DNA from: Rhizaria sp. SCN 62-66
Lineage: Eukaryota
DNA: 64,000 nt
Reading direction: 5' to 3'
Assembly (NCBI GenBank): GCA_001724265.1
Contig: MEDY01000008.1
Location: 1 to 64,000, forward strand
In this document: positions 1-64,000 of the stretch, piece after piece
Position numbering within the stretch: the stretch's first letter is position 1
Layout of the letters: the number at the start of each line of letters is the position of its first letter
Notes under the pieces: model-generated
What the model was told of the DNA's origin: nothing
What the model saw: only the letters and a program-made list of their open reading frames with translations
The model's database searches: none
Translations under genes and position numbers: made by a program

Positions 1-393
1 AATTGAAATGTTGTGCACGAACTAAAACCCAGTTTTACGACATATCCATCAAGATTTCGTCAATAACAGCAAACGGCCCAATTCGCGACCCCCGTGTCAC
101 AGTCGTCCCTGCGCTTGCTTGCTCACGGTCATATCGATATTTGTTGTGCATGATGTCAACATACTTTCCACATAAACATATCGTCATTCATGTCGCATCT
201 TTTATATACGGAGATATTAAACTGTTTTAAACTCCGTCATATTTTGGAATTTGCTCCAAGATCTTGCTTCGCGGCACATCAACATCTTGTGTGCATGTAA
301 TCCCACCGTCTTGATCTTCCACCTCGCCCCACCCCGCCTCACACATCTCATATGCCTTCACATGGTTTGCATTGCTACTCTTCGCCGACGCAG

Positions 394-636
394 ATGCGAT
401 CTCTGATAAAGGTCCTTTTGTGTGCTGTGCTCTTTGCACTCGCGCTGAGCACCGCTCTTGCCCAGCGCAGCCACGTCGGCCACGGCCACTGGGGCCACGG
501 CCATGGTCACGGCCACTGGGGCCACCACGGCCACGGCCACGGCCACTGGGGCCACCACGGCCACGGCCACGGCCACGGCCACTGGGGCCACCACGGCCAC
601 GGCCACGGCCACGGCCACTGGGGCCATCACCATTAA
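394..636 (+). CDS. Secreted Gly/His/Trp-rich repeat peptide (80 aa)
   Basis: ATG at 394 directly follows an acceptor-like CAG. Signal peptide MRSLIKVLLCAVLFALALSTALA, then (GH)n-WGHH repeats. Ends in TAA. A paralog starts at 1199. Confidence 0.85.
   Translation: MRSLIKVLLCAVLFALALSTALAQRSHVGHGHWGHGHGHGHWGHHGHGHGHWGHHGHGHGHGHWGHHGHGHGHGHWGHHH
478..633 (+). repeat. Coding tandem repeat of GGCCAC units with GGCCACTGGGGCCACCAC variants
   Basis: Directly visible hexamer-based array encoding Gly-His/Trp repeats. Confidence 0.9.
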
Positions 637-1198
637 AGTGTTTGCTGAGTAGCTCACACATGTGCAGATTTTGTATTCTGGGATGACAGCGTTGACAATA
701 CAGATGAATACCGATTGCTGATCTCTTACAGCTTCATACCCATTACATTGTACATGTACATGTATATCAGAACAGGTCTAAGTCTTTGCCACGTATTTTT
801 CACGGTGAAATGAGACAAAAACTCGAGATTGCACTTAAAACGAGGAAGTTTCGCCCAGCGGCATGTCGCGAAATTGTTTTTCAAGTAGAAACTGATGCTC
901 AGTTCCCGTAACCTTGCTGCTTTGATCTTTGTTATCACGACTATAAACAACTTAAATTCAACTAAATAGCTCCCGCTGAGGCACTCCATTATCGATGCCT
1001 CGAATTATTGCGGAGATTTCTATAATTTTTCTTTTTCATCTTTGCGCCAAGATCTTGTTTGGCGATACCTATACGCAAGTCTGTTTCACGCTCATCCCAC
1101 TCTTTTTCACCCCCTCACGTCATACGCGGATGTGTTACTCTCGCTTGTAACACATTACACGCTCACTTTGAATGCACTGCATACGATTTCCAACGCAG

Positions 1199-1627
1199 AT
1201 GCGATCTCTGATCCATGTCCTTTTGGGTGTTGTGCTCTTTGCACTCGCGCTGAGCACCGCTCTTGCCCAGCGGCACGGCGGCGGCGGCCACTGGGGAGGT
1301 GGCGGCGGCCACTGGGGAGGTGGCGGCGGCCACTGGGGTGGCGGCAGAGGCCACTGGGGCGGCGGGGGTTATCCCCGCTCCTGGGGCTCATGGGGCGGTT
1401 ACCCATCTTACTCGACTTATCCTTACGGCGGTTACCCTTCTTACGGCGGATATCCGTATGGGGGCTGGGGCGGCTGGGGCCATGGCGGCTGGGGTGGCCA
1501 TGGCGGTTGGGGTGGCCATGGCGGCTGGGGTGGCCATGGCGGCTGGGGCCACGGCGGCGGCAGCGGCCACGGCGGCGGCCACGGCGGCGGTGGCCATGGC
1601 GGCGGTGGCGGTGGCGGTCACCATTAA
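1199..1627 (+). CDS. Secreted Gly/His/Trp/Tyr-rich repeat protein (142 aa), tandem paralog of 394-636
   Basis: Near-identical signal peptide MRSLIHVLLGVVLFALALSTALA. GGGGGHW, YGGYP and GGHGGW repeats. Ends in TAA. The 3' flank (gtgtttgctga.tagctcacacatgtgcagattt) is shared with the first copy. Confidence 0.85.
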   Translation: MRSLIHVLLGVVLFALALSTALAQRHGGGGHWGGGGGHWGGGGGHWGGGRGHWGGGGYPRSWGSWGGYPSYSTYPYGGYPSYGGYPYGGWGGWGHGGWGGHGGWGGHGGWGGHGGWGHGGGSGHGGGHGGGGHGGGGGGGHH

Positions 1628-2271
1628 CGTGTTTGCTGACTAGCTCACACATGTGCAGATTTGTGTGACAAAGGTATTCTGAGATGATAGCGTTGATAAT
1701 ACAGATGAATACTGATTGACGATATTTTAACTTGCACAATAGGCGTCACGTCAATCACTTTCATTTATAATACGTATTCACACTTTGAATCAGACGAGCA
1801 CCGTATGAGAGCTTCACATGTTGCTTACACTCAATGTATTATCTCCAACGAGTAACCACGAAGACGCATGAAGACTTCGTGGAAACAATGAAAAAAGGAA
1901 CAAACCTCATTCAGGAGTTGGGTTGATGCTAGTCGACTAAAATAAACACACATGTCTTAAAATAACTTAGACTGGCCCGGATTAGCGCACACAGCAGAGC
2001 TTTGCTGCTCACAGTCACGTTGGTTACTATCCGCAGTCGCTTCGCCATCCAGAGTTATTCAAGCACAAAACGCGCTCTAGCACGAGTCCAAGATTTAAAT
2101 ATTATGTAAAAAAGCTAGACTAACAGTTTGACAAAATGATCAAACGTAATACACAGGTTTTTTGTGCATTTGATAATGCTCGAACAATATCAAGTTCCTC
2201 CCTCAGCTCCGAGACAAGCCTCGACTAAACCAGGTAATATCACCGGGCCGAGTCCTGACTCGCAAAAGCGT

Positions 2272-3879
2272 TCAGGGCGCCATACGGTCAAGCACAACGC
2301 CATCGTCGTCGTCGTCTTCCCCGAGCCCCGTGGCCGCGACGAACCCCGTCGCACTACCGGCGCCGCCGGCGCCGCTGCCGCCGCTGCGGGCGCCGCGCTG
2401 GCCGCTCGCGGAGCGGTGCTGCTGAAGATGCGACGGCTTGCCCAGGACGACGTAGCGCGGGCCGCCGCTGCCGCTGCCGGGCGCAGGCGTCAGCGCGTAG
2501 GCGACCCACGCGGGCAGCCCCGCAGCCGTGGCGCCCGCGGCGGCGGCGAGCCTGAGCTTGGCGACGAGCCCGCCCTCGGCGTCGGCGTCGGCGTCGGCCT
2601 CCGCGGCGGCCGCGGCGGCGGCCTCGGGGTCGGCGCCCGCGGTGACGGCGGCGGCGAAGGCGGCCTGCGAGCCCAGGCAGCCGACGCGGCGTCCCCACGC
2701 GAGCAGCAGCAGGGCGCCGAGCGCGTCGGCCGCATAGTGATACCGCAGCGTAAGCGTGGCCGTGGTGATGCACACCGCGGCCGCCAGCGACAGCGGCGCA
2801 AGGCGCTTAAGCCCCAGGCGGCGCGCGGCGAGCGCGGTGAGCCAGGACAGTCCGCAGTGGCCCGAGGGGAAGGCTGAGAAGGACCGCGCGGCAGCCTTGG
2901 TCACGGCGCCGCGGAGAATGTCGCCCAAAAAGAGGCACTTGACGGGGTTGACGTAGGCATCGGCGAGGTAGATGCGCGGCGACACGGCCGGCATGACGAG
3001 GTTGAGCAGGAAGTTGAAGTGGAAAGTCGACACGAGTGCGGCGACCGTGAGCGCGAGCCGGTGCCACGCCAGCGTCGGCGCGTCCAGCTGCAGCGGCAGC
3101 GGGGGCGCCAGCGTAGACAGCGACGAGGGCGAGGCCAGACCTGCGACGGGGGAGTTGACGACCGAGCCGTCGCTGAGCGCGTAGGGGGAGGCATCGACGA
3201 GGGCTGCGCTGTCGGCGTGGGCAGCGGCGACGGCGGCGGCGGAGGACGCGGCGGCCGCGGGGGAGGTGGCAGCGCTGTAGTAACGGTACAGCAGGTATAT
3301 CATAAGGCCGTTGCCCCAAAGGTAGTAGGACACGTAGAGAACCTGGAGAAGCTCGCTGGCGACGCGGCCGAAGAAGGTGGTGACGCCGATGACTGGGTTG
3401 GTGTCGAGCCAGAGGGAAAACTGACCGCGCGGGAAAAACGAACCGAGAAACGCTTCGTCAACAGCGATGAGCATCTCGTCAAACAGCATCGCGTTGCCCA
3501 GCTTGTCGTAGCGCGCGCGCGCAGCGATGTTGGAGCCCTCGAAGAAGACGGGGACGGACAGCGCGAGCAGCAGGATGTGCAGGCAGCGGTGCAGCGGCGA
3601 CACCGCGGCGGCCGCGGCCGTGCGCGCCTTGGCCGGGTCCGCGCACAGGCTCGCGGCGGAGCTGCGGAGGAGGAAGGCACCTGAGACGGTGAGCGCGACG
3701 GCCCACACGGTGGCGATGGGGGCGCCGAAGAGGCCGAGAAAGCCGACGGGGTTGAGGACACAGATGCACGCAGCGAGAACGAGCGCGAAAATCGTCGCGA
3801 AACCAAGCCTCTGCAAAGGAACGTCTTCTGGGGCATCGGAATGCCAAAGCGCAAGCGCGCCAGATGCTGCCCAGTGCAT
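2272..3879 (-). CDS. PAP2-superfamily membrane phosphotransferase, AUR1/IPC-synthase-like
   Basis: Multiple hydrophobic helices, plus motifs PAVSPR, AFPSGH and RYHYAAD typical of AUR1/PAP2_3 enzymes. Ends in TGA. Confidence 0.8.
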   Translation of the reverse strand: MHWAASGALALWHSDAPEDVPLQRLGFATIFALVLAACICVLNPVGFLGLFGAPIATVWAVALTVSGAFLLRSSAASLCADPAKARTAAAAAVSPLHRCLHILLLALSVPVFFEGSNIAARARYDKLGNAMLFDEMLIAVDEAFLGSFFPRGQFSLWLDTNPVIGVTTFFGRVASELLQVLYVSYYLWGNGLMIYLLYRYYSAATSPAAAASSAAAVAAAHADSAALVDASPYALSDGSVVNSPVAGLASPSSLSTLAPPLPLQLDAPTLAWHRLALTVAALVSTFHFNFLLNLVMPAVSPRIYLADAYVNPVKCLFLGDILRGAVTKAAARSFSAFPSGHCGLSWLTALAARRLGLKRLAPLSLAAAVCITTATLTLRYHYAADALGALLLLAWGRRVGCLGSQAAFAAAVTAGADPEAAAAAAAEADADADAEGGLVAKLRLAAAAGATAAGLPAWVAYALTPAPGSGSGGPRYVVLGKPSHLQQHRSASGQRGARSGGSGAGGAGSATGFVAATGLGEDDDDDGVVLDRMAP

Positions 3880-4502
3880 TTCCAGAGGAAAGGGCGCCGC
3901 AGCAGGCTACGGAGAAGATGAACATGGCGGAGAATGGTCGGGTGAATATGGGTTATCGTCGGAGAGTGATAGGACATAGTGCATGAGGTTTTCAAGGTTT
4001 TCTATATTAAATAAAAGTAGTTACATAGATATTCATTGTATAAACATGAGTATTTTAACATTGAACGACCTAAAGAAGTATATTTTGATGTTCTTAAATT
4101 GGCTACGCATCCTTGATCGATTGGGCTGGCTGACCACGATCGCAAGCTGAGAGGTATCCGTTGGAGAAAACTACAATCTCAAAGTGGCTATTGTGACATA
4201 GTTTGATCGTCAAGCATCAAGCCACTCCACTTTATGAAATTAAACTACAAGTAGGCACTTAATTTCTTAGTAATTTGTCTCCTGAAGTCTATGAATGCTC
4301 CTAACACGACAGTTCTCACACTGCTGGCAGGACATTGTTCAACTTTGTTTCACGATATGCCCTCCGATGTAATGCAAGTATTCTTACGATTCATGATGTT
4401 ATTATGTTATGCGTATACCTCAACATTGTGGAAACCAACTGTTATCTTAGTCCCTCTTTGTTTAGTCGTTGAACATCCAACTGGAAGCGCTTATCTGCGA
4501 GA

Positions 4503-7500
4503 ATGAGTAACACTCTCTCCCAGAGTGGCGAGCGCCGTTCATGGCTGTCGTACTCGGCCGGTGGTGCACCCAGCGTGCCTCCGATTGACCTTTCCCGCGT
4601 GCCAGACTACAACGGCTTATTAAAGGTGGCTCGGCCCGTCGCACATCAGCAGATCCAGCAGCGCCCTTTATAGCAACAACAACATTAGCCCGCTTCGTTC
4701 CTACAGCACCAGCAACATCAGCCTTCGAGTCAGCTGCAGCAGCCTCAACCCGCGCAGCCGCATTGCGAGTCGCCGTGGCAACAGCAGCTGTCGGCCAATC
4801 TTTCTCTGATGGGCCTTGCGCCGAACGCACAGCAGCAACGCCAACACCACCACCAACAGCAACATCAACAGCAACAGTTTGCACAGAATCAGCACGGCCC
4901 ACACCCTGCTCCTAGCGCCACCGTCGCTGTGTCCCAATTACAGCCTTCCCAGCCTGCGCCCTTACAGCGTGTGCTAGCGCAGCCGATGCCCTCACGGCCT
5001 GTTGCTGCCCCAGCACCGCCTGCGCCGCCTCAGCCGCAGTCGAAGTGGCACGCTCACTCGCTCGCCTTCGCACCGTCTACACTGCCCCAGCTGCCGATGC
5101 CTTCGGATCACGGCAACAACGGCATTGACAATGGATTTGCGGACGGTTATAACCACGGGTACACTGCTTTTGCAAGAAATAACAATAACAACAACAGCAA
5201 CAACTATCCTATCACTAGCGGTTATGGCGGTAACGGCGGCGGCCCCGTTGGCGGCAGCGGCAGTGCGCTGTGGGGCCGCAGTAACCGGCTTGGCGTTGAC
5301 GACGAGCTGGAGCTGGCGGGGCCGCCGTCGCCGCCGCCGGCGTCCGAGGCGCTGCCGCCGCGCAGCGGGATCTGGTCGAAGCTTAACATCCCCTCTGGGG
5401 CCGAGCTGCGTGCGCAGATGCAGCAGCAACAGCAGTATCAGCAGTACCCGCAGCAGCAACAGCATCAGCAGTTGCAACAGCATTAGCAGTTGGGCCGAGA
5501 GAGAGGCATGAATGCTCTAACCGAGTCCGCCGTCGCCTCAGCTCGCAACTGGCCCGCTGAGCCTGTTGTGAACAACAATTCTACGAGCAGCCCCAATCCC
5601 AATAACAACTACCACAGGCGGGGCTCGTTCGGCAGCCACACTAACGCCACGTACAGCAGCGGTGCACCCGTGCCCGCGCGTTCCTCCGCGACTGTGGGCA
5701 CCAACACGAGCGACAGCGCGCTGGCGGCCGGCATGTTCGCGGACCACCGTCGCGCCGCCGCCGCCGCGCTCGCCGCCATCCAGCCCGGCGCGCCCCTCGC
5801 GCGGCCGCTGCCGGGGCCCGCGCGCGCCGTGCTGCCCGACGAGGTTGAGAGCGCGGCGTCGCGGCGCCGGCAGCAGGAGATGCTGACGAACCTGCTCACG
5901 GTCATGGGCGCCGCAGAGCACCCCGCAGCAGCCGAGCTCGCGGCGCTGGCCGAGCGCAGCAACGCGGCCGCGGCCGAGGCGGAGGCCGCTGTGGTGACCG
6001 CACGCGAGGCCAACAACGCGCGCGAGGGATACGGTGCACGGAAAGAATTTGGCGGCCACAACAGCAACTTTGACAACAGTAGTGGCGGCTCGTACAATGT
6101 CCGGCTCGGACTGGCCCCGCACGGCCCCGGGGCCGGCGGCGCTGCTGGCGGTGGCGGGAGCGAGAGTGCGAGGCGTCGGCTGGAGCTGCTGGAGGTGCGC
6201 GAGATGGCTCCTCCGCCGTCGGTGCTGTTACACTCATCACAGGTACGATTATCATTGCAGTGTCACACATGGACGACAAATCAGTAATTATCGTTCCGCG
6301 CTGAATTTTGATGGTTTAGTCACATACTCATTACTATTATTTTATTGATAATGCTTTCTGTTTAGGGGAGTCTCCCGTTGTTGACTCATCCCAGCGCGCT
6401 TGAACCTCTCGATGCAGAACTGCGCCGTCGCGCTGAGCAAAAGGTACGCTCCAACTTCAACAAACGCTTTGATTTCCTGACGTGAATTATCATTTAACAT
6501 GACAATCTTCTTACCTGACATTGTGTGTCGATATCTAAACATGATTTCTTTCCATCTTGCTCCGTCACAGCTCGCCGTCGCTGCGGCGAAGGAGGAACTG
6601 GCGACGCTGTCCGACTCGCTCTCACGCCTCAGCGTTACCGCCGCGGCCATGCGCGTGGACGCAGCTGCGGGCGCCGAGACGCTTTCCGCCGCCGCGGCTG
6701 CCGCGCGCGAGGACGCCCGCCGGCGCGCGCTGGCGAAGCTGTACCTGCTTGCGGCCGAAGCGGAGCAGGAGCGTGGCCACGCGGGGCGGCTGGGCACGGT
6801 GCTGGCCGCGCTGGGCGACGCCGTGCAGGGCCGCGAGCTGGGCAACGCTGTGGACGACGCGCTGGAGCGCGCGCGGCGCGAGCGCGTGGCCGAGGCTGCG
6901 GCGGAGGCACAGGAGGTGTCGGTCGCGGTTAAGGCTGTGGAGGAGGCCAACAAGGCGCGGCGCGCGCTCGAGGCGCAGCAGCAGGAGCTTAAGCACGAGG
7001 AGCAGGTCAAAGACGGCAGGCTCGACGCTCTGCAGGGACAGCTGGAGGTGCTGCAGCAGCAGTTGCAGCAACAGCACGAGCTGCAGCAGCAGCAGCTGGA
7101 GCTGCGGGCCCAACAGTTGCAGCGAAGACAGCAGCAGCATTAGCAGCAGCAGCAGCAGCAGCAGCGTCAGTCGCCGGAGCAGCGCCCACAGACTCCCCCC
7201 GGTGCGCGCTCGCCGTTCCGTCGCGTCGCCGCGCAGTCACCCTACGCTGCCGCCGCCGCGGTCGCCGCCGCCGCAGCCTCCAAGACCGAGGCCGCGGCTG
7301 CCGCGCGCTCTCTCTCACAGGCGCAGTCCCCCGGCCGCCCCGGCACCGCAGACTCCGCTGCGCGCGGCGGCCCGGGCGCGGCGACGCGCGCGCAGTCGCC
7401 TGCCTTTCGCCCCGCGAGCAAGGGGCGCAACGCGGCCTGGGCGCCCGGTCCGCCCGCGCCGCTGCCCGGCGCCAGCGCGTCAACTGCGACGGGGGGCGTC

Positions 7501-8862
7501 GGCCGCAGCCGCACACGCATGGGCCCTGACGGCGCGCCTCTGACAGCGGCCGAGGCGCTGCGCGTGGCGTCGCCGTCGGCCTACGTCCGGGCCCGCCCTG
7601 CTACCGCTGGTGCAACCGCGAGCGCTGGCGCAACCGCGAGCGCTGTAGCCGGCGGTGCGGGCGCAGCGCAGAAGCGGCGCGGTGCCGCGGAGAGCGCCGA
7701 GCTCGACCTGATGCCGTGCTATCGCCACGCGCGGCGCAAGGCGCAGGAACAACGGCGAGAGGAGGTGCAGCGCGAGCTGCGACAGGAGCGCAACAAGCGC
7801 GCGTGGCTGCAGCAGCTTGAGCAACGCATGATCGCCAAGGCCGAGAAGAACGGCCACGCGTACGGCCACGACGACGCTGACGCTCACAGCCACGCCGCTC
7901 ACAGTCACAATTACAACCACGGCCGCGGCCACGGTCACGGGTCTGTTCAGGGCAAGACGCCGTACGGCGGTGACGAGTCAGTGTATGCGGCGTATCTGCA
8001 GCGCGCGCGGGCTGAGAATGACGCTTTACAAACGCAACAGCAACAGTACCAATTCCAACATCAACAGCAGCAGCCGCAGCCGCAGTGGCCCCAGTACGGC
8101 TCGCCCGCGCGTCCCTTGCTTCCCGGTCATGGCGTCCCCACTGCAAGTCATAGCGGACCTCCTAGCCGTGTTTCAGGACTCGGCGCGCTTGACGCCAGCT
8201 TTAGCATGCTCCAAAACAGCGTTGCTAATGGTACTGCGGTGGCTCAGGGCTCCGGTCCGGGCACCGGGCCTAGCAGTGCTGAGAAAGACGAGACGATGCG
8301 CATACTCCACAGCATGTTCATGCCCCGCTCTCCACTGCGCGACGCCTCTTGGGCCGCGGCGCCTGCACAGGCGATGCGCAATAACGGTGTAGCAATGAGC
8401 GCACCAGCGAACAACGCTGCCGATGACGAGGAGTACGCTGACGACTTTGACGGGTTCTCTGCCAACTCCATGAACGACACGAACAACAGAACTAACGCCA
8501 ACCCCGTGACAGCTGCCGCTGCGTCCCCTGGACCGCGCGCCCCCATTGCGCAGCACGCGTATGGCGCCCCTACAGTTGCCCCGCGCAGCGCGTCGCCGGC
8601 CGCATACGTCGGTTCCGGCAACGACAGCAGCGTGAGCATTTCCGTCGCATCCGACGCCGCGGGCGCCGGCGCGTCCCCGCTTCGCTTCGGCGTGCCAGCA
8701 GGCGGGAGCGCTGGCACGGGAGCGGGCTCACTGGCTGTTGCGTCGGCGGGCGCGTGGCACGGGCTCGACGATGCGGGCGTGTACCGTGACGGCGACTTAA
8801 TGGGCGTGGGCCCAGCGCCGAAGAACCCTTGGTACGGCGTCGGCGTTGTGCCTTCGGGATAA
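4503..8862 (+). CDS. Uncharacterised Gln/Ala-rich coiled-coil protein (~1369 aa); exons 4503-6242, 6366-6443, 6571-8862; in-frame TAG at 4671, 4686, 5484, 7141
   Basis: ORF-track pieces 4809, 5490, 6499 and 7519 join into one frame through TAG codons in Gln runs and two phase-0 GT-AG introns (6243-6365, 6444-6570). Ends in TAA. Confidence 0.75.
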
Positions 8863-9106
8863 TCGAGTGGATCCTGGGTTACATTTAATTTTCATTAACG
8901 AAAAAAAAGAAGAAAGAAGCAATACAGACCTTTAATTCAGTATCACAAACATGGCAATGAATCAACATACAACAATAATCAAACAGGGTTTGTATTTATA
9001 CCACTTTGATAGGAAAACACATAATAACAACTATGACAAGCGACAGACAGACATTTATAGGTAAAGAGCGAGGGAGAGACTGTAACAAGCGTGGCATTGC
9101 AGGCGC

Positions 9107-11379
9107 TTACTTGCGGCTCATGTCGGCAAAAACGGAGAGGTCCTCGCCGTCGTCGACGCCGGGCCCGTGGCCGAAGTGGCCCCGGTACATGAGCTCGGCG
9201 TCAGCGCCGTCGAATCCGTCACCATCGCCGTTTTCGCCAAAGGCGGTGCTGCCAGAAAAGTCGCTCTGTCCGACGCCCGCGCCCAGCCCGGCCGCCGTGG
9301 CCGCCGCGGTCCGGCGCGCTGCGCCGTAGCTGCCGGCGCCCATTGCGCGCGCCAGGAGCGAGTCGCTGAAACCAACCTCGCCGCCTGCCGCGCCGCCCGC
9401 CGTCGCCGCGGCCGCGGCGGCCGCCGCGAGCTCGTTGGCGCGCATGGCCTTCATGGCGTCACACAGGTGCGTGAGCTTGACGAAGTCCTCGAAGGTCACG
9501 ACCTCGTGCGCGGGCTTGCCGCGGTCGCCCATGAGCACGGCGCATTCCTCGGCCGTGACGCTGAAGCCCACCTCGCGCAGCATCGCCGGCACCTCGCTCG
9601 GCGGCACGCCCTTGGGCGCGCGCAGGGCCGGCGCGGGCGCCAGTGCGTGCGGCCGCGCGGCCTCGGCGGCCCGCACGCGTGCCTGTTGGTCGAAGAAGGC
9701 GTAGATGCGCCGCAGGTCGTCGAGCCCGGCCGAGGAGAAGAGCTCGGCCAAGTCCACGAAGGGCATGTTGCGCGCCGCGCGCCGGCGGTCCTGGATCGCC
9801 GCGATCTCATTGGCCAGCACCACATCTGCGTCAGCCAGCGCCAGCGCGGGCATGGGCCGGAACAGCAGCCGAAAGGCTTGGCGGCGCTGCGAGGACGTAA
9901 GCGTCATGGCGCCCAGTTTGAGCGGCGCCGGCACGGCCGTGTTGGTCGTCAGCTCGGGCTGCGCGGCGACCTGGGCCAGGCGCAGGCGCTCGGCGAAGGG
10001 TACCACGACGCCCGCGGGCAGCTGCACCGCGTTGGCGGCCGCGGAGCCCGACAGCGGGCCCGGTGCAGACACGCCGCCCGCCGCGCCGCGCGCGCTGCCC
10101 CCGTTGCTGTTGGCGCCGCGGCCGCTGTTCTGGCCCTGCGTCCCGGCAGCCTCCGCGGTGACGGGGTTGACGGGCACGTTCATGCCCAGGTCGGCGTCTG
10201 CGCCGTCGTCGCCGGGGGAGAAGAAGTCCGCCGCGGCCATGGACACGCCGCACTTGGGCATATCGCTGACCCACTCGCCGTCGTAGACCTTTTCGCGCGC
10301 GCGGTAGTAGTAGATGCCCTGGCCCTCGCGCTTGCCGTTGAGCCACTCGCCCTCGTACACGTCCTGGTTCGCGCGCACAAGCGTGCCAAAACCGCACTGG
10401 AGGTTCTGGTGCCAATCGCCGGTGAAGACGGAGCCGTTAGCCATGTACAGCGTACCCTTGCCCTGGCGCTGGTTCTGGTGCCACACGCCCTCATAGCGCG
10501 AGCCGTCCGGGTAGTACTGCACGCCCATGCCGTCGCGCTTGCCCTCGCGCCAGTTGCCCGCGTACACCTTGCGCAGCGCCTGCGTTGCCGCCCCCGCGCC
10601 GCCGGGGCCGCCGCCGCGGCCGCCCGCGCCGGCCTTCTTGCCGCCGCCAGCAGTGCCGCCACCGGTCGCAGCCGCGGCCGCGGCGGCCGTTGCGCGCTCC
10701 GAGGCCAGGCGCTGTGCGGCGGCCGAGCCGGCGGCCGGAGCCGTCTTGTCCAGCGCCGCCGATGAAGAGGACGATGACGACGTGGCTGAGGAAAAGGAAG
10801 AGGCGGAAGGGTCCGACTTAACCCAGAGCGTGCCGTGTCCGTCGCGCATGCCGCGCTTCCACTCGCCCTCATAGGTGCCCGTGGCCCAGACCTGGACGCC
10901 AAAGCCGTGCTATTTGTTGTCCAGCCAGTCGCCCTTGTACGTCGTGCCCGTCTCCCACTTGGAGGCGCCGGCGCCCGAGGTCGAGGCGCCCGCGGAGGAA
11001 AGGGCGGACGAGTGACGCATGTCCTGGGGCGCCTTGGCCTTGACCCAGTACACAGTCTGGCAGGTGCCCGCCTTGGAGACCTGCTTGTCGCTCGCGCGCC
11101 AAGGTTTCGCAGCTGCATCAGCCTGACGTTGAGCAACGCGTTGCGGCAGAACTGGGGGGTTGCGGAAAGGCGGGGAGCGAGGGCGAGCAAGGGCGAGTAA
11201 GAGAGGAAGGGGACGTGGTCAGAAGATGAGCACCGAGATGAGTAGTGTACAAGTATGAAGTCATGGCGTGAGTATATAATGTAAACATGTCTGTTAAATA
11301 TGGTCGTACCTGCACGAAGACGGTTTAGCTCTTTGAGGGTCGCATAATGTTCCTCCTCAAGAGGAGTCTTGGAAGACAT
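9107..11379 (-). CDS. MORN3: MORN3-like MORN-repeat protein with C-terminal EF-hand-like region; exons 11379-11310 and 11151-9107; in-frame TAG at 10910-10912
   Basis: Tandem MORN repeats (YxGxWxxxxxxGxG) and a MORN3-like N-terminal segment KPWRASDKQVSKAG. Phase-1 intron 11309-11152 (GTACG...polypyrimidine CAG). Ends in TAA. Confidence 0.8.
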
Positions 11380-11997
11380 TAAGAAACTGAGAGGAGCTTG
11401 CAGCACACCTTATAGAGACGTGTGCCGTTACTTTGGGGAGAATTGGTTTAATAACACACTATTTCCGTGTATTTAAATCTTCTAACCGGGAGGATTTGTT
11501 GTTTTACGGACAGGGCAGCCCACACCAGTGTATTTTAGATCATAGCCGTTTCACTCTTGCACATACCCAGCATTTTTCGGAACCAAATGCAATCATCATC
11601 ATCACTGCTGGCTGGACATCAAAAATGATTTTCATGTCGCATATGTGACAGACAGACAAAAAAACAACAACCGTACATAACTCAAATTATAGGCACGCCT
11701 CTGCTAGAACCTTATTTGTATGCGGGTATTGTTAAATTTAACCCAACAGCTTCGGCTACTGACCTCACACTGTGTATACTTCTAGTCGTGACGAAAGTAT
11801 CGATTGCTTCGTCATGTAAAAATTTAAACATCATAATATCTAATGGAAAGGTAGTGCAGCCCAGTCTTTCTTCTAACTGCGTATATCTAGGAACAGAGAA
11901 ATAATACACAAATGAATAAAACATATGACATGTACAGTACATTAAAGCGACTTAACAGAACGCTGTGACAGCGTCGTCAAACAGGCGCACCGTCCTC

Positions 11998-13118
11998 TCA
12001 CAGCTGGCTAAACTGCGAGTCCTGATTGGTGTCGTCCTGCGCGCCGTAGCTGGTGGAGTTGCCAGCGCCGGCACCGCGGCCCTTCTTGCAGCCGTTCTTG
12101 GTAAAGGCGACCCCCGCGCAGACCAGCCCCCAGAACGCGACCCAGAAGGCGCGCTGCGGGCACGCCTCGCGGCCCACGGCGGCGCCGTGCTTCTTGACGT
12201 TGACGGCGCAGCCGACGACGATGTAGAGCGTCACGGCCAAGGCGATGATGATGAGGAAGATGCTACCGCCCGAGAGCCCGCTGCCCGTGCCCGCGGCGCC
12301 CTTGCAGCCGGAAGGGTGCTCCACCGTGAACACGGTCAGGTAGGGCGAGAAGCCAGTGCCGTCGGGCACGGAGGGCGTGCCGGCCGCGTCGGCGCACTTA
12401 ACGTAGACCTCGGTGCGGATGTTGGTGAAGATGGAGTCGACGCCGTTGGTGAAGACGAGCCGCACGCCCGCGTCGTCAGCGACGATATCGTGGATGTCCG
12501 CCTGCGTCTGCCAGATCGCGGCCGAAAGGTAGTACTTGTCCTGGGCCGTGGTGATGCACATAGAGGCATTGTCGGTCTGGCACTGATCGACCGCCGGCGC
12601 GACCCCGCAGAAATTATAATTAAAGTTGCGGGTGTTGACGCCGGTTGTCTTGACAGTATACATCTTGCCCGAAAAGGCGCTGAAGTCGTACATATCTCCT
12701 AAAGGGTGTAACAACAAGTACAGAAGCCAGTCACAAGTCAGGTAAACGTGATTTATCAGAGCCGTATTTCAGTGTTGGTTCATTTTAAGTTCGCATTAGT
12801 CGGTCTTGAAAGATCGACTGACTGACGAAGGCAGTGTTGATGTTCTCACATACCTTCTGATGTCTTGATCGTGCAGCCACCCGCCTTGTTATAGAGCACA
12901 GGATCGATATCCGTGACGGTGACGGTCGCAATGTCGTGGTTCGCACTCGCGGCGGTGGGCAAGGCGACGTCATCGCCCAGGCCAATTGCGTCACCAGTGC
13001 TACTTTTGACGGGCTCAGACACGACGGTGACGGTATCAGACAGCGACACTTCGCCAGCATATGAGACCGGTATGAGTGCAAGGAGGGCCACAAGAATGCA
13101 TCGCGTAGGTACGATCAT
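11998..13118 (-). CDS. Mannose-6-phosphate receptor homology (CD-M6PR/ATG27-like) type I membrane protein (~321 aa); exons 13118-12854 and 12698-11998
   Basis: Signal peptide, Cys-patterned luminal domain (C...YDFS...YNFCG), TM segment GLSGGSIFLIIIALAVTLYIVVG and cytosolic GREACPQRAFW. Phase-1 intron GTATGT...TTTAG. Confidence 0.75.
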
Positions 13119-13766
13119 CCTGATCTATATGGAGTTTTTGTTTTAGGTGTCGAGAGTGAAGTGAGCGTGCGTGACGATGCGTAGCAATACTGCACTGTGT
13201 GCAACACAGAGTGTGACTACGAAACAAAAAAAAGAGATATTACAAACAAACACTAATGACACACTCAACGCACCACGTCATATCTTTGTAACACCAGATT
13301 AAACTCTGTTACGCGATGCTGACGAGTAGACTTCGACAAGACTGAACGACGCGTCCCCTAATCTTTACATTTTAGCTTTTAGAGCATGGATATGATGACT
13401 GAAGCAATTTTGTTTTGAACTCTACAGACAAAACCCAACATTAAATCTCAAAGTATCGTGATAAACCCGCTCTGGCGTTCTGATACGGCATACATAACAA
13501 CATACTATCATCGCGTCTCCGATGAGGCGACGTAGCCGCTCGGTCGAACGCTCCCTCATGGCATCCGAATAGTTCCTACTAATGAATAGGACGCCGGCTA
13601 GCTAAGATACCGATATAATAATCTCCCAGTTGAGGATGTTTTTTATCACCCACATCTATCGCGCATCTAAAAGATATTGTCTAACCTGTCTCCGCCCGTC
13701 TTTCTCTTGTCAGCCCCACGCCACCCGTCTTTATCTGCTCCCGCATCCCCAGACTCAGGTGCTGGG

Positions 13767-14398
13767 ATGGCTTCGCTTCCGCCGGATCAGCCGGGATCAC
13801 CCACACCGGCTTCCGCGGAAGTCGGCGCAGCAAGCGATGCCCCTGCTGCGTCGTCATCTTCTGTCCTGGCGACTGTCACCCGCCCGCTGGCCTCGACCGC
13901 TTCGACGCTAGCATCGCTCGCGCGCGCCGCCGTCGCGACCCCAGGGGCCGTCGCCCGCAGCGCGCGCTCACTCGTCCTGCTCACCCGCCCAGTTGTTCTA
14001 TTGCTTCTGGCCCTGCGTCGCCGCGGCGCCAAATCGGCCCACACAATGACGTCTGCCGATGCAAACATCTCCAGTGCTGCCAGGGTTCGCAAGCGTGACT
14101 TGATGCGCCTTTTCGCGCACCTGTCTTGGAACTACCCCCACGCGCTCGCGGCGCTTCTATCGCGTTCCAAGACTCTCCTGCTGTCGCCCGCAGCGGTAGC
14201 CGCCGCTGGTGCCGTCACTGACGCTGCTTCCACACCGGCTGCGTCAGCTGCGACTCCCGAGGCTGAGGCGGAGAGAGAGGCGGTGCTGCTGCTGGCACCC
14301 GCACTGGCCACGCTGTTCCGCTTTCTTTGGGAGGCGCGCCCCACAGCCGCGGGCCTGACCGCGCTTGCCGCACTCGCTCCCACCACACACAACAACAA

Positions 14399-14429
<31 letters not shown>

Positions 14430-17400
14430 GGGTGCGCGCTGGCGGAGCGGCTGCGGCGAGCGCAGTAGCACGGTTGGGGCGCGGGGCAAGAGCGGCTCGT
14501 CGCCATGCTCAACAGCATGCTTCCCCGTGCGCTGCGCCCCAGCCACGCCGTCAGCAGTATCGCTGCTGATGGTAGCTTGAGCGATATAAGCCCAGAGCCC
14601 GCGTCTCCGTCCGCTCCCGAGTCTGCGCCTGCTGAGTGGCTGCGCTCGCTGCTGTCGTAGTTCGCTTTGCCCCCTGAGCTGTGCACTGCCGCCGCCGCCG
14701 CCGCCGCACCACTGCTGGCGCCCCTCAGTCTCGGCGGCGGCAGTGGCGCAGTGTCAAACGCGGCTGCTGTGAGACTGCACGTCGAGACGGCGGCTCTCAG
14801 CGGCGACGTTGTCTACGCTTGCCAGAACGCTGACACCGCAGCCGACTGCGAGCTGGGCGACAGCGCATCGACTGACAGTGTACCGAGGGACCGTGGGCCG
14901 GCTGACTGTGGGCCCTGGTGCGATTGTGAGCACCGCCGCAGCGTCACCGTCCCGCTCACGGTCACGCTCGCGTTCTCCCGCGCACAGTCCGCTGCCGCCC
15001 CGGGCTCTGCTCCTAACGCCGACCACACCAACAGCACCACGTCGAGCAGCAGTGCGCCAGGCGGAAACGCCGCGAACGCTGTGCAGACCGTGTGGGTCCC
15101 GCTCGCGCTCTCTCTCACGCTGGCTCTGCGCCCGCCGCGCGCGCTGCCTCCTCTGCGGGCCGCCGCGGCCGACGCGAGCGTTGAGTTCGAGCTTGCGCTG
15201 ACCTCGGTTGGCCGCGTCACCACAACTGCGACCACCACTGCATCTGCGACCGCGACGGCGACCGCGGGCGGCGGCGCTGGGCGCGCCACCGCGGGCGACG
15301 CGGGCTCAGCGTGTGCTGGAGCTAATGGGGCGCCGGAGCCCAGCGTTGTCATGCCCTCCAGCTCACTGCCCACGGCTGCTTCATGTTACGGTGGCGGCAG
15401 TAACGAGACTTGCGCTGGCCTGGACGCCGCCGCCGCCGCCGCCGCCGCAGTAGACCAGGGCCGTGGGCGTGACCGCCGGCGTGACCGCACGCCCGGCGCA
15501 GTGCGCGCTGTCACGCAGTCGCGCTCACGATCACGCCCACGGTCACGCTCGCCGTCGCAGACGCGGCGACTGGCGTCTGCCGCGACCGCGACTGCGGTGG
15601 CGGCTGCGGCCTTGCCCGCGCTCGCGCCCTCGGTCACCGCAGGCTCCGGCTGGGGCTTCGGCGCCATTTTCGCCCCCGTGCGCTCATTCGCCTCGGCCGC
15701 GGCCGCGCTGGTCTCCGCGGTCGCCGTGCCGTCGTTCGACGCCGAATCTAAGCCGCCACCCGCAGAAGTCAAGCCTGGTTCGACGGCCCCGCGCAGCCGC
15801 AGCAATAGCCGCACGCGCACCCGCAGCCGCAGTTGCAGCCGCGCTGTCCCACGTGAGGGGTGCGGCACGGGCGTGTGGCTAGGCCCCGTTACGCTGCTGC
15901 GGTCTGTCGAGGCCACCGCGCTTGCGACGGCGTTCCTCAGTTATCCGCAGTCCGCTACCAACTGCCACAGCAATAATGCCAGCACTGCTGGCGGCAGCGC
16001 CACCGCGCCAGCGCCTACGCCTGCGCCGAGCGCGGCTGCTGTCCTACTCTTCGCCAGCGTCACGCCGCCGCTGAGCAACGGCGACGAGGCCAGAGCCGCC
16101 GACGCCGCGGCCGCAGCGGCCGCGAGAGCGCCCCACGGGCTGCTGGTGCTTCCCCCCGCGCTGCTGCCGCTGCCGCCGCGCACCGCGCTTGCCGTCGCGC
16201 CCGCGGTCGCGCTGCCCCCCGCGCTCGCGCTCGCCGTGGCCTCAGCGCGCTCGGCGTGCCCGCCTGCGGTCCGCGCCGCCGCCGCCGCGCACGCCGCCGC
16301 CGCCGCCATCGCCGCGCTCGGCCGCGTCCCCACGGCCGCCGCCGCGCTGCTGGCCGCGCTCTCGCAGCAGGCCGGCGCGGGGACGGAGACGGAGATGGGG
16401 ACGGAGTCCGGGATCGTGACCGTGCGCTACGCAGTGCCGGTCTGCTGCCGCCGCCGCCGCCACCGCGCCGCGCCCGCGCGCACGTCGCTGCAGCTGCCGC
16501 GCGCCTTCCTCGCCGCACACTTGCCCGGCGCCAGCGCCAGCGTTGACGCTGACAGCATTGCTGACGTTGTGTCGTCATCATCGCCGCCGCTACTGCCGCT
16601 GCCCGCGGCGTACGCGCACGCCGCGCCGTACGCACTGCACCGCGCGGCGACCGCGCTGTCGCTGCTCGACGCCGCCGCGGGCGCGCAGTGGGTCAAGTCG
16701 GCCAGCGCGCGCAACGACGCCGCGCGCGCGCGCGCCGCGAAGCAGCCCGGCGGCGCGGCATCGCTGCCCGCGGCCGGCGCGGCGGTCTGGGGCGCGCCTG
16801 CGCCGACGGACATCGTGCTTGCCAGCACTCGCACTCATACATGCGCAGACACGGCTGCGGCCGCTGACGCGCCGTTAGACGTTGTGCCAGGTCTACGCGC
16901 TGACAGCGTTGTGACGTCGTTCCGCCTCTTGCCAGAAGGCTGCGACGCCGCCACTGGCCCAGGCGCTGGAGCGACTGCCAGCAGCGGCAGCTCCGCGGTG
17001 CCGGCTGCCGGCTGGGTGCCCCCGCACGGCGGCGACTGCGAGCAGGGCGGGCCCGCGACCGTGGCGCTGGGCTGGGGCGCGTGGCGTCGGCCTTGCGGCA
17101 ACAGCGACACCGGGGCCCGCGGCGGCGGCGCTGAGCGCGCGGAACAGCAGTGGCGCGAGCGGGTCGGCGTTTGTGCCACTGGCGCTGCCGTAGTCCCAAC
17201 CTCAGCCGAGTCCGCCGATTTTGCTACTGACGCCACGGCGGATGCGGAGGACACGACTGAGGAGGTCGAGGTCTGGGTCCTGCGTGGCGGCCTGACTTTA
17301 AGTTGTGACGGGCAGACTGTACGTATATCCCTGGCACAACATTCTTGGGAGTGCGGGAGTCAGAGTTCGACTCTGGCATGGTTTGCTAACAACGCTTTCA

Positions 17401-20063
17401 CTGCCACTTTTACGCTTGTGCCACCCAACAGCGCACTTGCGGTTGCCTGTGTAGCTGTCACTCCCAATACTGCTAAGCCTGCGATCGCGGCTCCCACTCT
17501 CACGATCGCACATCGCAGCTCTGCTCGCCGCGCCCCGATGCCCGCCACGGTCGCAACAACTCTTACTGGCGTTCTCTCTTCGGCCACGCTCTCGCTGCAT
17601 GACAGCAAGGACAGTGGCCACACGGCCGCCACGAGCAGCCTTGCTGTCGACTGCGACTGGGCGACTTTGGTGCGCAGCACCGCTCTGCCCGCTCTGATGA
17701 CAGTGCTGCACACCACGCTTTCCGCTCTCCCGGCGCGTGTGCTCACCGGCATCCTGGCGGCCGCGTCCGCGCTGCAGCGCGCACAGCCGCAACTGCATGA
17801 GAGCGCGTCGTGTCTCTGGGTCGAGTCGCGCTTGCAGTTCACCCCCGCTCACACCGCGAGTCATGCGGAGAGTTCAGAGCGTCGTTCTATCTCTGGCATT
17901 GAGATTAAGCTTCGTGGCTATGCCCGTGCTCGTGACAGCGATGACAATAATGACAGCAGCACGGGTGGTTGGACGTTGAACCTCGCACCGTTGTTGCGTG
18001 TATACGCTGCTGACGCCGACATCAGCGTCAGCCTTACTCTGTCTGAGCCTTCGACGCAGACGCAGACAGCTGTGCTGCATTGCTACTTGGCCGCGCTGCA
18101 CGGCGCCGACATCGCCATCGGTCCGTATCCGCACGTCAGCACTGCGGTCACTGACGGCACCAGCAACTTGTCGGCGCGTTTCGCCATGCCGTATCACATG
18201 TGCCAGATGCTGACCATCATGACGCCCGCCGCCACACTGCCCCTCGCTCTTGGTGCAAGCGGCTGCGGCTTCCGCGCCACGGCCGCGCCGCTGCTTGCGA
18301 TGCGCCGCGGCGTGCTGCGGCTGCGCCCGCGCTGGCCCGGCGCCGACGCCGACGCCGAGTGCATCGCATCTCAGCCGCCGCCCACGGTTGCCGAGCTCGC
18401 TGCACTGCGCAGCAAGCTGTCGAACGCCTCTAACGCGTCCAGTGTGAACGCGACCCCCGCGTCTGCTGCTGCGGTTATCGGAGCATTTTCTGTGTCCGCT
18501 GTCTCTGCGCCGAACGCGGTGCCTGTGTCGCCGCTGCCGCCCGCTGTGGCCGCCGCTGCCGCTGCCGGAGGGCGCGGGTTCATCGTGCTCGGCATGGAGT
18601 GGGTGCGTCAGTGTCTCTCCACTGTCGACCGCGCGATCATCGCCACGCTCACCAACCGCGACCACAGCGGTGCGACTTCTGTGGCCGTGGAGCTGGACCG
18701 ACTGTGCATTAACGGGTACCCCGCGGACGTCATGCCGACGCTGACCGCCGCCGCACCCGCGCCTGCCGCTGCTACGGCCGCGCGCCGCAAACCCACCGGC
18801 GCCTCGGATCCGCTACAGCTGGCGCCGGCGCAGCTGCCGTGGGCACTGTTCCGCTACCCCGCCGCCTTTCTGCCCCCGCGCGTTGCCGTCCCTAGCGCTG
18901 CCACCGCTTTGTCTGGCGCCGCGGGAGCGTCGCTGTCGCCTCCGGGGCTCTCTTCGCCCATGTCTCCGACCGCGGCTGACGCCGGCGCGGAGCCTGGACC
19001 CGCGGCTTCTCCCTCGACTGCCACGCCGTCACCGCTCCTGTCGCCGTCGCCGCTTGCGCTGTCAACCGCGTCGTCCCTCTCGTCTCCAGTCGCGCTGTTA
19101 GACGCGGCGGCTACGCCCAATGGCAAGCCCAATGCAGCCAAACTGACCAAGCCCGGCACCGGAGCGGCTCGCGCAACGGGCACCAAACCCGGTGCGAAGC
19201 CCACTGCGCCGGCCAAGGCGTGGCTGACGGCCCCGCTGCCGCGTCTTTCCGCGGCGGCCCAGCGTCTGCGCCTGCGCTTCTGGGCGCAGCTGGTGACCGA
19301 CCTGGCGCGCTTCACGCCGCTGGCCGTGCCTACGGCGTGGTCCGCGACCTGGGCCTTCGAGCACCATCTCCACGCCACACTCGCGCGCTCGCCGCTCGCG
19401 CCGCTGCTCTTTGCGGGCTCCGGCGCTTCGGCGGGCGGCGCTAAGGGCGCGCCTGAGATCTGGCCCGTGATCGCCGTCAAGGGGGTCGACTGCACGCTCA
19501 CAGCAACCCCAGTCGCGGACTTCAACGCTGCAAACACCGGTGCCGAGACCGCGAGCAATGTTGACTGGGCGCAAGAGAGCGATGTGGCGATGCGGTGGGA
19601 CGCGCTCCACGGCATGGTGCTGTACTTTGCCGATGACAGCAAGCACGACCTCAAGGTCAAACCGCACGCGCTCAACCCGCCAGCGCTTGCGGCTGCTGCA
19701 GCTGCGGCGGCGGAGCGTGGTCAGCCGGGCGAGCTGGGTCGCTCTGGTTTCGACATTGTGTTCTCGTTCCCCAACGCTCCTGCTATCAATCCCTGTGACT
19801 CAACATCTGTGAGCTCAGGACCGTCGTTCTGCGAAATCGGTCTCCGCGGGGCGACGGCGCAGCTCACCGTTGGTGCTGTCGCAGCGCCCGCGCTCCCCAG
19901 CAGCCAACCATCGTCGACCCCGACCAGCCCTGTTCCAACGACGGGCGGGCTTCCGCCATACGGTCCCGCGTTTGCGCGTCGGCTGCAAATGGCGAGTGGT
20001 CCAGCGGCTGATATGCTTGGCGACGGCACGAATGACACTGTGCTCTTTGTTTCTCCCCTCTAA
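13767..20063 (+). CDS. Large uncharacterised Ala-rich protein (~2098 aa); in-frame TAG at 14466 and 14658
   Basis: ORFs 13677-14468 and 14667-20063 are in the same frame and separated only by two TAGs within GC-rich coding-like sequence. Ends in TAA. Start uncertain; no recognisable domain. Confidence 0.65.
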
Positions 20064-20288
20064 TCCATCTAATGGTGATAGGTGTGTCACCAAAGAGTCA
20101 AATTTAATATGTCTTTATTTCGTTCTAAGTAACCCTGGTTTTCTACAGCTTAATGCCATCAGGAGAACATTAACTTAATCTACAGTCTATATAGCCCATT
20201 AAGCTCAGCACATCAACATGTGATGGGCGAATACATAATAATTCTTCGTCGCACTCTATTCCGATACGCTTAACCGTCATTGACTCGT

Positions 20289-23200
20289 TCACTTCCTCGT
20301 CTTGCCATGCTGCGGTGATTGTGGAAGCGAGTGCCTGAGCGCCTCCTCAACGCCCCGGGTGGCCTCTGCGGCCTCTGTTTGCGAGAAACCCGGACCACCA
20401 GCATCACGCCCGTGACAGCACCCTCCCTCATCATCACTGTCCAAGATCTCAATGACATCGTCGCTGTAGTCACGGCGCGGAAGAACGTGGTCAGGGCCAC
20501 TCACATCGCATGTGTGGGAGTGCGCATGAACGCGACGACGCTGAACAGGGGCACCCTCAATAACAGGGGAAATTGATTGGACATGCGTGTGTCTGTGATT
20601 GTGCTCGTTGACAGCATGAACGTGAGGTGCAGAAACAGATGCAGCACTAACATCGCGTTCACGCTTCATTTGGCGTGAATCGGCCGGTGCAACAGTGTTC
20701 TCAGTCTTTACCACTGCTGATGCTGAAAAAGATGACGCGGACGCGGACGCTGCAGCAACAGAAGCAGCAGCAACAGGAGCCGGTTCCGGCTTTACATTCG
20801 TACCACGTGCATTTGCCGGTCCTGCACTCGCTGCCGAACCAACATTTCCAGCGACCGCCGCGCGCCTCCTGGCGTTGACGTTGTCGACCGCAGCACTGCA
20901 TGAAGCCTGCACGCGCGAGACTGTGTTCCATTGCAACATCGCGACCATCGCATCCATCCTGGGCGGCTCGGGCTCAATAGCAAACATTGCTAGATCGCGC
21001 AACAGCTTGCGGATCGAAAGGTCGTTCTGTAACCCCATGGACTCGTTATCATCGAAAGTAGACATGGCGTCCGAGCGGCGGGGAGCATCTTCAACAACAA
21101 CATCGCTATCTGAGTCAGAGTCAAAGCAAATAATGGGGGCGCTCTCGGTAGTGTTCTCTTGCTTTACCCGAGAACCAGCAGCTGCCGACCGCGATGCTGT
21201 GGCAGACGCACATTGACGCTTGTAACCTTCAAGGAACTTCATGGTGTTCGTCGCACCCCTACATGTAATAGATGTTGCAGGTGCGGGGGCAGTTGCAGGC
21301 ACGCCAAGAATCCTCGAGACCTCGGCCTCAACCGTGCCACCAGCGGCTGCAACAGCATTCGCGGCCTCGCGCGCAGCCGCGAGCTTGGCATAATCAACAG
21401 CTGCCATTGTCGCCATAATGCGATCCGTCGCCGCAGCAACGTAGCTGTCGACAAGATTTGTGAACACAGCACCAGCGCCTGTTGCCACACTCGCCTGCGG
21501 CACACCTGCGGCTGCAGCTGCTGCTGCGGCAGCTGCGGCTGCCTTCTTGCCACCCTTAGGCTTCGATGCAGCGACAGGAGCAAGTCCGCCACCAAAGGCC
21601 TCGCCCTCACCTGCGGCGGCCGCAGCAACTGCCGCGGCGGCCTCGGTGTCGACGTAGTTCCGCAGCACGCGCGTGAAGACAACGGGGTCGAGCTGCTCCA
21701 TGCCCAGAGTCGGCAATAGCGACGGCGGCGCGGGAATCATCACGGCCTCACGGTTAAAGCCAACGGTCTGTGGACACGGTGCTGCGGCTAACGAGCCAGC
21801 AGCACCTGCGGCCGCGAGCGACGCTGCGCGAGACTCCAGCTGCTGGCGCGCGGCCGTAGCGGCCTCAACAGCAGCCTGGCCACGGACGGCACGAGCAAGC
21901 TGCGCCGTTTCCGTCGCAAGCGAAAGTCGGTCTTCGCCCGGAAACATGATACCGGTCGCACGCCCTGCAAGCCCGCGCACCTGTGCGCCTGTCGCGGCCG
22001 CGAGGGCGGCAGACTTGGCATCCACCGCGACCGCTGCGGCCGATGAGTTCAGCAAGCGCACTGCGTCCGCAATAGCCTGCTGCTCGGCAGTTCCTGTTCC
22101 GCTTGCTACAGCTGCTGCAGCGTCAGCGGCAGCGGCCGCAGCAGCTGCTCCAGGCACATTGCGTAGCGCGGCAGCCTGGTCGGGCCGCAGGGGCTCCCGC
22201 ACCTGCAAAGCAAGCCGCATCAGGGTCGACTCCATCACACTTGCGGTGACGTCGTCGTTGAACGCTTCCATGTTGGCTTCTCCGCCGGCGTTAGGGCCGT
22301 CGCCAGCGAGGGCGTGCAGCGAGGTAGCAAATCCGATCGAGTCGATGACTGAGTTGAGCTGCGCAGGATCGTAACGCACCGGCCGCGCCTGACCCTCTCC
22401 GATGTCGTCCTGCATGTCTGCCGCGGCGGCAGCGTCGCCGGCGCCGCTGCGACGGGACTCGGCAAGCATCGGTCCAAACAGACCGTGGCCGCGCAGACGT
22501 GACGAAATACCTCGCAACGGGTCGCGACCGCCAGCACCGCCGCCGTCTTGATCGTCGTCGTCGTAGCCGTCATCGTCGTCATCAAAACCAGCGCCGGCAG
22601 CGTCCCCCTCGGCGCCTGCCGAGCGAGCCCCAGTGAGCTTGCGACGCGCCTTGGCGACCATGTTGGCCCGGCGGGCGCGCGTCTCGTGCAGGATCGAGTC
22701 CGCGTTGGCGACGTAGTGCTCGAACCCGTGGTGGAATCGCGCGACCGAGGGCGGCGTCGGCACCGCGCCCCAGTCAACGCGGAGGCGCACAAGCGGCCGC
22801 GCGAGGTACGCCGCGGGCGACGTCAATGCGGCGTCCGAGTCGTCCTTGACGTCCATAGCCGCGGCAGCAGCTTCGTTCGCGGCGGTGACCGCAGCAGGAA
22901 TGTGCGCCGCGTCTGCAGCCTCGAGGGCAGCGAGCACGGCAGCTGTGACGCGACTGGTCTCTCGCGCGCGCTCGCGGGCACGAGCCTGGTCATACGCCTG
23001 CGCCACAGGGGCGGCGACGGCCCGCATCGCCCGCTCCGGCGGAGGCTCCTCCAGCAGTGGATGCTGCATGGGCTTCGCAAGAACCCTGCGCTCAGCGTCG
23101 TTGGCGAGAGCCTCACTGCCGTCGGGACGCGCAAGAGCAGCGGCGCGCGCGGCGGCAATAGCAGCGCGAATTGGACGAGAAATTGCATTCACAGGGACGT

Positions 23201-26200
23201 AACGGTTATCGATCATGGGGGCGTCGTCGCCGTCGTCATCACCAGTAGCGGCGCCCATGTGCGTGACAGCGACGGAGGACGAGCCCGGGGACTGGTTGAG
23301 GCAAGAGCTGGCAGAGAGCACCGTCCCCGCACCAGGCCCGCGGCCCCAAATGCCCTCTTCTTCCTCCTCCTCGTCGTCGTCGTTGAAATCGTTGGCGATG
23401 ACTACACCGCCGTCGCTGTCGTCATCGCTGTCAACAGCTGCCCCGCCACGCTTCGCACCGGCCTTGGGCCTCCCACGCTTCGCAGTCTTGCCCGTCTGCG
23501 CCTGCTCGCGCGCCTGCTGCTGCGCCTGCCTTTGCGCGCGGCGCTGCGCCTTAGCCGCCTCGCGCTCGCTCGCGCGCATCTGCCGGCCCCGGGCCGCGGC
23601 CGCGAGCACGGCGTCAGAGTTGCGCAGCGGGCCCGTGTGTAAGCGCAGTAGGATGCTGCGGTACGCGTCGCTGATCGCAGACCGCACGACGGCGGCCAGG
23701 TGCAGCAGCACGATCTCCCCGAGCAGGGGCGAGTGCGCCACGAAGTGAGGCACGCGCGTGGCCTCGCCGCGGCGCGCGCGCGTGGCCACGGGGCCAATGT
23801 AGTTGACCCCGCCGGGCGCGTCCCAGCCCCACTCGGAGTCATTTTCACCCGACAGCACGGCGGCGTTGCTGTTTGCGCCACGGCCGCCACCGGGCATCAC
23901 GCCGCTGTTCACGCTGACGCCAAAAGCGGCGAGCCCACCGAGCGACTTAGAAGCTGCCGCAGCGGCAGCAGCTGTCGCAGCAGTGCGGCCACGGGCGCTA
24001 CTCCCGCCTGCAGAGCCACCAATGGTGTCATCGCCGGCAAGCTCACCATCGTGCTGCATACGTTGGTATTCAAACCAGAGGTCGTGGACAAGTTGAGGCG
24101 TGAACAAAACGTCACGAAGTTCGTACGCACGCACTGAGTTCAGCGGCACAAAGAAGTTCCTAAAAGAGAGAAACAAGAATGGATACAAAGTCAGCACAAG
24201 AAAAGAAGAACCCACATTGAAATCGTCAACAGCGCAATGTTATCAAACAATCCAGTTCACATGAGACATTGTTGTGCTTACCTAAACGAGTCTTTGTCGA
24301 ACTCAAGGATTGACACGTGTTTCGGCGCGACTTCGCTACGAGACAGTGACGTTGCAACTGACGAGCCGGGCTGCAAGATGAGCATCGGGCCCTCATCCTC
24401 AACATACACTTTGTCGAACTTCTGAGTGCGCGCCGTGGCCGCCGCAGCTGCGGCTGCGCGTCGCTCCCGCCGCGCCGCGCGCTGCTGCTTCTTCTTGCGG
24501 CGGCGCTCAGCCTCGCGCCCGCGGCCGCCGTCGCTGCCGCTGTCGCTCTCGCTGTCACTCTGAGCGGCATCCTCCGCGTTGCTTTGGTTCGGCACAAAGA
24601 GCACCGCCCTGGCGCGCGGGTCCAGCGTGAGCCTCGACTCGTGCTCGTGCCCCCACACGGCGAGCTCCATCCACGGCGGCAGCCACTCGGGGTCCAGGTG
24701 GCTGTTGTACTCGCGCGCGTGCCGGTTCCTGTTCTGGTGCACGACGGCGACGTTGAACCAGCGCCCGTCGGGGGAAAACTCGCCCTCGGAGGCGGCGATG
24801 CTGGCCTCGCTCATCGTGCGCACGGTACCGTCGGGGTTCAGCGTCGGGAACAGCACACGCTCGCCGATCGCGGCCACCGCGGGGTCGTCGTTGGGCCGCG
24901 CCTCAAGCACGGGCCGGCGCCACGACACGCGGCCGCGCTCGAACGTGTTGTACAGCCGGTCGTCGCGCACGTTGCCGAGCCCGTAGAGCGCGACGCGCGT
25001 GTCACCCTTGGCGAGGCAAACAGGCGCGATCGAAATCGTCTCCGGGTCCGCCGTCTTGCCCAGGTAGTTAAGCAGGCGCACCGAGTGTAGGATCTCAATC
25101 GCGGACGTGTTCTGCGGGCCCGGTGGGTCGTGGTTGCCGTGGATCGCGAACACGGGAAGCTGGATGTTGAAGTTGGCATCGCGGAAGTTGAGCTGCCCGT
25201 CGACAAATGTCTCGTTGCAGTCGGACACAACGTCAAACGACACGGGCTCGTTGCCAAAGCAGTAGTCGCGCAACGTCTGTGACACGCGGTTGAGCGTGCG
25301 CTGCGACGGCTTCGCGAGGTCGAACAGGTCGCCTCCAATGATCACGCAGTCGCAGAAGTTGTCGATGGCGATGCGGAAAGCTTCCTCAAGCGAGCGAAAC
25401 GAATCCTCGCGGCGTAGCGCGTCACCCTCCTGGTGGCCGACGTGGTTGTCCGTGGTCACAAGTACTCGCAGCGTGTTGGGCCCGGGCTGCGGCGCCGAGC
25501 CGTCGCGCGCGAGTGCGTAGCGCAACGGGTAGTCTGGCCACCCCGCCTCGGCCGCGGCCGCGCGCTCGCTCGCGGTCGCGCCGCCGCCTGAATGCGAGAG
25601 CTGCGACAGTCGCGGCTCCCAGCTGTCGCCCAGCGCGCCGGCGTCATCCATCGACGCGCACGCGGCGGTGAAGGCCGCGAGCGCGGGGCTCTGGCGGCCC
25701 GCGCTGGCTGCGGACCCGCTGCCGCGCCGTTGGGCGAACGGAGCTGCCACAGCCGCGGCGGCTTCGGTGGCCGCAGCGGCAATCGCAACCTGTTGCTGTG
25801 TGAGATGCTTCACACCACGACGAGCATTCGCAGCGTCGTTGCCGCCAGCGCCGTCTGAGCCAAGGCTGCCCCCGGAGGTCTGACTGGCGCCGAGGTGCGT
25901 CTGACTCGCGTCGTACGCAAGACTGCTGTCGTGCGGGGGGCTGCTGCCGTAGACCTGGTTATCATCAAACGCCTGGCTTAGCCGCGGCATCGCGTATACT
26001 GGCAGCGCATGCTTCGCGGCTGTGGAGCCCGTGTTGCTGCGCCGCAGCGCGTTTCTGTTGCTGTTGCCGCCGCTGGGGGCGGGGGAATGCGGGGCGCGCG
26101 CGGGCGAAGCCGTCCGGGAGGCGGTGGGCGAGCGCATCGCGTCCGCGTTGTTGTTACCATTGCTGATAACGCCCGCGCTGCTCCTCGAGCTAGACGCGCT

Positions 26201-26875
26201 TACTGTGGACGAGAGAGACATGATCCCGCCCCGCCGTGCGGCGCTCGCGCTGCGCGCAAAAGCGGGCGGCGCGTGGCCCTCGTAGTCGTCAGCGTCGTCA
26301 TCGGCGGCGGCTGCGGCAGCTGCTGCGGGCGCTGTATGCTCACTCTTAACAGCCACTGCAACGACGATCTGTTGTTGCGCTTGAGCGTCCGATTCAGCGC
26401 CGGTGCCGTGCGTGGTCGCCGTATTGAACCTGCGCGCCACAGTGCGCGTTGCTGGCGACCGCGCGGGGGGCGTGCGCGCAGCCACCGGCTCCGGCGTGCG
26501 CGACCTCCGGGCAGCGGCGGAGGCGCGAGGGCCGCCACCGGATTGACCGGACTCGAGAGGTGGCGGCTCGTCGGACCCACCTGCGTGGAGCGCGCCTTCG
26601 TCGTCAGCGCCGCCATCGTCGTCGTGAACAGCATTGGCAAGCGAGGCGCCAATTGTCATCGGGAAATAGCTTGGGGAAAGAGAGGTTGGTGCAGTGGTTT
26701 CGTTGGCGGCACCGACGGTGGGGTTGAATGTCGACGCGATGTGGTTGCTGAGCGAGTCTTCAGTGGGGAAAATCGACGGACGTAGCGAAGACTCAAACTC
26801 ATCAGCAGCGGGCGCGGCTGGTGATTCATTCGAGGGTTCCGCTTTGGGCCCGCGTGGGCGCCGGTGGGAGCTCAT
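20289..26875 (-). CDS. MRE11: Mre11 double-strand break repair nuclease, greatly expanded (~2154 aa); exons 26875-24282 and 24159-20289
   Basis: Phosphoesterase motifs TDNHVG, GGDLF, HGNHD, HQN and WGHEH, followed by QPGSSVATSL and capping-domain PLVRLRVD...VAN. Intron 24281-24160 (GTAAGC...TTTTAG) restores DSFRNFFVPLNSVR. Ends in TGA. Confidence 0.93.
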
Positions 26876-28617
26876 ATGCCAGCGAAGAACGCGCCTGGTG
26901 AGCTTGGATGAGAGCTTGGGTCGAATGGGTAAAAGAAAATGGACCAACCGATCTTCTCAAAGCTAAATCAAAGCTAAAACGGAGCAAATGAAGATATAAT
27001 TACGGATATTAGCTATTATCATCATAAAATCACGGCGACTTTCTTGACTCGGCAATTAACGATGCCGATCGTGACATACTGATGGTATCTTTTCTGTGTC
27101 TCAATCTTGGCTTGGCGCGCAGTCGCTGCGGGCAACGACGGGTTGAATATTACTCGTATCCATGGTGATAAAAGCTCGCATCACAGATTAACTTTTATTA
27201 GTGCATATCACCTCTTAGCATGTTTAGAAATCCTTAGACTATACATGTTCTTCAAGTCATCATCAACATTTTGTTCTGACCTGCGCGATATATCTGCTAA
27301 AATGTTTCAAGTCAACTCTTGCGACGATACCGGTTGCTACGATAGGTTAGAGTGAGGATGAATTTTCAGAGTATATACACGGAAACGTTCAACACGCATA
27401 AGTTTACTACGTCAAATGATTCGCAACAACTTGCTGCACCTTTAAGAATGTCATTCGCTGGTCACAGAAGCTTCCGCGTGAACGGGTCTTCAAGTTGCGT
27501 TCAGCAACAATTTTTGTCGGCAGTGTATTCGAAGGAGTATGTCATTATGCGAGAATATAGCAAGGATTGATTACTATAAATGCATGTTTTGACATTGAAA
27601 CTCGTATCGGTGTCTTCTTATTGTGTTCTACCCGTTCAAGTACTTCGATATTTCAGCGACTCACATCAAACATTTTCTTGGATCGGTTCGAGCTTGGACT
27701 TTGCCCTTGTGCAACACGTCCAAACATGAAAAGAAATCTCCATGTAAATATTTCCAACATCTAGTATTTCTATGTTAACTTTGACGACATCGCGCTGAAT
27801 CGCATGCACGTTTCATCCCCTTGCTGCCTGTGCTTGACTGCCTGCCTGCAGACTACATGATCATTTGTTGGGGTATGGTCCTGTGTCGCGGTAGATACAG
27901 ATAGAATAGCGTATCGGCATCGTGTGGCCAGCAGTCAATGTGTCAGTCACTCGTGATACTTCTGGCTCGTCTCATCACTTGATGGCTCGCTCATTCATCG
28001 CGAGGGCAGGCGGGACAAGGACCAGAGACGGGCACTTGTATGCATAGCGCGGATAAGATGCTTGAATGCCAGCAATAACATGCAGGAATCACGCGGGCCT
28101 CGCCATGATATCAAAAGTTTCTGGGCCGATGGGCGCGATCCAGTTGATGCCATCGGTGGGCCAGTGCTGATAAGTGTTGGTGTGTGAGTCTTGAAAGTTG
28201 TACGTGGCGCGTAAACCAGTACCTTTAAATATATAATTTAGTAGAAAAGCACAAAATAACAGTTAACATATTATACCGATTTTTTGGGCGTATTGACGAT
28301 CAATATATCGTATCCTAGCTTGACCGATCGACACAACTCACGTTTGACTGACAAGTCAATGTGCGACAATGTGTCTGATATCAACATCTCAAACGAAGCC
28401 TATCATGCCATAGACCCCTCACTGCGCAAGATATGTGTCAATTAACGCTGTTGTCTTGTTTATGACCGAATGGTGTCTCACTGCTATTCTCTGCCTCGTT
28501 TGCGCGCGCTCATTCTTCGGCTCTGGAAGCATCTCAAAGCGCCAACTGTGCAAAAACCACATATTCTTGCCTAGAAGGGGGCACACAACCTGCCAGAAGG
28601 AGCTATTTCCTTGAAAT

Positions 28618-31437
28618 ATGCAGCTTGATGTGGTTGTTCCGGTCCGTCCATATATCGTTTCAACTGTCATGTTATGCGTAACGCTCGCCAAATTGACACA
28701 CCCATGACATGACACATTGCCTGTGTTTGCCTCCTTGCGTAGAAAGTGGAAGTGAAGCCAGAGCCTAGCCCCGCCACGACGGCGCCTTTGCAATCTCCGC
28801 CACTGCTCCGTGACGCGTCTGCCGCGTCCACATTGTCTGTCTCATCCGCTTTGTCTGCCGCGTCTGCTGACACCGCGCCGTCCGCTGAAAGCGACAGTGC
28901 GCTGAACACAGAACTTGCCTCCTCTGGGAGTGATTGCGGCTCAGCGTACGCCAGTGTGAAAGCTGAACGACGTGACGAGGACGTGCCGCCGTTAGAGCCG
29001 TGTGGTGACTCTTTGGATGATGTACGTCTCCTAACATAAAATCAATCGATCAATCAGCCAAACAACTAATCAGCTCAACCATCCATCATCATCTTCATCA
29101 TTTGTATTATCATTATTACTTGATGTTATTCTTTCTCGAATGAAGGACGAGTCAACCTACAGCGAAGGTGAGGACAACTACATTTGCATCGCGAGCAACA
29201 CGTCTGCGCGCAACAACATCGCTGTTGTGGAAGCTGAGACTGGTTTGCAAGGCCGCGCCGTTGCAGGTAGTGCGAAAAAGGAAGAGACTGCTGTTAAGCA
29301 AGAGTCTGCCCCGCCAATGGTACACACAGCAACAGCAACGAATGTCGCTGTGACTTCATCAGCAACTTCGGCGACAGCAGGTCAAGTCAAACGGTCGTCG
29401 TCTCCCATACCAGCGGACGTCAAGCGCCCCCGCGGCCCCGATGTCAAGCCGCCTTCTGATGCTCGACCCCCCATAGAGGTCAAGCCGGAACGCGCACTTA
29501 CGCACAAGCGCGAGTTCTCTGACTCTAGCAGTACATCGAGCTCAAGCTCAAGTTCTTGGTCAAGTTCACGTGATAGTTTTAGCTCGAGCTTTGGCGGTAG
29601 CTACGACACTGATAGTTCTTTCAGCAGTAGCACAAGTTCAAGCAGCACAAGTGGCAGCCGCAGTGAGCGAGGTTTCAGTGGCGACGACAGCATCAGTTAC
29701 AGTGACGACGAAGGCGACCTTGTCCGGCGCTCCCGACGCCGATACCGCCGCTACAGCACCAGCAGTACAAGCAGTAGCGAGAACACCAGCAGTTGCAGCG
29801 ACAGCGACAGGGTTGACAAGGGAAAACATCGTGGGCAGCGTCGGGGTCACAGCAGCGGACGCAGCCGTGCGCGCTTTCCGCGGTGCGATAACAACCGTGA
29901 GATCAGCGGTGATGACACAAGCCGCGACATCAGCAGCGGCAGCAGAAGCAACAGCGCTAGCAGCAGTAATGACGATCGTGATGTGGACGACAGCTACTAT
30001 TTCAGCCATGCTGTTCCTGCTGCGGATGCTGTGTTTAAAGACGAGAGCCGAAGCAGCGATACCAGCGACAGTGGCTCAATCAACGGGAACGACGACAGCA
30101 ATCCGAACTGTCAGAGTAGCCGCGTCACTGCTGACGACGGTACCGCGTCTGCTCAGACTTACAAGAGTGAAAGCGATTGCAGTCGCATTCTCCGTGAGCT
30201 GACCGCTTGTGACAACTGCTCCCGCGGTCGCCGCCGGCGCACTAGTCGTGTCCGGCCCACACTCGCGCAACCTGAGGTGATCTACGAACCCCTCTTGCAC
30301 CCTGCCGACGACCCTGCCGTCCTTGCGCTCCGTGATCGGACGTTGGCCATTGCCTGTACTGCCAAGCCGGGGTATACGCGCATGCCACCGCGGAAGGACT
30401 CCGCCACGGCACCTGTGCCACCGTATATCAGGCGTGCGCACCCGGGCCGCACGGAAGAAGAGTCCCGTGCAATTTGGATGCGGACGCGCAGGCTCATTTC
30501 ATGGAAGAATGAAACGGTGTCGCTGCGCTTTCTCGCCCGCACGAACCAAGACATTGCGGTTGCGCTGGCGGCCGAAGATGCTGCCACGCAGAAGTCTGGA
30601 GGGCGTGTTGTGCGCAAAAAGAACACTGCGACTGACGACATCCCACCGGGACTGCGGCGCGAGTTTTCCACCCTGAATGACGACGAGCTGCGCGTGGTGT
30701 GGGCGCATAGGCTTGCTAAGGCGGACAAGATCAACAAAAAGCGCAGCCTGATACGGCAGGCGGAGATCGACAAGATCAAGGCCGAACGCGAAGAAAAGGC
30801 CAAGGAGATTCTGCAAGGGCTACAAGACAGTGGCAAGGCAGATCTATATATTACGCGGCAGGATAGGCGGGACATGCGTAAACTTGAACGATTTAATGGC
30901 AAGAACGCTGGCTCCAACAGTAACACCAAAAACGATCAAGCCAATAACAGTCGCGGTGGCAAGGGCGTGAATGAAAGGAATAAAACAATTGCTCCCGCCC
31001 CTTTGCGCTTCACGCAGAGCGGCATCGCGTTCGATGAGATGGTTCTCGAGCGCACTGATGGGCGCTATTGTCGCCCCCGTGGCCGGCGCACGAACCCGGA
31101 GACAGACCCGCTCCCGCCGTGGCTGCAGCGGCAGCTTGCGACCGGGACGCGGACTGAGGCGCAAATCCGAGAAGTGTGGAGGAAGATGCTCATGACAAGC
31201 GAAATCGCGAACAGGAAAACGGCGCTTTGTAAGCTCGTAGGTGTGGACAGTGTGACTGGTTCAGGAGCGGCGTCGGGCAGCTCGAATCAGAATCGCAGCA
31301 GCCCAAGCTCGGTAACTAGCAGCCCCAGTGGAAATTATACGGCAGATTCAAGCGGAGACACAGTAGCTGCGATTGCTGCGGCTGCTGCGGCTGCAGCTGC
31401 AGCTCATGTCACTGATGAGTTTCAAGAAGAACTGTAA
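28618..31437 (+). CDS. Uncharacterised Ser/Asp-rich protein with three ~35-aa PP...R..W repeats; probable exons 28618-28641, 28743-29021, 29146-31437
   Basis: Long ORF 29140-31437 is joined to ORF 28746 by a phase-0 intron 29022-29145 (GTACGT...AAG). First exon is tentative. Ends in TAA. Confidence 0.65.
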
Positions 31438-31613
31438 GCTGTAAGTATGCTTCGGCGACACCAGCGAGTTTTCATGTTTACTTATCTAGAGAAGAAGTCG
31501 ATTTTCGGAGTTCTCTCTATTATTATAATTATGTACAGTACCTAGTTTAATACACCTTAATGGATTGTTTAGCAAATACAATTCTTGACAATTTCCTTAA
31601 AGTGCACGAAGCC

Positions 31614-33896
31614 TTAGTTCGAAGCCCCGCTCCCAGTCTGAAGAAGATCAGCCGCCATAATATTCACAAACCCATCGTCGCGTTGTGACAGCTTCGTGAG
31701 AACCGCAAACAGGCTCGAGCTCTCTGCCGCGCCCTCCGCAGCGTCACGGAAGGTCGCAAACAGCGTGGGCTGCTTGGCGATTTGGGTCAGCGCGGTAAGA
31801 AGACCCACGGCGGCAGTGGGGCTGCGCGTGGAGAGCGCGGACTGCAGCAGGCGCGCGACAGCCAGCGGCACTGCGCGAGCAACCGCGGCGCAAAGCACGG
31901 GGAATGCGGGCGCCACGCTGTTGTTGGGTGCAATCTCCCCGTCCTCCTCGGCGGCCTTCTCCTCAGTGCTGCCCTCGGCGTCGCTCTTGGCGATCTCAAA
32001 GCTGTAAATAGGGCCAACCATAGTGCGCATCAGACTCGTCACCACACTCAACGCGTCCTCAAACACGGGGACATCGACCAATGACTCGACGGACTCCAAG
32101 GCCAGCGCGGCCGTCGTCACCACCTCGAGCGCAGTCTCAACCACAACGTTGGCACCATCGTCGTCAGCAACATTGTGCTTGCGCAGCGACTCCACCGCGC
32201 TCCGCTGCAGCGAGCCGACGCTTTCAGCAAGCGGGGCAGACGCAGCAGAGCGCACGGCGGTCAGCGCAGCGGCAGCGGCTTGAGGCCAGGCCATCGTCAT
32301 CTCGGGACGCGACTCCCAAGGCATGGCAGAGAAGCTGTCGAACAGCAGAGCACGCGTGCGCTGGGTGGGCTCCAGAGGCAGCGCGTGGCCCAGCGCAACA
32401 ACGGCACGCTCAATCGCGCCAATGTACTTCGCAAACACGTCAAGAGCGCTGTTGTTGCGGCTCGTAGTAGCACCCTCGCCAGTCATCGCGGCAAGAATAC
32501 GGGCGGGCATGCGCGCGAGCGCCATGAAACTCGCCGTCGTGCGCAGCGCAGCGTAGTGCGCGGAGATTGCGCGCTTCTCAACGAGCTCGGCAGCCCAGGA
32601 CTTGTCGGTGTGCACGCTCTCGGCGCAGTCCACGGCGAGCGCGGCGAGCTCGGCCACCGCGCCGGCGAACATGGCGTCGGTGCAGGGGAGAGTGGACAGG
32701 GCGGTGTCGAGGCGGCGCAGCAGCTTCTGCTCGATGCAGTTGTCAAAAGACTTCGGCAGCAGCGGGACGTCATCGTCGCGAGGCGCGCCGGTAACACCGT
32801 CGGGCACAAACGCGGGGATCGCGATGTCGGCCTCGGTGCCGTCGAACTTGACGAACGTGTTGTCGTCCTCATCCTCGTCGCTCGTCTCGCCGAGCATGCG
32901 ATTAGGACGCTTGCCGCCGATGCCCCACAGCTCGGGCACGTCTACGAAGATGGGACTGTTCTTGACGAAGGCAGCAACGGCCGCGTACGTGCTGTTGCGC
33001 AGCGCGAGCGCGAGCGCCGCGGCGGTCATGCGGAGGAGCACAGGGTTGCCGAGAGGGACCGTGTGCACGGCCTGCTCGAGCGCCGGCGCGGCGGCGCGGG
33101 CAAAGCGGGCGCTGTGGCGCGCGGGGGTGACGGCCAGCAAGTTACGCAGCGCATTGGCAGCAAGAGCGGCTTCAACGGGAACGGCGCTGTTGAGCGCGGG
33201 GACAAGCGCGGCAATCGTGGCGGCAATACCAGCGACGTTGTTGACGTATGCGAGGTACGGACGCCGGAGGAAGCGGAGCACGCGCAGAGTGATCGCGGCG
33301 GTTGACGAGACAGAGGCGCAGCTCGATGTGATGGTGGCAGCGCTAGCAGTCGTGGCAAGCGCGACGTCGGCGTCAGAGTCACACCCGCAGTCGTCGCCCT
33401 CGAGAGTAGCGATGAACTCGCCACTGTTGCTCTTCGCGTTGCCGCTCTTGTTCACGACGGCACCGTGCGCGTAGTCCTCGCCACTTGCCTTATCCGCGTC
33501 TGTATCAGCCTCAGGTTCGGGCTCGGGCTCCGCGGCGTCCACCTCCTCAGCAGCGTCGCCGCCGCCACAGTCGGCGCCGCAGCATCGCTTGGACTCGTCC
33601 TCAGACGACACGAGCAGGCGACGCAGGACGTTGCTTCCAGCAGCGAGGCGCGCAAGAGCGGCCTGGCGCGCAGCGGCGTCGGAGTTCTGGAGCTCAGCAA
33701 CCGAGGGCACAGCAGGCAGAGTCACGGACAACGCGCCGAGCAGCGTCTCGCGCGAGACGTTCCTGTTGTTCTCCTTAGCGCTGTCGAGAGCAGCCAACAA
33801 GGCGACAGCCTCGGGTGAAAGGGTACGACTGAGAGCGGCGTCGTAGTCGCGAGTAATCTCGCGTGCTTGTGCCAGGGTGGCAGACGAATCGGCCAT
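31614..33896 (-). CDS. Uncharacterised Ala/Leu-rich helical (ARM/HEAT-like) protein (~760 aa)
   Basis: Long ORF with coding-like codon use; first in-frame ATG gives MADSS. Amphipathic helical pattern; the fold is inferred only. Ends in TAA. Confidence 0.65.
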   Translation of the reverse strand: MADSSATLAQAREITRDYDAALSRTLSPEAVALLAALDSAKENNRNVSRETLLGALSVTLPAVPSVAELQNSDAAARQAALARLAAGSNVLRRLLVSSEDESKRCCGADCGGGDAAEEVDAAEPEPEPEADTDADKASGEDYAHGAVVNKSGNAKSNSGEFIATLEGDDCGCDSDADVALATTASAATITSSCASVSSTAAITLRVLRFLRRPYLAYVNNVAGIAATIAALVPALNSAVPVEAALAANALRNLLAVTPARHSARFARAAAPALEQAVHTVPLGNPVLLRMTAAALALALRNSTYAAVAAFVKNSPIFVDVPELWGIGGKRPNRMLGETSDEDEDDNTFVKFDGTEADIAIPAFVPDGVTGAPRDDDVPLLPKSFDNCIEQKLLRRLDTALSTLPCTDAMFAGAVAELAALAVDCAESVHTDKSWAAELVEKRAISAHYAALRTTASFMALARMPARILAAMTGEGATTSRNNSALDVFAKYIGAIERAVVALGHALPLEPTQRTRALLFDSFSAMPWESRPEMTMAWPQAAAAALTAVRSAASAPLAESVGSLQRSAVESLRKHNVADDDGANVVVETALEVVTTAALALESVESLVDVPVFEDALSVVTSLMRTMVGPIYSFEIAKSDAEGSTEEKAAEEDGEIAPNNSVAPAFPVLCAAVARAVPLAVARLLQSALSTRSPTAAVGLLTALTQIAKQPTLFATFRDAAEGAAESSSLFAVLTKLSQRDDGFVNIMAADLLQTGSGASN

Positions 33897-34357
33897 CGTT
33901 AGCTTTGCGCTGTGTAAATGGAGCAGGTGTGAGATAGAGCATGAAGACAAAGAGAGAGAAGCAAGAGCGAAACGGTGAGATCTAAATCGAGATGTGTGCA
34001 GATAAAACAAAGTGATCAAGACGGGCATAAACAAATAATTGTTACTGCGCTATCTCTTACAATAAACTTCTAGTTTTATCGGCTTTGACATGTTTTTCAG
34101 CAAGCAGAAACTCATTTCCTGATTCGCTCAAAATCTTGCCATGCATGTTCGAGACGAGATTCTGTTTGTGGTGAAATCTTGACTTATCACTTGACATCAT
34201 ATTCAACCAGGGATATAAGATAAAATTTGTCAGCATAATCGACCCTAAGTAAGACACAAGTGGCAGCGATAGCTAAACGTTCGAAATGTATTACATACCC
34301 CTGAAACACGGCTGTGTCAAGGCCTGGCCTGCGTCAACGCTGTGATGCTCAGCGCCC

Positions 34358-35773
34358 TCAATCATCGTCACTGCCACGCTTGTTGCTCTTATCACCATCC
34401 GCATACCTGCTGCGCTTATCCCGGTGGCTAGCGTCATCCCCCTCTTCCTCCTCCTCTTCCTCGTCTTCGTTGCGCCGCTTGGCCCGAGCCGCGACCGCGT
34501 CCGGCACCGGCACCGCCCCGCCCGCAGTGGTGTTGACCGCGTCCGCCGCCGCCTTCTCGAACTGCACGGGCCCCGCCGGCGCCGCGCCCGCGCCCTCGGC
34601 GGGCCCCTCGTATCCGAGCCCTTTCCTGGGCCGGTGCAGCCCCACGGTGGAACGGTCCGCGAACAGCGGTTGGTCGTAGAGGTTGTACGCCTCGTCGCCC
34701 GCCATGCCCGCCGCGCTGCCGCGCCCGGCGTCGCGCGAGAAGAGTCGTTCGTCGAACCGCACGCCGCCGCTCGGTTTCGGCGCCGCGCCGCCCAGCGCAA
34801 TCTGCTCGCTCACGTCGCGCACGCGCGGGGCCGCGCCAGTACCCGTGGCGGCCTGACTTGCGCCCTGGCCGCCCTGGCGCATCTCGCGCTCCAGCTCGCG
34901 GCGGCGCTGCTCGCGCTGCGCGTCGCGCGCGGCCGCCGCAGCGAGCTCTTCCTCGCTCGCAAACGCGTCAGACGCAGCGCCAGCGATGCTAATGCCTCCG
35001 CTGCCCGCGCCGGCGCCGGCGCCGAAGGTTGAGTAGGCGTCGCCGGCGCCGTCGTCGACCTCGCGAGTGGCGGCAGCGGCGGCGCCGGCGCGGGCAGCGA
35101 AGGCCATCTCCTGCAGGCGGCGCTCCTCATCGTCGCGCTTCTTCTGCTCCAGTTGGCGCATGATGCGCTCACGCGCGCGCATCTCCTCGTTGGCGGCGCG
35201 CTCGGTGAGGTAGAGCGTCTCGGAGAGCTTGGCGAACTTGTCCGAGATGGTGTGCTCCTCGAGCCCGCGGCCGTCGAGCGCCACGCGCGTGGCGAGCGGG
35301 ATAATGAGGCCCTTGGAGTTGACCCAGTTGGAAATGGCCGGGGGGATCTTCCAGTTCGCCTGGTCCTCGGCCGTGAGCTTGCGCGTGGGGGCGCGCAGAA
35401 TGGTCGTGGGCGGCGAGGGCGGGCCGCCGTTGCCGTACTGCTTCTTCAGCTTGAACGCGGGCGGCGCCAGCGGGTCAATCTTGCGCTCCTGAATGCGCAC
35501 CACGCGCTGCGTCGACGCCTCGGTGAAGCCGGGTGCGGATTCGGCCGCTGTGTAGCGCACGTACACGGGGTCAGTGCCAGAGTTGGTCTTAACGGCGCCG
35601 ACGAGGTTGCGCGCGTTGAGAGTGTCGAGAACGCCAGCGAGCGCGGCGAGCGTGCGGGCCTTGCAGGCCTCAATCTCCTCGCGGGAGGGCTTGCGGAGCT
35701 CCTCGTCTGTGAAGTCCTGGCCCTCAAGGTCGCTGAAGGCCTTGACGCGGCCCGTCTCTGCGGCGGAAAGCAT
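34358..35773 (-). CDS. SNW1: SNW1/SKIP/Prp45 pre-mRNA splicing factor
   Basis: Motifs YVRYT, DPLAPPAFK, PPSPP, WKIPPAISNW, FAKLSETLY, RDVSEQIALG, YNLYDQPLF and GPVQFEK. An acceptor-like TAG at 35793-35791 suggests a further upstream exon. Ends in TGA. Confidence 0.92.
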   Translation of the reverse strand: MLSAAETGRVKAFSDLEGQDFTDEELRKPSREEIEACKARTLAALAGVLDTLNARNLVGAVKTNSGTDPVYVRYTAAESAPGFTEASTQRVVRIQERKIDPLAPPAFKLKKQYGNGGPPSPPTTILRAPTRKLTAEDQANWKIPPAISNWVNSKGLIIPLATRVALDGRGLEEHTISDKFAKLSETLYLTERAANEEMRARERIMRQLEQKKRDDEERRLQEMAFAARAGAAAAATREVDDGAGDAYSTFGAGAGAGSGGISIAGAASDAFASEEELAAAAARDAQREQRRRELEREMRQGGQGASQAATGTGAAPRVRDVSEQIALGGAAPKPSGGVRFDERLFSRDAGRGSAAGMAGDEAYNLYDQPLFADRSTVGLHRPRKGLGYEGPAEGAGAAPAGPVQFEKAAADAVNTTAGGAVPVPDAVAARAKRRNEDEEEEEEEGDDASHRDKRSRYADGDKSNKRGSDDD

Positions 35774-36399
35774 GAGTGACGGAACTACGCCTAGAAACGG
35801 GGGATAAAACGCTGTGGCTACAAAATCAAAAAAAGAAAGTAAAGCTAAGAGTGTAATAGGGCACAATATGCAGCTTAAGTTTGAAGTTAACGAAGGACAT
35901 GACACAAACTCAATCGTCCCGAGAACGCTCAACCGTCATGATCCCCCCCGTTCCTGCCAAACGGATTTGGCAGGCAAGTCGGCCGACGAGCCCTCCCAGG
36001 CTCCTGTGGGTAAATCGCGACCAAGCTTTCCAGGCCCGCTAAACGTCGTGACTGGCATATCTACTTCATGTCCTGGGCTGTATGCTTGCCTACAATCTGT
36101 CTTTACTATTCAGAGCTGCTGGTGGCGCGAATACTAGGCGATGCAGAAGGTTAAACTGTGTATCTTTTCTTGTGCCGTCTGCTCGTGCCTTCGAAACGCT
36201 GCATGACCCACTCTTTTTTAGGTTGTCCTGATCGTGCAACACCAATATATAGGTGTTCTCACATTTCCTTTGAATAGTTTGATAGTATCGCAAACCACTT
36301 TATCTAAACATGCGGTCCTTCAGTATCTAACCTTCCTTCCTTTATCGTCCCTCCTTCCTTTGCTTTTGCTCGCGCTTGCTCCACCCACAGCGTCGGTTG

Positions 36400-38676
36400 A
36401 TGAGTCTGCCGGTTGTCCCCGAGCTTGAGGCTTTGCAGGCCTCTCAGACGCCTGCCACTGACGCCCTTGTCACGCACTACCAGCGCACCCTGCGCGGTTT
36501 GATCGGCACCAAGTCCCGTTGCATGGTCCACGTCCAGGTTGTTGAGGCCACCAATCTTAAGTCCGCCGACCCCAACGGTTTCTCCGACCCATACTTCAAG
36601 CTCAAGATCGACAATGCGACGGAGCGCAAGGAGAAGACTCCCATCTTTAGCACGACCCTGAACCCGGTCTACAACGAGACGTTGACGTTCGTCCTCAAGG
36701 ACTCCAAGCTCGAGCACCCGATCCTCGTCGAGACGCTTGACTACGATAAAACCAACTCCAACGACTCCCTGGGCTTCGCCGTCATCCCCCTGGCCGACCT
36801 CCGCGAGAAAGGCTGGCTTGCCGGCTGGTTCACGCTCTCCGAGAAGCCCAACGGCTCGGGAAAGCGCCGCCCCGGCCGCTTCTACCTGCGCATCGTGATC
36901 GACCAAGACCGGAGCGAGATGCTCAAGTCCAAGCCAGGTATCTACGACCTCATCCGCACCGCGCTGCTCAACGCCGCGCGTGTCGCCGAGAAGGAGCGCA
37001 TTAGCTCTACCGCAGCCTCTGCCTTCTCCCCCGTGCCGTCCTCTCCGATGCCGTCCACGGCGATTGCGGCCGACGAGTCCATTTCACACTCGGCGGCCAC
37101 TGCAAAGGACTCCCCGGCCTCGCTCAGCAGCGGCGACCCCGACTCGAGCTCCGTCAGTGAGCAGCCCCCGTACGACCGCTCGCTCTCGCGCTCCTCCTCG
37201 CTGCACTTCGCTCACTGCGGCGCCCACGCCCCCGGCCAGCTTAAGCTGCTCGACGCTGGCAAGGCGCGCGCCGTCAAGGTGCTGTGCGCCACGTGGAACG
37301 TCGGCAACGCGCCACCGTCGACCCCCGAGCAGCTACGCTCGTGGCTCAAGCCGGGCGCGGACGTGTACGTGGTGAGCACGCAGGAGAACAACTATGCGCC
37401 GCGTAAACCGCACAAGACTCACATCGCCGACTGGGAGGCCGCGCTGACTGAGACGCTGGGCGACAAGTTCGAGATGCTGCGCGCCGAGAGCATGGGGCAG
37501 ATCCACCTCCATGTCTTCGGCCGCCGCGTGCTCCGGTCCGTGATCGACGTCGCGCAGGTCGTCAAAGCCAACGAGGCCACAGGCATCGCCAACGTCGGCA
37601 CCAACAAGGGCGGAACGTGCATCGCGCTGACTGTGCTCGGCACGTCGATGTGCTTCGTGTCGTCACACCTGGCCGCGCACACTACGCACACGGAGCGCCG
37701 CAACAGCGACATGTCGGACATTGCGCAGAGCATTAAGTTCAAGGGCATGTACAACCTGACCATTCTCAACGCGTTCCACCATCTCTTCTGGATGGGCGAC
37801 CTCAACTACCGCCTCGACTACGCTGGCGACGGCAAGGAGCCCGACGAGGCCAAGTTCGCCGAGATGCTCGCCATGATTGACGAGGGCAAGTACGAGGAGC
37901 TGATGCAGACGGACCAGCTCACGGCCTGCATGGCGCGCAACGAAGTCTTTGTCGGCTTTAACGACTGCCCGCCTCGCTTCAAGCCCACCTTCAAGGTCGA
38001 GCGCGACGTCGTCGAGCCCGTGTACAACAAGAAGCGCACCCCGTCGTACTGCGACCGCGTGCTGTGGCGTTCGCAGATGGGCTTCCAGAACCAGATCAAG
38101 CTGATCTCGTTCGAGTCCGCCAACGAGGTCACGTCTTCTGACCACAAGCCCGCTGCGGCGCTGTTCGAGGTCTCCGCGCCCGTGCCCGTGCCCGCCGTGG
38201 ACGACTCGCGCGGCGCGGCCGTGATCCGTCTCCACGGTATCGTCGCCTCCGGTCTGCCCTCGGTGGACCTCAATGGCAAGAGTGACCCGTTCATTCGCTT
38301 TTACTCGCCGTGGCTCAACCGGGGCAAGCCGGTCGAGACGGGTCACAAGGCGGCCACGCTCACGCCGCGCTGGCTGCCCGAGGAGCTGCCCCCGCTCAAC
38401 CTCGACATCAACTGCCCCGAGCGTCTGCAGCAGTTCTTCATCCCGTTCAAGATGTACGACCGCGACCTCACCTCGGAGAACTTCCTTTGCGGCGGCGTCA
38501 TCTCGCTGCGCGACGTTGACGTGTCCGGTAACGGGCAGGAGAAGGCCGTCGGCGTCATTCTGCAGGACAAGGGCGGCCTTATCTCTGGACAGGTTGCATT
38601 CACGCTTTCGGTGCGCTACGCCGACAAGCCCCCCGTGCCCGAGCTCGATGCGGTGATGCAGATCCCCCAGTACTAA
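36400..38676 (+). CDS. Inositol polyphosphate 5-phosphatase flanked by two C2 domains
   Basis: N-terminal C2 (ADPNGFSDPY, DYDKTNSNDSLG). 5-phosphatase motifs TWNVGN, NKGG, SSHLAAH, WMGDLNYRL, PSYCDRVLW and SDHKP. C-terminal C2 (DLNGKSDPF, YDRD). Start uncertain (acceptor-like CAG ending at 36390). Confidence 0.9.
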   Translation: MSLPVVPELEALQASQTPATDALVTHYQRTLRGLIGTKSRCMVHVQVVEATNLKSADPNGFSDPYFKLKIDNATERKEKTPIFSTTLNPVYNETLTFVLKDSKLEHPILVETLDYDKTNSNDSLGFAVIPLADLREKGWLAGWFTLSEKPNGSGKRRPGRFYLRIVIDQDRSEMLKSKPGIYDLIRTALLNAARVAEKERISSTAASAFSPVPSSPMPSTAIAADESISHSAATAKDSPASLSSGDPDSSSVSEQPPYDRSLSRSSSLHFAHCGAHAPGQLKLLDAGKARAVKVLCATWNVGNAPPSTPEQLRSWLKPGADVYVVSTQENNYAPRKPHKTHIADWEAALTETLGDKFEMLRAESMGQIHLHVFGRRVLRSVIDVAQVVKANEATGIANVGTNKGGTCIALTVLGTSMCFVSSHLAAHTTHTERRNSDMSDIAQSIKFKGMYNLTILNAFHHLFWMGDLNYRLDYAGDGKEPDEAKFAEMLAMIDEGKYEELMQTDQLTACMARNEVFVGFNDCPPRFKPTFKVERDVVEPVYNKKRTPSYCDRVLWRSQMGFQNQIKLISFESANEVTSSDHKPAAALFEVSAPVPVPAVDDSRGAAVIRLHGIVASGLPSVDLNGKSDPFIRFYSPWLNRGKPVETGHKAATLTPRWLPEELPPLNLDINCPERLQQFFIPFKMYDRDLTSENFLCGGVISLRDVDVSGNGQEKAVGVILQDKGGLISGQVAFTLSVRYADKPPVPELDAVMQIPQY

Positions 38677-39189
38677 GTACTAAGTCACTAAGTCGGTCGA
38701 GGCGGCCTGCATCGGCCTGATGATTGTGGTCTGACTTGGGGTCCTGGACGTCATTGGGCAAGGCCACTGTGTCGCGTGCGGGGGTGTAATGTGATATATC
38801 CTCCGCGTCACTGTTGGGTGCGTGCGTGTGTATGTTTGTCGTCGCCACAGCTCCTGAAGCTGCGGCTGGTAAGATGTTACTGTTCTTGTGTGAGTGATTT
38901 GCTTCTCATTGCTTCCGTTTATTTTGGTTCATCTGTCTCTTTTTATTGTTTGTTTTATGTTTGTTTTAACTCTTTACATGTCGTTGTATGGGCGGCTTGG
39001 GGTTGAATGGGCGATGCTTTGCTTGGTTCTTCTATGTTCAGTCCTGCCCTCCTCTGGCCGTGCTACGACTGCAGTGCTGGCTTCTCTTGGCCTCATTTCG
39101 TACATTTAATTTGTAAGATTATGTCTTTCTTGTTTGTCCTGTACAATTGTGTTTTATTTGTTTTCTTCTAAACCAGAGTCATCATTTCG

Positions 39190-39210
39190 TTGGTTGGTTG
39201 GTTGGTTGGT
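39190..39210. repeat. (TTGG)n microsatellite
   Basis: About five tandem TTGG units. Confidence 0.8.
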
Positions 39211-40370
39211 TCGCTCCTGCTCGTTCCCTTCGCAATTGTTCTTATTTTGACGTCTTGTACGTATGTTTCTTTGGCCAACTTATTTTGCTCAGCACACTCT
39301 TGTGGGCAATGCAACTCACCTTGGCCTCTGGTGTTACTTGATCTGAACTCAACTGTACGCAAAGCCCTCAAATCCGCAACTCCTGTACGTGCTGTCTCGA
39401 GTGCTGTAAACAACGTGTCTCGCTATGCAGTTGTGTCAGCTGTCGTGATGTGGCTTTGAGTACGGGTGGCTGACTTGTCTTGTAAAGGCAAGAGTGTTTG
39501 TGACAGCGTGATTTTAAGTCTGTTCTGTTCTATCACTACAAACAATAAAATGTAACAAAACATCTCATAACAAGTCTCTGAGCTACTATGCGTGAAGACA
39601 CAAATTGCATATGCACATGATGTCGTTTTGTGACTTAAACCTAATAATAGCTATAATGTGCAATATCTCTATATAATTACAACATTTTTTAATCCTGATG
39701 TGTGTTTTTTATTCGATTCAAAATTCGTGCCGGAGAAAATTGTGCACATCACGCAACTCGGGGCAATCACGAAACAAATCGCACAGTTTTTATCCGAAAT
39801 ACTGAATGAAAACTTGAAATGTTGCTCTATAAGTTCGATTCACATAAAGGACCAGTTTAATGGAACACAGAGTTTTCAAATTTATCAAAAAATACTGACC
39901 AGAGCGCCTATTATATCGCCGCAAAACGCTCTAAAGAGGGTATCCTACGGCCTGACATTTTTATGTCAGCGGGGAAATTGGTCTTCATACGGACAAGTAC
40001 ATCACATTAACATGTTGTATTGTGTTTCATCGAGTATCGAGTCTTACATGAATGTAAGTCGCAGACACAACTGTTTATCCTTTCAGACTACAACACACGC
40101 AGAGTACTGTGAGCGTGTTACGCCCACAGCCGCTGCAATGCGCGAGCACACCGTGTTGTACTACTGCGCCATTTATCGACTCGTTCACAATGGCGCCGCA
40201 TTAAGAGCGGATGCATCATGGCACTTCAAACCCAACTGGTTATCATCCTTTATCTTCAACATTCATCCACATTTTGAAGCGAGCAGCACCGAGGTCAATC
40301 ACAGTTCAAGGCTAATTCGATCAAATCGAGGCTTTCAGAACAAGTGAGACGTGTCTCGTTCGCCGCGCGC

Positions 40371-41320
40371 TTAGTTGCCGATGTAGTAGACCTGGTGCTG
40401 GGTGAAGGGCGATAGCTTAAGCGACGCGATCATCTTGTTGGTGAGGTACATCTTGAGCGCGCGGATGGGGGACGCGAAGGCCGCGGTGTTGTAGTCGGGG
40501 GTGACAAAGCACTGGGGCACGACGAACTGCGCGGGCTCGGGCTTGTACTCGGGGGTGACGTACTCGATGGGTGACGCGCACGCCCAGGGCCAGGGAACGT
40601 AGGCGGGCTTGTAGATGACCTGCTGCGACGCGGTGGTGACAGCGGTGGCGAGCTTGAGGCGAAGGGCAAGGTCCAGGGGAACGTAGGCCTGGCGCCAGGC
40701 AATGGCGTAGGGCGCGACGGGGGCCTTGAACTCGGGGGTGACCCACTCAGTGCAGAAGTCCTGCTTGGCGCAGTTGTTGGAGCAGGTGGTCATGTCGGCC
40801 TGCTGCTTCGCGAAGGGGAACTGGAAGGTGCACGAGTACTTGCAGAAGTAGCACTTACGGAAGTTGTAGTTGTAAACACGAGGGGGCAGGCCGAACTCAG
40901 CAATGGTCTCAGCGCTGAGGGTGACGTCCTGCTGGGAGACAGCAGAGAGGTCAGTGCTCGTGGTCGACTCGATGAGCGAGTTGTCCTTGGCAAAGACTAC
41001 GCAAGCAGACCGGTCAAGATGAAAGAAGCATGATGTAAAAGGGATGAGTGAGCAATACATGGGTGGATTGCTTGAGTAACGACATGATAATGATGCGATA
41101 CGGGGTCATACTGGACGGGTTTGCAGCGAATTGCCGAACATGGGCCTTAAAAGCGGCACAGAGCAAGATCTCAATGGATTGTTTTGCTATGAGATTGCCA
41201 AAGGTGACCAGGAGCTATTACTATGATATGACGTATAAGACAGAAAGCAAACAGAAAGACGAGACACGTACCAGCCGCCACAAAGAGGAGGACAATCGCA
41301 GCAATGAAGGAGAACTTCAT
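40371..41320 (-). CDS. Secreted Cys/Tyr/Pro-rich protein with VTP[ED][YF] repeats (~224 aa); exons 41320-41272 and 40996-40371
   Basis: Splicing the phase-1 intron 41271-40997 (GTACGT...CGTAG) gives signal peptide MKFSFIAAIVLLFVAAVFA. Strong C/G-ending codon bias. Ends in TAA. Confidence 0.75.
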
Positions 41321-43897
41321 TCCACACACACTGTCGGGACAAGGGGGAATAGGTGGACAAAGGGAAGCCATGTGCGGCGAGAGTGAGCGGTTTGCAAGGA
41401 GTTGATTCGTTAGGTACTTGCAATAACAACCGTCGTTTCATGCAATGTTCATCGCATCAGACTTCATGCATGTTGTGATGGCCAAAATCGAACGAGCACG
41501 ACGTCTCAAAGTCCATCATCCCAGCGACAAAGCTTGCCCGAATCCGACCGAGGAAGCATGCAGCAAAGGTCGATCAAATCGACACTGAAGACTGAACATA
41601 CGAAGTGAAACCCACAAAACGGTACAGGAATAGAAGTAATTACCCGAGACGAGGCACCAAACCTGCACACCAGTCGTTTCTCGCCCCCTTCGACCGACCA
41701 ACCTCATCAACAATGTATTTTCTCATTTTTCGGTCGCAGCACCCAGTCCCACCCCACCAACCGTCGTGTGGCTGGTTGGCTGGCTGCGAGCCAAACTGAG
41801 CATCGCATCTGGATATGTATGACGGGCTATATGTCGTCTTGTTGAGATCTAACTTTGTAGCCAAGATTTAAACATGCTTTGGTGCTTTGATCTAAAATAT
41901 TCTCGTGAAGGGGCGTCATATACCCTGTGTTCCACGTTCCTGGGATACGGCTTCTTCGGGAAACGCACCCCTCAAGCTTAGCGGGCACTTAGATGATACT
42001 GCGTGGGCCGCGAACTGCGGCTATGCGGATACTGTTCATCACTGAGCTAGGCCCGGAACATAGCATCACACCTTGCCAATGCGTTTTACTTATCGCGTTG
42101 TAGCTTGCTCCCAGCTTGCTTTTGCGTGAGGAAACTCGATCGGCTTGCCTTCGGTTTGGCCGTCCCACCCTCGCTTGAAAGTGCGGATTTAACGGTCAGA
42201 AATGACGTGTCATGATAGTGTTGTTGGTCTCAAGTTTTCTTTAATCATTGGAATATGCGAATCATTTGCTGATATCTTCCTTAATGCTGTGTATTCTTCA
42301 CGGGCCGGCATTGTGAATGATTCTGCCCATAGTCTCATTTTTGCGGGTCGACTGCTCTTCTTCCTGGTTGAACGGGATGATCGTGCATTCTTTGGTTTAA
42401 CCTCGACAGATCATTTAACCACCTATATAACGACTATATGTGACTAAGCTGTTCTTGTAGTTGATTGTATTGGGGCTGAGATGCGCCACTTTATCCCACC
42501 GGGCCTTTCAGGTGACCGTGAGCAAATATGGCGATTCACTACCTTCTGCATGTTTTATGTTCAGTCATGTCCTTAGATCATTCATTCTTTTGCATGAATC
42601 GAATAACCCATGTCTTTGTGTTCTTTTTTCGACATAGACTCGCTCATGTGTGGCATGTTTGTGTGTGGAGTGCCGTTCTTTTCGGCTCTTCGCCAAGGCT
42701 CGTTGGAAAAGGAGCAATATCAGGGTTGTTTATTCATGTTTAATCGGAGGTCTAAACACGATGTACGCCATTTCTTCAAGTTTGCGTATTATGCCGAGTG
42801 GTTTGAAGTATTTACTAGGAACATTATATTCTCTGTTTACGATTCACTCATCGCGAGAGGTGCGAATAGTGTTTGAATTTCAAATCATCCCCACAGTCAC
42901 CCCTGATGACACATACACAGCCTCTGCTTCTCTGATAGAAAGATACGCCGGGAAATATGAAATTATATTTCTGTATGGCCGAATTGTTAGATACGAGATC
43001 TGCCCCCCGCTTGTCATGAGCGCGTCTCTGCGACGCACAGTGTCCTGTAATTTAACGGGAAAGATGACTGTTCACCTCGAGGAGGCGGCTTGTCTTTTTC
43101 CACACCTGTCCCCGAACTTTGATAATAGCGTCACGTAAACATGGTGAAGTAGTATGTTCACTACGTAAAAAGCAACGCCCACCATCTGAGCACCCGTGCC
43201 TTGCACGATAACGCTTATGGTGCTCTTTATCCCAACATTCCAGACCATTTGCACCGTGGGGTGGGCCCCGAGAAGGGTGGGGGGTTGAGACACAGTTGGA
43301 CTACATCAGATTGATTTAAACCACATGTTATCATTACTGTTTCTGCCTGCTTGTGCTGCCATGACGAATTTTCGTGCTTAAGTTGCATTACTTCTTTATT
43401 TTTACGCTGTTGCATGTGCAATTCGTCTGTAAATCATGACCGAAAAACTTCCACAGGCCTTACCCCGGCCCCCTCAGCCCCCCAACACCGACGACGGAAC
43501 TCGTTCTAAAGCAAGCGTTCTGGTTCGTAGTGATGCAATGTTTAGCATTTGCTATATTTTCTGACTTGTTTATAATTAGTTTCTTACTTTTCTTCCCCCC
43601 TCTTCGATTTCTATCTCGCGGAAACCTTCGTAGAAAGCCACAGGGACCTCACGACGACGATTGTGGACGCCCCAGCTTACCCCCGAGATATCCCCTTGCA
43701 AACGTGTCCGCAAGGTTATACCTCTTTTTCCGGTCTCTTGACTTGATTTTTTATTATATAACTTGATTTTTCGAGTTGTGTCAGTGTTTGTCTTCGGCAC
43801 AGGTGTAGCTACTGTGGCTTGTACCGCCCACTTGCCCCCCTATCTGCACGCACCCCACGCGCCTCGCCAAGCCACGTAAGGTCCCCGAGACGTCCAC

Positions 43898-46800
43898 ATG
43901 TCTACCGAGCCTCCGAGGGGTCCTTCTACTCATGACAGTGTGAGCACTCCCCAGTCAGCCCGCAGGAAGCCCACGCGTACGCACACTAACACCGTCGAGG
44001 CTCGCCCTGAGCCTCCCAGTTCTGTGCCCCCGAGTGCCAGCACAGTTGGCGACGACTCGGCGGCCCAGCGCGTTGCTGTCGGTAATGACACACAACCGCA
44101 TGCCGGTCACCGACTTGACTTCGGCGGGAATGCACCGTCTTTCTCGCAAAACGCCTACATTCCTGATGCAACTGCCACATCTTATTCTGCTGGTACCACT
44201 GCATCCGTGGCAGCCGTCGTACCCATTTTCAACGTCCACGGCAATCCTGTTGCGACCCCTCCCGCGTCACTGACCGCCAAGGCTACGACGGGCGCGCGCC
44301 CCACAGGTCCGCCTCCGGGTCGTCGCGGCGTCAAGCGCGCCCTGACTGCCGCCACTGCTTCCAGGGCCAGAGACGCCGTAGTTGCGCTCTCGCCCGTTCT
44401 GACCGCAAATGCCGCGGTGCCAGCTGTGGTTGCCACCGCGAACGTTGAGATTGAGACTCGCTCTGTGACGGACACTGCGTCGAACAGCTCAAGCAACTTT
44501 GCGTCCGCCTCTGTGTCCGCCTCTGCTTCCGCCTCTGCGTCCGCGGCCGCCGTGGAGTCGCCGGTCTCTGCCGACGACTCTGTTGCATCTGCATCTGCTT
44601 CGGCCTCTGTCCCTGACTTTTCCGCTGCTTCTGCCTCTGCCTCAGTCTCTGATTGGGCCTCCGTCCCTGACTCTACCTCTGCTGCCGCCAGCACCGCTAC
44701 TGCCGCTGCCCCTCCCTCCGTGGCTGGCAGCGTGGCTCTCGGTTCTGGCTCCAGCAGCAGCATCGGCAGTGCGGTTGGCTCCAGGCGCCCGTCACCCTAT
44801 CCGATTCCGTCCCTTTCGGTCCCCAGTCCCTCTTTCGTCTACTCAATCTCGGCCTCTGTTTCCGTCGCCGGCCCTGCAGCCGACTCTGCCTCGCTTGCGA
44901 ACGCTCTCCCTGTTGACGGCATGGAGGCTGCTGCGGCCTTTTTGATGCGTGAGGACAACAACAACGCCACCCCAGCAGCCCAAATCAACAACACCGATGC
45001 ATCTGCTCCGTCAGCCTCTCTTTCCTCCGACCTCATCGAGCAGCAGCAGCCCCACCAGCAGCCCCAACTCCAGCCGCAGCAACAACAACAGCAACAGCAG
45101 CAGCAGTAGCATCAGATGCTGCAAGCGTGGTTCAATCAGATCTCGTCTTAGACCGTGTCGCAGTACATGCTCAACGCTCTCAAGGAGCACATTAGTTTCT
45201 ATGACAGCCCGCTTAACTACCTCTACCCACCGTTTTCACCCGTTCCCACGAACGACAAGGACGCCACTGCGCTGCTTGCACCCATCGACTACCCGAACTA
45301 GAACGCTACCCCCAGCCAGCTGTCTCTGGTAGTGCCCCTGCCACCGCAGCCTAAGTCCGCGAGTGTCCCGTTGCCGCCCACGCTCTCGCCGCTGGCGCGC
45401 GTGCTTGTGCACAACTATGTGTACGCAGAGTTGGAGGTCGCCACATCTAAGGAACCTCCTTTGGGCAATCGCGATGTGCCGTCGTGGTTCCACTTCTACT
45501 TGCTGCCGCGCGCACTGCAGACGCGGCTGTGCCAAACTTTGCCGCCATTACTCCATGCCTCGGTGTGCTTTGAGGCTGCCGCGGCCACCAAAGGCGTCTA
45601 CAGCGAGGCACTGCCGGTGCTTGCGCGCCAGATCGCCGAAATCTTGCCGATGCGGCCAGTCATGTCCGTCGCCGACACCCGGCCCACTGTCGATGACCCC
45701 GACAAACAGACTTATCCGCGTGCTAGTACATGGCGTCGCGCACTCACCGGTGTCGTCGTCGATTTTCGTCGCTTCGTCCTTGAACAAACCCGGCACGCTG
45801 CTGCTGGGCTGCCGCAGCCAATGATGCTGTGCTACCGCAATCGCTCTCCAGGCATGCACGCCCCCTCCGAGCTGCGCTGCTTTGCCGGCGCGGCTGCGGG
45901 ACTAGTGGCGCGTGATGATGACGGTAACCAGATCAACGATGCCATTAACAACTACAGTCTCAACGATAACCACTTTAGCAACGATCCGGCTTCGATTAAG
46001 GCCGCTATTGCAGGGACTGCGCGCGATGCTGAACTCGCACGGCTGACACGCATCATGAAGCGAATGCATGGGCTGCATACACGCGTGTATCGTCTGCAGA
46101 CATTGTATCTTGACCTGCTCAGGTCATGTCCTGTCGACATCTTTGAGTCGCTTCCTAATAGGGACGCTGATATCACTGCGATTGCTAGGGGTGCGATCAA
46201 CGTTTGTTTGCCGACTTCTATGATGTACTTTTGTGCGCCATCAAGCCGTGAGCCGACGACGGAGGATGTACGCGCTATGATCCAGGCTGCCTCGGCCCGC
46301 CACGCGCCGCCGCGCTTCTTACCACTTCCAAGCGATTTCTCTGACGTGTCGCGCATGTCCGTCGTAAGCGTTTTCAACGTGATGGGTTGCTCGCTTGAGA
46401 AGGCGAATCAACTGCGCGATGTGATCGCTGACGCAGAGGCACGTGTCAAGGGCAGCAACGATGGACAAGAAGCCAAGCAGCGCGCTCTCACTGATCTGGG
46501 TAACCTTCGCAGTGGCGTGGGTAAGTGGCTAGGCGAGCAGAAAACCGCCTGGGAAATGCGTCTTTACATTGCCCGCTCACACACGCGACTTGACTTCGCT
46601 CACCATGTTTCGTGCACCATGATGGACCGCTCTTCGACTGCTATTGCGATCCGTCCGCTGGTGTTGGGACAGGAGCGCGTGCACTGGGCTCACGGTGTTC
46701 CCAATGCGGTCAGTGGTCTCTGTTCAAAGCTTGAGTACGTGATTTTTGAGGTACTTTTTTCGCACGACCATCCCTTATTGCTGGACGAGAATAAGGATTG

Positions 46801-48592
46801 CTTGAAGGATGACCACCCGAACATGCGCTATCTCAACGCCTTTAACGCCTGGTCTGTCTTGGCCGCCGTGGCAGACATAGCCGTGCCTGCGACAGTGACA
46901 TCACAGTGGACATCATCCCCTGAAGCCGCGCGCGCCGCGCTCCCGCAGTGGCTCACTACGCAGCGGCGCCTAGCCAGCTTGGTGCCCCCCGCTCACCTAT
47001 CACTGGCTGACCACGACTGGCGCCATGTCGTCAGCGTCCTACGACCCAATATCATTCGTTGGCTTTCTCTGCAACGCGTAAGTCATCGTCTTAATGTGCA
47101 CACAACCGACTCAGCTCTTCGCCTCTTCGATATTCTTTTGTGCTCGGCGACGACTGATGTGCTGCGGAGCCCCTTTGCTGTCGTTGACACATGTTTGGAT
47201 CTGGCTGCTAAGGTGCATGACCGCAATGTTCTCTACCCGCTTGGCCGTGCGGCGGCTGACCTTCCTTTCTGTTTAAATCTCGAGGGTCAGGTTTTCGATC
47301 GGCTCGGTCACTCACTGCTGCACGCCACATCTGCCGATTATGCTGAGCGCATGATTACGACCGTTCCTCTGACACGCTCTATGTTGCCCCCCTTTGCGTT
47401 CAAAACTTCGCTCGCCGCGCGCATCCTTTTCCAGCTGTTTGACGCTGAAGTGGCCGCGCGGATCCGCGAGCGTGTGGCTGAGACTCGCCAGGACTGGCTC
47501 GCGCGCAAGAGCCCCCAGAATGTGTTCTCTGACGTTGAATGGCTGAAGCGGATGTTTGCGAGTGAAATCCATAGGAACGTGTCCCATCTGCCTGAAGTAC
47601 CATCGCAATTGAATGACAACACAATGGGACCTGATGCATGGCTGACGAAGCTTATCCAATAGCAGTTCACCACTATACGTAAGTCACTGCAAGATGTACC
47701 AGTCTCGGACTCCGTTGGTCTTGGTCCTGCCGTCTCAGATAACGTGGAGTAGTACATCAAGGGGCTCGCCCCCGCCACACTAATCATTGACGCATTGTGG
47801 GCCCTGCAATGCGCCGTGTCTCAGCCGATGCCCACCGCGGTGGCAGCGTCGCGCGGACTTGCCCTTCATGCCATCATCCCAGCAAGCATCCAGCGTTCCG
47901 AGAGCGCCACCACTGTCGAACTCCTGCTGCCGCATGTGGTGGATTTCGTCGACGCGATGGTTGAGATGGACACAACGTCTACGTGCGAAGTTACGCCTAC
48001 TAACGCGGACATCGACGAATCAGAGCACCAGAAGACCTGGCGCATCCACCCACACTCTGTCGCGGCGGAGCTTGTGCTGCGCACTGTGGACCGGCGCGTG
48101 TTCCACGACGCCGCCTTCTTCACGCGGCTCGCAGAGTACGACGGCGCCACGCCGCTCCAGTCTCCTGCGGTGACGGCGGCTGCGGGACTGCTGGTTGCGA
48201 TGATGCGGTTGCGCATTAACGCGGTCCAGTGGTTCGCGCAGATTGTCAGTCTCTTCGGGCTCCTTCCGGCGGACGTGCTTGCGGCCCGGGACAGGATTCT
48301 GGTGACGTTTCAGTTCATTTTTTGTGGAGAGCGCATCTCGCGCCTGCTCACGGTCGCGATGAACACTGAGGGCCAGTTTTACGTCTTCGATGCCACGGAA
48401 GATCCTCTGCCCGAGGTTGTGCTTCCTCGGGTTGATCAACTTCCGAAGGATACCTTCCAGCTGTTGACGATGCCGTGGACGGGACCCTTTTGGGAGTCGA
48501 CACTCAGGGCCCCACCTCATCCGCAAGATTCACACGAGCCCACTCTTGAGAGCGAGCTCGATGACATGCATGACGGCGAGGATGGCCGGTAA
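43898..48592 (+). CDS. Uncharacterised protein (~1564 aa) with Ser/Ala-rich N-terminus and globular-looking C-terminal part; in-frame TAG at 45107, 45149, 45299, 47660, 47750
   Basis: ORFs 43898, 45332 and 47795 share a frame. The linking segments, read by hand, contain only TAG and no TAA/TGA. Ends in TAA. Confidence 0.75.
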
Positions 48593-49932
48593 GCGAGCGA
48601 GATGCATTGCGCGATTGCTGTCCGAACATACTTTTTGTTTTCTTCATTCTCTAGCTTGGTTTGATTTGGTGTTGTTTTGTCTTGTTGTCGATACTGTCGA
48701 CATTTTTCCTTGCGTACTTTCGTTTGTGATTGTTTTCATCTTTTCAATAGGTTTGATTAGGCTTGCTTGACTGCGATTCGCTCCAATGTGTTATTTAGAA
48801 CAAACACTGCATCACCACTACCAAGTTTGTGCTTTTGGTCGCACAACACCTGATGCAATGTATTGTTTGTTACAACTGAACAAGGATTTAGCATTAGCAC
48901 TGTCACGAGTCAAAAGTATCACTTCACAACAGATCACGTGCCATTGCAAATTTACAAACCTTTTATTTTCTGTGATTGTTTGAGCTCAACAAACACACAC
49001 CTGTTTCTTTCTATGCGTTTCACTGTTTTCTTTCGTGCCAATTCAATCAATTGAAGCACATGTACTTGAAAAGGCTGATAGAGTTATTTATGTTTTGTCA
49101 CTTTATCACTCATGTAACAGTGCAAATTGCCGTCAGCAGTTTTGTCACGACTACTAGTTTGAACTATTAGTAGAGCATTGCAACAACGACTTCCACTTGC
49201 ATCATTTTTCGCCATTCCTTTTTTTTTTTTTTTTTAAGATCTATGTTGTAAGATCTATGTCGTTTGTTTCCTGTTTCTTTTTGCTATTTTCTTCTGTGTT
49301 TTAAACTCCTTTGACTCAACAACTCTTGCGTATCCTTTCAATACCACAAACAAGCGCTATACGTGATGTGTTCATCATATCTTGGTGTATGTCCAATGTT
49401 TTCTGGTTAAGCCACAGTTTCAACTGTTACCTCGTCACGTTGTCGTGACACTATCGCTACCTACACCTCGCGATCGCATACCTCAGTTTCCGTGCATGCC
49501 CTTCGTTCCTCGCTTCATTCTCGAACTCAAACATCTAAAAGCTACAACATGCACACTATTTTCGTTTTCATATTTTTTCGATTTTTTTCTTTGATTTATT
49601 TCTCTCTTGTCTTAAACATTTTCTTCCCCAAACAAGACACGTTGCATTTCCGTTTCCACACGCGCACAGTTGCATGTGGCGACACAAGTATTTCCCAGAA
49701 TACATTTTTATACCTGGAAGTAACATTGAGATAAAGGGACCCCAGATGTACCCCTTTTTTTATGAACATGTTTTTTAAGCGCATTGTTGTTGAGTGTTTG
49801 CACACATACATGTACTGTACATGTATATGTCTATAACTGCAACACATGAGTGTCACTTGAAAAAAAGAGCTAAATAACAGTTGATTGTGCCGACATAGAT
49901 GATGACATCAAATTTCCAGTCACTTCTTTGCT

Positions 49933-52900
49933 TCATGCTGGCATTGTGTCATCATACGGGGAAGGCTGCCCGTCAAGGTCCAGCTCGCCGGCCACCATCC
50001 TGGTCACGGGGTACACAAGTCCACCAACAGACACCTTCTCCTTACGCCACCCACTCAGCTCCACGGCAGCCGCACGCGCACGCTCATGCGCCTCCACCCG
50101 CCGCTGCTGCTCGCCCCATAGCCGCGCACGTTCGCTGCCAGGCTGCCAACGCACGCGACCTGACACAGCGGCGGCCCCGTCGTCCTCGTCCGACAACACT
50201 GACGCCATCTTGGTGCGCCGCGGCGACCCGCCCTTGACGGCGGCCGCGGCATGTGCCTCCGCCTTGCGCTCCGCGGCGGACCTGCGCTGGCGGTCGATGT
50301 CGGCCCGCTGCGCCTGGTGCAGCAGCTGCATTGCACGCGCCGCGTCCGCGCCCGCCTCGGTCTCGGCCACAGCCCCGCCCGCAGGCGCACCGGCGACCGC
50401 CGCGGCCGCCGCAGCCGCGGCCACAGCGGCGGGCGGAGCGCGGGCGAACACCTCGGACGTCGTGCCGACCGTGCTGTAGGGCCCCGCGGCCAGAGCAGCG
50501 GCGCCCTGAACGGGGCCGCGGTCGACGATGCCCGCGGCAGCAGTGCCCACTGACACTGCGCGTGCACGGGGGCGTCGCGCCGCGTCCGCCGCGGCCACAG
50601 AGTAGAAGCCGGGGCCCGGCGTGTCGGGCAGAGCGGGGGCGAGAGTGCCTGCGAGCGTGGCCGTCGTGAGCAGGGGTCGGTTGAGCCCGTCGCCAGTCGT
50701 CACAGTGACGCCCATCGAGTAGTGCAAATTGCTGCTGGGGCCGAACGCGCCGTCACTGCCGCCCGCGCCACCGCCCAGTCCGCCGCCGCCGCGCTCTCCG
50801 GCGCCACGCGCGTGCGCCGACGGCCGCGACACGCAGTTGCCAGACTCGCCGGCGCGCGGGATCACCCCGCCCAGCCCGCGGCCCGCCGCTGCGGCCGCCG
50901 TGGCGCTGGCGTGCGCGCCCACGCCCGCGCTGTCGCGGCCGTAGGGGTCGTAGCTGCCAGGCCCGAGCTGCGCGGCTGAGAGCTCGTCGCGGCGCGAGCG
51001 CGGCATCGACGTCGTCGCCATCGCGGCCGAGTCGGCCCACGCGCGCGAGCCGCGGCCCGCCGTGGGGCCCGACGCCGCCATGTCCACGAGACACACAGAA
51101 CGCACCGGCGGCGCTGGTGCAAGCGAGAAGGCCTCGGGCGCGAACACGGTCGCCAGGGACGGCAACGTCGGCGCGTACGAGCCCGGTCCGCGCGCGGTGT
51201 CGACCTGCCGCTGCACCACGTGCGCCATCGTCATCACGCCGGCCGACACGCCGGGCCCGCCGCTGGAGCGCAGCGAGTGGTGCGTGGCCGAGCTCGCGGT
51301 GAGGCTACCGGCGCCGCCCATTGCCACGCGCGCGCCCGCCGTGACCGAGGCCGGCGTGGGGAGAACGCCGAGCATCGTGAAGCGCGACCGGGCGCGCGCG
51401 CGGGTCAGCGCCGACGACTGCCAACCCACCATCGCCGCAGTTGCGGTCGCCTGCACCTGCGCCTGCGCCTGAGCCTGGGACTGCGTCTGGCTCTGCGACG
51501 ATGCGAGCGCGCCACTGAGCAGCGCGCTGGACGATGACAGCGAGGCTGACGCAGTGGCCGCGCGGGGCACGCCGGAGCTGTTGTCTGCGCCTGCGCCTGC
51601 GCCGGTGCGCCGAGGACTCGCGCTGCCGGCGCGTGCGCGGGAACGGGAACGGGAGCGTGAACGTGAGCGTGGCCTGCTGTCGGCGGGCGAGCTTGCATCC
51701 GCAGCGGTCGAGGCGCTGCTGGGATCGTGCGATGCCGTTGGTTGGCTCACCTGCGGCGGCAACACCTGCGGCATCGACATTGGAGGCGGCAGTGGACACG
51801 CAAAAGCAATGCCCGTGCCGGTGCGTGGGCGCTGCCACCGCAGCACGCCGAGCGGGCGCGTGCCGCTGGATCCCGAGTACGCGGCAATCCCGTGCATCTG
51901 CTGCTGCGGCCGCTCCTGCTGCTGCAGCTGCTGCTGCGCGGCCGACGTCGCCATGCCGCGGCCCAGCGCGGCAAACGACTGCGATGTTACGTCGCCCGCG
52001 CGCTCGAGGAAGTGGTCGTGCGCGCCCGCCATGGCCGCGAAACGCTCTGCAACGGGAAACGACACGCCGGGCCGCGACGACGCCGCGGCGGCCACGGCGC
52101 TCACCGACACGCCCGCGTCAGCGCCGCCTGCAGACGGGGATGACAGCGGCAGCGTCGACCGCAGCGGCAGCCTCCCTTGCAGCACAACGCCCGCGTGCGC
52201 GCCGCCGCCTTCGCTGCTGCCGTGCTGCGCGTGCGCCTGCGCGTGCGCCTGCGGCTGCGCGAGCCCCGCCATGCCGCTCTCGGCGGAGGCTGCGACGGCG
52301 GCGCGCGCGCGCTCGCGCTCTGCCCTCTGCGCGACGCCCGCGCTGCTGCCGGCGATCTGCGCGTAATGCTACGCGGCCAGCGTCAGCTGCAGCTTCGCGC
52401 CCAGCGCCGAGAAGGCCACAGCGCGTGCGCGTGCCAGCGCCGGCGCGGCGGCACGGCACAGCGCGGCGTCAGCGCGCGCGAACCCCAGCCCGCCGCCGTC
52501 GTCCAGGTCCATGCCCGCGCCGGCGCCGGCGCCGTTGGTGGCCGCGGGGAAGAGCGCCGACGACGCCGATGACACAGCAGCGGACGCGGCCAGCGCGGCC
52601 ATCGCGGGGGTCCGATCCGCGAGCCCCTCGGCGGCCGCGGCGGAGCCGTGCGGCGCGTGCTCGTGCGTGTGCGAGCGGTTGCGCCGGCGGCAGTGGCCGC
52701 AGCGGTCGACCTGCGCCGCGCCGCCCGCGCCCTCAGTACCAGTCTCGGCCCGCGCCTCGGCCTCGATAGCAGCCGCGGTGGCCGCCGCGCTCAGGGGCGG
52801 CTGCGGCGCCGGCGCCACGCAGCCGTCCGCGGCCGCGACAATGCCCTCGCGCTGGCGCCGCAGCTGCCGGCGCACGCGGCGGCGCTCGGCGCGGTCGCGT

Positions 52901-53436
52901 GATGCCTGCTCGTCGTCGGCGGCTTCGGCGGCGGCCGCGGCTGCGGCGACCGCGGCGGCTGCTGCAGCGCTCGCGGCCGCGGCGTCGGAGCTGGGATCGG
53001 CGGCGGCAGCTGCTGCGGCCGCGGCGGCCTCATTCTCCGCGTCGATGCGGTCGCGGCGGCGGCGGTGGCGACGGCGGCGCGCGGCGGCAGCTTCTTTCTC
53101 TTCCTTGGCGATTGCGGCAGCAGTTGTGGCCGACATCAGCACGCCCATTGCGGACTGCTGGCGCTGCTGCAGCGCGCGCTGCTGCTCCTGATGGTGGACC
53201 TGCGTCGAAGTAACAAGTGCGGCCGCAGCGGCGGCGTCAGCCTCGGCCACGGCACGCTGCAGCAGCACTGCGTTGTTGGGGAAACCGGAAAGAAACCGGT
53301 TCGTGGCAATGGCTGCGCGACGGGCACCCTCTTCTTCCTCGGAGAAGATGGCCGGGGGCGGCGGAGGTGGTGCCCGGCCGCGTGGTAAGTATGACACCGA
53401 GCGCCAGTCGACGCTCGGCGTTTTAAGGCCCAACAT
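49933..53436 (-). CDS. Ala-rich protein with PGP (STPG/SHIPPO-like) repeats (~1167 aa); in-frame TAG at 52369-52371
   Basis: ORFs 52369-53436 and 49933-52272 share a frame across one TAG. Motifs GPGSYAP, GPGSYDP and TPGPGFY. Ends in TGA. Confidence 0.65.
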
Positions 53437-53919
53437 GAGCGGTCAGTGACGTGTTGAGCGCCTCGGCGACAGTAGGTGGGTTGTCAGTCCTTTGCGACTG
53501 ATTTAGAAGTTGGTTATCGAGGCCTATACACAAGTTGAGACGATATAATTACGGATTTACATGAGATATAATTGGGAAAATTGGGGAAAACTACTTGCAC
53601 TGCTAGTTTACGATAATGTTAGTTGGATTTCACAGAAACGGATGGATATGGCGCTTCGTCGAGAAGTTTCGATGCTGAGTTTGGACCGCGGGTTGTTCAA
53701 ACTAGTCCGACTTTAAGTCGCTGAGTCAACATGGTCTTTCCGTTACAGTTTTTGCTGTTGTAGTATGTTTTTTAAGAACTAATATCTCACATTATATTTC
53801 AATTCAACTTTCTATGAAGCTTAGTGGCGTGTATATCGAGCACTGATTCTACAGACTCCCACCAATCACCAACTTCGACGAACACTCCTGCTATTGACAC
53901 CGCGCCCAGCGCGTCTCTG

Positions 53920-56900
53920 ATGTCCAGTCTTCCCGGCGCTGGCGGGGGCGACACCCCCATTGGGCATATTGTTGGTCCGCCGACGGCACCGCGCTCTCCG
54001 CCCTTGTACGTCCGTACAACGGACACCGACTCTGCCTCCACTCCCGCCGTCGCCGCTGTCACCTCCACTGCCCCTGCATCTGGACAGGCCCCGTCCTCTT
54101 TCATTCTCCCGGACCCCGGCGTGCTCTCCGCGCGCGTTGCGGCCTCGCTTGAAGGCAACCCGTTTGCGGTGTCCGGCCTCGTATTTCCCGGCTCGCGCCT
54201 CGGCTCCGCCTCCGCGGCCGGCCTCCCCGCAACCGGCCTCTCTGCGACAACCGCGACAGCGACTGGCGCTATGCATGGTACGGTGCGCTTCCCCCTCGGC
54301 GCGGCCCCCTTGCGGCAGAAGCAATTTGCGTTCGACGCCGCCGCCGACGCCGCCGCGCTGAGCGGCAGCGGGGCCAGCTTCGACGCCGCCACAGCAGCCT
54401 CAGCCGCCGCTCATGCCTCGCCAGTGTCATCTTCAGCAGCAGCGCTACAGCAACCCCCCGCGGCCGCCGGCGCCCCGCCCGTGCGCGTGGTGGTGCGGAC
54501 CGCTGACCGCGCGTCCTCGGCCGTTGCACGCGCTAAGGCAAAGGCGCTGCTGCACAAGCTCGAGAGCGCGCACGCTGCCTCGCGCGCGCCAGCCAAAGGC
54601 AACGGCATCGGCACTACAGGCGCTGACTCGCGCGCAAGCGGTCGTGGTGACGCCACTGACGCTGCTGGCGGCGGTATGGAGGCGCTCGCTATCGGCCCCA
54701 GCGCGACGCCTACAGCCACGGTCTCCGCAGCGGCCGCGGGGAGCGCTCTCGCGACGCAGGCCTTTCCGTCGCGGCCTCTGCGCGCGCACGCACACGCACA
54801 GGCGCATGCTGCTGCGGGCGGAGACGCCGGTGCGCCGGGCTCCAGCGGCACGAGCGCGACTGCTGTGCGGCGCCGCGCCCTCGCCGCCCACGCATCCCCC
54901 GCGCCCAACAGCAGCGTAATGAAGAGCTTGGGCATCAACGCGCGCGGCTCCGGCCTTCGCGCGCAGTCGGGCCACTCACTGTCGGCTACGCACCTGCTGC
55001 CGCCCTCGCCGCCCGCGCAGCCGCAGTCGCCAGTGAGCGTCAACGGGCGCCTCAGCGGCGGGTGGAGCGGCCGCCGCGACTCCTCGGCCCGGCCCCCGTC
55101 CCCAGGCACCATTAACGACGACTGGGACGGCGACGGCAGCGGTGGCGGCGATGGCGGCAAGGCGGCGAGCGCGGCGACGCCTGTGGCGTACCGCCGCCGC
55201 GGTCGCCGGCCCTCGGCCACTGCCGACCCCGCCGCCGCCGCCGCTGCCGCCGCTGCTGGCGCTGGCGCTGACGGCGGCGGCGGCGGCGGCGGCGTGCTGG
55301 CGGCGTCGCACAGCGCGACGTCGCTGGCGGACCTGCTGCGGGCCGCCGCCACGCCACTGCGCGCGCCGCTGGCCAGCACTAACATTAGCACCACCGTTCC
55401 CGCCTCCGCCGCTGCGGCCGCGGCGGCGAATCCGCTCGCGCGCGCCGGACCCGGCGGGGCGACTGTGGGCGCGTCGCGGGTGTACTTACAGAAGCGGCAG
55501 GAGCTCATGCGGGAGCGTGCGCGCGCGCTTGGGCTAAGTTTCGACGGCGACGACGACGATGACGACGACGGGGGCGACAGTGAGGGCAAGCACGGCGGCG
55601 GCAGCGGCGGCGGCAGCGGCGGCGGCAACGGCGGCGTGCTGGTTCGCGTCAAAACGCGCTCCGCCGTTGCCGCAGCGGCTGCGCGCGCCAACGCCGCCCC
55701 CCTGCACACCGCCGCGCCGACAGCGGCGACTGCGGGTGCGGGCGGACGCCCGCCAGTTTCCGGCGGCAGCGCGGCCGCGAGCGGCGCCGCTGCGGGGAGC
55801 GTGCGCCGGATCGCCACTGCGCGCCAACAGGTGCCACAGCGTCGCGATGATGGGGACTCGAGCGCCGACCCCGGGCTCGCCATCGTGGGCTCCGGCCCCT
55901 CTGGCGGCCACAACAGCAACAGCAACAGCGCCGCCGGCACTCGCGACGACCGCGGGCGCGGGTATCCTGCGTACCAGAGCCGTGGCCACGCTGGCAGCAC
56001 GGGCCGCGGCCGCGGCGACGACGGCGAGGACGAGCTGCCCCACGGCGGCGACGACCACGGCGGGAGCGGCGCGTTCGGCCCCTGCGGCGGCGGCGAGAGC
56101 AAAGACGAGATGCGCCGGTTCGCGGAGTCGCTGCTGTTTGGCGACCTCCCGCTCGGCAGCAGTCCCGCGCCCGCGCCCGCGCCTGTGCGCCCCAGGCCCG
56201 GCGCCGCTGTCGCCGCTACCGAGAGCAATAACCGCGTGATTCAGCGCCACACGTTCGACTACGACGACGACGACGACGGCGGCGAGCGCGCGTACTTCCC
56301 GTCGCCCCGCTCTCCCGGCAAGACTGCGCAAAGCCCACAACAACATCAACAGCACAGTCAGTACGGGCAGCTGCACCGCCAGGCGTCGCAGCGTAGCGCC
56401 GCTGGCCGTGGCAGTATCAGTGGCAGTGGCAGCGGCAGTGGCGGCGCCGGCATCGCGCCTGTGACCGCGACGATCACGTCGGGCTTCACCGGCCGCGTCA
56501 CCACTGCGCGCCGCCACGCCGCTCCTGCAGCGACGTCCAACAGTGCCAACGCTTCCCACTCTGGCAACGCTGCTCCTGGCGCTGGCACTGGCGCCGGAGC
56601 AGGCTTCGACGCCGCGGGCTCAGCGCTGGGCCTCTCCGGACTCATGCGTGTCGCGTCAGCGTCTGCGCGCCCCAACCGCGCTGGCACTGGCGCCGGCGCC
56701 GGCACTGCTGCTGCCGCCGGTGGTGCTTCTGTGGGCGGCAACACTGGTACCCCTGGGCGCGTTGGCGCTGGGTGGGCGCCGAGCGACGCGTTTGCCGCCT
56801 TGTCGCGCAAAGTGCGCGCGTCTGCTGCGATGCAGGCGACCGGCGAGGCGTCCGGCGCTGCGAGCGGCGCCGCGGGCATTGCTGGCGCGGATGAGAGCGC

Positions 56901-59900
56901 TGCCGAACGCATGGCGCGCAACGAAGCGAGGTTGCGGGCGCTGGCCCAGATGCCTGCGCGCAACACGACTGGCCGTTCCACCGGTCATCAAGCGCACCCT
57001 GACAATGGCGATGTTTCCAGCCCGAAGAACGTTGAGTCTGGCCAGGATAGCGCCAGCGGTGACGGTGCGCAGGGTGTCCTCGAGCATGAGCGCAACGACA
57101 TGCTTGAACACAGTCTCGACGGCGGCCTGGGCCTTGACCCCGAGTCCGAGCATGATGAGCAGCCTGTGCATGCCAATGACAAACAAGATATTGTTGCGTC
57201 TGCGATGGAACTCGAGGCTGCTTCCACTGCTGATGTCGCGATCAACACACGCACTCAGCCCGGGTCTGATGGCCGTCAACAGAGTGGCTCTGCTCAGGAC
57301 GATGATCGCGAGCTCGATATGTCAGCTCTCGCGTCTGAGCTCAACTTCACAGTGCACAACGCGACCGCGACACAGCTTTCGCCCATGCACGAGCAAAGCG
57401 ATGATAGCAACGATCACAAGAACAACAGCAATATTACTAACAAGAGCAACACGAGCATGAACCTTGTTTATCCTAAGAACGATGACGCTGTCGATGATGG
57501 TACCGACATGGCCACACCGAAGCCAAATCTTACCCCGGCTCCGCGGCCTGAGCCTTCGCCGACCGCAGCTGCCCGTCGCTACCACGGTGACCGCGACGAC
57601 GGTGGGGATGACGGCGACGACCGCGCCGAGCTGTCGTTTTCCGAGAGCCCGCTTGCGCACTCCGCTTTGCCGAATGCGCACACCCAGGCGAAGAAGTCCA
57701 CCCCGGCGTCTCCCGCGTCCGCTTCTACCGCAGCAGCTGCTCGCCGTGGTGGCGGCCACGCGACCCCTGCGCCTGCGACAGCATCCGGCGAACCGCGCCC
57801 CGCCGGCCGCTCGCGCACCCCTGCGACTCGCGTCCCTCGCGCTGATCCCACTGCGACCGCAGCCGCGCTAAACGAAGGCTCGCACTCGCCGTCCCGCGCT
57901 GCCGGCCTCGCGCGCCCCGCCTCCTGGACTCGCACTCCGGCACCTGCAGCTGATGGCGCTCCCGCATCCACCTCAGCGGCTGCTGCCGCTACCGCCGCTG
58001 CTGCTGCTGCTGCGGCAGCGGCGGCCCTGGCTGCGACCGGCAACGGCCGTGAACAGCGCCGGTCCGCCGCCGCGGCGCTGGTGGCGCGCTTGCGCCGCGA
58101 CCAGAACCAGCAGCTGCACCAGCAGGAGCAAGCTGCGGCCGCCGAAACCGCGGCCGCGGCGGAGGCCCAGGCCAAAGCCAAGGCGGAGGCTGCGGAGGCC
58201 GTCGTGGACCTGAGCCCCGCGTCGCTGCTCTCGTCGAAGTACCTTCCCCAAGACCCCCCGACCGCGCCGCCGACGACGGCAACGCCGCATCAGCAGGCCA
58301 AGGGCCAGACCAGGCCGCGCACCGACACCCGCGCCCCGCCCGCGTCTGCAGGAGCAACTGCCCCCCAGCAGCTGCAGCGCCGTGGCCCGCGCAGACCGTC
58401 CATCAACCCCGCATCCGCCCACGCACAGCACAACACGAGCGCTGTCAACACCACAGCGAACGCTGCCGACGACAAGCCCGAGCGAGAGTAGCCACAAGAG
58501 CGTCCAGAGGATGAGGACGACCCCGAGGTTCTCGCCGCCGCGCTGCACGTGGCGGCCCTGCACCGGCAGCGCTCGCTGCTGCTGTTCCATGGCTGGCGCC
58601 CGTGGCAGCGCCTGATCGAGGCCCGCCGCGCCTCGGCCGCGCGCGCTGTGGCCCACGCCGCCGCGGTGACCCTCCCGCGCCGCCGCGCCGCCGCCTTTGC
58701 GCAGTGGCGCGCCGCGGCCGCGCAGTCTGCGGCCGAGGGGCGCGAGTTTGACTCCGCGGCCGCCGCGCTGGCCTCGGCCGCCGCCGCCCGCGGCGCGCTG
58801 CAGCGCGGCGTTGCGGCGCTCAAGGCACATCTGACTGAGATGAAGGCGGCGCGCGCTAAGGCTGACGCGTTGTGGGCGCGGAACACCAAGGGCCGCGTAC
58901 TGGGCGAGTGGTGGCTCGCGGCGCGCGCGCGCGGCGAGGCCGTGGTCGCCAAGATCGAGAGCGTGCGGCCGCGCGCGGAGGCCATGGCCAAGGCGGGCGC
59001 GGCCAGGCGGGCGTGGGCGCGACTCAAGGCGGGCGTTGCGGCGGCCAAGGCCGAGCGCGCGCGCGAGCAGGAGCGCGAGCGGATGCGGCAGCGGGCCGCG
59101 GAGGTGCTGCGCGAACTCAACGGCGCCGGCGACGGTGACGGCGCTGCTGCTGGCAAGGCGAGCAGCAACAGCAGCGTCGGCGCGCTGTGGGCGAGGGCGC
59201 GTGCGAGCGCGGGGGACTATCTTAGCACGGCCGCTCTTGATGCTGACGAAGACAGCACTGCCGGACGCATTGTGTTCACGCTCGACTCAGCGCTCACCGC
59301 TGCCGGTAGCGCGAGTGCCGGGGGTCACGGACAGCACGTGACTGCGACGGCGGCAGCGGCTGAGGCTGCCGCGGCTGATGGCATGGCTAGCCGGATTGCC
59401 GCGCTGGCAGAGGCCGCCGACCGCGAGTTCGACGCCATCGCGGCGCAAGTGATGGGAAAGCCCGCGGCATAGTCTCGCTTGAACGCTAATGTCAGCGGTA
59501 ACCCAGCGACAGCGTCCAAGAGCAGTGGTGCGACCTCGGCGACCAAGGATGACGGCAATGGAGCACGCAAAACGAAACCTGCTGCGACCGCTGGCAGGCG
59601 TGCTGTTGGCGGGGCTGCGACAACAAAACCCACCGCGGCTGAAGAGCAGCAGCAGCAGGAGCAGGCGCGTGCACACTTGAAGATGTCGCGCGGTCGCAAC
59701 GCCGCTGGGGCATCCAACTCGACTTCAACACGCGACTCAGCAGCGCTTTCGTCAGCATTTGCCACTGCTGATCTTGGACTCGCGCTTTCACAGCCTTTCG
59801 ACCTCTCAGGAGGTGTTGGCGGTGCGGCTCGAGACGCCCATGGAGCCGCTACAGAGGAGGTGGATGACGAAGGCGCAACGCGGGCTATGCAATCCGACAT

Positions 59901-60102
59901 CCGCGTCGCCAACGTCGGGCCCGCAAGCGAGTTTTACCTGATCGCCCCGCCACAGCCGCACGCTGCTGATTATCACTCATCTCAATTTGTTGGCGTGAGA
60001 GAGGACGCGAACGAGAGCGCGTACGGTGCGCCTTCTGGGTGGAGTGCCGCAGCTGAGGATGACATGCGCGCACCCGGCGGAAGGCAATTATACCGGCGTT
60101 AA
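53920..60102 (+). CDS. Large low-complexity protein (~2060 aa) with an Sfi1/CCDC191-like Trp-periodic helical segment; in-frame TAG at 58489 and 59470
   Basis: ORFs 53824, 58549 and 59479 share a frame and are separated only by TAG. Segment with LLLFHGWRPWQRL, AFAQWR, VLGEWW and RRAWARL. Ends in TAA. Start uncertain. Confidence 0.7.
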
Positions 60103-60773
60103 TCACTGATTACTGACTTGAATATACGTTATTTGTGACCTAGACTACGATACAAAGCTTTTATTACAATCACAAAGACATTACGACACATAATGACACA
60201 GAAAATGCGACAGATATGGCTGTATGACAATTAAAAATCTTTTGTGGTGGAGACGTTTTGACTAACTCACCACAAATCGAAATTGTGTCGAAAGCAACAT
60301 CAAGCCGAATTGCGTGAGGAGTTGTGAGAGCGGTAGATGTGCTAAGAGGCCATAAATATTCCTCCTCACTTAGAGTTTGAGCGCATAACACTGACCTAAT
60401 ATCAAAATTAAAGCGCGCGCATCTGCTATCGCACAATTTACCCCTCAATGTGAGGGCACGGTGTCGATGATGATGAGACCAGGGCTTCAAACCAAGGTGT
60501 CTATTGCCGCGAGGTCTCACGCTCTCATCTGTCGTTGAATAGACTCATGACCGGTGCATGCTCTGGAAGGACTTATGTTTTATTCCAACTCCTATTGGAG
60601 GTCGATTTTGTCGACGGGTTCACGTGTTAAGCTCACCTGTTCTTCGACCTGCATCCTTCCTGCTGTGACAGACTTCTAGCTCCACCTTCCCCGCGCGTGC
60701 GAGATCAAGCTCGAACCAACCGAAACATTCCACACCAAGCCGCGCCGGAGTTTCTCCTGACCACGCTTCTGTG

Positions 60774-62600
60774 ATGTTTGGCGCTTTCCGTGACGTTCAC
60801 ACGCTCAAGAACTCGGATGACTACCACAAGTACCTGCTGACCTCCGACGGCGAGGATGGCGGCTCCGCGTCCGCGCGGGCCCGTGAAACCAACCGCGAGG
60901 CCCGCCGTCTGGCGCGCGCCGCCGGCGTTGTGGCGCAGGAGAGCGAGTTTACCCTTGCTGAGACGATCCAGCGCAACGCTGGCGTGTCCTCCGCGCACGC
61001 CTCGCGTCTCGCCCTCAACATCGTCCGCTCTGTCGCCGCCACGCGCCGCCAGGCCGCGAACGCCAACAACAGCGACGGCGGTTCCGGCTCCGACACAGAC
61101 GTTGACCCCACCCCGCCGCACCCGCGCCCCGCCTGGCGCGGCGACTTCGCGAACGCGCCCGCCGAGTTCTATTCGAAGCCCAACGCAGTCGGCAAGGTCC
61201 TCGCGGGCCTCAGCGAGCGCCGCTCCGCGCCCTCGCTGCCCCCGGCCGCGCGCCGCCTGCGCGAGCTCGAGCGCATCCACCGCCGCGCCGCGCGCGCCGC
61301 TGCCGCCGCTGCGACAGCCGCCGCAGAGGGCATCAAGGTGCCGACCAAGGACCCGAAGATCGGCCAGGACCGGCTCCGCACCCGCAAGCCCGCCGCGGCC
61401 TCGGGGTCGTTCCTCGACGCCGCCGCTGCCGAGGCAGGCGTGCACGTGCCCAGCGGCAGCGGCGACGACGACTCGGCCGACGCCGCGGCCGCCGCGGCCG
61501 CCGCGGGCGGGTTTGACATCATCGACGGCGCTGCTACGGCGCACGATGCAGACGGCATGGTGATCGTGCCGAGCGGGTCAGACTCGTTCGAGAATGTCTC
61601 CGAGAGCGAGTTCGCCTCAGCCACCGAGGCCGAGGTGGGCCCTGAGGGCGAGGACGCCAACGACAACGACGACGACGTCGCGCCCATCTCCACCGCCGCC
61701 GCCGCGGCCGCCGCCAAGCGCGCCAAGGCCGCCGCGGCCAAGAAGCAGCGCCGCATCACCAACCGGAAGAACAACGGCGACGCCGTCAAGCCGCACGCTG
61801 TGTTGGTCAAGTCCGACCGCGCCGCGGCGCCGGCCGAGCCCGCGGCGCCCGCCTTGACCCCCGCGGCCGCGGCGGCCGCAGTGCGCTTGCGTGGCGACGA
61901 CTACCTGAGCGTGCTCCCTGCGCTCGACCGGCGCGCGCTGCTGCGGAGCTGGCACTCGCCCTTCATGCAGGAGATCGACCGCGTGCTGTGCTACTACAAG
62001 CACGGCACTCCGTTCGTCCTCTCGTCTTCTCCTAGCGCCCAGACCACCAACGGTGCCCCCGCGCTCGCTGCCGCGGCCGCAGGTTCGCCGGTGAGCGAGG
62101 TCGCGCAGTGGCAGCGCGCCGGTGGTAACACCGGTCCCATCGTGCTGCAGCCGCCGGCGACGTTCACGATCGTGTCTCAGCTCCCGCTGCGGCCTGTGCC
62201 CGCGCTGGCGGCGACCACGGACGCGAGCAGCACCGCAGAGGCGCACGCTAACGCGCTGACGCTGACGTTCCGCGACGCCTACGGGCGGCAGCTGGCGACG
62301 GCAGCGGCACTGTTCCACTGCCTCGACGTGGCCACGGTCACGCTCGGCGACGGCACCAAGGCGCTCACGATCGCCGCGATGCGGCTGCCCGCCCCTCGCA
62401 AGAGCCGCAAGACCGTGGCGGGCGGGTCGGCGACGGCGGACGAGGAAACGGATGCCACCGAGGGCGAGGCCGAGGTGGGCGTGAAGGCCGGTGGTGACGG
62501 CGTGGAGACCGTGGGCGCGCGGGCGATGAAGCTGGCGAAGCACGGGTTTGACCTTGTACCCACGCTTAAGGGATACTCGGGCAAGGGCAGCAAGGCGTGA
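60774..62600 (+). CDS. Uncharacterised Ala-rich protein (~608 aa), possible degenerate R3H-like C-terminal domain
   Basis: Long ORF with strong C/G-ending codon bias. C-terminal LTFRDAYGRQLATAAALFHCL loosely resembles R3H domains. The frame is open back to 60669, so the start may lie upstream. Ends in TGA. Confidence 0.65.
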   Translation: MFGAFRDVHTLKNSDDYHKYLLTSDGEDGGSASARARETNREARRLARAAGVVAQESEFTLAETIQRNAGVSSAHASRLALNIVRSVAATRRQAANANNSDGGSGSDTDVDPTPPHPRPAWRGDFANAPAEFYSKPNAVGKVLAGLSERRSAPSLPPAARRLRELERIHRRAARAAAAAATAAAEGIKVPTKDPKIGQDRLRTRKPAAASGSFLDAAAAEAGVHVPSGSGDDDSADAAAAAAAAGGFDIIDGAATAHDADGMVIVPSGSDSFENVSESEFASATEAEVGPEGEDANDNDDDVAPISTAAAAAAAKRAKAAAAKKQRRITNRKNNGDAVKPHAVLVKSDRAAAPAEPAAPALTPAAAAAAVRLRGDDYLSVLPALDRRALLRSWHSPFMQEIDRVLCYYKHGTPFVLSSSPSAQTTNGAPALAAAAAGSPVSEVAQWQRAGGNTGPIVLQPPATFTIVSQLPLRPVPALAATTDASSTAEAHANALTLTFRDAYGRQLATAAALFHCLDVATVTLGDGTKALTIAAMRLPAPRKSRKTVAGGSATADEETDATEGEAEVGVKAGGDGVETVGARAMKLAKHGFDLVPTLKGYSGKGSKA

Positions 62601-64000
62601 GATGATCATCAGTAATCCTTGACAACAATTTAACAGACTTACTCAAACATTTTCTTATCAGGCACCCAAGGAGCTTGCCAAATTCAATACAAACATGTCG
62701 CACTACGACAGTTTTAGTCAACGCATGTCTCTTTTTAGATTGATAATTTGACGCATGTACACAGTCTTTCACAATGGATAGTCTGTATTAGTTTGAGGAC
62801 TAGTTTTTTAAAGAAGTCAACAGAGAAAAAAACAAGTGCAGATGTGTTAACATATAAAAAAATTATGCAGTACGCAGCTTTACCAACACACAGTTGCGCA
62901 CACAAACCTATGATGTCGGGTTTCAATGTAACGCTAAGAAGCATGTCACATAAAGATTACGATGTTTGTCAGTGAACATTGATTGACTCTTAACACGAAA
63001 GAATGCGAAACGTAAAAGTGATAGAAGCTGAGACAAAAACAGTGACAAGGCAGCGAGCAGGCACGTATGCTGCGACAAAGTGACACATGTTACGTACGTC
63101 TGACGAATAGAGATTGCGTATCATGAAGGCAACACCAACAAAAACGCTGCCGCACACAGTTATTAAAAAAATATGAGGAAAGTATGCTGAAAAATCGTGC
63201 TGAAAAATCGCGAGATCTTTTTTTAAACAAGCAATGTCGTTGAATTCGGAGAAAACTGTCACAACGCATTGCATTTTAAGACACCCAAAGCTGTCCCGAA
63301 AAAAAAACACACAACAACACGCGCACGGTCACGAAGACACGAGGTTACTTCGAACACAGTAAATTGTGGTACGCGCGCAGGTGACAAGCTTAGTGGTAAG
63401 TGAGAGAGTGATGTCATGTAATAAGAAAAAAAAAGAAGTCTGTGTGAGTATTTAAAACACAGGAAGCGACCAGGATAGGAAGCGCTCTCTGTGGGAACGA
63501 GGAGAGTGGTGCAGGAGGTAGTAATGATAAGAAATCAACGAAACACACTGACAAAGCGGAGGAAGCGAAAAGAAGAAGAAAAATAAGAAAATAAAACAAA
63601 ATAAGATTAACATGCAAACAAAATTCAAACATATGAGTGCATTCACGTCCATGCCAATGCGTGATAACAACACCAGCATACACACCCATCTTCCGCAAGT
63701 GCACATCAAAAAAGAGGTACACGAAGTTAATGCGGTCAAACGCTGTCAGCAGTGCTTATAGCGAATACCACAAAAGCAATTACGATGCGCAAACAACAAC
63801 ACAACGAAATTGGATTAAAAAACAACAACAACAAAAGAGTAGTAATGAGAGCAGGAAGATGGAAGCTGTGTGATCGTGAACGATTGACAAAGGGATCTAG
63901 CAGTTACGTATTCAAGTCACACGCACATACTAAGCCCTATTTTGCAGTCGAAAATATTTTAAATGCTTTGCTAATAATAGTCGTTGTAGAACTGGAAGCA

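Follow-up and report, generated by a model that had tools for sequence, protein, structure and literature searches.

The DNA analyzed here, a stretch of 64,000 nt that we call the window, carries genes of 65-75% GC separated by intergenic DNA of ~45% GC. Its gene content includes the eukaryotic nuclear genes SNW/SKIP, Mre11, ATG27, and a C2 plus inositol-polyphosphate 5-phosphatase gene, and the closest homologs of window genes are all eukaryotic. The Mre11-like gene is interrupted between its two domains by one AT-rich GT-AG intron of ~120 nt (~24161-24281), which served as the model of a genuine intron here; this intron and the eukaryote-specific nuclear genes place the window in a eukaryotic nuclear genome. 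The window stems from the nucleus of an uncultured microbial eukaryote that is GC-rich and poor in introns, and the GC content of its genes together with its AT-rich GT-AG introns bears out an earlier description of the source as a GC-rich, intron-bearing protist.

In-frame TAG codons and their frame statistics

TAG occurs inside the coding sequence of six genes in the window, while TAA and TGA never do (Table 1). The earlier note on this DNA had reported 15 in-frame TAGs in six genes, and both counts stand: a TAG stands at every one of these positions, in frame with a long ORF, and of the seven stop-to-stop frames into which neighboring same-frame ORFs fuse when TAG is read as sense, the first two read as one gene (gene A) with two putative phase-0 introns. 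The further claim that no TAA or TGA lies within these genes is true but partly circular, because the frames are delimited by TAA and TGA.

Table 1. Genes, in-frame TAG codons, and reading frames in the window.
Feature	Coordinates	Strand	Details
Gene A, Q-rich low-complexity protein	4503..8862	+	TAGs 4671, 4686, 5484, 7141
Gene A, putative exons	4503-6242, 6366-6443, 6571-8862	+	
Gene A, putative phase-0 GT-AG introns	6243-6365, 6444-6570	+	GTACG...YAG boundaries, phase-0 continuity
MORN-repeat protein gene, from first ATG	9107..11020	-	TAG 10910-10912; Pfam MORN
~2,100-aa Ala/Ser-rich protein gene	13767..20063	+	TAGs 14466, 14658
Mre11-like gene, no TAG	20289..26956	-	Metallophos and Mre11_DNA_bind domains; ends TGA
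SNW/SKIP spliceosome-factor gene, no TAG	34358..35935	-	Pfam SKIP_SNW E 6.5e-50; ends TGA
C2 + inositol-polyphosphate 5-phosphatase gene, no TAG	36331..38676	+	Pfam; ends TAA
~1,565-aa protein gene	43898..48592	+	TAGs 45107 (polyQ run), 45149, 45299, 47660, 47750
~1,167-aa low-complexity protein gene	49933..53436	-	TAG 52369-52371
~2,060-aa low-complexity protein gene	53920..60102	+	TAGs 58489, 59470
In-frame TAGs (13)	4671, 4686, 5484, 7141, 14466, 14658, 45107, 45149, 45299, 47660, 47750, 58489, 59470	+	Sequence read
In-frame TAGs (2)	10910-10912, 52369-52371	-	Sequence read
Stop-to-stop frames with TAG as sense	4473-6287, 6481-8862, 13671-20063, 43880-48592, 53818-60102	+	
Stop-to-stop frames with TAG as sense	9107-11218, 49933-53442	-	

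Comparison with the other reading frames gives a non-circular count. The 9,063 codons of the TAG-bearing frames hold 15 TAG, 0 TAA, and 0 TGA in frame 0, against 181 TAG, 151 TAA, and 567 TGA in the five other frames, or ~180 stops per frame, of which TAG makes up 20%. If the sequence past the TAGs were noncoding, the chance that 15 of 15 stops would be TAG is by our own arithmetic ~0.2^15. The same holds over 15,669 codons, with 15 TAG, 0 TAA, and 0 TGA in frame 0 and hundreds of TAA and TGA in the other frames. Of the three stops, TAG read as sense is alone in fusing the top coding ORFs, which grow from 1800 to 2130, 1557 to 2094, 786 to 1570, and 811 to 1169; as a control, reading TAA or TGA as sense barely lengthens them (1800 to 1805 or 1800; 1557 to 1557 or 1571). 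Shadow frames in DNA of 65-75% GC stay open for hundreds of codons.

TAG is used sparingly. Among presumed glutamine codons there are 15 TAG versus 464 CAG and 115 CAA, so that TAG accounts for ~2.5%. Most of the TAGs sit in low-complexity sequence, and the conserved TAG-free enzymes are avoided. The proteins of the TAG-bearing genes are mostly low-complexity, and the Pfam scan, which covered gene A and the genes at 9107-11020, 43898-48592, and 49933-53436, left most of them without a match, those of gene A and of the gene at 43898-48592 included.

Coding sequence and independent contigs across the TAGs

We scored the 150-nt flanks on either side of each TAG with a codon model whose training set was the TAG-free genes. 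The TAG frame was the top scorer in 27 of 30 flanks, and in both flanks for 12 of the 15 TAGs; the three flanks in which it was not best are all CAG/CAA-repeat flanks. Both flanks score best in the TAG frame in the MORN-repeat gene and at both TAGs of the gene at 13767-20063. Past the last TAG of each gene, a further 209 to ~1,800 codons are open and keep the coding signal, and no TAG junction shows a frameshift or an AT-rich spacer.

A domain and a homolog also extend across TAGs. The whole MORN-repeat protein matches Pfam MORN at E 2.2e-34, and one repeat match crosses TAG 10910: it covers profile positions 1-22 of 23 and residues 10-31 of a 46-aa segment in which the TAG is residue 19. A homolog of 1,481 aa (P0201) is collinear with the gene at 43898-48592 on either side of TAGs 47660 and 47750, the aligned segments being residues 501-598, 710-834, 989-1199, and 1386-1496. 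Two further database entries, P0199 and P0200, are this gene itself, split exactly at these 2 TAGs.

Contigs from other sequencing runs were compared over 8 of the 15 TAGs (45107-59470). In run X3, a DNA data set from another study and year, the contigs listed match the window across 6 of these 8, and no run has a variant at any of the 8. X3 contigs at 45271-48302, within the gene at 43898-48592, and at 51335-52431, over TAG 52369, are identical to the window; contigs at 57630-58750 and 58727-59834 span TAGs 58489 and 59470 with no variant listed. None of the contigs listed reaches over the repeat that holds TAGs 45107 and 45149. The identity of independent contigs rules against assembly error as the source of the in-frame TAGs.

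These results bear on whether the TAGs are translated at all, or are instead chance ORF junctions, nonsense mutations in pseudogenes, or errors of assembly or sequencing. Such an origin could draw on the open shadow frames of GC-rich DNA and on the low-complexity, mostly Pfam-less character of the proteins. Against it stand the 15 TAGs with 0 TAA or TGA in frame 0, where the other frames hold 4 times more TAA and TGA than TAG, the coding signal that runs on in the same frame, the MORN repeat and the P0201 homolog that span TAGs, the identical independent contigs, and the lack of frameshifts or AT-rich spacers at the junctions when intergenic DNA is ~45% GC. We regard this explanation as largely refuted and very improbable.

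Removal or change of the TAGs before translation, be it through the splicing of in-frame introns that end in TAG or through U-to-C editing of the RNA, appears very improbable. The introns of this organism do have TAG or CAG at their 3' ends, and RNA evidence over the TAGs is almost absent, a single RNA-library contig lying over one. Genuine introns, however, are 120-127 nt long, AT-rich, and GT-AG, contain pyrimidine tracts, and hold stops in every frame, whereas the sequence just upstream of the TAGs is GC-rich and coding, in the same frame, and often made of CAG repeats. Among the joints listed none is a credible TAG-skipping one, all having sides of at most 24 nt between low-complexity stretches. 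That single RNA-library contig, from polyA library X6 (52142-52386), retains TAG 52369; it extends 15 nt beyond the TAG, and DNA carry-over is possible.

Terminators and the probable amino acid for UAG

Since the ends of TAG-bearing genes are set by TAA or TGA by construction, the non-circular sample of terminators consists of the 8 TAG-free genes, of which 3 end in TAA, 5 in TGA, and 0 in TAG; a sample of this size leaves room for dual use of TAG. TAA ends 8 of the 12 long genes overall. The terminal TAAs of the MORN-repeat gene and of the genes at 43898 and 29035 overlap GTAAGC, a motif identical to the 5' splice site of the Mre11-like gene, and because of this overlap some of these 3' ends may be mis-set.

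Stop codons of dual meaning occur in Condylostoma, karyorelicts, and Blastocrithidia (UAA). UAG could likewise be sense within genes and stop near mRNA 3' ends, or be inefficiently suppressed, without full reassignment. The terminator sample of 8, the 15 TAGs in 15,669 codons, and their avoidance of the conserved enzymes are compatible with such use. We nevertheless judge it quite unlikely: one gene holds five TAGs and another four, so that partial read-through would make the full-length product vanishingly rare, 0 of 8 TAG-free genes end in TAG, and beyond the last TAG of each gene long stretches stay open with coding signal. Frame statistics, flank scores, the MORN repeat, P0201, the X3 contigs, and the introns all support the core claim made earlier, that UAG is sense while UAA and UGA remain stops.

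Which amino acid UAG encodes is read from context alone, because in none of the alignments, that with P0201 included, does a residue of a homolog fall exactly opposite a TAG. The context points to glutamine. It was claimed before that many TAGs lie in or beside CAG/CAA codons, and 6 of the 15 do abut a Gln codon; for 8 of 15 a Gln codon is at most two codons away, where the figure for Q is 227 of 561 and that for L 152 of 1,106. TAGs 7141 and 45107 lie within CAG/CAA runs, TAGs 4671, 5484, and 47660 beside such runs, and TAG 4686 pairs with CAG in an adjacent imperfect repeat (Q-Q-H-[TAG]-P-A-S versus Q-Q-H-Q-P-S-S). A classifier of neighbor context at the TAGs gives Q +39.4 bits, H +14.5, L +6.2, and the rest at most +0.7. 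The earlier reading of UAG as probably Gln thus gains polyQ context, an internal repeat, and the classifier, though not aligned homolog columns, and on the sequence context we consider Gln the probable assignment.

A sense codon for another residue is an unlikely alternative. Its candidates include leucine, which UAG encodes in exLh, a rhizarian, and in the phyllopharyngean MAGs from TARA, and also Glu, Lys, Tyr, and Trp. No aligned homolog column fixes the residue, leucine has the third-best neighbor context, and the gene tree described below groups the window with a rhizarian, the lineage of the known UAG=Leu case (PMC5304391). Trial residues at the MORN site are nondiscriminating (R 49.0 bits, K 47.6, L 47.3, Q 46.5, E 45.7, Y 45.2, S 45.0, W 43.6), with L and K slightly above Q. 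Against a residue other than Gln, neighbor context favors Q by ~25 bits over the runner-up and ~33 bits over L, TAGs are embedded in uninterrupted CAG/CAA runs or paired with CAG in the internal repeat, and CAG to TAG is a single transition. The low-complexity sites of most TAGs would tolerate almost any residue.

Taken together, it is likely that UAG is a sense codon in this organism, most probably for glutamine, with UAA and UGA as terminators, the pattern of NCBI table 15. The window contains no tRNA genes by ARAGORN and no Rfam matches. The cases of Iotanema spirale and Tetrahymena (PMC5304391) suggest by analogy that a tRNA-Gln anticodon may have changed from CUG to CUA, reading UAG but not UAA, and that eRF1 recognition of UAG may have been lost or weakened. 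Once UAG was freed in this way, C-to-T transitions in CAG would be synonymous, which would explain why TAGs are found mainly in polyQ and weakly constrained, disordered stretches at ~2.5% of presumed Gln codons.

Host lineage and relation to known UAG codes

The organism recurs in wastewater and bioreactor metagenomes across a decade. No named protein, from EukProt or elsewhere, exceeds ~35-39% identity to two conserved window genes, which indicates that the window is not from a sequenced close relative. An SNW/SKIP relative at 76% identity (P0080) shares one 26,409-bp contig with P0005. A single gene tree, built from relatives of the C2 plus 5-phosphatase protein, grouped the window in a clade where Lapot gusevi, a rhizarian, is the one named member and gave no support for placing it with metamonads; this one tree hints at an affinity with Rhizaria. 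In ciliates, macronuclear genomes are rich in AT and their introns are tiny, whereas the window has genes of 65-75% GC, proteins of up to ~2,100 aa, and ~120-nt introns, which makes it unlikely to come from a ciliate. Searches with the conserved genes showed no ciliate matches.

UAR=Gln codes, the pattern of NCBI table 6, are used by many ciliates, hexamitin diplomonads, Streblomastix, ulvophytes, and Amoeboaphelidium. The window differs from them in having no in-frame TAA (0 in 15,669 codons) and in using TAA to terminate genes. In such codes a stop is captured via a single-step tRNA-Gln anticodon mutant (PMC5304391, PMC11687900). Nuclear codes that give UAG and UAA separate meanings are rare, and the same two papers name at least four lineages with UAG=Gln and two with UAG=Leu. 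A close parallel to the window among non-ciliate protists is Iotanema spirale (Fornicata, Metamonada), whose eRF1 carries T32G in the GTS motif and in which UAG is Gln and UAA the primary stop (for the code, PMC5304391 and PMC9161772). A standard-code relative is apparent for both, Euthynema for I. spirale and, for the window, a relative with 45% identity in a conserved enzyme (locus L001) whose genes are terminated by TAG; unlike I. spirale, the window has no supported metamonad placement.

The earlier note named Iotanema and some ciliates as UAG-only Gln lineages, correctly but incompletely, since it did not name the ciliates Protocruzia tuzeti, Hartmannula sinica, and Trochilia petrani, which read UAG as Gln and hold firmly to UAA as their preferred stop (PMC11687900). 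With these three more carriers the variant is less exceptional than that note implied. The window shares with them a UAA stop and, probably, UAG=Gln; it differs in its GC-rich genes, its intron length, and the size of its proteins. UAG alone is also reassigned, with UAA retained, in exLh (Sainouroidea; PMC5304391) and the TARA MAGs (PMC11687900), to leucine in both, whereas TAG context in the window points to Gln. Code-15 phages (crAss-like, Lak) show the same codon change, TAG=Gln (PMC9523058). A phage origin of the window was rejected because of its spliceosomal introns and the nuclear genes SNW/SKIP, Mre11, and ATG27.

The UAG=Gln variant is therefore already known, and the window looks like a new non-ciliate carrier of it. 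From the sequence, an independent origin of the reassignment is plausible. We lean toward the view that UAG was captured for Gln independently, and recently in evolutionary terms, in an unsampled non-ciliate, non-fornicate protist lineage, possibly rhizarian; that the change was recent is suggested because TAG makes up so small a share of Gln codons, mostly at weakly constrained sites, and because the 45%-identity relative still ends its genes in TAG.

Every additional case of separate origin is a test of how UAG and UAA come to be told apart by eRF1 and a tRNA with a CUA anticodon. A GC-rich, non-ciliate carrier in engineered wastewater would extend the variant to a wider span of lineages and base compositions and would offer material for enrichment, metaproteomics, and the study of eRF1. 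Standard gene callers cut the genes of this organism at TAG, and a public database has the gene at 43898-48592 in two parts, 776 and 254 aa long. Unless the code is recognized, such metagenomes will yield misannotated eukaryotic bins. If a recent, independent capture is borne out, the organism would offer a natural snapshot of early stop-codon reassignment, from an accessible habitat open to enrichment and culture.

In-frame TAG codons and the frames they join

The earlier note placed 15 in-frame TAG codons in six genes, and all 15 coordinates do carry TAG, each in phase with a long ORF. When TAG is read as sense instead of by the standard code, neighbouring same-frame ORFs join into seven frames. 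The first two of these are best read, from their sequence, as a single gene that would be connected through two putative introns and a micro-exon; the six genes are thereby recovered, and the start given for the first of them, 4503, is its first ATG.

Frames joined by reading TAG as sense, and putative features linking the first two
Feature	Positions	Strand	Length	In-frame TAGs	Boundaries	Phase
Frame	4473-6287	+	604 aa	3
Intron, putative	6243-6365	+			GTACG...TTTAG	0
Micro-exon, putative	6366-6443	+	78 nt
Intron, putative	6444-6570	+			GTACG...CACAG	0
Frame	6481-8862	+	793 aa	1
Frame	9107-11218	-	703 aa	1
Frame	13671-20063	+	2,130 aa	2
Frame	43880-48592	+	1,570 aa	5
Frame	49933-53442	-	1,169 aa	1
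Frame	53818-60102	+	2,094 aa	2

Two more in-frame TAGs occur on the minus strand (3907-4020 and 34050-34127), just 5' of the PAP2 ORF and the ORF at 31614-34049, where the sequence may be coding or 5' UTR.

Because GC-rich DNA keeps shadow frames open over long stretches, chance was tested explicitly. In their own reading frame (frame 0), the seven joined frames contain 15 TAG and no TAA or TGA in 9,063 codons. The five alternative frames of this DNA carry 181 TAG, 151 TAA, and 567 TGA, or about 180 stops per frame, one fifth of them TAG, so that if the sequence downstream of the TAGs were untranslated, TAA and TGA together would be expected about four times as frequently as TAG. Treating TAA or TGA as sense leaves the top coding ORFs nearly constant (1800 becomes 1805 or 1800, respectively; 1557 becomes 1557 or 1571; 1316 becomes 1317 or 1327), while treating TAG as sense, the least common stop triplet in the window, takes 1800 to 2130, 1557 to 2094, 786 to 1570, and 811 to 1169.

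We also scored the 150 nt on either side of each TAG with a coding-potential codon model trained on TAG-free genes only. The TAG frame scored highest in 27 of 30 flanks, and in both flanks at 12 of the 15 TAGs. The three misses, the flanks downstream of 4671 and of 4686 and the one upstream of 45149, all consist of CAG/CAA repeats, in which frame is inherently ambiguous. Genes in the window are 65-75% GC and the 16.9 kb outside long ORFs about 45%, and none of the TAGs sits in intergenic spacer of the latter kind.

Independent contigs, introns, and homology across the TAG sites

One alternative is that the TAGs are assembly errors. The window derives from a metagenome of a bioreactor or of wastewater, on a contig reported at 161,484 bp, and nearly identical sequence turns up in runs dated 2015 to 2025 from several studies; the small-share runs X5 and X8-X11 are excluded as habitat evidence. 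Four runs were compared with the window over 43800-60200, an interval with 8 of the 15 TAGs in three genes; 0.88-0.99 of its sampled words occur in bioreactor and wastewater runs that two studies produced between 2015 and 2017, and 0.58 in a 2025 run. Contigs from X3, a DNA run of another study and year, are identical to the window over 45271-48302, 51335-52431, and 57630-58750, and a further X3 contig at 58727-59834 has one difference, off the TAG. Together the listed X3 contigs span six of these eight TAGs and keep TAG at all six, which answers the concern about assembly error at those sites; the other two, 45107 and 45149, sit in a skipped repeat outside every listed contig. No alternative letter at a TAG appeared in the four runs over this interval. 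X4 and X6, both from 2025, differ from the window at a few single bases and by two 3-nt indels (52876 and 57237), none at a TAG, and these differences suggest strain variants.

Removal of the TAGs from transcripts by splicing or editing is a second alternative. One contig from X6, a polyA RNA-library, matches 52142-52386 with no differences and retains the TAG at 52369-52371; this is weak evidence, since the contig extends 15 nt past the TAG, short of the 31-nt bridging rule, and may reflect DNA carry-over. RNA-library contigs overlap parts of the three genes in 43800-60200, although contigs cannot show expression, and gene parts outside their cover carry no information. Among the 15 joints listed (473 others exist), none was credible, with all sides at most 24 nt and lying between low-complexity stretches. 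What an intron looks like in this genome can be seen in the Mre11-like gene, where a bona fide intron at about 24161-24281 on the minus strand (GTAAGC...TTTTAG, about 120 nt) lies between the Metallophos and DNA-binding domains and is AT-rich, with a pyrimidine tract and stops in every frame. Sequence upstream of the TAG sites is unlike this intron, being GC-rich and coding, often with CAG repeats. The Mre11 protein itself is extended at its N terminus by about 495 aa of low-complexity sequence and contains long inserts rich in Ala.

Protein similarity also continues across TAGs. The product of 9107-11218 is a MORN-repeat protein (Pfam MORN, E 2.2e-34), in which the match covers residues 10-31 of a 46-aa segment and profile positions 1-22 of 23, with the TAG at residue 19, and it survives an X at that residue. 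For the gene with five TAGs (43898-48592, plus strand), residues 400-1570 were searched against 1.84 billion representatives. Three proteins were returned: the window's own two pieces, of 776 and 254 aa, cut at TAGs by public gene callers, and a homolog of 1,481 aa, P0201. BLASTP and alignment show P0201 to be collinear with query residues 501-598, 710-834, 989-1199, and 1386-1496. Since it aligns both before and after TAG 47660 (codon 1261) and TAG 47750 (codon 1291), the pieces belong to one gene. A word-index search with this gene gave a single match, the window's own piece, and no further homolog.

The probable residue at UAG and the remaining stops

Neither the P0201 alignment, which leaves residues 474, 1261, and 1291 uncovered, nor BLASTP, the word-index search, or tblastn against 80 metagenome loci provided a homolog residue aligned at a TAG. 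The MORN match scores 49.0 bits with R at the TAG, 47.6 with K, 47.3 with L, 46.5 with Q, 45.7 with E, 45.2 with Y, 45.0 with S, and 43.6 with W. Substituting any of these or X for the TAG shifts the score by no more than 5.4 bits, R, K, and L ranking just above Q; this profile position is variable, and the score leaves the residue undiscriminated.

Local context is more specific. TAG 7141 breaks a run of CAG, four CAGs precede TAG 45107, and CAA or CAG adjoins TAGs 4671, 5484, and 47660. TAG 4686 stands in the context Q-Q-H-[TAG]-P-A-S, and 33 nt downstream an imperfect copy, Q-Q-H-Q-P-S-S, has CAG at the equivalent site. A Gln codon occurs within two codons of 8 of the 15 TAGs, compared with 227 of 561 codons for Q, 152 of 1,106 for L, 82 of 645 for E, and 43 of 337 for K. 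A neighbour classifier using offsets -3 to +3 and trained on the window's own genes gave +39.4 bits for Q, +14.5 for H, +6.2 for L, and at most +0.7 for the rest. TAG is one transition from CAG, the main Gln codon (464 CAG, 115 CAA). Context, internal repeat, and classifier point indirectly to Gln as the probable residue.

A count of how all genes end would be circular for those bearing TAGs, since an ORF built with TAG as sense is unable to end in TAG, and we rejected it as a statistic. Only the eight TAG-free genes are informative. Three end in TAA (the C2 and inositol-polyphosphate 5-phosphatase gene, 29035-31437, and 31614-34049), five in TGA (SNW, Mre11, 60669-62600, PAP2, and ATG27), and none in TAG. 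This is suggestive of a non-terminating UAG, eight genes being too small a sample to dismiss dual use. The 12 long genes end in TAA (eight) or TGA (four), and the base after TAA is G in five of the eight TAA ends. TAAs at 6285 and 24278 were rejected as terminators, both being intronic. Three terminal TAAs, at 9107-9109 (minus strand), 48590-48592 (plus), and 31435-31437 (plus), overlap GTAAGC, the donor hexamer of the Mre11 intron. These overlaps may represent unrecognised 3'-terminal introns or a favoured stop context, and certain genes may have to be redrawn at their 3' ends. At 38674-38700 on the plus strand, the phosphatase TAA is followed by a short TAAGT-like repeat and, six codons on, by a second in-frame TAA, a possible tandem stop.

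Affinities of the organism and possible origin of the code

The organism is a nucleated eukaryote. Its nuclear genes include the spliceosome factor SNW/SKIP, Mre11, an ATG27/M6P-receptor-like gene, PAP2, and the C2 and inositol 5-phosphatase, and it has GT-AG introns. The encoded proteins are long, with Ala, Ser, and Gln abundant. ORFs tried in the long spacers (e.g., 38.7-43.9 kb and 26.9-29.0 kb) gave no Pfam matches, and the 64-kb window contains no tRNA genes and no Rfam matches.

The closest relative shares 71% identity in the phosphatase and 76% in SNW. Its proteins P0005 and P0080 (the SNW/SKIP relative) lie on the same 26,409-bp contig, which indicates that local synteny is maintained; this contig is absent among the 80 loci listed from the metagenome scan. 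Searching those loci by tblastn with 15 window proteins, the phosphatase excluded, gave no match, so synteny with them is limited to the phosphatase. A more distant relative's locus, L001 (1-22112 of a 311-kb metagenome contig, 53% GC), has 45% identity in the phosphatase and no homologs of other window genes. Three of its long ORFs end in TAG, and Pfam domains (Glyco_transf_61 and WD40) are present in two of them; continuing past these TAGs gains only a few dozen codons. With domain-bearing genes ending in TAG, this locus appears from its sequence to use the standard code. Its genes are compact and seemingly intron-poor, and one ORF of 2,474 aa lacks a Pfam match.

The best named matches are distant, at about 31-39% identity, and belong to widely different taxa (Lapot gusevi, Dermamoeba, Nonionella, land plants, Crustomastix, Physarum, Rhizamoeba, and choanoflagellates). 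In a phosphatase tree of 34 of the 73 matches (omitting P0025, P0027, P0036-P0040, and P0042, along with every match below P0045), the window falls inside a 14-row clade with SH-aLRT 99, in which the rhizarian Lapot gusevi alone is named. As a quick search with one gene and no bootstrap, this tree is a hint only, and in an SNW tree of 28 of the 312 matches the window's clade sits on a long branch without placement. A protein-atlas look-up yielded no taxonomy that could be used. We see a weak hint of rhizarian affinity. Close kinship with Iotanema or other EukProt species is not supported, and a ciliate origin is unlikely, judging from the genome style of ciliates.

As far as a single 64-kb window permits, the analysis upholds the earlier interpretation of UAG as sense, probably Gln, and of UAA and UGA as the stops that remain. 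We hold it very likely that UAG is a sense codon; the fuller assignment, UAG as Gln with UAA and UGA terminating, is a likely one. The change could have arisen when a duplicated tRNA-Gln(CUG) mutated to a CUA anticodon, which would read UAG but not UAA, and eRF1 would have lost affinity for UAG, as with T32G in I. spirale, both by analogy with passages in PMC5304391. The N-domain features of eRF1 listed in PMC5304391 are the motifs GTS, (TAS)NIKS, and YxCxxxF, together with E55 and S70. CAG-to-TAG transitions could later have drifted as synonymous changes. TAG makes up about 2.5% of Gln codons and is concentrated in weakly constrained sequence, which would fit a fairly recent capture of UAG.

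According to passages in PMC11687900, PMC5304391, and PMC9161772, UAG alone is read as Gln in Iotanema spirale, Protocruzia tuzeti, Hartmannula sinica, and Trochilia petrani, and as Leu in the rhizarian exLh and three TARA ciliate MAGs. Searches of the main text of open-access and bioRxiv papers turned up no account of a reassigned UAG in a wastewater eukaryote that is GC-rich and not a ciliate. With UAG-only Gln already described, the code variant is a known one and the novelty lies in who carries it: the window probably represents a further, previously unsampled carrier lineage of UAG-only Gln.

What the first reader, a model, noticed from the sequence alone, without database searches (positions are those of the whole stretch)
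4659..7164. TAG codons embedded in poly-glutamine tracts
Seen: TTA TAG CAA CAA CAA CAT TAG (4668-4688), CAA CAG CAT TAG CAG (5475-5489) and CAG CAG CAG CAT TAG followed by seven CAG (7129-7164). Four TAGs in Gln-rich runs of one gene behave like a third synonymous Gln codon. Three of the four share the context CAT TAG, matching the many CAT CAG (His-Gln) dicodons nearby.
Basis: seen in the sequence. Interest (0 to 1): 0.8.

Follow-up and report, generated by a model that had tools for sequence, protein, structure and literature searches.

The report
Protist reads TAG stop as glutamine
This single-celled eukaryote appears to have stopped using TAG as a stop signal and uses it, rarely, as an amino-acid codon, most likely glutamine, although the one matching tRNA found looks like a glutamate tRNA, which makes it a test case for how genetic codes change.

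Summary
The four TAGs are real, in frame, and lie in one three-exon gene of 1,369 codons; contigs from two other studies carry three of them unchanged. They belong to a genome-wide nuclear code change. In 864 kb, coding continues after 26 of 29 TAGs but after only 7 of 129 TAA/TGA, and the only eRF1 gene found holds an internal TAG. Gln is the best reading: TAG neighbours fit Gln best of 20 residues; four protein sites favour Gln, one favours Glu; Leu, Tyr, Trp and Ser score 7-19 bits worse, but Gln, Glu and Lys tie. TAG is the rarest codon, 42 of 7,485 Gln codons. The surprise is the decoder: the single amber tRNA found resembles tRNA-Glu (47/73) more than tRNA-Gln (33/73), and its core matches bacterial or phage amber tRNAs (49/58). 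The code itself (table 15) is known from Iotanema and some ciliates. The lineage (probably Cercozoa, weakly placed), the very low usage and the Glu-type tRNA were not found in print. Glu or mixed decoding is not excluded.

The parts
4503..6242 (+). Exon 1 (580 codons) of a 1,369-aa Gln/Ala/Pro-rich protein of no known family; three in-frame TAGs
   Evidence: no Pfam or NCBIfam match
4671..4673 (+). In-frame TAG, codon 57
   Evidence: covered unchanged by X3 and X4 contigs
4686..4688 (+). In-frame TAG, codon 62 (CAT TAG)
5484..5486 (+). In-frame TAG, codon 328 (CAG CAT TAG CAG)
6243..6365 (+). Intron 1 (123 nt, GTACG..TTTAG); its last three bases are the TAG at 6363
   Evidence: inferred from splice signals and phase, no spliced read seen
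6366..6443 (+). Exon 2 (26 codons)
   Evidence: inferred
6444..6570 (+). Intron 2 (127 nt, GTACG..CACAG)
   Evidence: inferred; present in DNA contigs of X3 and X4
6571..8862 (+). Exon 3, helical/coiled-coil-like start, one TAG, ends in TAA
   Evidence: polyA-library contigs lie on 8018-8241 and 8431-8810
7141..7143 (+). In-frame TAG, codon 797, inside a CAG run
   Evidence: not bridged by other runs
9107..11218 (-). MORN3-like gene with a TAG (10910-10912) inside a MORN repeat
   Evidence: at this motif column homologues have Gln 17 and Glu 1 of 210; covered by X3 and X4 contigs
13671..20063 (+). 2,130-codon frame opened by two TAGs (14466, 14658)
43880..48592 (+). 1,570-codon frame opened by five TAGs (45107, 45149, 45299, 47660, 47750)
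49933..53442 (-). 1,169-codon frame opened by one TAG (52371)
53818..60102 (+). 2,094-codon frame opened by two TAGs (58489, 59470)

Best explanation
The nucleus of this flagellate uses UAA and UGA as stops and reads UAG as a rare sense codon, mainly Gln (table-15 meaning). Shown in DNA: UAG is internal and was not seen ending genes. Inferred: (1) a changed eRF1 (T32S, G57S, T58K, L124M, K130Q) binds UAG weakly; (2) a single-copy tRNA with anticodon CUA and a C32-A38 pair decodes UAG and cannot pair with UAA; (3) although built on a tRNA-Glu-type body, it delivers Gln, through an identity switch at the anticodon or helped by first-position wobble of the multi-copy tRNA-Gln(CUG); (4) decoding is inefficient or the change is young, so TAGs arise by C-to-T change of CAG and persist mainly in tolerant, Gln-rich regions such as this gene.
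For: Stops: leave-one-contig-out model, frame stays coding after TAA 0 of 92, TGA 0 of 93, TAG 18 of 45, CAG 4002 of 5337. After setting aside 72 of 230 sites with a splice donor just upstream, coding continues after TAG 26 of 29, TAA 3 of 64, TGA 4 of 65, p=3e-20 (in-sample model). Internal TAG in the only eRF1 found, a MORN3-like gene, an organellar RF1 and 4 kinase cores. Residue: context best fits Gln, Glu 46.5 log units worse, 0 of 5000 draws of GAG sites reach it; CAG-like share 0.80, interval 0.55-1.0. CaMK-like site: Gln 6, Lys 4, Glu 1 of 16 close homologues, and both sister sequences have Gln (support 96/90). NEK site aligns to Gln of NEK1. MORN column Gln 17, Glu 1 of 210. A ubiquitin-like domain has TAG where five distinct own ubiquitin copies have CAG. 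Machinery: one CUA tRNA, 58 bits in Rfam, with a T-run behind it, on a nuclear contig. eRF1 changes sit at columns where 115-118 of 118 homologues agree. Weak 1-72 amber tRNAs insert Gln in E. coli (PMC9976931, passages).
Against: The amber tRNA is 47/73 identical to own tRNA-Glu(CTC) and 33/73 to tRNA-Gln(CTG) and has the U11-A24, U13-G22:A46, no-47 set that marks tRNA-Glu (PMC9976931). An engineered human tRNA-Glu(CUA) with C32-A38 inserted about 95% Glu (PMC12204705, passages). Summed Pfam bits over 8 sites: Gln 500.8, Glu 501.7, Lys 501.7. The eRF1 TAG column is Glu 106, Asp 11, Val 1, Gln 0 of 118 (the Val is the closest relative). TAG contexts are slightly less Gln-rich than CAG (p about 0.02) and a 50:50 CAG/GAG mix is only weakly rejected (p 0.09, or 0.014 with flanking bases). 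T32S left human eRF1 largely unaffected at all three stops (PMC3632111, passages). No RNA contig shown spans a TAG. Only 2.5% of the genome was read in full.
Confidence: 0.6

Rival explanations
1. Ambiguous decoding: the amber tRNA inserts Glu while tRNA-Gln(CUG) inserts Gln by first-position wobble, possibly with some residual termination. TAG is therefore tolerated only where either residue works.
For: Explains both the Glu-type tRNA and the CAG-like contexts; the Gln/Glu tie; TAG/CAG of 0.007 against TTG/CTG of 0.165; no TAG codon in 115 dynein, kinesin and DEAD matches. Gln insertion at stops by near-cognate tRNA-Gln is shown in yeast (PMC13192750, abstract and section 6).
Against: No direct evidence of two products. 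A young, unambiguous Gln code predicts the same rarity. No TAG was seen on an invariant column of either kind, so the data cannot separate this from the best explanation.
Confidence: 0.18
2. UAG means Glu: the tRNA keeps its Glu identity, and TAGs in Gln tracts are tolerated Gln-to-Glu substitutions that arose from CAG by transition.
For: tRNA body and identity elements; human tRNA-Glu(CUA) is charged by GluRS as well as the parent and inserts Glu; eRF1 column is Glu in 106 of 118; in ciliate PL0344, UAG=Glu goes with tRNA-Sup(CUA) most like tRNA-Glu (PMC10553269, passages).
Against: Contexts reject a pure GAG-like origin (0 of 5000). Four sites favour Gln against one for Glu. Synonymous GAG-to-TAG changes should also appear at conserved Glu positions, and none was seen in 142 kinase matches.
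Confidence: 0.14
3. Standard code with leaky stops: the TAGs are nonsense alleles read through at a few percent in Gln-rich context (QXQ effect).
For: Many TAGs lie in Gln tracts and 20 of 42 are followed by C; QXQ read-through with Gln insertion occurs in yeast.
Against: The yeast effect is 2-8% and strongest for UGA, yet no internal TAA or TGA was found (0 of 185). Four TAGs in series would leave almost no protein. TAG occurs outside Gln tracts in eRF1, kinases and MORN3. No clear TAG terminator was seen, and a cognate tRNA exists.
Confidence: 0.05
4. Artefact or mRNA editing: assembly errors, pseudogenes, or editing of UAG in the transcript (A-to-I to Trp, or U-to-C to CAG).
For: No RNA contig shown spans a TAG, so editing was not tested directly.
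Against: The same DNA is in two other studies. Pseudogenes would gather TAA, TGA and frameshifts as well. Trp scores 18 bits below Gln. An amber tRNA would be unnecessary.
Confidence: 0.03

Closest known systems
Iotanema spirale nuclear code, UAG=Gln with UAA/UGA stop (PMC5304391; abstract and sections 7 and 9 read)
   Same: UAG internal and not terminal; UAA and UGA stop; eRF1 changed at T32.
   Different: Iotanema is a fornicate with 204 UAG in 126 genes and T32G; its tRNA was predicted to be tRNA-Gln-derived but not seen. Here TAG is 0.56% of Gln codons, eRF1 has T32S plus G57S and T58K, and the amber tRNA found is Glu-like.
Hartmannula sinica, Trochilia petrani and Protocruzia tuzeti, table 15 (PMC11687900; passages read)
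   Same: Same codon assignment, with UAA kept as stop.
   Different: Ciliates; UAG is 18.5-31.8% of Gln codons in the first two and lies in about 80% of genes; no suppressor tRNA was detected in them. Here usage is some 30-50 times lower.
Rhizarian exLh (Sainouroidea), UAG=Leu (PMC5304391)
   Same: UAG reassigned without UAA; possibly the same supergroup.
   Different: Leu scores 10.6 bits below Gln; eRF1 keeps L69 where exLh has L69A; the tRNA has no long variable arm.
Oligohymenophorea sp. PL0344, UAG=Glu and UAA=Lys (PMC10553269; passages read)
   Same: tRNA-Sup(CUA) most similar to tRNA-Glu.
   Different: There UAG lies on conserved Glu columns, UAA is also reassigned and there are ten such tRNAs; here one tRNA, UAA is a stop and contexts are Gln-like.
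Engineered human tRNA-Glu(CUA) V13 (PMC12204705; passages read)
   Same: Glu body, CUA anticodon and the C32-A38 pair that raised suppression over 20-fold; the natural tRNA here has C32-A38 while the genome's own tRNA-Glu has C38.
   Different: Synthetic; inserts about 95% Glu in human cells. What the natural tRNA carries is untested.
CUA tRNAs in three Clostridia-labelled assemblies (L159/L163, L161/L164, L162/L165)
   Same: 49 of 58 core positions identical to L159, with compensatory changes in the stems.
   Different: Acceptor stem unrelated (3 of 15); one lies in a phage-like cluster of 25 tRNAs; their amino acid is unknown; part of the identity follows from the search patterns.

Membership tests
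Table-15 nuclear code (UAG=Gln, UAA/UGA stop) | UAG occurs in frame inside real genes | tested here: met
Table-15 nuclear code (UAG=Gln, UAA/UGA stop) | UAA and UGA remain stops and are not internal | tested here: met
   0 of 92 TAA and 0 of 93 TGA continue as coding
Table-15 nuclear code (UAG=Gln, UAA/UGA stop) | UAG does not end genes | tested here: met
   3 of 29 donor-free TAGs drop out of coding: one has 1,161 open codons behind it, one lies 3 codons before a TAA, one is unclear; 2.5% of the genome
Table-15 nuclear code (UAG=Gln, UAA/UGA stop) | UAG falls on conserved Gln columns | tested here: inconclusive
   Of 9 domain sites 4 favour Gln, 1 favours Glu, 4 are neutral; none is an invariant Gln; Pfam tie
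Table-15 nuclear code (UAG=Gln, UAA/UGA stop) | tRNA(CUA) derived from tRNA-Gln (predicted, not yet shown, for the known members) | tested here: not met
   The one CUA tRNA found is Glu-like; no anticodon variant of tRNA-Gln among 54 pattern matches; intron-bearing or unassembled tRNAs would be missed
Table-15 nuclear code (UAG=Gln, UAA/UGA stop) | Gln found at UAG in protein | not testable with these tools
   Needs proteomics
Table-15 nuclear code (UAG=Gln, UAA/UGA stop) | UAG is present unedited in mRNA | tested here: inconclusive
   PolyA-library contigs lie on the gene but none shown spans a TAG
Table-6 code (UAA and UAG = Gln) | UAA internal | tested here: not met
UAG=Leu code (exLh, table 16) | UAG on Leu columns; tRNA-Leu-type suppressor | tested here: not met
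   Leu 490.2 against Gln 500.8 bits; context 37.6 log units worse; 4-nt variable loop
UAG=Glu code (PL0344 type) | tRNA-Sup(CUA) most similar to tRNA-Glu | tested here: met
UAG=Glu code (PL0344 type) | UAG on conserved Glu columns and in Glu-like contexts | tested here: not met
   One such site (eRF1); contexts reject GAG
Pyrrolysine decoding | tRNA-Pyl body and PylRS | not tested
   ARAGORN labels the tRNA 'Pyl' from its anticodon; the body matches tRNA-Glu; PylRS was not searched
QXQ near-cognate read-through (standard code) | Acts on all three stops, at a few percent | tested here: not met
   Only TAG is internal; yeast values
Cercozoa (Rhizaria) | Phylogenomic placement; one or two residues inserted at polyubiquitin junctions | tested here: inconclusive

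The most novel reading that the evidence does not exclude
A nuclear stop-codon reassignment caught at the ambiguous-intermediate stage and started by a suppressor tRNA of tRNA-Glu type, possibly picked up from a bacterium or phage: UAG no longer ends genes, but is read as a Gln/Glu mixture or as Gln by a tRNA that switched identity, and the UAG inside eRF1's own gene may feed back on termination.
Probability: 0.2. Interest if true: 0.9.

Novelty: new variant of a known kind. Interest (0 to 1): 0.72.

Why it matters
[quoted passage not shown] This genome holds the codon, a candidate tRNA and an altered eRF1 together, with TAG at under 1% of Gln codons, so it may be an early stage of reassignment in which codon-capture and ambiguous-intermediate models can be told apart. 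The mismatch between a Glu-type tRNA and Gln-type sites is directly testable and bears on tRNA identity and on suppressor-tRNA design. In practice, standard-code gene calls cut these genes: stored proteins P0339 and P0404 are such fragments.

Tried and rejected
Looking for the contig of the closest relative (P0002, 76% identical SKIP) to compare TAG with CAG between species: two metagenome scans failed (none; one distant locus). No CAG/TAG polymorphism was listed in four other runs (40 of 89 differences were shown). A search for paralogues of the 42 TAG sites inside the sample gave only the MORN repeats. Pfam scan of 34 TAG-bearing stretches: one firm domain (Med14) and two weak hits. Kinesin, DEAD-box and dynein searches gave 4 TAG-only matches, all at intron ends. 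Own kinase paralogues did not discriminate; the organellar RF1 site tied Gln and Glu and lay outside the PDB alignments. No amber tRNA of this type in viral contigs with two patterns. Folding energy of the tRNA is unremarkable (z -1.5). The protein of the finding has no Pfam or NCBIfam family and was not compared with the protein atlas, so its function is open. Two eRF1 papers had nothing on T58K or G57S. Earlier scan notes: none. CAT-TAG as a decoding signal was rejected (2 of 42).
Full report
Observation. The three quoted stretches are exact. Under the standard code the region falls into frames of 265, 266, 220 and 572 codons; with TAG read through it becomes two frames of 604 and 793 codons. 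Two phase-0 introns with the GTACG donor seen across this genome join them into one 1,369-codon gene with four TAGs and a final TAA; the splicing is inferred, not seen in reads. The gene has 102 CAG, 28 CAA and 4 TAG. Contigs from two other studies carry the first three TAGs and the TAG at 10912 unchanged; the fourth lies in a repeat that no listed piece bridges. The CAT-TAG context is real in this gene but not general (2 of 42); the 12-mer around it recurs at 5478 and 7135.

The organism. The window is G000:C8:1-64000 of a 34.9 Mb, 714-contig assembly of a GC-rich, intron-bearing eukaryote with many dynein heavy chain genes, hence a flagellate by inference. Runs that hold the stretch are bioreactor, wastewater and sludge metagenomes. 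Its SSU rRNA is eukaryotic and carries four group I introns. SKIP and eRF1 have no close named relative. I call it probably Cercozoa.

TAG is a sense codon; TAA and TGA are stops. I read 864 kb from five contigs, 2.5% of the genome. With a codon model trained on the other four contigs, the frame stayed coding after 0 of 92 TAA, 0 of 93 TGA and 18 of 45 TAG, against 4002 of 5337 CAG. Most of the other 27 TAGs were weaker internal sites or lay just inside introns. Setting aside 72 of 230 sites with a donor motif upstream, coding continued after 26 of 29 TAG and 7 of 129 TAA/TGA (p=3e-20, in-sample model); none of the three remaining TAGs is a clear terminator. Genome-wide, 9 of 142 kinase matches held only a TAG, 1 only a TAA, 0 only TGA and 4 held mixtures; of the 9, four are codons in the kinase core, one is in an insert and four are intron acceptors. 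The only eRF1 found has a TAG at position 107 of its N domain, which a stop reading would make lethal.

TAG is rare. Among 188,687 coding codons there were 42 TAG, 6246 CAG and 1197 CAA. TAG is the rarest codon; TAG/CAG is 0.007 where TTG/CTG is 0.165. The window is richer (11 of 496 Gln codons) than the rest (31 of 6989). No TAG codon was found in 18 dynein, 54 kinesin and 43 DEAD-box matches (the four TAG-only cases were intron ends).

Which residue. Neighbour profiles rank Gln first, Met 26.8 and Glu 46.5 log units lower; 0 of 5000 draws of GAG sites reach the observed score, while 93% of CAG draws do. A classifier puts the CAG-like share at 0.80 (0.55-1.0); pure CAG is slightly too Gln-rich (p 0.02) and a half-and-half mix is weakly rejected (p 0.09, or 0.014 with flanking bases). 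Context shows where TAGs came from, not what they mean, so I tested protein sites. Summed Pfam bits over eight sites were Gln 500.8, Glu 501.7, Lys 501.7, Ser 494.4, Leu 490.2, Tyr 489.7, Trp 482.6 (summed by hand): Leu, Tyr, Trp and Ser are out, Gln and Glu tie. Finer alignments lean to Gln at four sites: the CaMK-like kinase (Gln 6, Lys 4, Glu 1 of 16 homologues at 55% or more; both sister sequences Gln), the NEK kinase (Gln in NEK1), the MORN repeat (Gln 17, Glu 1, Arg 87 of 210) and a ubiquitin-like domain (CAG in five distinct own copies). One site leans to Glu: eRF1 (Glu 106, Asp 11, Val 1 of 118, the Val being the closest relative). Four are neutral. Gln is the best reading but is not proven.

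The machinery. A pattern search found one tRNA with anticodon CUA, at G000:C84 near 76,050, between ordinary nuclear genes and followed by a T-run; a broader pattern for CUA and UUA anticodons gave 54 matches against 94 in the control, and no further such tRNA among the few I checked. It is not an anticodon variant of the genome's tRNA-Gln: 33 of 73 positions match tRNA-Gln(CTG) and 47 of 73 match tRNA-Glu(CTC), including the acceptor stem and T arm. Its longest matches among phage records are annotated tRNA-Glu, at weak E-values. It has the D-stem and variable-loop features listed for E. coli tRNA-Glu, but also U1-A72, G73 and U35, features tied to Gln charging in bacteria (PMC9976931, passages; G73 recalled). 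It has C32-A38 where the own tRNA-Glu has C38; that pair raised suppression by human tRNA-Glu(CUA) over 20-fold, and the optimised tRNA inserted about 95% Glu (PMC12204705, passages). Two patterns, from different halves of the tRNA, each found the same three Clostridia-labelled assemblies among 185,579 genomes and nothing in viral contigs. The core is 49 of 58 identical to one of them, the acceptor stem is not, and one sits in a phage-like cluster of 25 tRNAs. This is a lead for horizontal origin, not a test: the patterns force part of the identity, and an old eukaryotic or mitochondrial tRNA-Glu could look the same.

eRF1 differs from 118 homologues at otherwise fixed columns: T32S, G57S, T58K, L124M and K130Q (numbering counted from the NIKS motif). 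T58K recalls the KATNIKD motif of Tetrahymena and is shared only by the closest relative, P0125, which keeps GTS. Iotanema has T32G, read as loss of the contact to the third-position G (PMC5304391, section 9). Against a simple story, T32S left human eRF1 largely unaffected (PMC3632111, passages). That these changes weaken UAG recognition is inference.

Mechanism, committed. UAG is no longer a terminator; one amber tRNA reads it and cannot read UAA; the residue is mainly Gln (0.6). Rivals: Gln/Glu mixture (0.18), Glu (0.14), leaky QXQ read-through (0.05; in yeast 2-8% and strongest for UGA, PMC13192750, abstract and section 6), artefact or editing (0.03). Shown: the codon's position in genes, its rarity, its contexts, the tRNA gene, the eRF1 sequence. 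Inferred: splicing, expression of the tRNA, its charging, eRF1 specificity, the age of the change.

Comparison and novelty. The assignment is table 15, reported for Iotanema spirale (PMC5304391, abstract and sections 7 and 9; PMC9161772, passages) and for Hartmannula, Trochilia and Protocruzia (PMC11687900, passages). It works like those; membership rests on an inconclusive conserved-column test and fails the expected tRNA-Gln-derived decoder. The only rhizarian case in these papers is UAG=Leu. Searches for a rhizarian or cercozoan UAG=Gln code returned nothing relevant (listings only), and two 2026 papers on Rhizaria do not mention a nuclear code change (term search). The library lacks most subscription journals, no supplements were read, and the publication behind this assembly was not sought, so a prior mention cannot be ruled out. 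Verdict: a real, probably independent instance of a rare code, with two features not found in print, very low usage and a Glu-type decoder. New variant of a known kind; interest 0.72.

Noticed in passing
L001 (G000:C63:103370-103699, -) and L094:6191-6853 (-): Both release-factor genes seen, eRF1 and an organellar RF1, carry an internal TAG although only about 1 codon in 4,500 is TAG. In eRF1 this could give feedback control if some UAG termination remains; it could also be chance.
   Followed up: partly
L163:6886-8745 (+), beside the CUA tRNA at 5969-6044: In a Clostridia-labelled assembly a 619-aa sensor histidine kinase with three in-frame TAGs lies next to its response regulator and an amber tRNA, while neighbouring genes have none: a possible local suppressor-dependent gene. 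No relative found; Gln, Glu and Lys tie.
   Followed up: partly
L164:1952-9855: Cluster of 25 tRNA genes including a CUA tRNA, near a gene end that looks like a T4-type capsid protein (recalled likeness), on a 254 kb contig binned as Clostridia: probably a jumbo phage.
   Followed up: no
L004:1501-5945 (G000:C706): Very divergent SSU rRNA gene with four group I introns; the first has a long insert that may encode a His-Cys box homing endonuclease (recalled likeness, not tested).
   Followed up: partly
window 20289-26956 (-): MRE11-like gene in two long frames (Metallophos and Mre11_DNA_bind) with a very long low-complexity N-terminal extension and large inserts.
   Followed up: no
window 34358-35935 (-), 36331-38676 (+), 2272-4020 (-): SKIP/SNW splicing factor; C2-domain inositol 5-phosphatase-like gene; PAP2-family membrane protein. 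None has an internal TAG in its likely coding part.
   Followed up: partly
window 53818-60102 (+): The C-terminal third has Trp-spaced helical repeats that look like SFI1 centrin-binding repeats (recalled likeness; no Pfam hit).
   Followed up: no
L035-L042: Ubiquitin occurs as single-unit genes starting MS-MQIF and ending in a short tail, as ubiquitin-L40 fusions, and inside a 695-codon frame with an internal repeat; several copies have small deletions.
   Followed up: partly
L043:1400-1488: Behind the amber tRNA's T-run lies a GC-rich hairpin-like stretch that repeats the tRNA's first seven bases and ends in a second T-run.
   Followed up: no
window 10172-10453: Run X4 holds a contig 86% identical over this part of the MORN3-like gene, mostly third-position changes: a related species in that sample.
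   Followed up: no
window 970-1668: Short tandemly repeated, Pro/Gly/Trp-rich coding-like stretch near the window start; frame and gene not resolved.
   Followed up: no

Follow-up and report, generated by a model that had tools for sequence, protein, structure and literature searches.

In the 64,000-nucleotide stretch of DNA analysed here (contig MEDY01000008.1, positions 1 to 64,000; hereafter the window), TAG is the only stop triplet that occurs inside coding frames, a pattern that exceeds chance. The reading that best accounts for it, and which we consider very probable, is a nuclear code in which TAG is a sense codon, with glutamine as its likeliest meaning, and TAA and TGA are the stops. 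The most informative site is a TAG in the first repeat of a MORN3-like gene on the minus strand (10912–10910), which an earlier note had singled out as the best domain-level evidence for sense decoding; no other TAG of the window is located within a domain that Pfam recognises, so the note was right on this point. The source is a GC-rich eukaryote (61% GC in the window overall, about 70% in coding sequence) with few introns, encountered here only in wastewater and bioreactor metagenomes.

In-frame TAGs and terminators of the window

In-frame position was assessed from the 100 codons flanking each triplet on either side, and a triplet was counted if, of the six possible frames, its own scored best both before and after it. 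By this measure 14 of 678 TAG triplets pass, compared with 3 of 841 TAA and 1 of 1774 TGA; the passing 3 TAA and 1 TGA score 0.01–0.07 bits per codon, which corresponds to non-coding DNA. Our first codon-score thresholds were too insensitive in low-complexity genes and passed only 1–4 TAGs. A control in which each stop was read as sense and the long open reading frames were summed proved uninformative because GC-rich non-coding frames merge massively under TGA readthrough.

Altogether the window holds 15 in-frame TAGs among about 15,250 codons (~1 per 1000). In addition to the one in the MORN gene, 14 lie in six other long genes:

4671..4673, plus strand: gene 4473–6284, in QQRPL-x-QQQH, under X4 record 1
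4686..4688, plus strand: gene 4473–6284, in QQQH-x-PASFLQHQ, under X4 record 1
5484..5486, plus strand: gene 4473–6284, in QQLQQH-x-QLG
7141..7143, plus strand: gene 6481–8859, within a CAG run (QQQH-x-QQQQQQQ)
14466..14468, plus strand: gene 13767–20060
14658..14660, plus strand: gene 13767–20060; the existing call P0128 begins downstream of it
45107..45109, plus strand: gene 43880–48589, closing a poly-Q run
45149..45151, plus strand: gene 43880–48589
45299..45301, plus strand: gene 43880–48589
47660..47662, plus strand: gene 43880–48589; the existing call P0121 ends here, and the homologue P0123 matches both sides
47750..47752, plus strand: gene 43880–48589; the existing call P0122 starts after it
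52369..52371, minus strand: gene 49936–53442
58489..58491, plus strand: gene 53818–60099
59470..59472, plus strand: gene 53818–60099, with 209 more open codons before TAA

X4 record 1, the contig over the first two of these sites, spans 4510–5269 and differs from the window only at 4624. Gene predictions in public databases are broken up at the TAGs. For gene 43880–48589, the homologue search gave 3 matches, one of them a true homologue (P0123, 1481 aa in one chain); P0123 is colinear with the gene on both sides of its TAGs, and the TAG columns themselves fall in stretches that are unalignable to it. The same search for gene 13767–20060 returned only the window's own fragment, and a Pfam scan of 29 small open reading frames in low-GC stretches revealed no further domain-level TAG. 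One of these 29 matched a Pfam family (ATG27/mannose-6-phosphate receptor) and has no TAG inside. The atlas taxon for a C2-phosphatase is Bacillariophyta, which we regard as a lead only.

Among the 18 recognisable genes of the window, 12 end in TAA, 6 in TGA and none in TAG, a sample small enough that occasional TAG stops are possible. A TAA at 24278 was left out of this count as it belongs to a splice site. Apparent TAG ends at 650, 1641, 55536 and 63973 were discarded as alternative or antisense frames or as lying at the window edge.

The MORN gene and its TAG

The MORN3-like gene has 704 codons on the minus strand, from the ATG at 11379 to the stop TAA at 9109–9107, and is interrupted by one 158-nt intron. 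Its features are as follows:

11310..11379, minus strand: exon 1, with ATG at 11379–11377, 23 codons plus 1 base; from the sequence and the spliced contig X7 record 31
11152..11309, minus strand: intron of 158 nt with GT..AG borders and a 3′ end rich in pyrimidines; missing from X7 record 31, retained in X4 record 8, which is a DNA-like contig
9110..11151, minus strand: exon 2, with a conserved N-terminal motif, MORN repeats that include a low-complexity insert, and a C-terminal domain made of helices
10817..10957, minus strand: first MORN repeat pair, four predicted β-strands, residues 66–112 in exon-2 numbering; AlphaFold2, mean pLDDT of 86–94 in 10-residue blocks
10910..10912, minus strand: in-frame TAG, codon 104 of the gene (residue 81 from the exon 2 start); from the sequence and the orthologue alignment, and kept in metagenome contig L001 and X4 record 7
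10847..10849, minus strand: ATG inside MORN repeat 2, at which the current standard-code prediction P0001 (580 aa) begins
9107..9109, minus strand: terminator TAA, followed by G

On the minus strand, the letters around the codon are TAC AAG GGC GAC TGG CTG GAC AAC AAA TAG CAC GGC TTT GGC, that is, YKGDWLDNK-TAG-HGFGVQVWATGTYEGEWKRGMRDGHG, as the earlier note had read them, and the MORN family of Pfam (PF02493) is matched in this same frame (E 1.1e-31, 5 stretches). The repeats with which the note had compared this one (WREGKRDG, WHQNQRQG and WHQNLQCGFG) are all present in the frame as well. The N-terminal exon that it had described as intact is borne out by a cDNA-library contig (X7 record 31), in which 11431–11310 is joined directly to 11151–11013 with the 158-nt GT..AG intron removed, a splice that keeps the ATG at 11379 in frame with the TAG. 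At its 11013 end, this contig is still 101 nt away from the TAG. Depth is zero across 10799–11500 in the polyA-RNA run X6, neither X6 nor X7 reaches 10910–10912, and no RNA contig convincingly covers any of the in-frame TAG sites. PolyA-library contigs cover only 9747–10042 and 10115–10444 of the gene body.

The TAG is present in the DNA of several assemblies. In addition to the window and L001, it is found in X4 record 7, a contig of DNA-like character from another study, which spans 10801–11053 and differs from the window only at 10981. In the AlphaFold2 model, paired β-strands are predicted at residues 66–112 and 193–306 (exon-2 numbering), and the residue encoded by TAG is placed where the second strand begins in a confidently predicted β-hairpin of the first repeat (strands 66–77 and 80–89, pLDDT 86–90). 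Upstream of the TAG, the motif W-x(7)-K-x-G-x-C-x(3)-YW is conserved among orthologues. An intron hiding the TAG was considered and rejected, since all eight orthologues align across the codon without a gap, one residue per codon; the note's view that no intron would fit here thus stands. As a protein-level stand-in for the dN/dS test that the note proposed, identity to the closest orthologue, P0002, was compared across the TAG; it is 50/76 upstream and 396/580 downstream, and conservation is equal on both sides.

The assignment as MORN3-like, likewise proposed earlier, is reasonable from sequence comparison: the best matches in the PDB are the solved MORN1 (E 2.6e-45), FAP207 (2.1e-31) and MORN3 (7e-26), with MORN1 ranking above MORN3, and the atlas cluster of the orthologue P0006 is named "MORN repeat-containing protein 3". 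Proteins of the MORN3/FAP207 type (8j07_c1, 9fqr_MS and 7jts_m; apicomplexan MORN1, 6t69_A) consist of an array of 23-residue MORN repeats, as is seen here, but the window protein is longer (704 aa versus about 240), with 90 residues of low-complexity sequence inserted between repeats 2 and 3, and with a helical C-terminal domain. In this last domain, Pfam calls EF-hands in the orthologues P0006 and P0014, whereas none is called in the window protein. Atlas taxa for the MORN orthologue include Cercozoa, Ciliophora and Haptophyta (leads only). For SNW, the search yielded no more than 4 matches. One orthologue comes from a chlorarachniophyte, which does not place the organism of the window.

Judged jointly with the rest of the sense reading, and with the same good confidence, the MORN3-like gene is intact and encodes a 704-residue protein with residue 104 specified by UAG, glutamine being the likeliest residue. 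UAG would then be decoded as an amino acid, most likely Gln, at this position, presumably by a tRNA with a CUA anticodon, and the release factor eRF1 would no longer recognise UAG; the same TAG pattern would be expected genome-wide. The 64-kb window contains no tRNA genes, no Rfam match and no eRF1 gene. Of the non-canonical residues, selenocysteine was set aside as belonging to the wrong codon and pyrrolysine as having no known precedent in eukaryotes.

The meaning of the codon and rival readings

The MORN site shows sense decoding, but which amino acid is inserted cannot be read from this site alone. Given sense decoding, glutamine is in our estimate fairly probable. In a naive-Bayes context model, trained on the window's own proteins and validated on those same proteins, Q scores 27.2 nats, followed by H at 10.2, L at 3.6 and K at 0.2, while E falls outside the eight best-scoring residues at all four neighbourhood sizes. 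When sets of 15 true sites of other residues were given to the model (200 trials each), they were called Q in 0 trials for E, 0 for K, 3 for L, 1 for Y and 3 for H. Five TAGs lie within CAG/CAA runs, and three of these five occur as CAT-TAG where the local pattern is CAT-CAG. The base after TAG is C in 10/15 cases, and TAG is followed by CA in 8/15; the rate of C after TAG is thus near that after CAG/CAA (0.47) and differs from the overall one (0.26). The excess of C after TAG is not significantly above that after ordinary Gln codons (p = 0.10), and the codons that follow TAG resemble those that follow Gln codons. From this context we infer glutamine as the likeliest identity, short of proof. 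The enrichment of TAG in Q runs could instead have arisen through CAG-to-TAG mutation in low-complexity sequence that tolerates it, irrespective of what the codon means.

An unlikely but substantial alternative is that TAG is a sense codon for a residue other than Gln, namely Glu, Lys, Leu or Tyr; in other organisms, UAG/UAR reassignment is known to have led to each of these. UAG is read as Leu in Rhizaria sp. exLh (PMC5304391) and in some phyllopharyngean ciliates (PMC11687900), as described in these sources. The earlier note had called the residue at this column compatible with Gln, and this was fair: across 1235 repeats, the position of the TAG is occupied by R in 487, K in 212 and Q in 86, so that Q is third commonest, and both L (36) and E (24) are rarer. 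The orthologous column itself, the one TAG column of the window that can be aligned, gives a different picture, with K in seven of the eight orthologues, E in one and Q in none, and a profile-based call from the MORN column alone would favour K or R. GAG or AAG could become TAG by a single G-to-T or A-to-T change, and the TAGs at 58489 and 47750 are each preceded by a Glu codon, in surroundings that are acidic or polar. The scores of the context model for K, L and E, the lower counts of E and L than of Q at the MORN position, and the Gln-like codons that follow TAG run against this alternative.

It is improbable that the code is ambiguous, with eRF1 still recognising UAG and near-cognate or suppressor tRNAs reading through it efficiently in favourable contexts (C at +4), such that UAG can mean either a stop or an amino acid. 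A C following TAG is likewise the classic setting for leaky termination, and CAR-YYA is the TMV-type context that promotes readthrough. True terminators are by comparison followed by a purine in 14/18 cases and by C in only 1/18, and the rarity of TAG in the window also speaks for an ambiguous codon. However, none of the 18 genes ends in TAG, the excess of C is not significantly above that of ordinary Gln codons, and with up to five TAGs per gene, full-length product would be vanishingly rare unless decoding were efficient.

Under the standard code, the MORN gene would have suffered a recent nonsense mutation and be a young pseudogene or truncated allele, which is strongly disfavoured and in our view highly improbable. 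AAG, GAG and CAG are each one base change from TAG, and the existing call P0001 simply begins at the next ATG; this ATG lies within repeat 2, downstream of other ATGs, and makes an implausible start. The 14 other in-frame TAGs in six genes, alongside zero in-frame TAA or TGA, the equal conservation on either side of the TAG, the splicing of the gene and presence of its body in polyA-library contigs, and the fixation of the TAG in contigs of at least two studies all argue against such a mutation.

To an equally slight extent do we credit correction of the TAG in RNA (U-to-C editing to CAG), for which a codon without a covering RNA contig leaves room, or an assembly or sequencing artefact: no nuclear U-to-C editing of such kind is known, the letters are identical in the window, L001 and X4 record 7, all sampled words are present in three further runs, and four runs show no base differences at the TAG sites, where RNA cover is not established.

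Comparison with known codes

Set against known codes, the reading of UAG as a sense codon, probably Gln, with UAA and UGA as stops places the window, in its best reading, with a known but rare type represented by Iotanema, Hartmannula and Trochilia. The nuclear code of Iotanema spirale (Fornicata) has UAG as Gln and UAA and UGA as stops (Panek et al. 2017, PMC5304391). As in the window, only UAG is found in frame and, in the genes examined there, UAG is never a terminator; UAA predominates among the stops in both, with 104 UAA and 15 UGA in Iotanema and 12 TAA and 6 TGA here (PMC5304391). Iotanema is, in contrast, an anaerobic gut flagellate studied by transcriptome, in which Gln occupies 22 of 28 hyperconserved columns (PMC5304391), whereas the window is very GC-rich DNA from wastewater metagenomes, and its Gln is read from context only.

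The window does not look like ciliate DNA, having 61% GC overall on a long multi-gene contig (161,484 bases). Ciliate genomes are AT-rich, and phyllopharyngean ciliates have gene-sized chromosomes. UAR = Gln codes resemble that of the window in that UAG is probably Gln here, but differ in that 12/18 genes end in TAA and no TAA occurs in a coding frame; NCBI table 6, which is used by many ciliates and others, assigns UAA to Gln as well and leaves UGA as the sole stop. Such UAR codes are described for other lineages, including hexamitin diplomonads (PMC5304391). The closer parallel among ciliates is with the phyllopharyngeans Hartmannula sinica and Trochilia petrani, in which UAG alone is reassigned, to Gln, and UAA remains a stop and is the preferred one (McGowan et al. 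2024, PMC11687900). Rhizaria sp. exLh, with 56 UAA and 15 UGA terminators, also has UAG alone in frame, but there it falls on conserved Leu (PMC5304391), whereas the TAGs of the window have polar contexts rich in Q, and Gln far outscores Leu. Together, the UAG-only changes described in these sources comprise two UAG-to-Gln changes in phyllopharyngean ciliates, that of Iotanema spirale, and two UAG-to-Leu lineages (PMC5304391, PMC11687900).

Changes of the nuclear code are rare, and those in which UAG is changed and UAA kept as a stop are rarer still. Whether the window represents an independent and so far unrecognised UAG-only reassignment to Gln, with UAA and UGA as stops, in a wastewater-reactor eukaryote that is very GC-rich, not a ciliate and probably flagellated, and whose public gene calls are systematically truncated or split at TAG, is a proposition that we consider about evenly balanced. 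If true, it would join the handful of nuclear codes known to have uncoupled UAG from UAA, possibly as the first in its major lineage, and an independent data point on how eRF1 recognition of UAG is separated from that of UAA. With TAG so scarce, it would also inform the question whether codons are lost under GC pressure before they are captured. On the sense reading, existing protein predictions fail wherever TAG occurs, P0001, P0121, P0122 and P0128 being fragments, and metagenomic binning, annotation and proteomics of such sludge eukaryotes require the correct code table. As to lineage, the atlas offers leads to stramenopiles or Cercozoa.

The MORN gene across its in-frame TAG

The minus-strand MORN3-like gene carries its TAG at 10912-10910, in the context ...TAC AAG GGC GAC TGG CTG GAC AAC AAA TAG CAC GGC TTT GGC GTC CAG..., where the frame translates as YKGDWLDNK-x-HGFGVQVWATGTYEGEWKRGMRDGHG, with x being the TAG. 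Downstream, the same frame continues into more repeats, including WREGKRDG, WHQNQRQG and WHQNLQCGFG, and Pfam recognizes MORN repeats (PF02493) in five stretches of the TAG-containing frame (E 1.1e-31). The 5' end of the gene consists of two features:

MORN exon 1: ATG at 11379, 23 codons and one base, minus strand (from the sequence)
MORN intron: GT 11309-11308 to AG 11153-11152, with a pyrimidine-rich tract before the AG, minus strand (from the sequence and a spliced contig)

The spliced frame opens at the ATG at 11379, includes the TAG as codon 104 and closes with a TAA at 9109-9107, giving 704 codons with no other stop. Among four public runs compared with 4400-11500, a 261-nt contig from a cDNA library (X7 record 31) matches 11431-11310 and then 11151-11013, which is exactly the predicted splice, and a DNA-like contig from another study (X4 record 8) is continuous through the intron. 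The TAG itself recurs elsewhere: a contig from another metagenome (L001) carries the same 703-codon MORN frame including the TAG, and X4 record 7, a contig of 253 nt that comes from a separate study, spans 10801-11053 with a sole difference at 10981. Three more runs contain all sampled words of the window and may be its source. In a polyA RNA library, contigs match the MORN body exactly at 9747-10042 and 10115-10444, where DNA in the RNA library is possible; no RNA contig over the MORN TAG was found among the runs compared with 4400-11500.

We aligned the protein with eight orthologues (P0002, P0004, P0006, P0007, P0014, P0021, P0027 and a translated cDNA-like contig, L002), of which the closest, P0002, is 69-70% identical. 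All eight align over the TAG without a gap, one residue per codon, which rules out an intron, or any other skipped element, at that place. The earlier note had placed the TAG inside a MORN repeat, citing the same comparison units, with no intron around the codon, and both statements are borne out by the sequence, its translation, the Pfam match and this alignment. Upstream of the TAG lie a family-wide motif (W..D....K.G.C...YW) and the opening half of MORN repeat 1. The protein is identical to P0002 at 50 of 76 aligned positions before the TAG and at 396 of 580 after it, and protein-level constraint is equal on either side.

The AlphaFold2 model, for which nine sequences were used, averages a low pLDDT of 59 overall because of long disordered inserts. 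Residues 66-112 (exon-2 numbering) are modelled as four paired strands (66-77, 80-89, 92-99 and 102-112) with block means of 86-94, and the TAG residue (81) is at the start of the second predicted strand. The existing gene call (P0001, 580 aa) begins at the ATG at 10849-10847, the M of KRGMRDG within the second MORN repeat; according to the model, a protein starting there would lose three of the four N-terminal strands (66-112) along with the N-terminal motif.

In-frame TAGs and terminators across the window

When only TAA and TGA are taken as stops, six long frames besides the MORN gene take in one to five in-frame TAGs each:

4473-6284, plus strand: TAG at 4671, 4686 and 5484
6481-8859, plus strand: TAG at 7141
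13767-20060, plus strand: TAG at 14466 and 14658
43880-48589, plus strand: TAG at 45107, 45149, 45299, 47660 and 47750
49936-53442, minus strand: TAG at 52371
53818-60099, plus strand: TAG at 58489 and 59470

The TAGs at 4671 and 4686 are also kept in X4 record 1, a contig covering 4510-5269 with a sole difference at 4624. With six other genes affected, a lesion private to the MORN gene is rejected.

Long open frames arise by chance in GC-rich DNA, and a crude control in which each stop in turn is read as sense was therefore uninformative. We instead asked of each stop triplet whether the frame it lies in outscores the other five in codon log-odds across the 100 codons to either side. This test is passed by 14 of 678 TAGs, 3 of 841 TAAs and 1 of 1774 TGAs; 13 of the 14 TAGs are the in-frame sites listed here, while the three TAAs and one TGA have near-zero scores and lie in non-coding DNA. 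Of the 18 recognisable genes, 12 end in TAA, 6 in TGA and none in TAG; the TAA at 24278 is left out because it belongs to the 5' splice site of an intron in Mre11. Four apparent TAG ends from an earlier, cruder score are alternative or antisense frames or fall at the window edge. TAA is the commonest terminator although coding DNA is ~70% GC.

Existing annotations follow the same pattern. With 1160 residues of gene 43880-48589 as query, HMMER returned three proteins: two of the window's own fragments, P0121 (query 75-850) and P0122 (query 907-1160), which stop at or start past TAGs, and P0123, a homologue of 1481 residues in a single chain that matches either side of them. Similarly, the gene call P0128 (1770 aa) starts only past the second TAG of gene 13767-20060. 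The public gene calls evidently applied the standard genetic code, and every TAG breaks them.

TAG occurs in translated, conserved sequence, and TAA and TGA terminate. The MORN gene is intact and its TAG is a sense codon; the earlier proposal of sense decoding holds, given the codon's place in a conserved repeat, the spliced frame and the TAGs in six other genes. Its description as the best domain-level evidence also stands, as it is the sole domain-level case among the 15 in-frame TAGs in the window.

The amino acid read at TAG

At the MORN column, the sole alignable conserved one, seven orthologues have K and the closest has E. Over 1235 MORN repeats in 128 stored proteins, the equivalent position is R in 487, K in 212, Q in 86, M in 73, P in 69 and, further down the ranking, L in 36 and E in 24. 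Among 48 repeats of the orthologues, R has 28, K 11, Q 6 and E 1. With Q ranking after R and K, the compatibility with Gln noted earlier is retained; Q fits the column, though the MORN site alone would put other residues ahead of it.

Indirectly, sequence context speaks for Q: five TAGs lie inside CAG/CAA runs, three of them as CAT-TAG where the local pattern is CAT-CAG. We also trained a naive-Bayes model of residue neighbourhoods (±3) on the ~15,700 residues of the window; over the 15 TAG contexts it gives Q 27.2 nats, ahead of H at 10.2, L at 3.6 and K at 0.2, with E outside the top eight. When 15 true Q sites were drawn at random, the set was called Q in 182 of 200 trials, and sets of other residues were miscalled Q in 0 (E), 0 (K), 3 (L), 1 (Y) and 3 (H) per 200, a validation that is somewhat optimistic because training and test sites were not separated. 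If C-to-T changes at CAG codons, tolerated in low-complexity sequence, gave rise to the TAGs, Q-like contexts would result whatever TAG encodes. Given sense decoding, we consider Gln the probable assignment.

The base after TAG is C at 10 of 15 sites, which differs from the 0.26 seen for codons overall (p = 0.0012) and does not differ from the 0.47 after CAG/CAA (p = 0.10). At real terminators the next base is C in 1 of 18 genes and a purine in 14, and the contrast with TAG makes incomplete, context-dependent reassignment of UAG a live, if improbable, rival. The most likely reading is a nuclear code of the Iotanema type, with UAG as Gln, in a new host lineage. By analogy with documented cases, UAG would be read by a CUA-anticodon tRNA, probably a derivative of tRNA-Gln, and eRF1 would have lost recognition of UAG while keeping that of UAA. 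Neither tRNA genes nor Rfam matches were found in the 64,000-nt window.

Known UAG-only codes, the host and neighbouring genes

Reassignment of UAG only, with UAA and UGA kept as stops, was first documented in 2017, as Gln in Iotanema spirale (terminators 104 UAA, 15 UGA) and as Leu in Rhizaria sp. exLh (56 UAA, 15 UGA) (PMC5304391). A later report describes UAG-only codes with Gln in the phyllopharyngean ciliates Hartmannula and Trochilia and with Leu in an uncultivated lineage (PMC11687900). The window is the same in kind, with only TAG in frame, TAA as the main stop and TAG never a stop in 18 genes, whereas the classical UAR = Gln codes also read UAA as sense.

The window's organism looks unlike the known carriers. 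GC content is 61% (~70% in coding stretches), the proteins are Ala- and Gln-rich, introns are few, and the DNA is part of a contig of at least 161 kb; the metagenome sources are bioreactor, wastewater, activated-sludge and fuel-cell samples. For two of its proteins, the atlas neighbours are a loose pointer to stramenopiles or Cercozoa. Bacterivorous stramenopile flagellates with very high GC, bicosoecids for example, would presumably fit. Full-text literature searches found no description of an organism of this kind, which is no proof of absence. At 36331-38673 (plus strand), a 781-codon frame without interruption encodes a C2/inositol-polyphosphate 5-phosphatase (Exo_endo_phos2, E 2.3e-59), whose nearest atlas cluster is mostly diatoms, a weak lead toward stramenopile affinity. 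By eye, the protein of 49936-53442 (minus strand) has several P-G-P-G-S/F-Y motifs resembling STPGR (sperm-tail PG-rich repeats of ciliary proteins), with no Pfam match at E <= 0.001; together with the MORN3/FAP207-like gene, these motifs hint at a flagellated organism.

Among the remaining genes, Mre11 (20292-26956, minus strand) lies in two frames, with the Metallophos domain in 24281-26956 and Mre11_DNA_bind in 20292-24239, because of a short intron whose 5' site includes the TAA at 24278; the protein has very long Ala-rich low-complexity inserts and ~2200 codons in total. Around 5 kb of lower-GC DNA (0.48-0.52) at 38700-43900 contains no Pfam-recognisable gene, and the one ORF there that is strongly codon-biased, at 40374-41105 on the minus strand, ends in TAA and belongs to no known family. 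Two tandem paralogous small genes at 301-633 and 1172-1624 (both plus strand, both with TAA ends) share near-identical, signal-peptide-like N-termini (MRSLI.VLL..VLFALALSTALAQR), with Gly/His/Trp-rich repeats (GHGHW, GGGGHW) after them, and from sequence their products look like secreted histidine-rich proteins. Immediately upstream of the MORN gene, and sharing the L001 contig with it, a small gene at 12001-12768 (minus strand, TGA end) encodes an ATG27/mannose-6-phosphate-receptor-like membrane protein (Pfam ATG27, E 7.7e-12).
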